A stretch of 64,000 bases of DNA from Azolla caroliniana (taxonomy: Eukaryota; Plantae; Polypodiophyta). This document shows, piece after piece, positions 1-64,000 of this stretch (position 1 is the stretch's first letter; each line of letters opens with the position of its first letter). The translations under genes were made by a program, and so were the position numbers. The stretch covers positions 20,398,001 to 20,462,000 of the forward strand of contig JBHGNT010000001.1 of assembly GCA_043228905.1 (NCBI GenBank), written 5' to 3'. Below the pieces are notes generated by a model, which saw only the letters and a program-made list of their open reading frames with translations, was not told where the DNA came from and made no database searches.

Positions 1-366
1 GATCTACAGTGTGACAAAGTTTCGGCATTATTTATTGGGAAGGAAGTTTCCCTTCCCTGTAGATCATTCGGCACTCCTCTACCTGGTGTCCAAGGCGTCA
101 CTCACCGGTAAGTTGGCCCGGTGGACCTTTCTGTTACAGGAATTCGAGTTTGAAATATTCCACCGACTCGGTATAAGCATGCCGTAGCGGATTATTTAAG
201 CCGACTAGAGTCCAGAGAGATGGGCGACGGAGTAGCGGACGAGTTTCCGGATGCGGAGCTGTTTCGAGTCACTACGGAAACGGCAGCAGATGAGACGGTG
301 GCACAGGAAGACAAGTGGCTCACAAATATGCACCAGTTTCTGAGCACATGACTGCCTCCGGAGGAG

Positions 367-1674
367 ATGAACCGGGACGAAAGGAAACGCCTGGCGGTGC
401 AAAGCCGACATTTCTGCTTACTTCGAGACACACTTTACCACAAGGGCGCGGACGACATTTGGAGACGGGCTGTGCGCAACGATGAAAAGGACCTCATACT
501 GAGGGAATCCCACTGCGGAGTTGCCGGAGGTCACTATGCCGGAGATGCGACGGCTAGGAAAATATGGCAAAGTGGCCTATGGTGGCCAACTACATTAAGA
601 GATGTTGTACGGTACGCAAAAGAATGTGACCTATGCCAGCGAATGGGCCAGCCAACGGAGCAAGCTCGGATGCCACACCAGCCTGTACTACCACTCGAAC
701 CATTCCAAAAGTGGGGGCTGGAATTTGTTGGACCGTTCAAACCACCCGCAATGAGAACAGGTAATCGGTACGTCATCGTCGCGACGGATTACTGCACGAA
801 ATGGGTGGAGGCCAAAGCCTTAAGAGACAACACCGCTGCATCAACGACAAAATTTCTATACGAATACATCTGGTGCCGTTACGGATGCCCAATCGAATTA
901 ATAAGCGACCAAGGGGGGCACTTTCTCGGCCAAGTAGTTGAAAGCCAGACGACATTCTATGCCGTTGTCCATAAATGGAGCACACCGTACTATCCGCAAG
1001 CAAACGGGTTAGCTGAGTCGACGAACAAAACGCTCCAGAATATCCTCTGGAAGATCGTCAACAAAAACCGAACGGATTGGGATACCAAGCTACATAGCGC
1101 GCTTTGGGCATACCGGACAGCATACAAAATGAGCATCCAAACAACACCGTTCCGGTTAGCGTTCGGACTAGAGGCGGTCATGTCGGTGGAATTCCAAGTA
1201 CCAAGCTTACGGATCCAGCTACGGGAACGGCTGAACGAGAAGGAGTCAGAGGCAATACGCTTAACAACGTTGTGTGAACTCGAGGAACAACGACTGGCAA
1301 GCATCCTGCACTTAGAATTGGAACAACGGTGACGGAAAGCATTTGTCGACCGACACAAGAAAGGAAATGAAAAAATGTTCGCAATCAGCAAGCCTGTGTT
1401 AGTATTCCAGACCCGGATGGGCAAGATGCCGGGTAAACTATGGTTTAGATGGACCGGCCCGTATTGGCTGACACGTGAGTATAATGGGTCCTACCAGTTT
1501 GGGACACTTGTCGGTGAAGTGCTAGGCAAATGGGTCAACAGATTCAGATTGAAGCCATATAGAGGACCGATGCCCAAGAACCTATTTGAGCAAAGGACCG
1601 ACACCGGATTGGGAACCGGTGCGGAAACGGCAACCTGTGAGGGAAACGTAATGAGGCCGGTAAGAGTCCGATAG
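367..1674 (+). pseudogene. Gypsy integrase (zinc-binding region, DDE core, C-terminal GPY motif), broken by an in-frame stop
   Basis: HCGVAGGH...CDLC, ISDQGGHF, YYPQANGLAE, then RWTGPY in ORF 1375..1674. TGA at 1330 lies in the same frame. Confidence 0.9.
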
Positions 1675-2062
1675 GACCAACGGACAAGTAACCTCACATA
1701 GTCTACATTTAAATAAAAAAAAAGAAGCGAAGTAATCATGCAAAAACGAGGTATGAACGAACAAGAGAGCGAGGAGCGAAAAGGTACGTAGTGGGCATTT
1801 AAGCGCCGCCACAGGACATAATGCTATTTTAGTACACGACGTGCACACGCTCGAAAAAGGTGCCAGAATGCACAGAGAAAAACCACAGCGCATGGAGACC
1901 TTATACTTTCGCGAACCCAGGAGCACAGAAGCACCAAGGCGTTGGAAGATCACCAGATGAGAACCTACCCACAGAGAACCCCCGCTTTCTGAACTCTCTC
2001 TCTCTCACTCTCACTCTCATCACCATCCAACCTCGCCACCACAATCCGACCTCGACACAGAC

Positions 2063-4534
2063 ATGGACCCGCAAACGTTGTCGGAAGCCGCCAAGAAATG
2101 GCTAAAGCAACACGGGCTCGAGGGCTTCTTGACGATTATGGAGGCACCGCCACACAAAGAAGCCGACAAGGTGATCAAAGAAATCGACACAGAGGTCATA
2201 ACGGATGAGGCGATCCGTGCGTTAACAGGCCTTCTGGAGGGAGGCATATTCACGATTGACAATCCGACCTCGGAGCAACTCATCAAGTATTTTGGGGAGT
2301 ACTCCCTAGCCAGCAAGGGCTACCGGACACAGGGCGGCGGAGATATGTTGTTCCGCGAGATTGCCCGTGTGCTCCACGAATACGGCCATGTGTACCCTAG
2401 ACCCCTGTCATGTCGCAGAACCGGGCAGGGATGATCATCGCCACCTACGAAGGGATCAAGGTGGATTGGCCGGTATTGATCGCAAACGGTTTGTGTGCGG
2501 CGATCGAGATCGTCAAAGGAAAAGATGGCAAAGAAGGCCGAGACGGACGGAGGATATGGCACGCAGTAACACAATGGCTCACCTTGCTTATGCCACTCGT
2601 CCAGCCCGTCCAGCCCAAGAAGCGGGGAAGAGTGGCGGACGGCACCCCAAAGACTGCTTCCAAAAGACAATAGATGTTGGCCTCTAAGGCCACTAAGGGG
2701 AAGGCGGCGGACGCAGAACAGGCGGGGAAGGAGAGCGCCAGCCGGAAGCGGCCAACGGAGGCGCAGGAGGAACCACCGGTACGGCCCGTAAAGATCACAC
2801 TCCGCCAACTGGTGAATAGAGAAGCGGACCCCTTGGCGGCGAAACTCAATGCCGGGACTCAGGAGGAGGAAATAGAGGAGGAGCCTACGAAACACCCCCA
2901 GCGACGGTCGTCGGCAAGGACCGTTGAGGCAGCCGGGAAACGTTCGGACCCTCAGACGGAGGGAACACCGGCTCCCCATACTGAGACTCCCACGCCAAGG
3001 GAGGAACCGGAACCGGTGCGCATGGCACCGGAATTAGAAGCCCCTGCACCACCGCAGCATCGGCAAGTCCCATTCCGCTAGAGCCGGAAAGGTCAATGCA
3101 GCCTCCCTTGGCCAACCAAGAAGAGGCGCAAGGGGAACCAGGACAACAGGGTGGTTCACGGGCAGAAACGGAATTGCAACTCGGCGCAATAAGGCGGGAC
3201 CACCCACCCACAAGCGAGCCCATCCGTCAAACCTCCGTGCAAGTGCAACAACAATGCACCGGTAGCCTGTGGCTCCGGTGGATAGGCGAACAGATTGTCG
3301 GAGCAGTGGGGTATATTGAGGCAGAAGAAAGAGCGCAAAGCGAAAGGTTGCTCGTCACAACCGAACAACTAGAGACGGCCCGGTCCAGAATCCGGTGCCT
3401 TGAAAAAGACTTGGATCAGGTCACGTAGAAATGGCCAAAATGGCCTTAACGGCAACACAGATCCAAGCATCGGTGACTCCGGTAAGTGTACAGAGTAAAG
3501 AAACAGACAAACATGTACATACTAATAAGACCCCGGCAACGGAAACCGTTCCAGAGAGAGATGCGGCGCAAGCCCAGGAGCTTGCAGAATTGAGAGATGA
3601 GCTGGCTGCACAAGAAGTGCTAAGGAGCCGTGAACGGGAATTGAAGACAGCGGCCGAAGCAGAATTAAAGAAGACTGTTGAGAACCTCCGCCGGGCAGAG
3701 GAGAGCCTCCGGAAAGGCCATCAAGCTTACGACCGGCTAAGGGAGGAAAAAGACAAAGTGCTGCAGGAAAAGGACAAGCTACGGAAGACGGCGGAAACGG
3801 AAATTGAACGGCTAAAGGAGGAGCTCCGCCAGCAGAAGGACCGCGAGGACCGGGCCCGTCCACAGATCAACGGACGGCTCAAGAAAAAGACAGATGATTT
3901 TGAGCACCTACACCGGGACTACAAACGGCTGCAAACGGAGCATAAGGAACGGATGGCCAAGCTCCGACAGAAAGTTGATCAGGCCGCGACGGCGCTCGCC
4001 GACGAACGAGCGGAAAATACAAGACAGTTGGACGAGGCGGAGAAGGTCCGGATGGAGCTCCAAAGGCAGCAACAGGAAGAAAGGGAGAGAGTGTCAACGG
4101 TATTGCAAAAATTACAAAGCACATATCAAGGGCAATTGACGCATTACAAGGAGCAGGCGGAAGACAACGTCAAAATCATCAAGCAATTGAAGGAGGAATG
4201 GCAAGCTGCGGAGATCAAATCGCAGATGGGAACGGGCCGGATTCAGTGCATCCTCCGGGAATGGCTGAATCAGACAAAACGCTTGATTAACGAAAGCTCC
4301 GTAAGATGGTGGACAAAATGGGCACAAAATACGACGGAACTCCAATTGCTACAGGCAGACGTGGAAAACCGGCGGAAGGAAGGAGAAGATTGTTACACGT
4401 TGACTTCCGAGGACTTCACCGCCATACGGGACGAGCTGGCTGAAGACTTCCAAGTCCTGGCGGATGAACAATTGGTGCAGGTCCGGCAACTCGTAGGTCA
4501 GCTAGACGATGATAGGCTGGACGCTCAAATCTAG
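2063..4534 (+). pseudogene. Extra ORF(s) between integrase and the 3' LTR: globular N-terminus, Pro/Glu-rich linker and long predicted coiled coil
   Basis: Successive ORFs 2063..2434, 2410..2673, 2674..3081, 3096..3428 and 3431..4534. The last is E/K/R/Q/L-rich with heptad-like character. Function unknown. Confidence 0.65.
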
Positions 4535-4925
4535 TTTGAGAGCTACGAGCGGTCCCGGGTTCGAGAAGAAAAAGCACGGGAAGCAGCAACGGTTAACCTT
4601 AGTGATGAGGAACCGTCGCCGAACGAGGGCCAGGCCGGAACCAATCAACCGGAGACCACTACGACGGAGAGAGCAACGACGGAAACGCCGGTGTCAGAGC
4701 AACAAACGGAGGAGCAGCCGCAACAGCCACCAACGGAGCAGTCGCAGCAGCCATCAACGGGGCAGAAAGAGCAGCAGCAACAACCACAACAACAACAACA
4801 GCAACCAATTCCAGATGAACCATTGGAGATTCTCGAACAAAGAATTCTGGATATTTTGGACGAAGAATAGCAAGGGTCGGATGGTGGATTCGACGTACAA
4901 GGTATTGTCCCACGGGCGTGCCATC

Positions 4926-5359
4926 TGTTACCGGCCGGCAAAGGAGTCCAGAGTGTGAAACGAAGGAGTTATTTAATTATTAAGGAATGGTTGTAAGTAA
5001 GCTATTAGTGTGGATGGACGGACTGGAATCGGTATGCCGTTCCGGATCCGGACCGATCCCGAACAGGTGCGGATGGCACCGTTTTGTACTACAAACCGGA
5101 AACCTATTTAAAGGCCCGGATACAATGTAATGAGCAGCGGTTAATTAATGAAGCTTAGTGTTTTATCTCTCTGTGTTAATTGCCGTTCTGCATTCATTGT
5201 TTTATCTTACGCGTGTGATTATTAAAGACGATCTTGCTAAGTAACCTAATTAAGTCGGATTAATCGTTGAGCCTAATCCTCTTGTCATAACACCCCTTTG
5301 GTGAAGTGTCTTCCGTAGACACCCTGTGTTAGGCCATTGTCCGGCCCTAAGAGTTAACA
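4926..5359 (+). repeat. 3' LTR of element A
   Basis: TGTTACCGG...GAGTTAACA, same sequence as 55630-56063 and 60850-61283. Confidence 0.92.
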
Positions 5360-5449
5360 CACTCTCATTTAATGCTCACACTTATCCATGTGTATAGAAT
5401 ACTACGATCAATTCTCACCACAGGATATTTTATGGTCATGCCCGTAACA
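5360..5449 (-). repeat. Partial LTR of the C family, interrupted on the left by element A
   Basis: Similar to 6070-6155 and ends CCCGTAACA. No PPT flanks it. Confidence 0.75.
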
Positions 5450-5485
5450 ACTCCATTAGCAGATGCCCGATTCTGGAGGTAGACG

Positions 5486-6155
5486 TGTTAGAGAGATGCT
5501 CTAGCATAAGCATATGATAAGGATAAAATATAGATAAACATAAGAGAGGAGAGAGAGAAAGAAGGGTGCCGATCCACCCGACCACCCCCGAGATGGACTC
5601 GAGCCTCGATTGGCGTCCCATACCACCTCCGTGGCGTCGAGTCGTACCTGGTGTTGGCGCGCTCACGTGACGTAGTCAAAAGATGATGAAATGAGGGTAG
5701 CTAGGCTTCATATTTATTGCGATACCCAAGGCCCCTAGGCAAGTTTACACTTGGCCTAATGGGTTGGCTAGAGAGATGCTCTAACATAAGCATATGATAA
5801 GGATAAAATATAGATAAACATAAGAGAGGAGAGAGACAAAGAAGGGTGCCGATCCACCCGACCACCCCCAAGATGGACTCGAGCCTCGATTGGCGTCCCA
5901 TACCACCTTCGTGGCGTCGAGTCGTACCTGGTGTTGGGGGCGCTCACGTGACATAGTCAAAAGATGATGAAATGAGGGTAGTTGGCTTCATATTTATTGC
6001 GATACCCAAGGCCCCTAGGCAAGTTTACACTTGGCCTAAAGGGTTGTCTCAATCCCGAGGATTAAAAATTTCATTTAACCCTCACACTTATGTATGTGTA
6101 TAGAATACTACGGTAAATTCTCACCACAGGATATTATATGCTCATGCCCATAACA
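5486..6155 (-). repeat. 3' LTR of chromovirus C, with an internal ~280-bp tandem duplication
   Basis: TGTTA...TAACA ends. PPT (AAAGAGGGGGAGTA on minus) is at 6156-6169. Repeat units start at 5489 and 5769. Confidence 0.85.
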
Positions 6156-6159
6156 TACT

Positions 6160-7872
6160 CCCCCTCTTTAAAACATTGCATTCTTGCAATGGAAAGTTAG
6201 GGAAGTTAGTTCTAAGAGTATTTTCACGTTCCCATGTGGCATCTTTGATAGATTTATCCATCCATTTAATTTTAAATTCTCGGATTATTTTAGTACGTAG
6301 ATTTTTTGTTTTAAAATCGAGAATTTGTTCTGGTACATGTGGTTTAGAAGATAATTCTTCAAAAGTAACCAGAGTTTCAGTTGTAACTGTATTGTCGCTA
6401 GAACCTAGAAGTTCTTTTATGCAAAAACGCGCACTATCTTAAGCTATTTTTATGTTATCTTGTGCAATATGCAACATATCTTGCATATCCCGAAGAAAGT
6501 TTTGCGTACTTTGTAACTCATCATGATGTATACTAACATCAATCAGGGCTCGTGGTTGAAAAACATACATCACCATAAAAGGACTATATCCCGTCAACGT
6601 ATGCTTGGAGCTGTTAAAAGAAAACTCCAAAATTGGGAGATAACGTTCCCATTTTGTTGGTTTTGCACCAACGTATGCTCGAAGCATGTGCTCAATAATT
6701 TGATTTACTAGTTCTGTCTGTCAATCGGATTGAGGATGATTTGTGGAGCTCATGCTCAACGTAGTTTCTAACTTCTTAAAGACCTGCGTCCAGAAGTCAC
6801 TAGTAAATTTTGAATCTCAATCACTCACAATATCTATTGGTAACCCATAAAAACAAAATAACTCATCAACGAATTGGTAAGCCAATTCAGGTGTTGTTAC
6901 CGTGGTTTTAATAGCAATAAATTTGGCCATTTTAGTTAGTCTATGAACCAAAACCCAGATGGCATCATGGCCTTTTCGGGTGCGAGGAAGGCTAACAATA
7001 AAATCCTTGGATATACTTTCCCACTTATTATTGGGAATGTCCATGTATATACGTTGTTAACCTGACATTGTTGACATTTGGTCACATAGCTATGTATGTC
7101 AAGACGCATCTTACGCCAATAGAATTGAGTGGAGATGAGAACGAGTGTACTATGTATTTCAGGGTGCCTTGCTGAGGGTGCATCATGGCATTAAAAAAGA
7201 ATTCTATTTTTGAACTCAGGCAAATCTGGAACACAAACATTCCCATTACGGTAGAGCAGACCGTTAGCAATGTGGAAGGATTCCTTCGAGGATGTGGTGG
7301 TGTTTGTTCCAGACTCAACTCTTGCCCAGTATTTCGTAAAATGACTGTCATCAAGATACTTTCCTCGAAGGTGATCATAAAGATCTGATGTTATTTCCGT
7401 GAAGCTAAGCATGTTAACTTCACGGATGCGACTTCGTGAATCAACGACACTATTCATGGAACCTTAAGGATATTGTGAAGTCCTGGATGAGATCATCCCA
7501 TCGTACCTTACGACCTTTCAGGTCTTGTTGGTCACCAAAATATTTCAAGGACTCATGGTCCGTAGTTACCAAAAAACGATTTCCATAAAGATAATGGTGC
7601 CATGTTTTGAGCGCATGTATAATTGTAAATAATTCCTTTTCTTGAATCGTATACCGGCATTGAGCAGAATCAAATTTCTTACTGTCGAATGTTATTTGTT
7701 TACCATCTTGATATAAGACAACACCTATAGCATAATCGGTTGCATTGTTTTCAACTTCAAAAGATTTTAAAGGATTAGGTAAAAGAAGCGAAGGATCCTT
7801 GCACACTAGGTCCTTGAGTTCCTTAAAGGCGACGTCTAGTGTAGCATTCCACACAATAGGTTTTGTAGACTT
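6160..7872 (-). pseudogene. Element C pol 3' half: RNase H, integrase and chromodomain (degenerate)
   Basis: ORFs 7450..7854 (DYAIGVVL, EKELF, TDHESL), 6817..7044 and 6439..6687. Minus translation at ~6200-6335 gives PEQILDFK..REFKIKWMDKSIKDATWE. Confidence 0.88.
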
Positions 7873-7876
7873 ACGC

Positions 7877-8687
7877 TATCGTAGTGTAATTTGCACACTA
7901 CATGAAAATTGTATTTTGTCCCTCTGGATGGGACAAGGAGGAATTGGTAAGGAGTACCCAGTAAGGAGAACTGGTAAAAACCGGATCAAGCAGAACCGGC
8001 AAGAGCCGGATAAAGAAGGCCGGTGAGAGTCTCTCACCGGATGAAGTGACAAATTTGTAAATAGAAGAAAAGATTGTTACATGCATAAGTACCTCCACAT
8101 ATACAAACCCCAACCTTACTATTGTACTAACTTATCCTAACTATGCTAAATAAAGATTTAATACGTATAAGACCTTTATTTACACCTACCTTTATTAAAA
8201 GGTAAGTCATGCATTTTTAGAATGCGTGAATACTTTATTTATAAGAAAAATGTACACCGATAAAAAATTACTCATGCATATCTAGCGAGCATGAGCACTA
8301 TATTTAGGAAATAAAAGGATAGTGTAAAAAGCAACTCATGCACATTTAGTGTGCATGAACACTTTAGAAAAAGCACAAAGCTATGCTTAGCCTCTTCCAT
8401 CCTTATATAAGGAGGAGAGAAAGATGTATCAGGCTGTTGATTATTTTACAAGGATTGATCAATCTAATATATTTGTGGGACTCACGAGTTTATCATCAAA
8501 ATTCTCTTTCTTACAATCTAAATATTGATTAAATACGTTAAACTCGTGGAATTCATGAGATTCATAACTTACCACTCTTTCTACCTATTCATTACTAGCC
8601 TTATCTCATATTCTTCTTTCTCCTAGTCCAAAACCTTAGTGGTTCCCACCCGACTCACGCAACAATCCGGAGCCGAAAGGCATGACA
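7877..8687 (+). repeat. 5' LTR of D
   Basis: TATCGTAGTG (TG mutated)...CATGACA, homologous to 37008-37849. Confidence 0.9.
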
Positions 8688-8726
8688 CAAGTGGTGAACC
8701 TAACGTGAAACCGGGTGGCAAGGAGA

Positions 8727-9914
8727 TGGAAAATCAACCGGGGGCTAACAACATGATGGTGATGTTTGAGAGGATGCTACAAGAAAAACCGTGATGTCGA
8801 AGATTGCGGCGGCAGTAGAGTGGCTCATGCAATGGAACGGGCAATTCAACAGGAAAGACGTGTCGCGATATTTGCGAGATTACAAGGCGGAAATGTTATG
8901 GTGGGGGATTTCGGAAGAACTACTAGTGACATCCTTGAACCGGGTGGCGACCGACGGGCTTCGAAGGAGTATCCACGGGATACGGCAGCAAAATCCGACA
9001 TGGAAGGCATTTGAAGAGGCGCTAAAGACCACGTTCGCCATCGAGGAATCCTCCAAGGCAACGAGGAGGGGATTCGAAGATTGGGTGGAAACAATGGATA
9101 AGGGGATGAAGGTCCTCGATGTGTTTTCGTCATTCTAAAGTCGGTTCGGGAGGTTGTCTGTGAGAGATCAAGCTATCCTCGCATTGGACAAAGTGATCAT
9201 TTTCCTTCAAGCCGTGGAGATCTGGAACCAGAAAGATCTTGGAGTGGTTTTGGAGGATACAACCACTGAGAGTGGCCTCACCGAAAATGGGAAAGCGTGC
9301 GGGATATCGTCGCGCGTAACACGAAGAGGGGGCAATGGCTTTGGTAGCGAAGAAAAGAGGGTTTCAGAACCGATTCCGAAACCGAGATCCAGATTGGAAG
9401 ACCATCAACCGAGGGCTTGGGAGACTACGACGGAGAAGGGAATTGATGCAACCACAGTGGAGCAGTTGGTGAAAGAAATGGAGAATCTGAAAATCGCGAT
9501 GGTAAAGAAGTCAGATGACCGTACCACAAGCTCCAAGTATATGGATCGTCGGTGCATATGGTGCGATAGCACCGAACATGATTGGAGGGATTGGGACGAG
9601 CACAAGCAGGCGTTACGACGGGATCTTATCTACTACGAGGGAAATCGGATCCATTCGATGGACTCTCGGAAGCCACTCCGACCGAACTTCTGGAAAGGCG
9701 GCATGAAGAAGGTCCTAGAGGAGGAGATCGCAGCGAAGAACAATTATGCGACAACTGCGAGAATATGTGTGGGGCAGTCATCTGGAGCAAAGGCGTCTTT
9801 TTGGCCGGAAGTGCTAGAAACTTTGAAGAAAGTCGACCATGATGAAATTTGAAGCGCGGCGGAATGTATCCGGGAAGCTACGGGATGGGAGTGCCCCGTA
9901 GATAAGAATAGCGT
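8727..9914 (+). pseudogene. Gag of D (degenerate), with zinc-knuckle remnant
   Basis: ORFs 8791..9138 and 9154..9852 are homologous to G gag. CIWCDSTEH knuckle. The frame resumes at 32629 after F. Confidence 0.85.
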
Positions 9915-10046
9915 TGTCATGATGTGGCGTGTTTAATGTGAGAAAAAATGAAAAATTGAGGATACCTTCACATTACACAAATACTTGTAAAAATGTAAAT
10001 AATAATAAATAAACCTAGGACATGATGGCACATAGTGCATATTGAG

Positions 10047-10115
10047 GGTTGGAAGTAGGATTTGAACCTTGCACGTCTAAAATAAGAAGCAATTATCATT
10101 CCACTAAAGCTACTA
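10047..10115 (-). promoter_or_regulatory. tRNA-like Pol III A-box/B-box cassette in the F LTR
   Basis: Minus strand TAGCTTTAGTGG (10112-10101) and GGTTCAAATCC (10068-10058), 44 nt apart. A degraded copy lies at ~25106-25174. Confidence 0.6.
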
Positions 10116-10861
10116 CTACATGCTTTACATTTTGTATATTTTCTTTTCATATTCAATATTTCATAGGTAGCAAACAGTCAAAACTGTATACACAAAACCA
10201 TGGTTTTTAGCCCATGGTTTTGTGCATGTCATAAGCAAAACCGTGTGCACAAAGCCATGGTTTTAGCCCATGGTTTTGTGCATGTCACAAGCATGGAGAG
10301 ACCTATAAAAGCCTCTAGTAAGGCTTGTTGAGTGATAAGCTCAACATTCAGTGCATAATACGGTGCGGTGCGTAACCCAATGCGTAGACTGGGTGCGTAA
10401 AATAGTACGCATAACGTGGTCGTATCGGTGCGTAAACTGGAAGGTCGTTAGTATGGTATTCCTTGTAAGGAATAATTTTGGGAGTTAGTGTAGCAGGCTC
10501 ATTTATGAGCATTCAAGTACTATCAGTACTTGTGTGAGCCCAATAGTTAGGGTTTGTATATAAGGTGCTCACTGAGCACGAAGTATGTACAGAACAGAGC
10601 ATTATTTTTGAATCTGAGTTTCTGTTATTTGCTCACTCTGTCTCTCCCTCTCCATATCCATCTCTGCGTTTTCAATGTTTTACCGAACTGTCTTATTCTC
10701 CTGAACTGTGCACTCTTTGTCTTACGCACACGCTTCCGCACAACATATTCTTTTACATGGTATCAGAGCGCGAGGGTTGAGAACCTCTGCATCCGACAAG
10801 AAAAGTTTGTGACGAAACAGAGTTGAAGTTGTTCGCTTTTCGAGAAGAAAAAGACAGTACT

Positions 10862-12036
10862 ATGGACAGAGGAATGGGAAGCTCACTTCCGACTGAAAAG
10901 CTTGACAGAAGCTACTACGCATCTTGGTCTTACAAGGTGCACCAGTACCTACTTGGCCATGGCTACTGGAGTTATGTCGAAGGAGCAAACGATGTGGCAC
11001 CCGACTCCACACAGAGGGACTATCCGGCTTCGGAACAAGTGGCAAGCAGAGTGTTGCACTGCTTCGCGTTCTGTGTGAGCGATCAACTTTTGGGCTATAT
11101 TCGGGATGCCAAGATGCCTAAGGACGCATCGGCGAATCTCAAGAGGATTTTCGCCGCCAACACAATGGCTAGAAAGCTGCCACTCAGACAGGAGCTTAGC
11201 AATGTACAACAAAGAGATATGTCGGTGGCTGATTACACCACCGAAGACCAAAGAAATCTGCGACTCTCTCGCCTCCGTCAACGTGAACGTCGAGGAAGAT
11301 GAAATGGTGCAGGTTTTTCTTGGTGGCTTGGCGTCAAAGTTTAGACCTCTCCGAACGGCGGTCTGCACGAGGGAGATTACGCCTTAGTTTTTCGAGCTTC
11401 AGGCAATGTTGCTCATAGAAGAAAACCACGCACGTGCATCGACGAGTGTGCACGCCGATGGCAAGTTGGTTTACACAGGGGATGATAGGCCCTATGGTCG
11501 TGGTCAATGAGGCGTATTAGCGCGCAATGGGGGTGGCCGAAAAGAGCAGAATGTATGGTATAATAGAGATGCCGGAAGCAATTCTGAACCCTCCGCAAGC
11601 AGGGGGAGTCATGGCTGTGCTGGAAGACGGCAAGAGAAGACCGCGCCGGATTGCTGGTACTGTGGCAAGAAAGGCCACAAGTAGAGCGAGTGCTGGAAAA
11701 AGCGAGCCAATTCGGACAAAGCTAGATCGAGCCGAAGAGACGCAGACAGGCATCAAAGATCACACCACGCAGAAGACTCTAAACGACCTTTGTAATGAAG
11801 CATAAAGTCAATTTAATGGCCGTGAACACCTCAAAATCAAGCAAGGTGTGCTATGTTGATTCCAGGGTGTCAAATCATATGATGAAGCACGAGGAATGGT
11901 TCTCGTACTTGGAGAAGCCGGAATCACGAGGGGTTGTCGAAATGGGAGATGACACCCCGCATACCATCGAACATGTCGCCGAAGTTCCCCTCAGCCACAT
12001 CGGGCAGAAAGGGAAGCTAATGAACGTATTGCACAT
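10862..12036 (+). pseudogene. H gag and protease (5' part)
   Basis: EKLDRSYYASW gag start, CWYCGKKGH knuckle (~11653) and YVDSRVSNHM protease motif. Contains frameshifts. Confidence 0.85.
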
Positions 12037-15000
12037 TGTTGTGAAGAATTCCGGCTATAGTGTGAAACCGGGATGGAATAGGGCGAGTCGGTGGTGTGCA
12101 GCGTGTGCACATGTATAGTAGGAAACGGTGTATAGAATATGGAGGAGTATTTATCGCACACTGTAACGCATCCCTCTCCTTGTCCTATAAAAGGAAGCGA
12201 GTGCCTCTTGTGAAGTGGTTGCCCATTTTGAGTTAGGAGGGTATACCACTTAGGTCGAAGGTGTGTTAGTTCTTCTTCTTCTTACTTTAGAGTTCTTTGA
12301 GGTCTTCTTTTTTGTGTCTGTTTAGGGTTTTAGCCCGGTGAAGATCTTGGATGTACTTCTGCTCAGCCTCTTATGCAAGACCCCGCACGGCGCGACGAGC
12401 CCGAGAGCTCCCCGACGGCGGCTTGGCAGCAGACTACTGTTGTGACCTAGCCTACTTCAGTCCGGCTCGGAGCTGGAGTTGTATCTTGCTCTTGTTTGTA
12501 CATACATACATATATGTATGTAGTGAAGTTCTGAGCATTTGTGTCTTCGTCAGTGTCTTTGGAGTTCCTTCTTTCTGTTTTATGTACATAGGATGTGTGT
12601 GCCTAGTCAGTGTTGCGTGCACGCCCTTTTCTCTCTCTCATACAGTTGCTCCCTGTACGTATCCGGAAACGCTCTGGTTGGTGTCTTGGCCGGTCGCGGG
12701 AAGAAGTGAGGCTCGACCTTCCATACTCCGTCTCGCTCTCATCCGAGACCCCCATGGTTCCGCCCCTTCTACACGCACACGCGTAACAACGCGAAATATT
12801 TGGTGAACCTGACATGAAGGGCGGCAAGGGAGAATGGAGTTAGAAGAAGACGACTTCGCGCAACTTTTTGTCGAAGCAGTGAGAGCGTTTAGACGAGCAA
12901 CAGCAAGACGAGAGTCCGCGCAACAAGCAGTTGAGCGAGTGGTCGAAAGAGTTGGCCGTTTCAACGGGGACAAGGTCCCATTCTACTTGGAAGCCTATAA
13001 CGCGGAAATGGAGGAGTGAGATGTAGACGAGGCGTTGAGGCTGGAGTTCTTCTGTCTGGTCATCATCGTCCCTATGCACGTGGAAGTGAAGGAGCTCCGA
13101 GAAGCTCATAGTTCGTGGGAGGCCTTTGAAGAGGCACTCCTGCAGGCATATGGAGGACAACAGAAGAGTCGGGGACGATGCGACTTCAACCAGTGGGTTG
13201 CATCGGCGAAGACCCACTAGGGCGCAATGAAGGCATTCTGAGATGGGGACAAGGTCCCATTCTACTTGGAAGCCTACAATGCGGAAATGGAGGAGCGAGA
13301 TGTAGACGAGGCGTTGAGGCTGGAGTTCTTCTGTCAGGTCATCATCGTCCCTATGCACGTGGAAGTGAAGGAGCTCATAGTTCGTGGGATGCCTTTGAAG
13401 AGGCGCTCCTGCAGGCATATGGAGGACAGCAGAAGAGTCGGGGACGATGCGACTTCAACCAGTGGGTTGCATCGGCGAAGACCAACTAGGGCACAATGAA
13501 GGCGTTCTAAGAGTTCAAGCGGCGGCTTGTTCGGCTCCCTGAGCGGGAACAAGGTTTGGTGGGGGCGGACAAAGTCCTGTTGTTTGTTAAGTTGATCGAC
13601 TGAGCGGAACGGGAGGCCATCGGGATTGAGCTCGAGGACGAGGACGGAGCGAATGGCCTTACGGAGGACTGGTTGAAGGTCGGAAGGGTATGCCAACGAC
13701 TAGATGACAAGCTGGTCGAGAAGGCTAGGAGGAAGGCGCGCGACGGTGCGCCATCACAGCGGGAAGAGCTCGAACGGCAAAGAGAGTAGGCAAGGCTCGG
13801 CTTCAGGGCCAGGATTTCAGAGGCGTACACAACTCTCGAGGCAATGATCGAGGAAGAGGAAAGATCGCGGCCGCAAGCTGACGCTGAGGAGACGAACTTG
13901 CCCCACGAGATGGCAGAAGATCAGTACGACGGTGCCACGGGAGAGGGCGTAGAACAAAACGCCCTCTTGACTTGCGGAGATAGAACGGCCGAGGACGAGG
14001 CCGAGATACTGATCACGGAATCAGAACATTGGGGGACCGGTGGTTTCGGGCTCGTCAGCCCGGAATTCCGGACATTGGAGAAGCAAGCCCAGGCGGGGCT
14101 TACGGGATCGGTAAGAAGACAACCACCGACCACGAGGAGCCGGTGGCTACGGACAAGGACGTAAAACGGACAAGCAATTCTTCGCATCTTCCCACACTTT
14201 CTGCCGAGACGATGGCAGTCGGGCCCAAGTGCCCACGTCAGTCTCAAGAGGAGGAAGGCGGCGGCGTGAGACTGAGAATCACCGACGAGATGACGGGGAA
14301 AGAGTGAACAAGAGCCCTCGGGACCGATTCGAGAGAACTTAGCATTCGGGCCCTTATGCCCATGTGAGACCGAGGAGATGGATGACAATATCGGGGAGAC
14401 TCAGTCCTGGCACAATGCCAACGAAGATGGATGGGAAATGGCCCGCGAGAAGGTTGAAGAAGAGACCAAGAAACGGCCCGACCGGGAACCGAACCGCGTG
14501 GCGCTCCGATTCGGATGGAGCGCGATCCGATCGTGGATTGTTCGACCGGGGTGCGGATACGGGAGAGGGTGTGAAACGAGCTGCCCTCTTTTACATGGGG
14601 AGAATGACCGACCGGGCGAAGGTCGGGAATCAAAAGGAAGGTGATCAAGGGTTCGGAACGCGTCCGGTAGGATCGGCATCGGAACCGAAAATCCGGACAT
14701 TAGAGAATCAAGCCCAGGCAGGGCTTGATTGATCACAGAGCGGATGCTTTCCACCGACACCACTAAAAGGGTCGGTGGCCCCGGGGGAATTGTCGCGAGC
14801 CGTTACGAAATTGGTGTCCCCACATCTTGACTAGAGACTTCGGCAGTTCGAGCCAACATGGCAACGTGAGACCGAAAGATATGGAAGATGGAGGCGGGAA
14901 CACAGCAAGGAGAGTGACGACGAATCCGGTGAAAGATCAAGGGATGAAGCAGAGAGCGAAGACCGGTCCTATGGATCACCTCACACCGAGCTAGAGACTT

Positions 15001-17066
15001 CGGCGGTCGGCACCAGGTCCGACGTAAGACCAAGATAATGACGGTGGCAGTAGGAGAACGGGACCCGGCCATCCAGAGAGTGGCGGAGCGGAATTCCGGA
15101 TAACCGATCCGGAAGTGGGGAGAGAGCAGGCCTACGAAGAGGCCGAGAACACGGTACGTCGGTACCACGGGAGAGTGTGTGGAGTGAGCCACCCTCCTAA
15201 AGTAAGGAACGGTGGCGGCGGCAAGGCGGGCAACCGAAGGTAGAAGGGGAGGTCCCGCGAAGATCCTCACACCGATCCGGCAGTCGGCCGGAGTGCCGGC
15301 GTGAGTCCTATAAGAAGGGACGGTGGTGGCAGGTGAACGTGATCGGACGACGGAAAGCAGAGTGAAAGGAGGTGTGAGGCCGGCGAGGCGGCCACGAACC
15401 GGATACGGACCCGACCGGCAGAGTCGGCAAGACAAAGATCGGATGCGCTTGGTACATGAGTTAGTGACCCAACAAGACGGAGGGCGAAGAAGGATCCTTC
15501 ACACTTGTCTGGAGACTTTGGTTGTTCGGCCGACGTGGCAACGTGATATCGAGGGTAATGGAAGGTGACGGCAAGGGGACGAAGGCAGCAATAGTAGAGG
15601 CACCGACCAGCCAAAGCGTTACGTGAACGAAGGAGGTCACGCGGGTCGGGACGCAGCAAGGATGATCTTCGGGTAGGCTGCCGGGAACACCCGGTTAAGG
15701 AGCAGTGTGCAGAGCCGGAAAGAGCACACCCGAAAGCGGAACGAAAGACGTGCGTGTGGCCATCAAGGGCCAAAGTGAAGCACGAGTACGGGACGATGTT
15801 TGGCACAGGCGGTGCCGAACAAGGGAGGCGGAACACTGGCGCACGGAGGTGCCAGAGCGGGAACACCGGCGCGGAGATAGGTTGCCGGTTCAGGTCATCT
15901 CGCATATAAGACCAAGACGAAGGCGATGGAGGTCAGCGCGGGACGAGAACCGGGACGATGCGAAGGTCGACGGAGGCCAAGTGGGCCATCACGGGTGCTC
16001 CTCAGACGGAGGAGGCCGCGTAACCGAAGGAACGAGGGGCGTGCATGCGGTCAAGAGAAGGCCCAACGGGGAAGCACGCGCACTGCGGGATCGCCGTAGG
16101 GACCTATCGACGGGTCGAGTGAGCGTACGAAGAGGCAAGCGCAAGGAGGAAGCGGAGCCGGCAGTTCATATCAACGAGACCAACATGACAGCCGGAATGC
16201 GGAATACGAAAGACCGGTTTCTCACTGGCCGGAATCTCTCCCCTTTTCTAAACTTGGCACGTACCGGTGGCCGTGCGGTTTGGTGGGGCCGGATGTCGTG
16301 AAGAATTCTGGCTATAGTGTGAAACCGGGGTGGAATACGGCGAGTCGCTGGTGTGCAACGTGTGCACATGTATAGTAGGAAACGATGTATAGAATATGGG
16401 GGAGTCTTTATTGCACACTGTAACGCATCCCTCTCCTTGTTCTATGAAAAGAAGCGAGCGCCTCTTGTGAAGGGGTTGCCCATTTTGAGTTAGGAGGGTA
16501 TACCACTTAGGTCGAAGGTGTGTTAGTTCTTCTTCTTCTTACTTTAGAGTTCTTTGAGGTCTTCTTCTTCGTGTCTATTTAGGGTTTTAGCCCGGTGAAG
16601 AGCTTGGATGTTCTGTGGGGGCTTACTTCTGCTCAGCCTCCTGTGCAAGACCCCGCTCAGCGCGACGAGCCCGAGAGCTCCCCGACGGTGGCTTGGCGGC
16701 AGACTACTATTGTGACCTAGCCTACCTCAATCTGGCTCGGAGCCGGAGTTGTATCTTGCTCTTGTTTGTACATACATACATATATATAGTGAAGTTCTGA
16801 GCATTTGTGTCTTCGTCGGTGTCTTTGGAGTTCCTTCTTTCTGGTTTATGTACATAGGATGCGTGTGCCTAGTCAGTGTTGCGTGCGCGCCCTTTTCTCT
16901 CTCTCATACGGTTGTTCCCTATACGTATCCGGAAACGCTCTGGTTGGTGTCTTGGCTAGTCGCGGGAAGAAGTGAGGCTCGATCTTCCATACTCCGTCTC
17001 TCTCTCGTCCGAGACCCCCGTGGTTCCGCCCCTTCTACACGCACGCGCGCGCGTAACAATGCGACA
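12037..17066 (+). mobile_element. Element E: non-autonomous (gag-only) Trp-primed LTR element inserted in the H protease
   Basis: LTRs 12037-12796 and 16294-17066, PBS TGGTGAACCTGACATGAA at 12801. TSD ACAT/ACGT restores VLHVPTITRNL. Confidence 0.9.
12834..14310 (+). pseudogene. E gag remnant with a ~277-bp tandem duplication, followed by an acidic extension
   Basis: GRFNGDKVPFYLEAYNAEM is similar to G gag GRFSGKDATKYLASYGAEM. 12967-13240 is repeated at 13245-13505. Confidence 0.75.
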
Positions 17067-20000
17067 ACGTCCCAACAATAACAAGGAACCTTGTGTCGGT
17101 TGGACAGATCATCGACCAAGGTAAGCATGTTCGATTCACGTACCTCGGCTGCTTCATAGAAGAGGAAGACAAAGTGATCGCGCAAGGGCGCCGTGAAGGG
17201 AGGATGTTTATCCTCGAAACAAATAATGTGGGTACCGTTATGTTCGCGAAAGGACAAAAGGTCAAATCGGATATCGACCTGTGGCACAAGTGGTTCAACC
17301 ACGTAAATTTCCCACGGCTTTGTGAAATGCAGACGAACAACATTGTTTTTGGGTTGCCGAAATTTCGTGGCCGGAATGGCCAAATCCGCGAAGTCTGTTA
17401 AATGGGAAAACAACATCGAGTTCCATTCCCCAATGAGCGTAATCGTAGTCGAAGTCCGGCCGATTTGATCCATTGGGATGTGTGGGATCCGGCACAAAAC
17501 GCGAGTCTCGGTGGAAGTCGTTACTTTGTAACCTTCATCGATGAATTCACTCGGTACACATGGGCATGCATGATTGAGAAAAAGAGCGAAGTCTTCCCAT
17601 GTTTCCTGAAGGTGAAGAGCCTTGCTGAAAGGGAAACGGGGTGTAAGATCAAATGCCTACGGTCCGATGGTGGGAAGGAGTACTTCTCCAACCAGTTCAC
17701 ATGCTATCTACAGAAGGAGGGAATTCGACGCGAATTCTCATGTAGATACACGCCGCAACAGAACGGCGTGGCCAAGCGGATTAATTGGACAATTGAAGAA
17801 GCGGCCTAGGCAATGCTTGAAGAGAAGCATATGCCAAAATTCTATTGGGCTGAAGCCGTAAAGACGGCCGTCTACCTACAGAATCGGACTTCTGCTGATG
17901 GAGTGTCACCACATGAGCTGTACTTCGGGAAGAAGCTGAACTTGACACACTTGAGGATTTTCAGCAGCATCACGTATGTGCACATGCCGAAGGAGAAACG
18001 GAGGAAGCTGGACGCGAAAGCCGAGAAGTGTATCTGGGTCGGCTATTTGGACGAGCAAAAGGGTTATAAGTGCTATAACCCACGCACCAAACAAGAGCGT
18101 GTGAGCAGCGACATTGTGTTTGACGAGTCCGCGTCCTGCTACTTGCCTCCGACTCCGGACCTCACCTCCAATCCAATTTCTGAAGAAGAGATCAACGAGG
18201 CTGAAATGCATCCGCATGATGAGGATGTCGGAGCTCTGAGAGAGAGTCCGATCTCATTTCGGCTAAGAGGGCCGAATGAGGAGATGATGATGATACGGCG
18301 AGTAGTGCAGACTCGGCCGTGCAATCCCCGCGCAGGCAGCCGAGTAGTGCAGATGATGATGATACGGCGAGTAGTGCAGACTCGGCCGTGCATTCCCCGC
18401 GCAGGCAGCCGAGGAGATGACTTACGCGCAAGGAAAAAGGCAAGAAGAAAATGCCGGAATACGACTTCGGCAGCGCCAAGTCAGATCGGAGTGAGTCTGA
18501 CTACAGGCAAACTGAAAAGGAACCTCCATGGAAGAGTTCTACGGTAGCTGAAAAGTTCATGAAATCGGGTAATCATGAATTACGCTGATCTACCCACCTG
18601 AAGAACCCCCTAAAGAGATACGGGTATAATGAGTACATGGCGCGAGTGGTGGAAGTGCGTGAGCCGGAGAACTAAGCAGAAGCGGGGAAGGATGCAAATT
18701 GGCGTGCCGCAATGGAGGAAGAGATGTGCGCCTTAACGCAGAACAAGACACAGAACCTGGTTGATGCAACGAAGGGTGTGAAGCCGATCGGCTGCTAGTG
18801 GGTGTATAAAGTGAAACACAAAATGGATGGCTTCATCAACCGCTACAAGGCCCATTTAGTAGCAAAAGGTTACGCGCAGAAGCACGGCATGGACTATGAC
18901 GAGACCTTCGCGCCTGTTGCGAAGATGACGACCGTCCGTGTTTTGCTCGCGGTAGCAGCGGCAAAGGGGTGCCATTTACATTAGATGGATGTAAAGAACA
19001 CGTTCCTGCAAGGTGATCTTGAGGAGCAAGTGTACTTGGTACAGCCCCCCGGATTTCTATCCGAACAAAACACCTCGGCAATTTGCCGATTGAAGAAATC
19101 CTTGTATGGACTAAAGCAAGCCCCGCGAGCCTGGAATGCAAAGATTACGCAACAGGTGCGTAGGATGACGTTTGCGTCGTCGAAATCAGACTCTTCTTTA
19201 TTTGTTTGGTGAGGACAATATGGATCGGTCAGCCTTGTACGTTGATGATTTAGTCATCGCCGGTGCCGACCTTGACGAAATCCGTCAGCTTGTGGCATCG
19301 TTTGAAATGAAGGATCTCGGAAACCTTCATTACTTCCTCGGGATCGAAGTGATCCGTACCCCCGAAGGCATATTGATCAGCCAACGACATTAAGTGCTGA
19401 ATATGCTCTTCAAGTTCAAGATGGAAAACTGTAAGCCCATCTCGACCCCTCTGGATAGAAACGTGAAGCTTCGCCCAGATTCGGGCAAGGCGTGCGACCG
19501 AACACGGTTCCGACAGATTGTCGGGAGCCTTATCTATTTGATGATTACTCGGCCGGATCTTAGCTACCCGGTCAGCTAAATCAGTCAATTCATGTCCCAA
19601 CCTATGGATGAACACTTTCTGTGCATGCAAAGGATATTGTGTTATGTCTGCAGCACGAAAGACATGCCATTGTTTTATCAGGCAGGCATAGCCGAACAGT
19701 TAGTCGGCTACATGGATGCCGATTAGGCCGGAAACACCCACGATCGTCGATCCACATCCAGATATGCATTCTCGTTAGGAAGTGTGGCGATCACGTGGAG
19801 CAACAAAAAGCAACCAACAGTAGCACTGTCAAGCACGGAGGCTGAATATCGAGGGGCGATTGCGACTACATGTGAAGTCATTTGGCTAAAACGGCTATTG
19901 TGGGATCTGCATGTAGAGGTGTCTGATCCGACGACGATCTATTGTGACAACCTCAACAGTATCCATCTTGTGAAGAACCCCATTTTTCACGCCCGGACCA

Positions 20001-20700
20001 AGCACATTGAGGTGCATTACCATTTTGTCAGCGAGCGGGTCCTTTCAAGTGAAGTCAAACTAGTGCATGTTTTGACTGATCGACAGATTGCCGACATCTT
20101 CACAAAGCCTCTTGGTTTCGACAAGTTGCGGCATCACCTCGACACGCAGAACTTGAGGGGGAGAGAGGAAGATCAAGGACCATAGGAAGGTCAGGAACCA
20201 GAGCGTGAAAGGAGCGGAGGTAAGCATCACGGCGGAAGTGTCCGAGATGCAGAGTCGGATGGAGAATTTGACTTTGAACCGGTTGAAGAAGCCGAAGAAG
20301 GAAGCAAGGGCCACAAGCATAAGGAGTCGAGGACAGCCGGAACAGGGGGAGATAAGGCCAAGACTAAGACGTGGTCGGATATTGTCAAGGGCCTGAAGAC
20401 CGAAGACGAGTTGGAGACAGCCAACTCGGACAAGAGCGTAAACCGATCGGAGGAAGCCGAGTCAGTTCGGATGTTTGATTCGGATATGCTGAATCAACCA
20501 AGGGCCAAGTGGAAGAGAAGGCAGCAGAAGAGGCGCCAACACCACAACAAAAAGGAAGCTGAGAAGGGCCGTGTGAGCAGACAAGCTGACCGAAAGGGTC
20601 GAGGCGCGGGGAACCGAACGATTTGAGGAGTTCGAGCGAGGTGTGGAGCCAGGAGAAGCCGGACCATAGATTCGGCGTAGCAGGCGAAACCTCAAGTTGA
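17067..20700 (+). pseudogene. H integrase, RT and RNase H with C-terminal extension
   Basis: [63 protein letters not shown]. Confidence 0.92.
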
Positions 20701-20929
20701 GCTTGAGGGGGAGTGTTGAGTGACAAGCTCAACATTGAGTGCGTAATACGGTGCGCAGACAAGCCGACCGAAAGGGTCGAGGCGCGGCGAACCGAACGGT
20801 TGGAGGAGTTCGAGCGAGGCGTGGATCCAGGAGAAGTCAGACCGTAGATCCAGCGGAGTAGGCGGAACCTCAAGTTGAGTTTGAGGGGGAGTGTTGAGTG
20901 ACAAGCTCAACATTGAGTGCGTAATACGG

Positions 20930-21946
20930 TGTCGTGAAGATCCGTCACTACGCGCGGATCGTGAGGCGAAACTGCCGGGGTTCTGGACCAGAAGGATTTA
21001 GAGTCGATACAAGCTTTGGCGAGAAAGTACTTAAGATAGATTGGGAAAGAGAGAAGTTGAGATTACACGATCAATTTGATAACGAATTTCTTCCTCTTAA
21101 TTTTCATAAAAAAAACCGTGTTTTTTCTCCTCCCCCTTCCCTCTTTTATAGATGCTCTCATGCATATGATGCATGTGAGGGTACAAGACATGCATAAATT
21201 GCATGTTTGCCATTTGGCGCTTATGTATTACATGTGGTGCATGATAACCATGTCACTCATTTTAGTTCTCATGTATGAGAATTTACATGTTAAAGTATAA
21301 TGATAGAAATATAATTTCAACTAAATAGCATGGCTTAATGGTAAGCCAATTGACTCCTAACTTGGAGGTGCAAGGTTCGAATCCTTACCTGCCCTCCTTG
21401 TATATGTAAATATATTTATATATTTATTTATCTAGTCGCCGGTTCGCCGGATACCGTCAGTTACCGTTGCCGTCGCCGGATACCGTTGCCTCCGCCAGAT
21501 GCCGTCGGTTACCGGTGCCGCCGCCGGATTGCCGTCGGATCACCGGCTCCATCGCCGGTCCGGTTTTGGTTGGCCAAAACCCTTTACGAGTAGCTAGCCA
21601 CCTCCACTCTTAGTTCAAGTTACCTTGAACTCTCTATGCTCCACACATAGACACAAAGATAATATCTTTTGCTCCACCTTATATATGATGAGAGCTGTAT
21701 TTGTCGTGCCTATATGGGATATCTCACAATTTTCTCCTTTCCTTTTACAAACTTTATACCCTCATATCTTGACATTTAGTTGTCCGTTTCTCGTGTAATA
21801 AAGTGCATTCGAAACCTCCATCATTTTGTACTTAGATATTAAATCTATTTAAAATGTTATCTTCACAATTATTGTACTACGTGATTCATACTCGATTTCG
21901 TACGTTTTATGGGATTTTCACACTATTGCCGAAAATCTTCACGACA
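20930..21946 (-). mobile_element. Solo LTR I (probably Trp-lineage gypsy)
   Basis: 12-bp perfect terminal inverted repeat TGTCGTGAAGAT/ATCTTCACGACA and 4-bp TSD ACGG. TATAAAAGAGGG on minus at ~21150 gives the orientation. Confidence 0.85.
21326..21395 (+). promoter_or_regulatory. tRNA-like cassette in solo LTR I (D-arm/A-box and T-arm/B-box)
   Basis: GGCTT-AATGGT-AAGCC hairpin (21332-21347) and AAGG-TTCGAAT-CCTT (21372-21386). No intact acceptor stem. Confidence 0.7.
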
Positions 21947-22798
21947 ACGGTGCGCAGACAAGCCGACTGAAAGGGTCGAGGCGCGGGGAACCGAACGGTT
22001 CGAGGAGTTCGAGCGAGGCGTGGAGCCAGGAGAAGCCGGACCGTAGATCCAGCGGAGCAGGCGGAACCTCAAGTTGAGCTTGAGGGGGAGTGTTGAGTGA
22101 CAAGCTCAACATTGAGTGTGTAATACGGTGTGTAACCCAGTGCGTAGACTGGGTGCGTAAAATAGTACGCATAACGTGACCGTATCGGTGCATAAACCGG
22201 AAGGCCGTTAGTATGGTATTCCTCGTAAGGAATAATTTTAGGAGTTGGTGTAGCAGGCTCATTTATGAGCATTGAAGTACTGTCAGTACCTGTGTCAGCC
22301 CGATAGTTAGGGCTTGTATATAAGGTGCTCACTGAGCACGAAGTATGTACAAAACAGAGCATTATTTTTTAATCTGAGTTTCTGTTATCCACTCACTATG
22401 TCTCTCCCCCTCCATATCCATTTGTGCATTTTCTGCGTTTTACTGAACTGTCTTATTCTCCCGAACTGTGCACTTTGTGTCTTACGCACACACTTCCACA
22501 CAACGTATTCTTTTATAAGGCTTGTGTAAGGGAGGGCTCAATATGTGATATCACCAACACCACTATCATCAATATATTTATATTCGTCTTTATCTTCTTC
22601 ATATTTTTCTACTTCTCAAGTGTATAATCTTTCTTCTTCTTAAGTGAACAAATTTCATCCAATCTTACATTGATCGTCATCTCTTCGATAATTCCACGAA
22701 CGTCCTCCCCAGTCCAAGACCCCGGTGGTCGCTCGAGTAGCACATGCACGCGCGAATCTTTGCGACATCATTTGGTGAACCCGACGTGAAGAGCAGCA

Positions 22799-24782
22799 AT
22801 GGAGGATGAAGATGGTTGGCGAATATCTCATGGAGGCAATGTAAAAAAGGATGATGGAGTTTCTGAGAGAAGGGAAAAGACGAAATGAAGCCCAATAAGC
22901 CGTCGAGAGGGTAGTTGAGCGAGCGAACTATTTCAATGGCGCCGAAGTCCAAAGTTTTCTAAAAGTCTACAATACGGAGATGGATTCAAGAGATGTGGAC
23001 GAAGCTATGAGGTTGGAGTACTTTTGTCGAGTGGTGGCCGAACCAATCTACAAAGATATGAAAGAGCTTCAAAAAGCTCACGATTTGTGGGTGTCCTTCG
23101 AAGAAGCTTTACGAGAGGCATATGATCATGAAGAGTCGAAGGGACGAGGTCTATACAAGTTTGACCAATGGGTGTCATCGAGGAAGACCAATCAGAGTGT
23201 TATGCATGCATTCATTGAGTTTGAGTGTCGGTTCGCTCAACTCTCGGAGCGGGAACAAGGATTGGTGGGGGAGAATAAAGTCTTAATGTTCGTCAAGTCG
23301 ATGGATCAGAAGAAAAGGAAGGCCATTGGAGTCCAACTCTAGGACGAGGATGGTGTGAATGGCCTCACTGAAAATTGGGCCGAAGTGAAAAGGGTATGCC
23401 AACGACATGACAAGAGGAGGATAGGATTCTCGTCGACGACAACTCGAGCCATGAGGAATGTTCAAAGGAGAACAGGATGTGGCAATACACCACCACCGAA
23501 GGAAGAAAGCTCAAAGAGGGAAGATTTGATACTCAACATAGAAGCCTTAATCAGGGGAGCATTCGAGAACTTAAAGGTGCAAGGTAATGCTGAAGAGAAG
23601 CTTCAAAAGGAGCAAAAACTGAAGCAGATGGTGATCGAGGAAGAAGAGACCTCCTGACAAATGCGGGTTAATGAAGTGGCCAAGATGAAGGACCAAGTTC
23701 GATACCATGATGGTACCACAAGAGAAGGTGTGGAACAAGAAACCTTCTCGTCTTGCAAAGAAACAATGACGAACAATGAAACCAATGGATCGAGCACGGA
23801 GAACGCCACTTCAAGCGAGGACAATTGTTTCAGAACACGCATCATGTTTGAAACGTCGAGTGATGAAGATGCAAGCATGAGAAAAGCTTGCATGATCAAG
23901 GGAGATAAAGAGTGCGAGGCCCACATGATTAAGAAGGTATCCATGAAAAACGACATCAAGGAGGTGGCTATGCACAACATGGCAAAGGTGATCGACCAAA
24001 GGCGTATGGAATCCTCCACACTTGTTCTAGAGACTTGGGCAGTTGCATCCGAGAATCAACATGAGACCCAAGAGACGGAAGGTGGTGGCGAGCAAGTGAA
24101 GGTCAGAGCTGATGCACATGATGGGAACTTACCCACAGACAATGACATCCGCCCGAAGATGGCAAGAACAAGCAAGGACCATGGAGAGGATTCCTCCACA
24201 CTTCTTCCAGAGACTTCGGCAGTTGTGTCCGAGAGCCAACATGAGACCGAAGAGATGGAAGGTGGCTGCAAGGAAGCGAAGAATGAAGTCGGTATGTGCG
24301 ATGAAGAGTCCAAACAAAGCACAATCACGAAAGCTAATGTGCACAACAAAGAGGCCAAAGAAAGTGTGACAATGTACAATGATGACCAAGCAAGCCAAGA
24401 GGACTTGAAAGGTGTACCTCAGAAAGTGATCATGTCTTCTAACATGAGGGAGGACACTAGCATGGAGATCAAAGGTATGATGGTCAACTCAAACGCGAGA
24501 GTTTACCACAACAAATGGATGAAAGAGAGGCATGCAATATGGTCTCTTAGAGACCCCGAGATGAGCATGCACTTGAAGGAACTACGTTGGGTAGTCAGCA
24601 TCGACATTCAAATGAGGTCTTGTGAAGGCAAGCAGGGGACGAGAAAGAATGAAGTATCAAAGTTTCTTGACCAAGGAGATAGACGGGATGAAGGTGGCAC
24701 ATACACAAATTTTGAAAGGTTATGCTCAGGAGGGGCGAAGGGGGCCATGACAACCGGTCATAACATTGGGAAGTGTGAGTGA
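22799..24782 (+). pseudogene. F gag remnant plus long acidic, repetitive extension
   Basis: ORFs 22980..23342 (gag-like, close to E), 23355..23657 and 23661..24782, the last with a repeated SSTLxxETxAVxSExQHETxExEGG unit. Confidence 0.7.
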
Positions 24783-25989
24783 ACGATATGGTGGATTGGA
24801 TGGCGACGATGGTTTGGCTGGAAGGAATGGACGAGCTCAAAATAGAGGGACAAAGACAGTGCGGGCAAGGCACAAGAAAGGAGCAAATAGAAGGTTGACA
24901 ACCTTTGGCCCCACCACATTACTCTTTTCCTTCTTGGCACATGCCGGAGGATGTGCGGTTTGCTGGGGGTAGATGTCGTGATGTGGCGTGTTTAATGCGA
25001 GAAAAAGTGAAAAATTGAGGATACATGCACATTACACAAATACTTGTAAAAATGAAACTAATAATAAATAAACCTAGGACATGATGGCACTGAGTGCATA
25101 TTAAGGGTTGGAAGTAGGCTTTAACCCTTGCACGTCTAAGATAAGAAGCAATTATCATACCACTAAAGCTACTACTACATGCTTTACATTTTGTATATTT
25201 TCTTTTCATATTCAATATTTCATAGGTAGCAAACAATCATAACTGTGTACACAAAACCATGGTTTTTAGCCCATGGTTTTGTGCATGTCATAAGCAAAAC
25301 CGTTGTCGTGAAGAAAACCGTCCACGAGCGGAATCGGTGCACCGGAGCGTAGAAACCGACTCTTCATGCACGTGCGCCTTAAGTTGTACATAGGAGATCC
25401 TAGGTAGATTCGGTAGGTAGGGAGTAAAAGGGGAAACGGCTCCTTCCTTGCCTATAAAAGGAGGGAGATGAGGAAGGTAGAAGGATCGCGGAGAGTCGAG
25501 GACGAAGTGCTGTCGGTTTGCGTGCGAAGGCTTCTCTCTCTCTCTCTCTCTTTCCGGTTGCAAACGCCATAGCTTCCTTCTGTGCAGGTTTCGGGCGGGC
25601 TCGCGCTGCTCTGAGGAAAGCCCGAGTGCTTCCGGCAGCACCTCCAACCTACTCTTTTCCCTCTGTGCGTTTACGAGCAGGTATCGGCATCTGTTCGCCA
25701 GCCTGTTCGGTTGTAACCGACTTCGTGTTTGTTGTCTTCGTGTTCTTGTTGTTTGTCTTGTCAATACATACATACTTTCGTGTCTTTCTGTGTCGCTGTC
25801 CCATTCGCGTCTTTCCGTCGAAGGGCCGTGTCCCTGTGAATCTACGCTCGCATGTAGTGGGTCTCTTCTCTTTCTCTCTTACTCTTCGGTACAGGACCCC
25901 CGAGGTCCCGCCTCATTCCACGCATCCGCGAGGAATACCTCGACATATTTGGTGAACCCGACGTGAAGGAGGCGGCAGAAGAGCAGAAG

Positions 25990-28116
25990 ATGAGGGGGTC
26001 GGATCTTGCAGAGGCCATGGCTTCGGCTGTGGATCGGATATTGAGCACACGCGAGGGCACCGGTGCCCTCGACAGAGCCATTGAGGCGGTCGTCGGTACG
26101 ATCGGCCGTTTCAGCGGAAAGGATGCTACGAAGTATTTGGCGTCCTACGGGGCGGAAATGCTGATGCGGGACGTTCCGGAAGAGAGGCGTCTTGCCGGGT
26201 TCCCTCGAGTGGCGATGCCGAGCATCCATGCGGAGGTGCTCGAGGTACGGGCGGAGAGCCGTACCTGGGAGGAGTTCGAAGGCCGACTCCTAGAGAAATA
26301 TGGGCTGGACGACGCGCTCCGGCTTTCGAAACGGGACTTCATGGAATGGGTGGAGTCCCCCGGCAAAGGAAGAAACGCGTTGGCACTCCTCCGGGAGTTC
26401 GAAGAACGCTTTGCGCGCCTTTCGGCGCTTGACCGAACCATTCTGGATATGAGCCGGGTCCTACTGTTCGTCAAGTCGGTGGACGAGCGGGACCGGGATC
26501 AAGTCGGCTCCTTGCTGGAAACCGAAGACGGGCTGACAACCGACTGGGCTGCGGTTAAGAGAGTCTGTGGCCGTTTCGACAAACGGCGAGAATGGGCTGA
26601 CAACGGGGCGGCCGGTGCGGGCTCTGTTACAGCAAGGAGGCTTGAACCGGCACCGCAAGTGCGAAGGGAAGAAACCCGGGAATAGCTCGAAACCGGTCTG
26701 GCTTCGACCAGCATGGTCAATGGCTCGTCCGGAGGAGCAGCGCTAGAGGAGTTGACGCGGGCGATAAAGGATCTCCAGATCGCCCAGACTCGAAGGGAAG
26801 GCGGCGAACCGGCTCGTGACCGACGGCCGGCAGCGGGGAACAGGTGCATGTGGTGCGACGAGGTCGGCCACATTCGGAAGGACTGCGGCGATTTCGCAGA
26901 GGCGTTGAGAAACCGGGTACTGTACCTGTGGGAAGGCCGGGTGCACGCTGGCGACACCAGGAGGGCCCTGAGCCGAAACGACGGGTGAGGAGGTATGAAG
27001 AGACTGATGGAAGAGGCAGCAGCCCGACACGTGGAGGCCATCCACTACTCGGCGTCAGCCGGTATTCGGGTCGGGGGCAGCGAGGCCCGAAAGGAGAGTA
27101 AAGACGGTTTCTGGTCGGCAATGCTAGAAGGCCTCGCCGGCGCGCGGCTGAGGAAAGATGAAACGGACCGCGCTGAGAGACGGGTCCGGGAAATAACCGG
27201 GTGGAGCGATCCGGTCGAGGAGAAGACGGGCTTCGTAGAAGCCGCTTGCCGGAACTACGAGGCTCTGGTAGAAGAAAAACGAGTGGGGAAAGCCGGAGCG
27301 GCCGGGCCCTCACAACGGTACGAGACCCGATTCGGGCAACGACGGAACGATGCCGGTGGGCCCGGCCCGCAAGATAACCCCAGGAAGGGCGGGTACCGAC
27401 TGGGGACAAAAATAGAAAGGACTACGGACCTACGAAAGGTCCTAGAAGAACGGATCCTCGATAGCAAAGTGGAGCTGTCATTACGGGAGGTGCTAGGGAT
27501 CGCCAAGAAGGAGTTCCACGACTCCATTGTAGACTTGGTGAAACGGAAGAGACTGTCGACGGAGACGGAACCAGAAAGACCGCTGGAGATGCGGACGACG
27601 CACATCGACGACTCGGCGCTGGAAGATGAGTGGGCGGAGAGCCACTATTCAAGGCCACACTGGGCCCGAGCGACCACGGAGACCCCGGTAAAGATCAGAG
27701 ATGTTCAGGAACCGGTGGTGGCGTTGGTGGACCACGGTTCGGAAATAAACCTAATGTCCATGGACTTCTATAAGAAGGGAAAGTGGTCGATCAACACCAG
27801 GCACGGGTGGAAGATACGGGCGGCGACGCGCGCCACCGAGGAACTGCACGGGGCCTGCCCGAATGTGCGAGTAAAGATCGGCGACGTCGAGATTGACCAA
27901 CACTTCTTCGTATAGGAGACGTCCTTGCATCCGGTCATATTAGGGGAGCCATACATCACGGCGGCGAGAATGGAGACCAAGGTGCTGGACAACGGTTCGG
28001 CCTACGCGAGGGTCAAAAGCCAGGACGGGCGCCATTCGGTGCAATTTTTGACGGTTCGGCCGAACCACGAGAGAAACCGTGAATCCCTCGGTGGCGAGAG
28101 CCGGGAGGATTTTTAG
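25990..28116 (+). pseudogene. G Gag-protease ORF (single frame, 3 premature stops)
   Basis: ORFs 25963, 26713, 26995 and 27925 share a frame. CMWCDEVGHIRKDC knuckle and ALVDHGSEINLM aspartic protease motif. Confidence 0.9.
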
Positions 28117-28173
28117 AGAGGGCTGCCAAGGCGTGGGGCCGAGACAGCCCGGACACTCGGAAAAGACCCCACG
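28107..28173 (+). promoter_or_regulatory. Putative -1 ribosomal frameshift signal with pseudoknot (G)
   Basis: G_GAT_TTT_TAG, 6-nt spacer, stems GGGCTG/CAGCCC and CGTGGGG/CCCCACG. The -1 frame is open into pol. Confidence 0.75.
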
Positions 28174-31100
28174 ACTGTACGATAGGTAGGGGATTTTGCT
28201 TCTCCGACAATGGAGGGTGTATGATAGTCGGCACCGTCGGCCGAGAAAAGACAAGGGCGGAAGTGCGACTTCGAGCGTGCGGAGTTCTCGGCCCGGACGA
28301 GGAAATCAGCGGAGCCGTGGAGGCGGTCTCCTTCGATGACACCTTGGGAATGCTAAGGAAGGTAGCCGGAGAAGACCTTAACGAAGACCGGACGATACCG
28401 GTATGTTCCGAAGAGATGTACGAAGTCATCGCGAACTTCAGTCTGGGGCTCAGGTCGGATCGGACGGCCCGAGTTAGCACGAGGTACAAGACTGTGGACC
28501 GGAAGGTAAGGCCAGTCGCGGCACCCTTGCCGAAGGGCAGCGAGTCCCGAATCAGAGGGGTGGCGTCGGACCCCAGTTTACGAGATCCGGCCTGCATAGG
28601 ACACACCTTCACCGACGGAACGCTCCGGGAGCTCAAAATCGGTGGGGGCGGGTTCCTACTGCCGGCGGAGGAAGACCGGTTTCGGAGAATGCTCGGAAGG
28701 CACGGGAAAGCCTTTGCATTCTCACCGGAAGAGATCGGGTGCGTAGACCCGACGATCGTGGAGCCGATGGTGATATTCACGGTACCGCATGTACTGTGGA
28801 ATCTCAAGCCGATTCCAGTACCGAGAGCTCACATCCCGAAGTTGATGGAGCTATTGAGGCAGAAAGTCGATATGGGTATTCTCGAACCGTCGAGCGCGCC
28901 ATACTCGAACCGATGGTTCACCGTACCAAAGAAAAACGGAACATTGCGCTTCATTCAGGACCTGCAGCCGGTCAACAGAGTGACCATCCGGAACGCAGGA
29001 ATCGGACCGACCATAAACGAGTTCGCGGAGGCCTTCGCCGGAAGGTCGATTTACTCGGTCGGTGATCTGTACTCAGGGTACGACCAGTTCCAGCTAGCCG
29101 GGGAGAGCAGAGACATTACGACGATGCGAACTCCCCTCGGCCTAGTGCGAAAGTGTACCCTGCCACAAGGAGGGACCAACTCAGTGGCCCACATGGTGAA
29201 TGCAATGAACAAAGTACTGAGGGATTGCATCCCGGACATCACCATGCCGTTTCTAGACGACATCCCCATCAAGGGGTGCCCGGTGGAAGAGAAGGACGAG
29301 GCACTCGGGCCGGACGGATGCCGGCGATTCGTAGCAACACACATCGACGACTGCGAGAAGGTGCTACAAAGGCTAGAGGATGCGAGGCTCACCTTCTCCG
29401 GGGAGAAATCGGCCTTCGGGCAATCAGAAATCCTGGTAGTCGGGCATCTATGTGGACCATATGGCCGGAAGCCGTCTCTGGCAAAGGTAGAAGCCATCTC
29501 CGCGATGAAGACCGACTGTAGCTCGGTTACGGAAGTTCGGAGGTTCCTGGGGGCATGCGCGTTCTACCACATATGGATCCCGCATTACGCCCACGTTGCG
29601 GAGCCACTATACGGGTTGCTGAAGAAGGGGCAAAGATTCGAGTGGCGAGACGAGCACACGGGGTCGGTCTGGAAGCTGAAGGAAGCTCTTGCGGCAGCAC
29701 CGGCGCTCTGGAAGGCTGTCTACGAGAAGGGTACCCCGGTATACATAATGGTGGATACGAGCCCGACCGGGATCGGATGGGTCGTCAACCAAGAAGACGA
29801 GGACGGCACCCGGTTCCCGATCCGATTCGGCGCTAAGGTCCTCAGTGAGCGACAACGAGGGTACGCCCAGGTTAAACGCGAACTCTGGGGTATCGTTTCG
29901 GCGGTAAAGGCGGACAAAGACTACCTGATCGGGACAGAAGTGATTATCGAGACGGATTGCCTGCCAATTCTTGGCATGGTTTCCGGATGCGCGACACCGG
30001 ACCTGGCGATGCTCAGGTGGATAGCGTACATCAAGTCCCTGGACCCGGAGATACGACACATTTCCGGAAAGGACAACGCCATGGCCGACATGCTTTCGAG
30101 GGCGAGGTTTGATGACGAGGGCGGCATGGTTTCGGATGACGAAGAAGTCGGCGTGGACTTCTTCGAGGCAGCGTACGTGACGACCGATGGGACGAGCACT
30201 CCGGCACTTAACGACTTCGACGAGAGAAAGTACGATGGCGAGTGGCTCCAGATCGGTGGATTCTTGAGGACAATGACGCCGGATGCGTCATGGACGAAGG
30301 ATGAGGCCAACCGGATCCGGAAGAAAGCTTACCGATTCTTTCTCCGGGACGGATACTTATGGAAGCACCCGAAGAAGAGGGACGGCGCTCTGCTCCGGGT
30401 GGTGGCGATGAAGGAAGAACAGGAGGAGCTGTTGACGGCCTACCACGACAGCCCTTGGGCCGGACACCGTGGAACCTGGGCCACGTTCGAGAAGATAAAG
30501 GGGAAGTACTGGTGGCCGGGACTGTACCGGGACGTGCATCGATTCGTGACAACTTGCGAGAGCTGTCAGATGCACTCCATAGTCCGACACCGGGACGAAC
30601 TTCACCCTACGTACCCTCCGACTATCCACTTCAAATGGATGGTAGACCTGGTAACGATGCCGATAGGAGTAGGACAAATGCGGTATCTGGTCCTGGCTCG
30701 GGAAGATCTAACGAACCAGGTGGAAGGCCGGGCCCTTCAGAACAAAACGACTGCAGCCGTATGTCGGTTCCTGCTCGAGGACGTAATATGCCGGTACGGG
30801 TGCGTCAGGAAGATCGTGGCTGATCGCGGGGAGTTGGATGCCGAAGAGGCCGAGGAGCTGTTCGACCGGTTAGGGGTCAAGCTCTCGCTTACCACTGCGT
30901 ACAATCCAGAGGCAAATGGGAAGGTGGAGCGTGGGCACAGACCGATCGTCAAGGCGTTAGTTCGGGCATGCGGAGGTCAAGCCGGGAACTGGCCGCAGCT
31001 ACTGCCTTACGCGTTGTGGGCTGACCGGACTACGCACAGTTCAGTAACCGGATTCATGCCGGCAGAGCTCATGTTTGGGCAGAAGCCGATCATGCCGATC

Positions 31101-31580
31101 GAACGTACGGTCTCCTCATGGGCAACCGTGGACTGGAGAGACGAAATGAGCTGGGAGGAACTGTTGACGGCGCGCATACGACAGCTCGAGCGGAGACCGG
31201 AGGACGTGGAGCAGGCTGCGGAAAAGCTTCGGGAAGCAAGGATGAGGAACAAAGCCTGGTTCGACCTAACACACCGGCTCTGACCGAAGAAGATCGAGGA
31301 AGGCGACTGGGTGCTAGTCTACAACAGCAGCCTCGACAACCAGCACCGAGCGACGCGGAAGTTTGCAAGAAGGTGGTTCGGGCCTTACATGGTACAAAGC
31401 GCCAACGACAACGGGACGTACCATATGGCGGAACTCGACGGCACGAGAGTGGCGATACCGGTAGCTGGGAAACGGATCAAAGTGTTCAAGAAGCGTCACG
31501 ACGACGAGCCGGATCCGGTTAACCTGGACCGGGACGACGAACGATCCGAAACCGAGGAAGAACCGACGGGCGGGGAATGA
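28113..31580 (+). CDS. G RT-RNase H-integrase polyprotein (-1 frame, one late stop at 31281, no chromodomain)
   Basis: 1020-aa ORF 28221..31283 with DLYSGYDQF, FLDDIP, VDTSPTGIG, GHRG, ADRGE and PEANGKVER, plus RWFGPY in 31311..31580. Confidence 0.92.
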
Positions 31581-32628
31581 AGGCTAGACCGGTTTTCTCC
31601 GTCCCAACACAATTGGCGCATGCCGGTGGATGCGCGGTTAGGTGGGGGTGGATGTCGTGAAGAAAACCGTCCACGAGCGGAATCGGTGCACCGGAGCGTA
31701 GAAACCGACTCTTCATGCACGTGCGCCTTAAGTTGTACATAGGAGATCCTAGGTAGATTCGGTAGGTAGGGAGTAAAAGGGGAAACGGCTCCTTCCTTGC
31801 CTATAAAAGGAGGGAGACGAGGAGGGTAGAAGGATCGCGGAGAGTTGAGGACGAAGTGCTGTCGGTTTGCGTGCGAAGGCTTCTCTCTCTCTCTCTCTCT
31901 TTCCGGTTGCAAACGCCATAGCTTCCTTCTGTGCAGGTTTCGGGCGGGCTCGCGCTGCTCTGAGGAAAGCCCGAGTGCTTCCGGCAGCACCTCCAACCTA
32001 CTCTTTTCCCTCTGTGCGTTTACGAGCAGGTATCGGCATCTGTTCGCCGGCCTGTTCGGTTGTAACCGACTTCGTGTTTGTTGTCTTCGTGTTCTTGTTG
32101 TTTGTCTTGTCAATACATACATACTTTCGTGTCTTTCTGTGTCGCTGTCCCATTCGCGTCTTTGCGTCGAAGGGCCGTGTCCCTGTGAATCTACGCTCGC
32201 ACGTAGTGGGTCTCTTCTCTTTCTCTCTTACTCTTCGGTACAGGACCCCCGAGGTCCCGCCTCATTCCACGCATCCGCGAGGAATACCTCGACACCGTGT
32301 GCACAAAACCATGGTTTTAGCCCAAGGTTTTGTGCATGTCACAAGCATGGAGAGACCTATAAAAGCCTCTAATAAGGCTTGTGTAAGGGGGGGCTCAATA
32401 TGTGATATCACCAACACCACTATCATCAATATAATTATATTCGTCTTTATCTTCTTCATATTTTTCTACTTCTCAACTGTACAATCTTTCTTCTTCTCAA
32501 GTGAACAAATTTCATCCAATCTTACACCAATCGTCATCTCTTCGATAATTCCGCAAACGTCCTCCCCAGTCCAAGACCCCAGTGGTCGCTCGAGTAGCAC
32601 ACGCACGCGCGAATCTTCGTGACAGCGT

Positions 32629-35600
32629 ACATGCGCTATGTCAATTGCATGAAGTGTATGTGGATGAAAAACAACGGCGCACGGATGATGCGGCCAGACC
32701 ATCAAAGACGCCGGAGAACTAGAACTCCGAAGGGAAGGGAAGGGCAAAGGAAAAACAATTCTAGCATTCAAACTCGCTTCAGACATCGAAGAATAGATAG
32801 ACCTAAAGAAGGTGTTCAAAGAGAGAATCCTTGATAGTAGGGTGGAATTTTCACTTCAGGAATTACTCGAAATAGCAGAGGAGTTCCACGATCTTCTTGT
32901 GGATCTTGTGAAGAGAAAAAGACAGAATATGGAGGAAATTGCTCCAAGGGTGAATGCGAATACCATTCTAATGAATGACACGGAAGTGGAGGATGAAATA
33001 CCAAACTGCCACTACACAAGGCCACACTGGGCACGTGCAACTATGGAGACCCCAGTCTGAATCGGCAACATCAAAGAGCCCGTGCTAGCATTGATTGATC
33101 ACGGATTGGAGATCAATTTGATGTCCAAGGAGTTCTACCGGAAGGGGAAGTGGCCTATCAAAACTAACCATGGGTGGAAGATCCAGGCAGCCACTAAAGC
33201 AACGGAAGATCTATTTTTGGCTTGTCCGGATGTGACGGTGAAGATCGGGGATGTCGAGATCGACCAAAATTTCTTCGTGCAAGATGAGGTCTCACACTCC
33301 ATGATCCTCGGGCAACCCTTTATCACGGCATCACGGATGGAGACGAAGGTTCTCGATAGCGGTGCGGCTTTCGCACGAATTCGGAGCCAAAGTGGAGGGA
33401 AATCCGTTCAATTCCTAACTGTGCCGGCAACTCATGAAAGGAACAAGAGAGAGCTCTTGTCCCAAACAATGATGGATTTTTAGAGCGGAATGTTGCGGAG
33501 TGGGGAAGTGATAGTCCGAGAAGCCCTGATACCCCACACAGGAAGAAAATCGGTCCGGATGGGGCATCTACGTACACGGCCGTAACCGGAGGAAAGACTA
33601 AAGAATACCGAAAAGTAGACGATAAATTGCGGTCGGCATCAATAATAAAAGAAGACAAAGAAATCGTGGGGGTAGTCAAACAAGTGTTCAATGGGAGCAC
33701 GCTACAATGGCTTGAAGAGCTTGTGGAGGATAAATGCCAAGGAGACCGGGTAGTCCCGGTGGAATCAGTCGAGATGTACGAGATCATTGCGAAAATGGGG
33801 CCGCATGCACTCCGCAAAGAAGAAGCAATGGTAAGTACGAAATACAAGACCGTGGAGAAGAAAGTGAAACCGGCCGCAAAACCATCACTTGACGATAGTG
33901 AGCAAAAGAGGAAAGTCTTGGGAGATCCGACACTTCGGAAGTCCGTGGATATCGGATATGCCTTCACGGATGAGACCCGGAAGAAACTTTGGATCGGTGG
34001 AGGTGGTTTCCTTTTACAAAATGAAGAAGAACGATTCCGTGGGATGTTGGAACAACATGGGAAAACATTTGCATTCATATCGAAGGAGATAGGGTGCGTT
34101 GATATGAAGATAATGGAGTCGATGGTGATCTTCATGATTGACCATGTGTCGTGGAACCTAAAGCCGATTCCGATGCCGCGGGCGCATATTCCCAAAATCA
34201 TCGACATGCTCAAGGAGAAGGTGGCGATGGGGATTCTAGAGCCATCAAATGCTCCGTACTCAAATCGATGGTTTACGGTTCCAAAGAAGAATTGGTCACT
34301 CCGATTTATCCAAGACTTGCAACCGGTGAACAAGGTCACGATCCGGAACTCCGGAGTCGGTCCGATAGTGGACGAATTTGCGGAAGCATTTGCCGGTCGT
34401 TCGATATCCTCCATCGGAGACCTATACTCAGGGTATGACCAATTCCAACTAGTTGTGGAGAGCCGAGAAATCACTACCATGCGAACACCGATAGGATTAG
34501 TCCGAATGTGCACAGTACCACAAGGAGCGACAAACTCGGTGGCACATATGATGAATGCGATGAACAAGGTGCTTCGAGATTGCATTCCAGAGATAACGAT
34601 GTCTTTCCTAGATGACATTACGATGAGAGGATGCGCGGTAGAAGAAAAAGATGAAACTAAGGATGATCGGGGATGCCGAAAGTTCGTAGTCGACCATATT
34701 CGTGATTGCGAGAAAGTGCTTCGAAAGTTAGGAGATGTGCACCTAACACTTTCCGGGGAGAAATCGACTTTCGGGCAAGAAGAGATATTGGTAATCAAAC
34801 ATCTATGTGGGCCCTACGACCGAAGACCGTCACCAACCAAGATTGATGCGATTCAAGCTATGAAAGAAGTATGCGAGTCACAATTCGAAGTTTGAAGGTT
34901 CCTTGGAGCTTGTTCCTTTTATCACATATGGATTCTGCACTATGCACATATTGCGGACCCACTCTATCACTTATTGCGGAAGGGGAAGAAGTTCGAATGG
35001 AAACTGGAACACACTAATGCCATGAAGAAGCTCAAGAAAACACTACGGAGGGTTGAAGCATTTAAGAAGCCGAGCTATGAGCGACCGATCATAGTAATGG
35101 TTGATACAAGTCCAACTGGGATCGGATGGGTCATCAATCAAGCCGACTCGGATGGGTTGCGATATCTAATTCGGTTCGGAGCAAAGGTTCTCAACGAAAG
35201 GCAACGCGGATATGCACAAGTCAAAAGAGAATTATGGGGAGTCACGTCGGCAATCAAATCAGATTGAAATTATTTGATCAGAGCCGAAGTAGTGATCGAA
35301 ATGGATTGTCTTCCGATACTCGGGATGATGTGGTGTTGCACGATACCGGATGTGGCTATGCTAAGATGGATTGCATATGTTAAGTCACTTAACCCGGACA
35401 TACGACACATCTCCGGAAAAGACAACGTGGTAGCGGATATGCTATCAAGGGCTCGGTTCGGAGACAACATAGCCGAATCCGATAATGAAGAAGTTTCTGA
35501 AGACTACTTTGCTTCGGAGCACATATGCCGAGTAAACGTAATTCGAGAATTCCGAGAAGAAGAATACGAGGGAGAAAGCTTGATGATCGGGAAGGTGTTA

Positions 35601-36960
35601 CAAGAGATTGAGGAATCATTGGACGATAAAGAGAAGAGGTTCGAGATCTGAAGGAAGAAGAGGCAATTCCAAAAGTTCTTCTTGAAAAATGGATTAATAT
35701 GGAGGGAGCCGAAAAGATCGGATGGCATACCACTTCAGGTAGTCGGGACGAAAGAGCAACGAAACCGGATATTGTCTGAGTTTCACGAATCTAATTGGGC
35801 TGGACATCGAGGAACATGGGCAACTTTTTTGAAAATCAAACAAAAATATTGGTGGAAGAATATGTACAAAGATATAGTAGAGTTCACAGAAAGCTGCGAG
35901 AAGTGTCAAATCTACTCCGGAGTTCGACACCGAGATGAGTTACATCCGACATTCTCACCAACACTCAAGTTCAAATGGATGGTCGACATTGTAGCCATGC
36001 CAACCGGGATCGGACAAAAGAAGTACGTGTTGTTAGCTCGGGAAGATCTCACAAATCCAGTAGAAGGTCGGGTGCTACGAAGGAAAACGTGTTCTACGGT
36101 ATGCCAATTTCTTTTGGAGGAGATGTTTTGCAAGTACGGGTGTGTAGGACAAGTGATTGCGGTTCGGGGAGAACTTGACTCTGATAAAGCTAGGGAATTC
36201 TTCACCAAACATGGAGTTCAGTTAACATTAACAACGGCATACAATCCAGAAGCCAACGGAAAGATCGAATGAGGACATAGTCCAATCGTCAAAGCACTTG
36301 CAAAAGGAAGGGTGACGGATTGGCCGCAGATGCTCCCGTATGCACTATGGGCGGATCATACGACACATAGTTCCGTGACCGGTTGTATGCCTACCGAACT
36401 CATGACTGGACAAACACCGGTAATGCCGACGGAAACTACAATTGCGACATGGACAATGATGTCGTGGAAGGAAGAGATGAGTCGGGAAGAACTACTAGCA
36501 GTCCGGATACGACAACTGGAGGGAAGACCGGAAGACATAGCGGAAGCAACACGCCGACAACAGGAAGCGCGATTCCGGAACAAAAGCCGATTCGACACAA
36601 AGCATCGACTACGACCGCGGAAGATTGAAGAAGGTGATTGGGTGATTGTCTAATTCAGTAGTCTGGATCATCAACATACAACAATACGGAAGTTCGCAAA
36701 AAGGTGGTTCGGGCCATACGAGGTTTGGAAAGTTTCTCACAATGGAACTTACCGACTATGTGAGTTGGATGGAACAGTGTAAGCTTTTCAAGAAACGGAC
36801 TGACGAAGAACCTTATGTAAGCTTAGGCAAGACCAACAACTAGGTGCAATCGGACAAAGCTCGTGGTGATGCAGAAATCGAAGAAAGCGGTCTACAATTG
36901 ATAGTTTATATAAGGGAGGAATTGGAAAGTGCTACGGATGAAGACGAACAACAGGCATCA
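32629..36960 (+). pseudogene. D protease and RT-RNase H-integrase (degenerate)
   Basis: ORFs 33082..33483, 33627..34895 and 34974-36843 are colinear with G. Same GGATTTTTAG junction at 33474-33483. Confidence 0.92.
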
Positions 36961-37007
36961 GGAACTTCGGCACATACCAGAGGATGTGCGGGTTTGGAGG
37001 GGGTGAG

Positions 37008-37849
37008 TGTCGTAGTGTAATTTGCACATTACGTGAAAATTGCATTTTGTCCCTGCGGATGGGACAAGGAGGAACCGGTAAGGAGGAACCGGCAAGGAGG
37101 AACTGGTAAGGAAAACCGGTAAGAACTTGATCAAGAAGAACCGGCAAGAGCCGGATAAAGAAGGCCGGTGAGAGTCTCTCACCGGATGAAGAGACAAATT
37201 TGTAAATAGAAGAAAATATTGTTACATGCATAGGGCAGGATTCAAACCCTATACCTCCACATAGACAAACCCCAACCTTACCATTATACTAACTTATCCT
37301 AAGTGTACTAAATATAGATTTAATACATATAAGACCTTTATTTACGCCTACCTTTATTAAAAGGTAAGTCATGCATTTTTAGAATGCATGAATACTTTAT
37401 TTATACGAAAAATGTACACCAATAAAAATTTACTCGTGCATATCTAGCGAGCATGAGCACTATATTTAGGAAATAAAAGCATAGTGTAAAAAGCAACTCA
37501 TGCACATTTAGTGTGCATGAACACTTTAGAAAAAGCACGAAGTTATGCTTAGCCTCTTCCATCCTTATATAAGGAGGAGAGAAGGATGAATGAGGTTGTT
37601 GATTATTTTACAAGGATTGATCAGTCTAATATATTCGTGGGATTCACAAGTTTATCATCAAAATTCTCTTTCTTACAATCTAAATATTCATTAAATACAC
37701 TAAACTCGTGGAATTCACGAGATTCATAACGTACCACTCTTTCTACCTATTCATTACTAGCCTTATCTCATAGTCTTCTTTCTTCTAGTCCAAAACCTCA
37801 GTGGTTCCCACCCGACTCACGCAATGATCCGAAGTTGAAAGGCACGACA
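37008..37849 (+). repeat. 3' LTR of D
   Basis: TGTCGTAGTG...CACGACA, preceded by GGAGGGGGTGAG. Confidence 0.92.
37232..37293 (-). promoter_or_regulatory. tRNA-like A/B-box cassette in the D LTR
   Basis: Minus strand TAGTATAATGGTAAG (from 37291) and GGTTTGAATCC (37248-37238), 43 nt apart. The B-box is deleted in the 5' LTR copy (~8088). Confidence 0.55.
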
Positions 37850-40001
37850 ATGCGTTTGACCTTTTAGAAGATCAATAAACAACATCGTCAATTGGGAGTA
37901 ATTACGAAGCGATTTTCGTAAAAACGCGACAAAACCAAGGAATGATCGAACTTCTCGAATAATCCGAAGAGTGAGCCAAAGTTTGATTTTCTGGATGCGA
38001 GAAGGATCAATTTCAACTTCTTGTTCGGTTATGAGATTTCCAAGATAAGTAATTGATTTCTTGAAGAACTTGCATTTTGAGATCTTCGTGTAGAATTGCT
38101 TGCCGTGCAATGTTTGTAAAACAAAGAGGACATGTTTAGCATGTTCTTATAGTGTAGGACTATAAACTAGAATATCATCCAAGAAAATAACGACAAATTT
38201 TCCAAGTTGATCTCGGAAAATGTCATTCGTTTCTTGTTGAAATGTGGCTGGAGCATTGGTCAAACCAAAAGGCATATATCCAAAACCTCATAATGGCCAT
38301 AGCGCGTACGAAATGCCGCATTAGGAACATTGTCCTCACTAATATGAATTTGATGGTAGCCCATACGGAGATCAAGTTTCATAAAAAACTGAGCTCCTTG
38401 GAGACGGTCAATTAGATCGTCAGCCCAGGGCAATGGATATGAATTCTTGATCATCACTTTATTCAAGAGTCGGTAATTAATAGACATACGCCATGTGCCC
38501 TCTTTCTTTTTTACCAATAGAATAGGTGCACCGACGGAGATTTACTATAACGTATATAACCCATTCGTAAATAGTCCTTGAGTTGCGTAGATACCTCATC
38601 CTCTTCGAATCAACTTAAGCGATAAGGAGGTATACTTATTGGTGCAATGCCATGTACAATATCTATACGATGGTCTAGATTATGTTTAGGAGGTAACCCA
38701 TGTGGTAGTTCACTTGGAAAAACATCACGAAAATCATTTAAGATTTCATCGAGTTGTTGTTGTACAAAATATGATAATTGAACCAAGACATTATCAATAT
38801 TGTAAACGTGAATGTCCAGATCAAGTACACAATAAAATAAAGTAGAACAAAACAACTCGGATATTGATGGAGAGGAAAAAATCAAAAGAGATTGTTTTTT
38901 AATACATTGAATAGAATGAGTATAATCGTTCAGTACAAAGGTAATTGAATGATGAACCCAGTCAATAGATAAAGAAGAGTTTTTATTAAAAAACCAAGGA
39001 TAACCCAGTATTAAATTAGTGGTACAAAGACTCATTACATGGAAGTCTACTTCCTCTATATAAGTATCAATAGAAATTCCTAATGAATGAATCGCCCCGT
39101 TGATGTATTGTACTCTTCCATCAGCCAAGTGCACCTTATAGGTGTGATCACTTACGGTGGCTTAGATTCCCCATATCTAAACCAAAGGATCATTCACATA
39201 ATTGTGTGAGCTTCCCGAATCAAATAAAATTTGTACAGGACATCCATTGATATACCCGTTTGCACGTAGTAAATTATTGGGTCCCAATACATAGTGAGGA
39301 AAAGAACATTGACAATTACTTAAATGATGTGTATAGACCTCAAGGACATTAGGAATCTGACCTTTATGGTCTTCAACTTTTGCTTTTTTGTCGGGCTCTT
39401 TCCATTGGAGCTTTTGACATTGTTCTTGGCTATGACCCTTCTTTTCGTAGAATACGCAAAAAGGATGTTGTTTCTTACAATCGTGATCCATGAATTCGTT
39501 GGGTGTCTTGCGTTTCCTAGCAAATTGCGACTGCTTAGTCCAGGGCGCATCGTTGGGTTTGTTATGGTCCTTCGAAGTGCGTTGATAGCGAAGAACTATG
39601 TCAACTGCCTCTTCGAAGGATTTTGGATCCTTATCGTGCAATATCCAGTGATAGTCCGAATTGGGGATGCCATTGACAAAAAAATCTATTAACGAATTGT
39701 CCCCTTGTAGACTCGATTTTTGGATTTGGGTTCTAGCATGGTGGACATAGTCTTCTAGCGAGGAAACCTTCCTGCTAGAGAGGTTCATTAAAGCTTGTGC
39801 TGCCTCGGTTCCAGAGGGAGGTTGTAGAAATTGGCCCTTGAAAACTATGACAAAATCAGTCCAGGTATCGGCCAATTTTCCCAAAGTTCGGAGCCCACGC
39901 CACCAGGAGGCGTCCTTACCCCCTAGTTCTCGGCCGACATACGCAATATTTGTACTATCTGGTGTGGGATAGAGCTCAAAATGAAACTCCGGTTCACACA
40001 C
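37850..40001 (-). pseudogene. Element C gag, protease and RT (5' end truncated, no 5' LTR seen)
   Basis: ORF 39177..40001 (gag plus ILFDSGSSHNYV), 38260..38517 ([11 protein letters not shown]) and 37817..38110. Confidence 0.88.
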
Positions 40002-42771
40002 AAAGAGAAGGGGAAGAAGAAGATGCTAGAATATGACACCGACAACGCTAAGTCGGATCAGAGCGAATCCGACCCCAGACAAAACAGAGACACACCTTCG
40101 GAAGAGAAGTTTGAGTTGGCCAAGATGACCAGGAAATCGGCGAATCAGGAATTGCGCCGATCTGCCCGCCAAAAGCACCCCATGAAAAGGTATGGGTATA
40201 ACGAATATATGGAGCATCATTATGCGTACATGGCAAAGGTGGCAGCCGAGCGTGAGCCGGAAAGCTACGCTGAAACGGTTAAGGATTCGAACTGGCAGAA
40301 GGCCATGGAGGAAGAGATGCATGCGCTCACGGAGAATGAGACTTGGGAGTCGGTGCACGTACCGAAAGGAGTGAAGCCGATTGGTTGCCGGTACGTATAC
40401 AAGGCTAAATACAACACCAATGGCTTTGTCAATATGTACAAGGCCCGGTTAGTGGCCAAAGGCTACGCGCAACAACACGACATAGATTACAATGAGAGGT
40501 TCTTGCCGGTTGCGAAGATGATGACCGTCCTTGTCCTGATTGCAGTGGCAACAACGAAGGGGTGGCATCTATACATCAAATGAATGTAGAGAACATGTTC
40601 CTACAAGTTGATCTTCAGGAGCAGGTGTATATGGTTCAGACCCCCCTTGGATTTCAGTCCGAAGAAAGTACATCAACGTTGTGCCGATTGAAGAAGTTCC
40701 TCTACGAATTCAAGCAAGCCCCGAGTGCCTGGAACAAGAAGATCACGTAGAGACTACATCGGATGGGGTTTGCTCTGTCGAAATCAGACTCTTCACTTTT
40801 CATCCGGCAAGGTCAGAATGAGCCGGTGAGCATATTTCTCTATGTGGATGATCTTGTTATCACTGACAACGATCTGGATGAAATCGGCCGCGTCAAATCC
40901 TAGCTTGCAGCATCATTCGAAATGAAGGATCTTGGTGACCTTCATTACTTCCTCGGGATCGAAGAGATCCGCAACCCTAAAGGCATACTGATCAATCAAC
41001 CGCATTATGTGTTGAGTATACTCTTCAAATTTGGTATTACGGAATGAAAATCTGTCTAGACTCCTCTGGACCGGAATGTGAAGCTTCGCCTTGACTCCGG
41101 AACAACATGCAACCCTAAAAGGTTCCGATAGATCGTCGGAAGCCTTATCTATCTGACCATCATCCGACCAGACCTCAGTTATTTGGTCGGATTGATTAGT
41201 CAATTCATGGCGCATCCAACTGTGGAGCATCATTAGTGCGCGCACCGCATCCTAAGATATGTTAGGGCCACTAAGGACAGGGGGTTGCTATATTGGGCCA
41301 GTGTAGCCGAACAACTTGTCGGCTATACGGATGCCGAATTGGGCCGGAAAGGTTGGCGACCTCAGGTCTACATCCGGATGTGTTTTTTCACTTGGAAGCA
41401 CCGCGATCACCTGGAGTAGCAAAAAGCAGTCGACAGTGGCACTGTCAAGCACCGAGGAGCGGCTGTCGCAATGTGCAAAGCCATATGGCTAAAGAGGATC
41501 CTGAAGGATCAACGAATGGAGGTGTCTGATCCGACGACGATCTATTGCGACAACCTCAGTAGCTTCCTGCTGGCTAAGAACCCCATCTTTCACGCCCAGA
41601 CAAAGCACATTGATGTGGACTATCATTTTGTCCGAGAGCGCGTTCTCTCCGGTGAAGTGGAACTACTTCATGTTCTAGTGGATTTGTAGGTGGATGATAT
41701 CTTCACCAAATCCCTCAGCTTAGACAAGTTGCGGCAATTTTCCAATGCACTGGGCGTGCAATATCTCGATATGCCAAACTTGAGGGGGAGGAATGACTAG
41801 AGGAATTAAAGGAGGAATGAGAAAGAAGACCGAAAAGACGAGTCGAAAACTGATTTCGACTTCGGCCCGACTGAAGAAGTCGGAGTGCACGGGTCAGCTG
41901 AAGAAGACGAGACCGGACACCGGGGGAACCAGCGCAACGAAGAGCCCAAGCTAGAGCCAACTGAAAAAGGGGGCAAATCCAGAAAGACCAAGACACGAAC
42001 ATGGACCAATGTTGTGAAAGTTCTGGGAATCGAAGAAGGATTGGAGACAACCAATACGGACAAGAGATGGAACGAGTCTAAGGCAACTGATTCTAAAGAA
42101 GAGTTCGATTCAGGGGAGCCGAATCGACTAGAGGCCAAGGGACAAGGGAGCAGACAAGCCGACCGATAAGGTCGAGGTGCGCAGAACCGGACGCGTCGCA
42201 GGAAGCAAAACCGAACTAGACGAGGAGCACAAGGTAGGAGGCAGGATGTCAGGAGGAGCCAAAGAGGAGGACTAGCTACCACAGACACTGATACTACGAT
42301 CCAACCTCAATTTGAGCTTGAGGGGGAGTGTTGAGTGGACAAGCTCAACCGGATCTGGATCGGAGTCCGGAACGATGAACTAGATCGGTGTCCAGATGGT
42401 ATCCGGAACCAAGAGCCGGTTTGGAGAATTGGATCGGATTGTAACCGATAGGCCGTTAGAGGCCTATAAATCTAGCCTAGTACGTAGGCATATTTTTAGG
42501 AGTTACTGTCAGTCACTCGTTTGAGCATTGAAGTACATGTCGATACTTATGTCAGTACTTATGTCAATCCCTTTAAGGACTTGTATAAAAGGTGTTATGT
42601 AGGACACTGTATGTACAGAGCGTTATTATTTTGAATTGAGTTTATGCTAGTCTGTTCTCTCGGTCTCTCCCATGAACTCTATATTCTAAGCTTTCATTAA
42701 ACCTGTGTTTATTCTTTGTTGTTATTTGGTGTAACTGGTTTTGTCAAAGCTTCCGCATATTAGCTTTTACA
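40000..42771 (+). mobile_element. Copia J (H-related): 5'-truncated RT-RNase H, extension and 3' LTR (42329-42771)
   Basis: YKARLVAKGY, YVDD, IYCDN motifs. PPT TGAGGGGGAG followed by TGTTGAGTGG...TTTTACA. Confidence 0.85.
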
Positions 42772-43330
42772 GTTTTGGCTATCGAGTGTGGAACTTGATC
42801 AACAAGAAGGTTTTCCGGAGTCGAGACATAGTCGTCATGGAAGATAGGAACATTGCCAATTGGGAGTCAGAGAAGAAGATAGTGGACTCCACGTCTACCA
42901 ACAGAAATTGGTTGGGAGATGCTAGGAAACATCCGGTCGGAAGCCGGATGTCAACCGAAGACCATGATGAACCGGACAGATTCGTACAAAAAACTGAATC
43001 CACCGAAGAAGAGGAATCGGACACCGGAACTGGACAAGACCTCGAATCAGATTCGGATTAAGAATAGATGGAGGAACTGGTGGCCGAAAACCAAGGACAG
43101 AGATACCCTCTAACAGAGAGAAGCCCCCCTGAGAGATTTCCGGATGTAGAGTATGTGTTATTGACTAATGAGGGGAGCCGGAAAGGTTCGAAGAAGCAAA
43201 AAGATACCCACATCCGCAAGTGGTTAAGTGCCATGCAAGATGAGATGGATTTCTTGCATGAGAACCACACATACAAATTGTATGAGCTGCCGAAAGGAAA
43301 AAAATAGCTCCAGAACAAGTGAGTGTACAA
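42772..43330 (+). pseudogene. Copia fragment related to L (integrase C-terminus to RT start)
   Basis: FGYRVWNLINKKVFRSRDI and WLSAMQDEMD match L ORFs 55193..55630 and 54898..55146. Confidence 0.8.
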
Positions 43331-43519
43331 GGGAGTGAGAGAGAGAGATAGAAAGATTTTCTGTTATAACTGCCAACTGGCGAAGGTAGAGCTCTAGGTC
43401 ATTGCCTTTCAGTCTCACATGGTTGTACCTCTCCTCTATAGTGATCCCATTCGAAGTTTCGAGAACTCTCGTGGTTTTTCCTGATTAGGGGTTTCCACGA
43501 TAATACCTGTTTGCAACAT

Positions 43520-44475
43520 GACAAAACCCTAAACCCTTCCGGACTACTAAAGTTCATTGGCTGGAAAGCCCAAATATGTGAAGCTTGTCAACGTGGGAAG
43601 CAACATAGGTTCCCATTCCCCAATGAAAAGAGTTGAACCTAGAATCAGATTGACTCAATCCACACAGATGTATGGGAACTGGCAAGTTGCGTGAGCATGG
43701 GTGGGAGGCGATATTTCGTCTCCTTCATCTATGACTTTAGCCAACACACCTTGGTGTACCTCATTGAGAAGAAGAGAAAAGTCTTCTCCTGTTTCCAGGA
43801 CTTGAAAGTCTAGTCGAAAGGGAAACAGAGAGGAAGATCAAGTGTCTGCGGTTGGATGGCGGAAAAGATCAACTATCCGGCCAGTTCACAAGTTATCTGC
43901 AGGAAAAAGGAATCTAGAGGGAGTTCTCTTGTAGATACATGTTGGAGCAGAACGTTGTGGCCAAGAGATAGAACTAGACACTAGTAGAAGCGGCCAAGGC
44001 GATGCTAGAAGATAAAAGCATGCCCAGAAGTTGGAGGCGATGTTGGGTTGAAGCAATCCGAACAACCGGATATATATAGAATCAAATTTCTGCCTCTAGA
44101 GCAAAGGTGTCGCTGCACAAACTGTACTTCGGGCAGAAGCAAAATTTAGCACACCTTAGGGTATTTGGTAGTATCGCATACGAGCACGTGCCGGATGAGA
44201 GATGGAAGAAGCTGGATGCCACGGTTTTGAATATTGTTGGAAGCCTCATCTTTTTTACTATCGCTCGATTGGACCTAAGCTATCCGGTCGGCATGATTAG
44301 TCAATTCATGTCGCAGCCGACTCTCAAACACCTTCATTGTGTGCATAGGATCATGGGATATGTCAGTAACACTAAGGATAGAACCTTGTTATATCGGACT
44401 TGTGTAGCCGGAGAGCTTGTGGGCTACACGGATGATGACTAGGTCAGAAATGTCGGTGATCACCGATCGACATTC
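43520..44475 (+). pseudogene. Highly degenerate H-family copia integrase fused by deletion to the RT C-terminus
   Basis: LRVFGSIAYEHVPDERWKKLDA joined directly to IVGSLIFFTIARLDLSYPVG in ORF 44107..44442. Confidence 0.7.
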
Positions 44476-44499
44476 TTTGAATAATGATCACTAACTAGC

Positions 44500-45435
44500 A
44501 ACTTTCTTGCTATTTACAAGTATAGCCCCTAGGAGGCAATTTTTGACTATTTACGATTATAGTCTTCCGAAACGATTTTGGGGTTTGGTTTCCGATTTTG
44601 ATTTCGGTTTCGGTTTCGATACTCACCAACACGGTCCTTCTCTTCCCATCCGGGGGGACATGTTTCCCAAAAAACTCCCCCTTCACTCTGGCATGGGGTA
44701 CTTCACCAAACGGACTCTTTGTCGGCACACGTTTAGCTTTTCAGATGACGGCACCTTCGTCAGCATATCCGATCCGTTTTCGGCCATGTGGATCTTCACT
44801 AGAGAAAATTCCTTTTCTTCTACTCGCTCTTGGAGCCAATGATATCTTCTCTGGATGTGTTTGTTCCTCGTGTGCTAGGTGGCATTTTTTGCAAGGTGGA
44901 TGGCACTCTGGTTATCGCAATGGAGTTGGAATTCATCCTGCCGAATTCCTAGATCACCAATAAACTCCATCATCCATATGATTTCCTTGCCGGCTTCCGC
45001 GGCAACCATATATTCAGCTTCCATGTTCGACAACACTACGACCTTCTACAGCCTCGACTGCCACGAAACGGCTCCCCCTACATAAGTCATTACATACCCA
45101 GATGTAGATCGATTGGTATCCACATCAGCCAACATGTCTGAGTCAATATAAGCTTCCAGGAACCGAAATGGAGACACACGTTAGAGGTGCCTTTTATGAA
45201 CTGAAGTATCCACTTCACGATAGCCCAATGTTCTCTTCTGGGGTTGCTCATATATCAGCTAACCACGCCGACTGTGTATCCTATGTCTCACCTGGTACAT
45301 ACCATCGCGTACATCAGGCTTCCAATTACCGAGGCATAAGGAATCTTTGACATCTCGCCCTTCTCGGTTTTTGATTTCCGACATTGTTCCTTGCTTAGCT
45401 TGCACTTCATTGGCAGTGTCGAGCTGACCAGTTTT
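44500..45435 (-). mobile_element. L-related copia 3' fragment (RT end, RNase H, PPT, partial LTR ending ~44672)
   Basis: AACTCCCCCTTCACTC junction as at 53457. 44965-45140 is similar to 53750-53930. Confidence 0.75.
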
Positions 45436-47615
45436 TGAAAACAATATGTGTGCGGAAGCGTATGCGTAAAAACACAGAGTACACAGTTTGGTAGTACGAT
45501 AGTTCAGTGAAACACAGAAATCAGAGAGAAAGAGAGGGAGAGAGAGAGAGAGAGAGAGAGAGATAGGAGAAACTACAAACTATATTCAAAATAATTCTCT
45601 GTATGTTCTTTGTACATATTTCGTGCTCAGTGAGCACCTTTTATACAAGCCTTGACTATCAGGCTGACACAAGTATTGACAGTGCTCGACCGCTCATAAA
45701 TGAGCCTTCTACACTAACTCCCAAAACTATTCCTTACTAGGAATAACGTTCTAACGGCCTTTCGGTTTACATACCGCCACAACCATATTTTGCGTACGGT
45801 TTTATGCACCCAGTCTACGTACTGGGTTACGTACCCGTTTAGGCACCGAATGTTGAGCTTGTCTCTCAGCACTCCCCCTTTCCTCCACTTGGCCCTCAGT
45901 CAATTCGTAAAGTTCGAATCGAACATTTCGATTAAATTGGTCATTTCCGATTTAATTCCTCGTTCGCCTAAATTGGTTGTCTCCTATTCATCTTCTTTTT
46001 TCAGGCCCTTGACAACATCAGACCACGTCTTGGTCTTGGCCTTTATGCCCTGCTTGGCTGTATTTCCCTTTTGTTCGGATTTCTTTGGCCCTTCCTTTCG
46101 ATTACGACCCTTGTTTTCTTCTCCGGCTTCTTCAGGCGGCCCGAAATCGAATTCTTCATCCAATTTGGAATCACGGTCACTACCGCTCCTTTCACGCTCT
46201 TGTTCCTGTTCCTGTCTCCCCCACAAGTGTGGCGTGTCGAGGTGACGAAACCCGAGATCACCTAAGAAATGTCATAACTTGTCGAGACCAAGGGGCGTGG
46301 TGAAGATGTCGGCAACCTCCTGACCCGTCAAAACATACGCAAGTTCGACCTCACCAGAAAGGACACGCTCGCGGACAAAGTGATAGTGCACCTAAATGTG
46401 CTTGGTCCGGGCGTGGAACACAAGGTTCTTCGCAAGGTGGATGCTGTTGAGGTTGTCGCAGTAGATCGTCGTTGGATCGGACACCACTATGTGCAGATCC
46501 CATAATAGCCGTTTTAGCCAAATCACTTCGATCGTAGCGACAGAGTGCCCTCGATATTCGGCCTCTATGCTCAACAGTGCTACTGTCGGCTGCTTCTTGC
46601 TACTCCATTCGATCGCCGCACTTCGCAATGAGAATGCATATCTGGATGTGGATCTATGATCATGGGTGTTTCCGGCCCAATCGGCATTTGTGTAGCCGAC
46701 TAACTGCTTAGCTACATCTGCACGATATAACAACGCCATGTATTTCGTGCTATTGACATATCGTAATATCCTTTGCGCGCACGGAAGATGTTCGGTCGTG
46801 GGCTACGACATATATTGATTAATCATTCCGACTGGATAGCTGAGGTCCGGCCGAGTGATCATCTAGTAGATGAGGCTTCTGACAATCTGTCGAAACCGTG
46901 TTAGGTCGCATGTCTTTCCCGAATCTCGGCGAAACTTTACATTTCTATCCAAAGGGGTCGAGATGGGTTTACAATCTACCATCCCGAACTTGAAGAGCAT
47001 ATTCAGGGTGTAATGACGTTGGCTGATCAATATGCTTTATGGGGAACAAATCCCTTTGATCCGAGGAAGTAATGAAGATCGCCAAGATCCTTCATTTCGA
47101 ACGATGCCACAAGCTCAGACTTTACGCGGCTGATTTCTTCCAGGTCGGCACTGGCGATGACTAAATCATCAACATAAAGTAAAAGAACAACTGGTCCATG
47201 TGGACCTTGCTGAATGAATAACGAAGAATCCGATTTGGATGTCGTAAACCCCATTGTATGCAATCGTTGCGTAATCTTCGCGTTCCATGCTTGCGAGGCT
47301 TGCTTAAGGCCGTATAATTTCTTCTTCAATCGGCTGACTGCCGAAGTGGTCTGTTCGGACAGAAATCCAGGGGGTTGTACCATGTACACCTGTTCCTGAA
47401 GATCACCTTTCAGGAACACATTCTTTACATCCATCTGATGTAGATGCCACCCCTTCGCCGCAGCTACCGCTAGCAGAACTCACACGGTAGTCATCTTCAC
47501 GACTGGTGCGAAGGTCTCATCGTTGTCTACGCCGTGCTTATATCGGTTGACGGAGCCTTCGATGTTGTATTTCACCTTATACACCCATCTACATCCGATT
47601 GGCTTTACACCTTTT
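45436..47615 (-). mobile_element. Copia M (H-related): 3' part with LTR 45436-45871
   Basis: ORFs 47027..47434 (RT, LYVDDL), 46392..46739 (RNase H) and 45984..46226 (extension). PPT at 45872-45880. Confidence 0.85.
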
Positions 47616-47984
47616 TGTTAGGATTTTGGTCCCTCCGAATGGGATATGAGTACCCGACAACGGAAGGCCCGGTGAGAACCGGATGATGAGTACCCGGCAA
47701 GGAAGACCCTATGAGAACCGGATGACAAAGGCCCGGTGAGAACCTCTCACCAAATGAAGGGATATATATGTAAATATGTTTCTGTTAGCCCATTGTGGCT
47801 ATATTTGTAAATAGCCCGAAAGTCATATTAGTATAAATATGACCTAGGGCAAACAGAGTTATTGTTGTTGCAGATCATTGTGAAGAGTGTTGTTGCATAG
47901 TGGTGTAACTACTGTACAGAGCGTAACAGAGAGAGAGAGAGAGAGAGAGAGAGACCTAGAACAGTCTCTGTTGTAACCGCCTGT
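47616..47984 (+). repeat. Partial LTR of the L family, interrupted by N
   Basis: TGTTAGGA..GGTCCCTCC start, similar to the reverse complement of 53100-53456. Confidence 0.8.
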
Positions 47985-48149
47985 TGTCAAGATTGAGAGA
48001 GAGAAAGAGAGAGAAAGAGAGATAAAGAGATAATTGAAAGAGAATTACTATATTGAAGAGTAAAATGGATTACAAAGAGTAGGCTACAAAATGGCGTTGA
48101 ACCAATTTAGGTTTGGGATGGGTGGTAGATCCCTATTTATATGTAATAG

Positions 48150-48292
48150 AGAACACTTTAGAATATTCTAGGTTATCCTAGAATGTAGAGTAATCTAGAA
48201 TATCTCTAAAGTATTCTAGAAGGTTCTAGTGGTATAGAACACTCTAGAATATTCTAGGTCATTCTAGAATGTAGAGTAATATAGAATATTCC
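48150..48292. promoter_or_regulatory. Cluster of heat-shock-element-like nGAAn inverted repeats upstream of the N TATA box
   Basis: AGAATATTCT 48160-48169, TTCTAGAAGGTTC 48214-48226, and further GAATATTC/TTCTAGAA copies. TATAAATA on minus at ~48134-48141. Confidence 0.65.
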
Positions 48293-48338
48293 TATGATAT
48301 TAGATTTCATATTCTAAAAACTATATATATAATAATAT

Positions 48339-48394
48339 TAATACAATGGTTAAGGATTTGACATGTGTACAAGGTCGTGGGTTCAAATCCTTTT
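48339..48394 (+). promoter_or_regulatory. tRNA-like A/B-box cassette in the N LTR
   Basis: TAATACAATGGTTAAG (from 48339) and GGTCGTGGGTTCAAATCC (B-box 48380-48390), followed by TTTT. Confidence 0.6.
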
Positions 48395-48444
48395 GAGTCA
48401 TAATGTGAGTGTCATGATCCTTTCGATGCATGATGTGAGTGTTA

Positions 48445-51400
48445 TCATGACACTATCCCCCTTTTTCGATGACACGTCTCACGGGTTGTAGGGTTTGTAT
48501 TAGGACCTGGTTTACAAGGATATTGGCGATGAAATGCATTGACGAGTTCTGCAACATTGGAAAGATTTGCGGCAGGTTCCCAAGTTCGATCATTGGGGGT
48601 ATAGCCTAGCCAATCGACTAAGTAATACAGCTTGTTGCGCACAATTTTAGAATCGAGAACGGCAACAACTTCAAATTTAGGCCTGTCCAAGAACTTGATA
48701 GGTGGGGGGGTTGTCGTAAGACGGCCCAGAATTGAACTTGTAGTATAAGGTTCCAAAAGGGATACATGAAACACCAGATGAAGATGCATGTGCGGAGGGA
48801 GGTCAAGACGAAATGCAACATCACTTATCTTACCAGTGATCATGTAAGGGCCAAAACGTTGGTAGTTCAATTTACTGCAAGGTCGAGTGGTCTTGATGTT
48901 GTGTTGGAGAAGCCATACATGATCCCCAATGCGGAACTTTTTTGAGGAGTCTAGACGATGACGATCGGCAAGCCGCTTAAATTGAGCATCATGCAAATTG
49001 TGGAGAATGTTAGCATGAATTTCTTGGAGGCGACTAAGACGATCCTTGGCAGCAGGGTTGGTAGGAACGTTTGGATGTGCATTCATCGTCCACCGAGGAT
49101 GACAACCCGTATTTGCAAAAAATGGGGAATATCTTGTAGAAGAATGGGTTGAGTTGTTGTAAGCGAATTCCGCCAAGTGCAAAAAATCAACCCAATCATC
49201 TTGTTGATAGTTGATGAAACAACAAAGATATTGTTCCAATGTCTGGTTGGTACGCTCAGTTTGGCCATTTGTTTCGGGATGATAGCCCGAAGAAAGCTTA
49301 ACTGAAATGTGGAGAAGCTTGAACATGTGCTTCCAAAACTTTGAGATCAATTGTGGACCACGATCACTAATAATATTATCCGGCAAACCATGATGTTTAA
49401 ATACCTCCCACATAACGAGATCAACCACCTCTTGACTAGTAATCAACTTTGTACATGGCAAGAAATGTGCCATTTTGGTAAATCGATAAACCACTGTGAG
49501 AAGTGCATCAAAACCTTTTGAAACTGGGAGATCAGTAATGAAGTCCAAGGATATAGACTTCCAAGGAGTTTCCGGAATGGGAAGTGGTTGTAGTAAGCCA
49601 TAGGGTCAGTGACGAGGATTCTTTGATCGACAACATATATCACAACTCCGAACATACTCCTCAAAAAAATGACGAAGATGAGGCCACCAATAGCGTCGAG
49701 AAATTAATTCTAGAGTCTAGCGAACTCCAAAATGACCAGCCATTTGTGAGTCATGGCAATGTTGCAAAACTTGTAGCCGTGGGGGACCATCAGGAACATA
49801 CAATAAATTTTGTCGAAATAGAAAACCACCATGCCAATAGAACTGACAATAGTCATTACGAGGATTTTTCGACCGTGAGCAAGAAGCACGATCCGGGACG
49901 ATATGATCCAAAACATCCTTGGTGAAATCATCAGTGGCCATATGATCTCGAATGGAATCAAGAAGAGTGGATTTTTCAAGAGTTGGTATGGCGTTAACTA
50001 CCATTAATCGTAATCGATTAGGACCCAAAAGGATTTGTTTTTGATGCTCAAATGCAGGTTCCCCTGGACGAAGTTCCATATAAGAGCATCTGCTTTGCCT
50101 TGCTACATCCTAGGGTGATATATGATGATAAAGTCGAAGTGAGTCGAAGTGAGCATTTTGGAAATAAGTCAAGTTCTTATGATCATTGTAGACAATGATC
50201 TACTGAGAAGAACCTTCTAGGAAATGTCACCATTGTTGAAACAAACCCACGATTGCAAGCAGCTCTTTGTCATGGATCTCGTAGTTGATCTCTGCAACTT
50301 CAAACTTTCGTGAATGAAAGGCGACAGGGTGTAGTTGTCCATCATCTCTAGTCTACGAGAGGACACTCCCTAGTGCAAAATCGGATGCATCGGCTTCGAG
50401 GATGAAGCGTTTTGTTGGGTCGACATGTGCTAAGATAGGTGCCGTTGTAAATGCTTGTTTTAAGCTTTCGAATGCATCGGCTGCATTTGAACTCCATATA
50501 AATGGTTGATCTTTATGTGTGAGCTGAGTAATTGGAAGCACAACCTTGGAATAATCTTTAATAAATTTTCGATAAAAATTTGCAAACCCGAGAAAACATT
50601 GCACATCACGCATTGAAAGGGGTGTTTGCCACTCTAAAATTGCTTGTACCTTCATGGGGTCCATAGCAATAGCATTTGACGATACAGCATACCCCAAAAA
50701 TTCCACTTGATTCTAGCCGAAACTACACTTTTCTAATTTTGCGTAGAGACCATATTCTCGGAGTCGATGCAGTACCTGATGAACATGTTCGTCATGCTCC
50801 TCTTGGGTCTTCGAGTAGATTAAAATATCATCTAGGTAAACTATAGTGACGATATCAAGAAAATCTCAAAAAATATCGTTCGCCATATGTTGGAAAACAG
50901 CAGGTGCATTTGTGAGACCGAATGGCATCACTGTATACTCAAAATGTCCATAGCGAGTGTGGAAAGTTGTCTTTCATTCATTCCCCGGGCAAATCCGAAC
51001 TAGATTATATGCTCCGCGAAGGTCCAACTTCGTGAAATATTTTGCACCACTGAGACATTCCAAAAGATTTGGGATTAATGGTAGAGCATATCTATTCCGG
51101 ATAGTCACTTTGTTTGGCCCTCGATAATCCACGACCAACCTAAGAGTCCCATTCTTCTTCTTAACGAAGAAGGTAGGTGCACCAGTAGGGGATCTAGAAT
51201 GCCGAATGAATCCGTTTGCCAGATTCTCATCAATATATACCAGCAAAGTCTCTAGCTCTACAGGGGAGAGATTATAAATTGGGCCCCATGGAGGTTCTTT
51301 CCCTGGTTGTAAGTCAATAGGGCAGTCGTATGGCCTATGCTTCGACAATGTATTCGCATTCACCTTATCAAAGACATCTGAAAACTCCTTGTATTTCTCT

Positions 51401-52877
51401 GGTAGTTTAATGTCCGCTTCCCGTGAAGTGGATGATGGAGTTGCTATTATTGTGAATACGAACATGGCCTCGTTCCCCCCTTCCTCCCGCAACTATCGTA
51501 AAGAGATGGGCGATAACTCCGGGGATCTATTATCACCATGGTTGTTTACGTACCTGTATTTCACGTTTAAATACGTATAGTACCTCATCATTTGTATAGT
51601 ATGTACTATACCTCAATGTTGTTCAGTCAAATATCATGTACATTTGTCCAATACAGTATTTAACGTATTTATAAAAAAACAGGTATAATACGTATTTATA
51701 AGGAAAATGTAAGTAAAGCCCTAACAATAAACAAAAGAAAAAAAAAATTAGTGAAAAAGAAGCCAAAGGAAGGAAGAAAGAAGAATAGAAGAGACGACGA
51801 TGAAGAAGATGAAGAAGAAGAAGAGAGAAAAGAAGACATAAACCTGTCTTGAGTGTGATAATCGCAGAAGATAGAAGAAGAAGAAGAAGAAAACGAAGAA
51901 AAGAGAAACCTATCATGAGTGTGATAATCGTAGACGATTCCTCAATCTATGAAGGCATAATTGTAAATAATTACAATTTGAAGTAGAACATCGTGATACA
52001 CACTTACACTGATTTATAGAATAAGGGAATGTTGACATCCATATTACTATAGGTATTTTAAAATGTGAAATGTTCAAATGTCTTATATGCATTTTAGGAT
52101 GTAGAACTATATTGTACAGCACAAAATTGTGTAAACATAGATGTTTTTTACAATATTATAGATATTTTTTAGAAAGGTAAATAATTTTCAAGTTCTAGAA
52201 GTATTTAACGTACTATACGTAAAATACGTATTTTATGTACTTTACGTATTTTATAAGTATTTAACATATTAAGAAAACGTATTTAATGTATTTTTAAATT
52301 GGGAGGTACTATACGGGTATTAATATGTTAAATACGTATGGTATCCGTACCGTACCTAACAACCTTGATTATCACATGTAGGAGAGAGGGATGCGAGGTT
52401 TGTGCTTTTTTCCCGGGTCTCCTCAATTGTTCTTTTCATCCAATCAATCTTCGGGTTATGGAGTTCAAACCAAGGGAGACCTAGAACTATTGGGTGTTCC
52501 GGACTACGAATAATGTCGAAAGAGATTGTGCTTGCCAAATCGCCAAGAACTATCCTAATTGGCTCGGACTCGACTATATCTCCTGATGCTATGGGATGTC
52601 CATCAATGACTCCTACGGCTACTGGGCTGGGAAGCTTATTCAAGAGGATGTTTTGTGACAAGGCAAATTCACGATCCATGAAACAAGACTTGGCTCCAGA
52701 ATCTAGGACGGTAGAGGCTAGGACTCGATGACATGTAGATGTGGTAAGCTCGACTTGTGCTGAAAAAACTCGACTCACTTGATTTGATGAAATGGAACCA
52801 CGACTAGGAACTAACTCTACATAGCATGGATAGTGCAACCAAATGGCTCCTATTTTGGCTGGACTTACTCGTTTCAC
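48445..52877 (-). pseudogene. N pol: protease, RT, RNase H, integrase and chromodomain
   Basis: VLDSGAKSCF, KLDLRGAYNLVRI, EADASDFALG, SDRGPQ. Chromodomain FEVVAVLDSKIVRNKLYYLVDWLGYTPNDRTWEP. Confidence 0.92.
51537..52367. mobile_element. Non-autonomous hAT-type DNA transposon (MITE), 831 bp
   Basis: 8-bp TSD ATTATCAC (51529-51536 and 52368-52375). Imperfect TIR CATGGTTGTT/AACAACCTTG, subterminal TACGTA repeats, AT-rich, non-coding. Confidence 0.88.
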
Positions 52878-53469
52878 ACATCCTCTAATTGACTCAAGAC
52901 ATCGAATCTATTCTCATGGCATGGACTATGTGACAGGAACTACACGCTCCTATGAACATCGCTCGGCCACAACCGAGCCTAAAATCAAACACAGAAAACG
53001 GATAATGAACGCACGACACAAAGGAGAGAAGAGTACACAGGATGTTTAACGTGGAAAACCCTGAGAGGGAAAAACCACGGGAGTGCTCACGATCTTCGCC
53101 ACAGGCGGCGGTTACAACAGAGGCAACGACCTCTTCCTCTCTCTCTCTCTCTGTACACTGTTACGCGCTCATTGATCTAGCGCCAACAAGAATGACAACA
53201 AAACTCTAAGTTTGCCCTAAGTCATATTTATACTAATATGACTTTTCGGCTATTTACAAATATAGCCCCGATGGACTCTTCAGAAAACATATTTATGAAT
53301 ATGTCCCTCCATCCAGTGAGCACTCCTCACCAGGCCTGCATCATCCGGCGCTTGCCGGGTACTCGTCATCCGGTTCTCACCGGGTCTTCCGTAGCCGAGT
53401 ACTCGTCATCCGGTTCTCACCGGGTCATCCCATCCGGAGGGACCTGTTTCCTAACAAACTCCCCCTTCA

Positions 53470-55629
53470 CTCCGGCATGAGATGTCTTACTAGTCCGATC
53501 CGCTTCCGGCATGCTTCCAGCTTGTCGGGTATCAGTACTTTGGTCAGCATATCTGACTCGTTCTCGGCCGTGTGGATCTTCGTCAACGCGAACTCCTGGT
53601 CATCCACTCTTTCCCGGATCCACTGATACCTTCACTGGATATGCTTCGTCCGGGAATGGTAGGCCGCATTCTTAGCAAGGTGGATGGCACTTTGACTGTC
53701 GCAATAGAACCGGTATTCATCTTGCCAGATACCGAGCTCTTCGATGAAGTCCTTCATCCATAATATTTCCTTGCCGGCTTCTATAGCCGCCATGTACTCT
53801 GCCTCCGTGGTTGACAACGCAACCGTCTTCTACAGCCTCGACTGCCATGAAATAGCTCCCCTTGCATATATCATAACATACCCGGATGTAGACCGGCTGG
53901 TGTCCACATCAGCCGACATGTCCGAATCGGTAAAACCGTCAAGTTGAGGTTTTCCGGAGCCGAATCGGATACACATATTTGAAGTGCCCTTCAAGTACCG
54001 GAGTATCCATTTGACCGTCTTCCAGTGCTCCTTGCCGGGATTGCTCATGAACCGGCTCACCACTCCGACTACGTATCCAATATCTGGTCGAGTACACACC
54101 ATTGCGTACATTAAGCTCCTGACAGCACAAGCATATGGAACCTTCATCATATCTGCCTTCTCTGCTTTCGTTTTCGGGCTTTGCTTACCGGATAACCTGC
54201 AGTTTGCCGGAAGTGTCGATCCAACTGGTTTTGCATCTGACATGTTGAACCGCTGAAGCACCTTTGTCACGTACTTCTCCTGTGACAGCCACATTTGCTT
54301 CATTGACCGGTCCCGGATAATATGCATCCCCAGCATTTGTCTTTCCGGACCCAAGTCTTTCATTGAGAAGGTCCGGTTGAGAGCCTTCTTCAGGATCCGT
54401 ATTTTGGCTTGGTTCCGTCCGATGATCAACATGTCGTCCACGTACAGAAGGAGTATCAGGAAGTCGCCTCCTTCGAACTTCTTCACAAACACGTGGTGAT
54501 CGGCCTGCGTCTTGTGGTACCCTTGATCGGTCATGAAGGAGTCGAACTTCCGGTACCATTGCCAGGGGGCCTGCTTCAACCCGTAGAGGCTCTTCTTCAA
54601 CCGGCAAACCAGTTGCTCCTTCCCTTTCTCCACGAATCCTTCCGGTTGTTGCATGTAGATCTCCTCTTCGAGGTCACCGTGAAGGAATGTCGTCTTCATG
54701 TCCAACTGCTCTACCTCGAGGTCCATGCTTGCTGCTATACTCATCACCGTCCAGATGGAGGTCATCTTTACTACCGGGGCAAATATCTCGTCGAAGTCCA
54801 CGCCCTTCTTCTGTTGGAACCCCTTCACCACGATCCTTGCTTTGTATCTCGAGGGTTTGCCGGCATCTCCCGGTTTCAACTTGTAAACCCACTTGTTTCA
54901 GAGTGCCCTCTTTCCTTTCGGCAACTCCACCAATTCGTACGTATGGTTCTCATGTAGGGAATCCATCTCATCCTGCATGGCACCTAACCATTTTCGGCTG
55001 TGGGTGTCATCCTTCGCTTCTTCGAAGCTTTCTGGCTCTCCCTCATCGGTCAGTAGCACATGCTCTGAATCCGGAAATCTTCGGGGGGGCCTTCTCTCTC
55101 TGAGAGGATATCTCCGTCTCTGGGCTTCGGGAACCGGCTCCTCCATTTGCTCTTCATCCGAATCCGATTCGGGGTCTTGGCCGATTCCGGTTTTAGCTTC
55201 CTCTACTCTCTACTTCTGCCGGTTTGATAACCTCACCGTAACCGACTGGTTCCTCGAGTGCTAACCAATCTCTTGCCGGTTGGGTTTGCTCATCGTGGAA
55301 TCGATCATTACCGGTCGACTCGGAGTTCATTATCTTCTTCTCCGACTCCCAGTCGGCGAGCGTCTTGTCCTCCAGGAAGATAATATCTCGACTCCGGAAT
55401 ACCTTCTTGTCGACTAGGTCCCACACTCGGTAGCCGAACTCATCGTCGCCGTAACCAAGGAATATGCATGGCCGGGTCTTCGGATCTAGTTTTCCTCTCC
55501 GGTCCTTAGCTACATGCACATACGCAAGACACCCGAACACCTTCAGATCCCGGTAAGACACTTCCTTACCGGTCCAGACTCTCTGTGGCGTGTCTCCGTC
55601 CAAGGGTACTGAGGGTGATCTGTTTATCA
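53470..55629 (-). pseudogene. L integrase C-terminus, RT and RNase H
   Basis: ORFs 55193..55630, 53830..54879 (LLLYVDDMLI) and 53632..53817. Confidence 0.92.
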
Positions 55630-58600
55630 TGTTACCGGCCGGAAAAGGAGTCCAGAGTGTGAAATGAAGGAGTTATTTAATTATTAAGGAATGGTTGTAA
55701 GTAAGCTATTAGTGTGGACGGACGGACCGGAATCGGTATGCTGTTCCGGATCCGGACCGATCCCGAACAGGTGCGGATGGCACCGTTTTCTACTACAAAC
55801 CGGAAACCTATTTAAAGGCCCGGATACAATGTAATGAGCAGCGGATAATTAATGAAGCTTAGTGTTTTATCTCTCTGTGTTAATTGCCGTTTTGCATTTA
55901 GTGTTATATCTTACGCATGTGATTATTAAGGACGATCTTGCTAAGTAACCTAATTAAGTCGAATTAATCGTTGAGCCTAATCCTCTTGCCGTAACACCCC
56001 TTTGGTGAAGTGTCTTCCGTAGACACCCTGTGTTAGGCCATTGTCCGGCCCTAAGAGTGAACACAATTTTTGGCGACCATGATTCCTGTTTTTGCAGCGA
56101 ACGATGGCATGAATGGATGACTAGATCAACGCACAACGTGATTATAGATCGAACTCGACGCCTTGCTGAAAGGCAAAGGAGACGTGAGGCTTTCCAGCAA
56201 GCGGCGCAAGAAATTACAGCGGATCGCTCGTTTTCCAACGTAATCCGGAGAGTAGCGGAGGAGTCCCTCCGGTTACAGCAAACATCGCACCCGGACGAAG
56301 ACAGTAGCCTAATAAGCCTCCGGGAAACCGAATCCCTTCTCCAAGCGTTGGCAAACGGAGAAGGCGAAGCAGAAGCCTTTTCAGCGTATGAATCGGATTC
56401 CAAAGGGGGATACAGCGTGCACACGAACTACCGTAGCAGCAACGACACCCCGAGCGGACCGGAGGACGAAGGATCGGACACCTTATCGACACCGGAACCG
56501 GAAGTGCTAAGGCTGGAACCTCCAGAACCAGAAGCAGAGGATGAGCGACCTCCAACACCAGAAGTTGAGGAGGAGAGGCCTCCGTCACCAAAAGAAGAGG
56601 AACGACCACCGACGCCAGAGACAAATCAGGAATGACCACCAACACCACCAGCCCGCGCACCGATACCGGACAACGACATGCCATTCCAGTACTCCAAGTA
56701 TAGAGATGATCCGGATGCGGAAGCTCATGTTCACGCCTTTGAACAGACATGGGAAGCAAACCATGTTTCCCAGCGATTGACCCCGGAGGAAGAGGAACGC
56801 TCTAAGATAGCGGAATTTGGCATCACATTGGAGGGACCGGCAGCAGGACCCGTCTACCATCACCACCTTCGCAGATTTAAAAGCTAAATTCTTGCATTTT
56901 TTCCAAAAGGTGGACCAGACAATAATGGTGGGCTTGTTTTATACCATCCGATAGGAGGCAGGGGAGAGCATTCCCCAGTTTGTCATCCGGTTTCAACGGA
57001 TGCATAGTCAGCTTGCCCGCGCACCCCCGAAGGAGGAATTACGGACTATATTCCTAAATGCGCTCCGGGAACCCCTACGCACGGTTTGCACGGTAATTGA
57101 CTTCCGCACAAGTACCATCGACCAGGTCATTGACCGGGTGAGAGAGATGGAAAAGACAAGCTCCTGGCTCACACTGGGAGCACTCCAACGAGTGTTACCG
57201 TCCGATGAAGACCTCCGGTTTCAGCGAGCAATACAGTGCACAACCTGCTTGAATTCCGGACCGGTATGATAGATATGATCGGTACCAGGATTACAATAGA
57301 CGATACGAACATTACGACCGGGAGCACTCCCCCGGGTATCGTCAGCAACGGGAGGAATATGGCAGATATAACGACCAACCTCGTCAAGAGTACCGTAATA
57401 AGAAGAACTATAATAAAAACGGCATTTCAAAAAAGGTGGCCACCCACGGGATCCGGAACAAGGAGCTTCAAGTAGCCAACCGGCCCAAAACCCCGCGTTT
57501 ACCACAGGACCTGCCCCGGGTACAACAAACAATGCCGAATCCAGCAATACCCGGAAAGCCTACTGCTACTGCCGATAGGAAGGCCATTATAGTAATCAAT
57601 GCCCGGCGAAGAGCTATGACAAACGACCAGCAGTAAATATGGTAGTCCTTGAAGTGGCAGATCTACAGCAGGTGACCACAAGGTCGAAGGGCATGGCCAA
57701 GGAATGGGAGACGCAGGAGACCATCCGGAAGCAAGCGACGGAATGGGTGAAGAAAGCAAACAAGCAAAACGTAACAGACTTAGAGCAGCAAAAGGAGAAC
57801 ACCGTAGGGCTTGCCGGCGGCAGTCACTCTGAGAACGAGACATGGCTGGCGTTGCAAGAATGCCAGATTACGCTGCCACTAGGAAGACTCCTACAGCTCG
57901 TGCCGAGATTCACGGAAGGACTGAAGACAGCCATGACGGAAGGAGAATCATCACCCGCACCGGTACTCCCCGGCACCAACACCAATAGTCCGGTAATTAC
58001 TGCCATTGTAAAAGGGAAAGAACTCCCCGACACAGTAATAGACGGAGGCTCCGGTGTTAATGTAATAAGCCTCCGAACGTGTGATGCCCTAGGAATCCAC
58101 GAGTGGGAGCCGTGTCCGTTCTGGTTACGGATGGCCGATACAAGCTCAATGCGGCCGACAGGATTAATACGAAAATTAGAAGTCACCGTTGGCGGTCATA
58201 CATTTCACATCTCCGTAGTAGTGCTACAATTACAGGCACAAGGCGCGTACCCGTTATTGTTGGGGCGGCCGTGGTTGAAAATGATACATATCAAACAGAA
58301 TTGGAGGAAAAATATAATTACCTTCCGGCGAGGAAAATCCAAGGTACGTGTACCAACACAGCCAAGGATGAGCACTGGCAAGGAATGTACACCGTTATAA
58401 GCAGAGTGCGTCAACATGCTAGAAGGGTTAGCTGACGAAGAAGAAGCTCAATACTTGCAGGAAAACCTGAAGATCGTACCCCTCTTCGAAATTGACATTG
58501 CCGAAGCAATAGCACCATACTTACCGCAGCCGGAAGAGACTGAAGCATAACCCGATAAGGACGCAATCCGAGAATTACGCCAAGCGCAGGAAGCGTTGGA

Positions 58601-61283
58601 ACGGGAAATGGCCGTTTCACAGCGCGTAAAAGCGTCACAACTTGAAGAGGTGAACCTAGGGACCATGCACGAAGCAAAACCGGTGCACATCACCAAGGAG
58701 ATGAAGTCCGAAGACAAAATGGCGATGATCACACTTCTCACGGAATTTCGCGACGTGTTTGCCTGGTCATACGAAGACATGCGAGGGCTCGACCCTCAGT
58801 TATACCAGCATCAGATTCACTTGAGCAAGGATGCAAAACCAGTGGCACAAAGACGGTACCGGATGAATCCCAATTATGCCGCCAAAGTCAAGGAGGAAAT
58901 TGACAAACTGCTAAGAGTTGGCTTTATCCGTCCGGTAAAGAAAGCGACATGGCTGAGCCCGATCGTAGTCGTAGCGAAGAAAAACGGAAAAATTCGAGTT
59001 TGTGTGGACTACCGGAAACTCAATGCGGCTATGGTAACGGATGCGTTTCCACTTCCATTCACAGATGGAGTGTTGGATGCCATCGCCGGCCATGAGGTCT
59101 ATAACTTTCTAGATGGATTCAACGGGTATAATCAGATTTGGTTGCACCCCGACGACCAAGAGAAAACGACTTTCGTCACCGAATGGGGGGTGTTTGTGGC
59201 CGTGGTGATGATGTTCAAACTCAAAACGGCACCGACGACATTCCAACGAATCATCATGAAAATCTTTGGTGAATATATCCCGGCTTTTATGCAGGTTTTC
59301 CTTGATGATTTCGCCGTCTATAGCCGGGAAGAGGATCATTTGCAGCACCTCCATCTTTTTCTAGAAAAGTGTAGAGCGTACCGGCTAAGCTTGAATGCGG
59401 CGAAGTGTGTATTTGGCGTGTCCAGTGGAACCCTACTAGGACATATTGTGAGCCAGGAAGGCATTGCAATCAACCCGGAAAAAGTGAAAGCCATATTAGA
59501 ACCACCGGCGCCGGTAACGGCAAAGGCATTGAGCCGGTTCTTAGGCCAGATCCGGTGGCACAGCCGGATGCTCCGATACTTGGCCGACCTGGCTACACCG
59601 TTGCATGTTGCGGTACATCGAACACCATTCCAGTGGACGGACACTGAGGATAGGGCTTATACGGCCCTCAAGGTACTATTGTCGCAAGCACCGGTAGTGT
59701 AGCCTCTGGATTGGAGTAAAGAATTTCATGTGTTCGTGGACGCCTCCGACATCGCAATCGGAAGCGCACTGATGCAGCTTACGGAGCCAAAGTGGTACTG
59801 GCTAGTGTACTATGCCAGCCGAAAGCTATCCCAAGCGGAACGAAACTACTCTACCACGGAACGGGAAGCTCTAGGGATGATCTACAATGTGACAAAGTTT
59901 CGGCATTATTTATTGGGAAGGAAGTTTTCCTTCCATGTAGATCATTCGACACTCCTCTACCTGGTGTCCAAGGCGTCACTCACCGGCAAGTTGGCCCGGT
60001 CGACCTTTCTGTTACAGGAATTCGAGTTCGAAATATTCCACCGACCTGGTATACAGCATGTCGTAGCGGATTATTTAAGCCGACTAGAGTCCGGAGAGAT
60101 GGGCGACGGAGTAGCGGACGAGTTTCCGGATGCGGAGCTATTTTGAGTCACTACGGAAATGGCAGCAGATGAGACGGTGGCACAGGAAGACAAGTGGCTC
60201 ACAAATATGCACCAGTTTCTGAGCACATGACTGCCTCCGGAGGAGATGAACCGGGATAAAAGGAAACGCCTGGCGGTGCAAAGCCGACATTTCTGCTTAT
60301 TGTGAGACACACTTTACCACAAGGGCGCGGACGGCATTTGGAGACGGGTTGTGCGCAGCGATGAAAAGGACCTCATACTGAGGGAAGCCCATTGCGGAGT
60401 TGCCGGAGGTCACTATGCCGGAGATGCGACGGCCAAGAAAACATGGCAAAGTGGCCTATGGTGGCCAACTACATTAAGAGATGTTGTACGGTACGCAAAA
60501 GAATGTGAAGCGGCAACGGTTAACCTTAGTGATGACGAACCGTCGCCGGCCGAGGGCCAAGCCGGAACCAATCAACCGGAGACCACTACGACAGAGGGAG
60601 CAACGATGGAAACGCCGGTGTCAGAGCAACAAACGGAGGAGTAGCCGCAGCAGCCACCAACGGACCAGTCGCAGTAGCCATCAACGGAGCAACAACAGCA
60701 GCAGCAACAACCACAACAACAACAACAACCAATTCCAGATGAACTATTGGAGACTCTCGAACAAAGCATTCTGGATATTTTGGATGAAGAATAGCAAGGG
60801 TCGGATGGTGGATTCGACGTACAAGGGACTGTCCCACGGGCGTGCCATGTGTTACCGGCCGGCAAAGGAGTCTAGAGTGTGAAACGAAGGAGTTATTTAA
60901 TTATTAAGGAATGGTTGTAAGTAAGCTATTAGTATGGACGGACGGACCGGAATCGGTATGTCGTTCCGGATCCGGACCGATCCCGAATAGGTGCGGATGG
61001 CACTGTTTTGTACTACAAACTGGAAACCTATTTAAAGGCCCGGATACAGTGTAATGCGCAGCGGATAATTAATGAAGCTTAGTGTTTTATCTCGCTGTGT
61101 TAATTGACGTTCTGCATTCAGTGTTATATCTTACGCGTGTGATTATTAAGGAAGATCTTGTTAAGTAACCTAATTAAGTCGAATTAATCGTTGAGCCTAA
61201 TCCTCTTGCCGTAACACCCCTTTGGTGAAGTGTCTTCCGTAGACACTGTGTGTTAGGCCATTGTCTGGCCCTAAGAGTTAACA
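55630..61283 (+). mobile_element. Element B: internally deleted copy of the A family
   Basis: LTRs 55630-56063 and 60850-61283, 5-bp TSD TATCA. Putative PBS TGGCGACCA at 56071 (tRNA-Arg-like). Confidence 0.93.
56108..60509 (+). pseudogene. B gag, protease, RT, RNase H and start of integrase
   Basis: YSKYRDDPDAEAHV gag, VIDGGSGVNV protease, FLDGFNGYNQI/FLDDF RT and VDASDIAIG RNase H. Confidence 0.9.
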
Positions 61284-61288
61284 TATCA

Positions 61289-63155
61289 CATATGTCGCCG
61301 TCGACAATGCCTCAGCCCAAAACTTCTTTGGTAGTTTCGCATGCACCATCATACTCCGGACCCTCTCCATTATAGTCCGATTCATCCTCTCGGCCAACCC
61401 GTTTAGTTCCGGTGTCTTCGGCACGGTAAATTCGAGCCGAATTCCCTTCAAGCAACAGTACTCCTCGAACTGCCCCCGATATTCCCCTCCGTTATCTGCT
61501 CGAACCGCCTTCAGCTTCCGGCCGGTTTCTCTTTCCACTCTCGCGTGGAGCTCTTTGAAGAAGGATAACACCTGATCCGTCATCTCCAACGGTGTGGCCC
61601 ACAACTTCCAGCTGTGGTCATCTATGAACGTCACGAAGTACTGCGATCCTGGATGTGACTTCGTGTCCACTTGACACACATCTGTGTGCACCAACTCCAG
61701 TGGCGCATTACGTCTCATCGGTGGCCTCGATCGGAAAGAGGTCCGGTTTTGTTTACCAGCCAGACAATCAGTGCACTTCTCCAAGTGCACGTTCTTTACT
61801 GCAATGAGATTGTCGTCTGCAAGCCTCTTCATCCCCTTCTCGCTCATGTGACACAACCTCTTGTGCCACAGCTCACCGGCAGTGTCGGATGCCACATTCA
61901 CTTCCTCCAGACATAACCGGGCATTCATCAGGTACAGGGTGTTGACCTTCCGGGCCCGAGCCACAATCAGGCTCCCTTTGCTGAACTTCATAACACCGTT
62001 TCGGATGCTAACCGTGTAGCCTTCATCATCTAGCCGACCGGCTGATATCAGGTTCAAACGAACCTCCGGAACGTGTCTGACATCCTTCAACAACAACTTG
62101 CATCCGGTTGGCGTTGTCAACCACACGTCTCCTATGCCGACAATTCGGCATGTACCTTCATTCCCCATCCGGACATAGCCGTGATCACCGGCTGAGTAGG
62201 ATGAGAAGCATTTCCGGTCCAGGGTAAGGTGGAACGACGCTCCGGAGTCGACCACCCAGGTCGTCTCGTCGCCGGCAAGGTTTAGCTCACTCTCCTCAGT
62301 GATGAGCATCAACTCTTCTTCACTTGCCGCGATTGCCATTGTTCCCTTCCGGTCCAGCCCCCTCCAGTCTTTACCGTTCCGGTCCGGTGTCTGCTTCGAA
62401 TAGGTACCGTCGGTTTCCTTGTCTTTTCGGAAATGCCGACAGTTCTTCTGGAAGTGTCCCGGCTTGCCACAATAGAAGCAAGTAGGCCTCCCCCTTGACT
62501 TTGACCGTGTCCCCAACTTCTCCCAGGTTCTGGGGGCTACGGTCCCTTTGTCTTCCGCGTTCCGATTCGGTAAGGAGCGCTTTGGAGTCGGAGCTCGTAT
62601 CCTTATCTTTCCGACGCGCCTCCTCATCTAGCAAGCTCGACTTTACTCTTGCTAGGGTAACTGTTTCTCTTCCGGCCCGGCGTTGCCCAAAGTGACAACC
62701 AACGTCTCCCAGCTATCCGGGAGGGAACCAAGCAGGAGTAGCGCTAGTACCTCGTCGGCGAGAAGTACTTCCAATGATGTTGCTTGGTGTATCAGCCCCT
62801 AGAAGGCATTCATGTGCTCTGCCATGCTGGAGCTATCTTGGTACCGGAGTCTTACTAGCGTTCGGAATAACGAAACCTGGTTAACAACATTTTTGTTCTG
62901 AAACATAATGTCGATCTTCTCCCAGAGCTCATGAGCCTTGCTCTCTTCATTGAAGTTGTTCTATAGGCTCATGTCGATGAAGCACCGCATGTGCATCACC
63001 TCCCATATCGTGGTGTCGATTTTGTCCGATCTCTTGTCCCCGAACTAAACCGGCAACCAAAGATCTTTAACCACGAGCATGTCCCTCATCTTCGACTTCC
63101 ACACTGAATAGTTGGAGCCGGTGAGCTTGAACATGCCGCCCAACGATTCGTCCAT
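61289..63155 (-). pseudogene. L gag, protease and integrase
   Basis: ATG at 63155 (MDESLGGMFKLTGSNYSVWK), CFYCGKPGHFQKNC, WVVDSGASFH and RADNGGEY in ORF 61278..62627. Confidence 0.92.
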
Positions 63156-63720
63156 CTTCTGTGTCGTTTCGCTCTGATACCACTTGACAGGAACTACACG
63201 CTCCTATGAACAACGCTCGGCCACAACCGAGCCTAAAATCAAACACAAAACGGATAATGAACGCATGACACAAAGGAGAGAAGAGTACACAGGATGTTTA
63301 ACGTGGAAAACACTGAGAGGGAAAAACCACAGGAGTTGACAGACTCCAAACTATCACTATATCACAATGATTACAATCAGTGAGCTCACGGAGGCAACGA
63401 CTTCGTGCTCACGATCTTCGCCACAGGCGGTGGTTACAATAGAGGCAACGACCTCTTCCTCTCTCTCTCTCTCTCTGTACACTGTTACGGGCTCACTAAT
63501 CTAGCGCCAACAAGATTGAAAACAACACTCTATGTCTGCCCTAAGTCATATTTATACTAATATGACTTTTCGGCTATTTACAAATATAGCCCTGATGGAC
63601 TCCTCAGAAAACATATTTACGAATATGTCCCTCCATCCGGTGAGCACTCCTCACCGGGCCTGCATCATCCGGCGCTTGCCGGGTACTCGTCATCCGGTTT
63701 TCACCGGGTCTTCCGTAGCC

Positions 63721-64000
63721 TCATACTTCTAATAACAATAGAACTCGATGTAGGGTTTTCATGGGCACTTACTTGGTATACTTGATGCCTAGGTTTATGT
63801 GGACAATTTATAGCTATATGTCCTAGACCGCCACAATATAGGCAGAGGCGATGCGCTCGACGTCAATGCTTCTTAGCATCTAATAACGGCCCACGAGGTT
63901 GTGTTGACTCTATTTCCATCGGAGTTGGGTCATCCCTTGTAATGGGTCTAGAAACTTGTGGAGGCGTTGCGACTACGGAAGCATAAGTCTACTCAGGTTG
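63721..64000 (-). pseudogene. Gag C-terminus of N with zinc knuckle
   Basis: Minus translation DDPTPMEIES...RGPL...RLCLYCGGLGHIAINCP. Confidence 0.8.

Follow-up and report, generated by a model that had tools for sequence, protein, structure and literature searches.

Antisense tRNA-type A-box/B-box cassettes in the U3 of LTR retrotransposon families from a non-seed plant

Among described LTR elements, the one closest to the sequences reported here is Helenus/TRIMp3, which carries tRNA-derived A and B boxes in its LTR (Kojima, 2024; PMC10886601). In the parts of that paper available to us, Helenus elements are non-coding and 311–1263 bp long, their boxes are proposed to be the element's own promoter, and not a few Repbase LTRs are said to contain tRNA-like sequence; in Helenus-1_SMo, by our reading of the supplement, the boxes lie in the sense orientation. 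Cassandra TRIMs, which the sequence-only reading of this DNA had cited as the precedent, also have a Pol III promoter within plant LTRs but are the more distant parallel: as summarised in PMC10886601, theirs is 5S-derived, lies in a non-coding element and drives that element's own RNA. B-box elements are also known beside Pol II promoters, where they block transcription or the spread of chromatin states. According to the accessible text of the respective papers, in yeast tDNA/TFIIIC sites keep Pol II from transcribing between genes (PMC4228148), and B2 SINEs are methylation boundaries, TFIIIC having been found at boundaries (PMC8136502). In the trypanosomatid snRNA genes, opposite-facing tRNA-like A/B boxes are required by the neighbouring promoter (PMC4950102, as far as available).

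We analysed a window of 64 kb (the whole stretch of DNA, a nested retrotransposon cluster) and found that 4 of its 11 LTR families carry an A-box/B-box cassette. The cassettes and their host elements are as follows:

20930–21946, minus strand: solo LTR I, 1017 bp, with a 4-bp TSD and a TATA box at ~21150; high-copy family
A box 21331–21341 and B box 21374–21384, plus strand: cassette I, antisense to solo LTR I, with family-depth coverage in three DNA runs
21150–21330, minus strand: AT-rich flank and palindromic CATG-rich array from cassette to TATA box, shown for I; F and D are alike
9915–32624, plus strand: element F, with LTRs at 9915–10325 plus 22516–22767 and at 24974–25303 plus 32295–32624, split by the nested G and J
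10058–10112, minus strand (A to B, 10112–10058): cassette F5, antisense to F, within the U3 region of its 5′ LTR
25107–25173, minus strand: cassette F3, in the F 3′ LTR
7877–37849, plus strand: element D, a non-chromovirus Ty3/gypsy element with LTRs at 7877–8687 and 37008–37849 and TATA boxes at ~8404 and ~37566
37238–37291, minus strand (A to B, 37291–37238): cassette D3, antisense to D, within the U3 region of its 3′ LTR
8089–8133, minus strand: remnant of cassette D5, with a private A-box change and the B box gone
47985–48452, minus strand: 3′ LTR of chromovirus N, with a TATA box at ~48141
48339–48390, plus strand: cassette N, antisense, 62 nt into the N 3′ LTR
4049–4116 in locus L016 and 4233–4292 in locus L017: N-type cassettes in relatives of N

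The sequence-only reading had placed cassettes in I, F, D and N at these positions and strands, and all four were borne out. So was their tRNA-like geometry: the A-box-to-B-box spacing is 41–44 nt, and the distance from G18 to G53 is 35, 35, 35 and 33 nt in I, F, D and N, the value in tRNAs being ~35. The TATA box lies 189 (I), 201 (F), 283 (D) and 206 nt (N) downstream of the cassette, in agreement with the ~180–280 bp given earlier, and all six cassettes (I, F5, D3, N, L016 and L017) are antisense to their host element. AT content is 80–85% over the 40 nt that precede each putative Pol III start, compared with fractions of 0.59–0.69 for the LTRs overall, and this flank faces enhancer-like arrays, which in the N 3′ LTR comprise six GAAnnTTC-type motifs between the A box and the TATA box.

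These features set the cassettes apart from the known systems, insofar as the sources cited above describe them. Whereas Helenus is non-coding, D and N encode reverse transcriptase and integrase (in D within a broken gag-pol, the LTR pair being identical at 756 of 811 positions; in N with an integrase-chromodomain ORF at 49605–48445, Pfam Chromo E 8e-14), the interior of F spans 2.2 kb with two ORFs that have no Pfam match, and the LTR of I alone measures 1017 bp, whole Helenus-type elements staying below about 1.3 kb. The hosts are gag-pol elements (D and N) or families that combine long LTRs with a TATA promoter (at 10304 in F), and the boxes face outward, antisense in contrast to Helenus-1_SMo and tRNA-type in contrast to Cassandra. 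The tDNA/ETC sites and B2 boundaries are host loci or free SINEs of yeast and mouse, whereas here the predicted site sits inside a mobile promoter. The trypanosomatid arrangement is alike in that a non-tRNA A/B cassette faces away from the promoter it supports, but the neighbour there is a Pol III gene ~104 bp away and here a predicted Pol II LTR promoter 166–283 nt away. Our search of openly accessible papers listed none that describes antisense tRNA-type boxes in the U3 of coding plant LTR elements.

Such cassettes were not as frequent in shuffled LTRs: in 1000 dinucleotide shuffles of the 11 LTRs, no family carried one in 755 shuffles, one family did in 219 and two did in 26, with never more than two (mean 0.27) against the four observed. 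The lenient rule behind these counts, applied over the whole window, gave eight matches, four of them weaker and outside LTRs, and a stricter tRNA-geometry rule, devised after the cassettes had been seen, gave exactly the four cassettes in 64 kb and three matches in other loci totalling 481,444 bases. A profile built from the six cassettes, whose matches to its own training copies are circular, returned in the window only those copies together with F3 and D5, and among 86 loci only L016 and L017. Although the lenient matches outside LTRs speak for chance resemblance in AT-rich LTR sequence, this explanation is refuted in practice by the shuffle counts and the strict-rule counts, the cassette moreover turning up independently at the matching position in L016 and L017, and we give it next to no credence.

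What the cassettes share are promoter bases. A14, G46/T47, T54, T55, R57 and A58 are present in all six, and the B box has no mismatch to the TFIIIC consensus in I, F5 and N and one in D3, which lacks C56. The acceptor, D and anticodon stems are mostly at shuffled level, and the T-stem has three or four of five pairs, the inner ones retained and one changed on both sides in L016. ARAGORN called no tRNA genes, the Rfam tRNA model matched one of three rescanned cassettes (15.8 bits versus 29), and none of the eight Rfam hits at E up to 10 was to 5S. A functional tRNA was rejected on the ARAGORN result, the weak Rfam score and the near-shuffled stems. We also rejected a role as primer for reverse transcription: D, F and the cassette-less H and J have tRNA-type primer-binding sites (PBS), and the relatives of N have a self-priming site. 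Judged from these bases, the cassette is an LTR module of tRNA origin that has kept its promoter positions and lost the cloverleaf.

The number of origins is smaller than the number of families. That four different families carry the cassette was correct as a count, but D, F and I form one lineage, with TGTCGT-type ends, 4-bp target duplications and, in D and F, a tRNA-type PBS that they have in common with H and J, so that there were two or three independent origins and not four. Sister families without a cassette are H, J and L018, J being the youngest family in the window (LTRs identical at 636 of 642 positions). With only two or three independent cases, the constant antisense orientation is weak statistically (p ~0.125–0.25). 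As had been claimed, I and F share a word without other LTR similarity: blastn between the two LTRs returned the cassette as its sole match (51 nt, 74.5%, E 3e-4). The 18-mer common to both also occurs in 15 viral contigs, for none of which a retroelement link is shown, and none of the six tRNA genes called on those viral loci overlaps the match, so the word by itself is weak proof. A cross-lineage profile comparison of D/F/I with N gave no significant match (best E 0.12 and 1.6). The proposed shared or convergent LTR module is real and tRNA-derived, but because the two lineages are alike hardly beyond the boxes, a shared module is indistinguishable from separate captures. No LTR-bearing relatives of the D/F/I lineage were found among the viral contigs, and the genome contigs gave a single locus, L102, which ends inside pol.

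Read depth in public DNA runs showed that the cassette belongs to families I and D as such and is not a copy-specific insertion. In run X2 the bins over the I cassette had depths of 330k–429k versus ~250k–670k over most of LTR I, depth being lower over the repeat-rich 21385–21524; X4 and X5 repeat this pattern. The D cassette bins had 167k–231k versus 196k at the TATA box. Both partner copies are damaged in the B box, as the sequence-only reading had cautioned. In D5 a 17-nt stretch that contains the B box is missing relative to D3, and one read contig spans this deletion with 17 extra letters; the A-box damage of D5 is private to that copy, all three DNA runs differing from D5 at the base in ~100% of depth. 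F3 has three substitutions in the 11 nt of its B box relative to F5, versus 35 in 656 overall (p ~0.02, post hoc). The F cassette had a depth of 19k versus 88–91k near the F TATA box, 4–5 times lower, and could be confined to a subfamily. The I boxes showed no depletion of family-level variants (1 of the 40 listed, of 65), and as the read variants listed were 40 of 65 and 40 of 248, absence from them proves nothing. Two runs guessed to be RNA gave two contigs each, which has no bearing on expression.

The closest relatives of N in other samples are L016 and L017 (integrase identity 64–66%), and the three form one clade with SH-aLRT 100 in a quick tree of 86 rows drawn without reference Tcn1 sequences. 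Among the 74 loci with at least 250 nt downstream, the cassette was antisense in two (L016 and L017) and sense in none; the remaining 72 chromovirus loci, which are more distant, lacked it. Three-way invariant columns made up 25 of 52 in the cassette versus 44 of 155 elsewhere in U3 (p 0.011), the conservation of the boxes being partly built in because box bases served to find the cassettes; the TATA-R core was about equally conserved (22 of 53). The enhancer-like array of L016 is unlike that of N and L017. These comparisons show that the antisense cassette is conserved in the N clade across samples. In L016 and L017 a 12-nt PBS/R complementarity forms a self-priming site 32–33 nt past the TATA box, which places the predicted start of the genomic RNA downstream of the cassette in these relatives; the PBS of N itself falls beyond the window. 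The chromodomain integrase of N and this self-priming site resemble the Tcn1 clade (PMC6317226, PMC2864245); the available text of both papers does not mention Pol III boxes in Tcn1 LTRs.

Our preferred reading, held tentatively and with a little less than even confidence, is that the cassette, which sits at the outer end of U3 and points away from the TATA promoter of the element, likely binds TFIIIC and TFIIIB and would be both a barrier and an open-chromatin anchor that keeps the Pol II promoter usable within silent clusters. In its favour are the excess over shuffled LTRs, the family-wide presence in I and D, the conservation in the N clade, the promoter bases retained without the cloverleaf, the AT-rich flank and the yeast, B2 and trypanosomatid analogies. 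A tRNA or SINE head would have been captured into U3 two or three times; TFIIIC would bind the cassette and TFIIIB load between it and the enhancer, and the occupied site would block read-in transcription or spreading methylation. Selection may have favoured the antisense orientation, as a unit in sense would read into the Pol II promoter. Seven of the 11 families in the window and nearly all chromovirus loci (72 of 74) manage without a cassette, which counts against a barrier, and TFIIIC acting as a roadblock within the 3′ LTR would impede the element's own genomic RNA as well. The undepleted variants in the I boxes, the low depth over the F cassette, the missing C56 of D3, the comparable conservation of the TATA-R core and the small number of origins weigh against it too.

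Three other explanations bear on the same features. The cassette could be a working Pol III gene whose short antisense RNA (~60–240 nt) curbs the element, either as a source of small RNAs directed at U3 or by interference with its Pol II promoter. The two boxes at tRNA spacing with their AT-rich upstream flank, the retained inner T-stem pairs with the two-sided change in L016, and a T4 run 1 (N), 12 (L016), 22 (D), 65 (F) or 180 nt (I) past the B box are consistent with transcription, but the predicted lengths and 3′ parts have nothing in common, L017 has no T4 for ~1088 nt, and the incomplete T-stem is accompanied by no common fold; we think this unlikely. A neutral relic seems to us just as unlikely: the head of a host SINE or tRNA would have inserted into an ancestral U3 and hitchhiked there, its antisense orientation reflecting no more than the loss of harmful sense insertions. 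An AGGT-type variable-loop motif, which falls outside the textbook B box, is present in five of six cassettes and nearly so in F, which points to tRNA ancestry. The damage in both partner copies (D5 and F3), the relatives without a cassette and, in I, F and D, the AT- or T-rich stretches beyond the B box that could be decayed tails suit a relic as well, and a SINE insertion is the origin proposed for Helenus (PMC10886601, in the part available). Against a relic, the boxes and their spacing persist though the rest of U3 has turned over (the L016 array differs, and I and F are alike in nothing else by blastn), and none of the four cassettes is flanked by a direct repeat of at least 8 nt of the SINE TSD kind. 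Moreover, among the best matches listed, the loose ends at the I cassette agree mutually (0.54–0.8 versus 0.36 at the LTR end), so that other holders look like larger repeats and not free SINEs.

Finally, the cassette might have its role when the element integrates or is copied, either offering a landing pad to Pol III-targeting elements or tethering cDNA or new copies to Pol III sites. In both F LTRs a nested element has inserted upstream of the cassette, but the insertions are 125 and 206 nt away from the putative start, distances on which we rejected Ty3-like targeting, and the D, I and N cassettes have no insertions; we hold this to be improbable.

Returning to the barrier reading, its broadest form is that unrelated coding LTR lineages have again and again taken up an outward-facing tRNA promoter and retained it, at the edge of the LTR, as a built-in anti-silencing boundary, which by borrowing TFIIIC/TFIIIB would protect a stress-responsive Pol II promoter and scatter thousands of Pol III sites in the genomes of non-seed plants; this we consider rather doubtful, if a serious prospect. 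To our knowledge, chromatin boundaries in plants are poorly understood. Should the sites prove to be bound, autonomous retrotransposons would be holding their promoter open in cis with the Pol III machinery of the host, a route of counter-silencing that would operate without any encoded protein, and high-copy families such as I and D would spread TFIIIC sites in very large numbers through a plant genome.

The tRNA-like A-box/B-box pairs (cassettes) that the sequence-only reading had placed in the U3 regions of four LTR families were all present on the strands it had assigned, each antisense to its own element, and the observation is real:

10112–10058, minus strand: cassette in an LTR of element F
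21331–21384, plus strand: cassette in the solo LTR I
37291–37238, minus strand: cassette in an LTR of element D
48339–48390, plus strand: cassette in the 3′ LTR of the chromovirus N

Scanning with textbook patterns, a lenient rule, gave four further, weaker matches in the window, all outside LTRs, and a stricter geometry rule (devised once the cassettes had been seen) returned exactly the four cassettes in 64 kb and three hits across 481,444 bases from other loci. The cassette occurred in 4 of the 11 LTR families delimited in the window (A, C, D, F, G, H, I, J, K, L and N), as against at most two, with a mean of 0.27, in 1000 dinucleotide shuffles; we consider a chance match very improbable. 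Two relatives of N from other samples, L016 and L017, also carry the cassette, and in five of the six cases G18 and G53 lie 35 nt apart (33 in N), with G18 166–283 nt from the TATA box. The 40 nt before the putative Pol III start are 80–85% AT, compared with 59–69% for the LTRs; AT-rich upstream flanks are described for plant tRNA promoters (PMC13437025).

Copy-specific insertion, which would have undone the earlier claim, was not what read depth indicated for I or D. In contigs from three public DNA runs the I cassette was covered as deeply as most of the high-copy I LTR (in run X2, 330k–429k versus ~250k–670k, with lower LTR depth only across the repeat-rich 21385–21524), and among the 40 of 65 variant rows listed one variant fell inside the boxes, leaving the A-box consensus intact. 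Cassette bins of D matched the TATA bin in depth. The damage in the 5′ LTR copy of D looks private to that copy, because nearly all read depth differs from it at the damaged A-box base and one contig bridges its deletion with 17 extra letters. The F cassette region had 4–5-fold less depth than the F TATA region, and this cassette may therefore be confined to a subfamily. At 21331–21390, loose read ends placed the I cassette core in other repeats with different but self-consistent flanks, which makes further cassette-bearing families likely.

The window is one cluster of nested LTR retrotransposons. TGTCGT-type ends, together with 4-bp target duplications, are common to D, F, I, H and J, a tRNA-type PBS is found in D, F, H and J, and all five form a single non-chromovirus lineage. 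The J polyprotein has its nearest named relatives in Riccia sorocarpa (≤61% identity), which makes a non-seed land plant the likely host. In H and J, U3 is short, with TATA at 148 and no cassette; TATA lies at 388 in F, 555 in D and 794 in I. At each of the D (7877), F (9915), H (12037), I (20930) and J (25304) insertions, one or both copies of the target duplication are centred on CG, a hint that targets are chosen around CpG, and nested elements struck both F LTRs close to the promoter (10325, 25303). The copia element K, which has no cassette, shares ~105 nt of U3 (63717–63614) with the gypsy element D (37107–37208) at 77%, apparently by exchange between superfamilies. Element A lacks a purine tract 5′ of its 3′ LTR (4900–4926, 60825–60850), and the C LTR region (5489–6049) contains a 280-bp tandem duplication with a sense B-box-like word (one mismatch) in every unit and no A box.

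I and F cassettes are homologous, agreeing at 37 of 52 columns, and give the sole blastn match between their LTRs. The D cassette, which matches I and F at 32 and 29 of 52 columns and L017 at 32, is no nearer to I and F than to L017; profile searches with one lineage's cassettes against the other gave only E values of 0.12–10. Because N, moreover, is a chromodomain element and D, F and I belong to one lineage, these comparisons point to two or three origins. The orientation bias proposed from four families thus extends without exception to six of six cassettes but is weak as a statistic.

Searching with the N integrase yielded 79 metagenome loci (from the best 80 of 592 matches) and 7 loci in viral contigs. 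L016 and L017 were the closest relatives among the matches listed (66% and 64% integrase identity), grouped with N in a quick tree of 86 rows (SH-aLRT 100), and carry the cassette, antisense, immediately inside the 3′ LTR; each contig holds two diverged element copies. Among the 74 loci from the best matches with at least 250 nt downstream, the cassette was antisense in two and sense in none, and it was absent from the next-nearest relatives among the matches listed (L018, L020–L022 and L045; 49–55%). In the N/L016/L017 LTR alignment, invariant columns made up 25 of 52 in the cassette versus 44 of 155 in the remaining U3 (p 0.011), with the TATA-R core about equally invariant (22 of 53).

ARAGORN found no tRNA gene, and the Rfam tRNA model did not match the I or L017 cassette and scored L016 at 15.8 bits, below its cut-off of 29. 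The T stem retains 3–4 of 5 pairs; pairing in the acceptor, D and anticodon stems mostly does not exceed that in shuffles. Promoter positions are kept in nearly all cassettes (the copy in the 3′ LTR of D lacks C56), a result partly built in by the search. In L016 and L017, 12 nt past the LTR (4456–4467 in L016; directly past the LTR end at ~4646 in L017) are complementary, with matched changes between the two, to LTR sequence 32–33 nt 3′ of TATA, consistent with self-priming as predicted for Tcn1 elements (PMC6317226); for SM-Tcn1, one report describes finding no evidence of priming (PMC2864245). Because this site puts the predicted start of the genomic RNA 3′ of the cassette, the cassette probably serves neither as the element's own promoter nor as its primer.

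Between cassette and TATA, N (6 matches; 48150–48330) and L017 (8 matches; 4330–4450) have GAAnnTTC-type arrays, L016 has a different repeat, and I, F and D carry CATG palindromes. The GAAnnTTC-type motifs resemble heat-shock elements. ONSEN offers a precedent (PMC12786077).

A tRNA or SINE head would have entered U3 and left a type-2 Pol III promoter pointing outward, its AT-rich TFIIIB side turned toward the enhancer-like array and TATA. The leading reading, held tentatively, is that the cassette binds TFIIIC/TFIIIB and either shields the Pol II promoter against read-in transcription and the spread of silent chromatin, as described for tDNAs (PMC4228148) and some SINEs (PMC8136502), or helps open it, as proposed for opposite-facing tRNA-like boxes in trypanosomatids (PMC4950102). 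This reading has to contend with the cassette's absence from most elements, including the youngest in the window, and with the price that an element would pay for a roadblock in its 3′ LTR. The cassette might instead produce a short antisense RNA, which we think rather unlikely; the first T4 run comes 1–180 nt past the B box in five cassettes, and L017 has none for ~1088 nt. That it is a neutral relic is doubtful to the same degree. A landing pad is still less probable, the nested insertions lying 125 and 206 nt from the putative start.

tRNA-like sequence is reported in not a few LTRs, and tRNA-derived boxes have been described in Helenus, one family of which comes from Selaginella (PMC10886601). 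Helenus elements are described there as short and non-coding, unlike the cassette-bearing elements here, and the Selaginella cassette is sense rather than antisense. A term search of a 2025 review of plant LTR element host factors returned no mention of TFIIIC (PMC12786077), and our search of openly accessible papers turned up no description of such boxes lying antisense in the U3 of a coding plant element.
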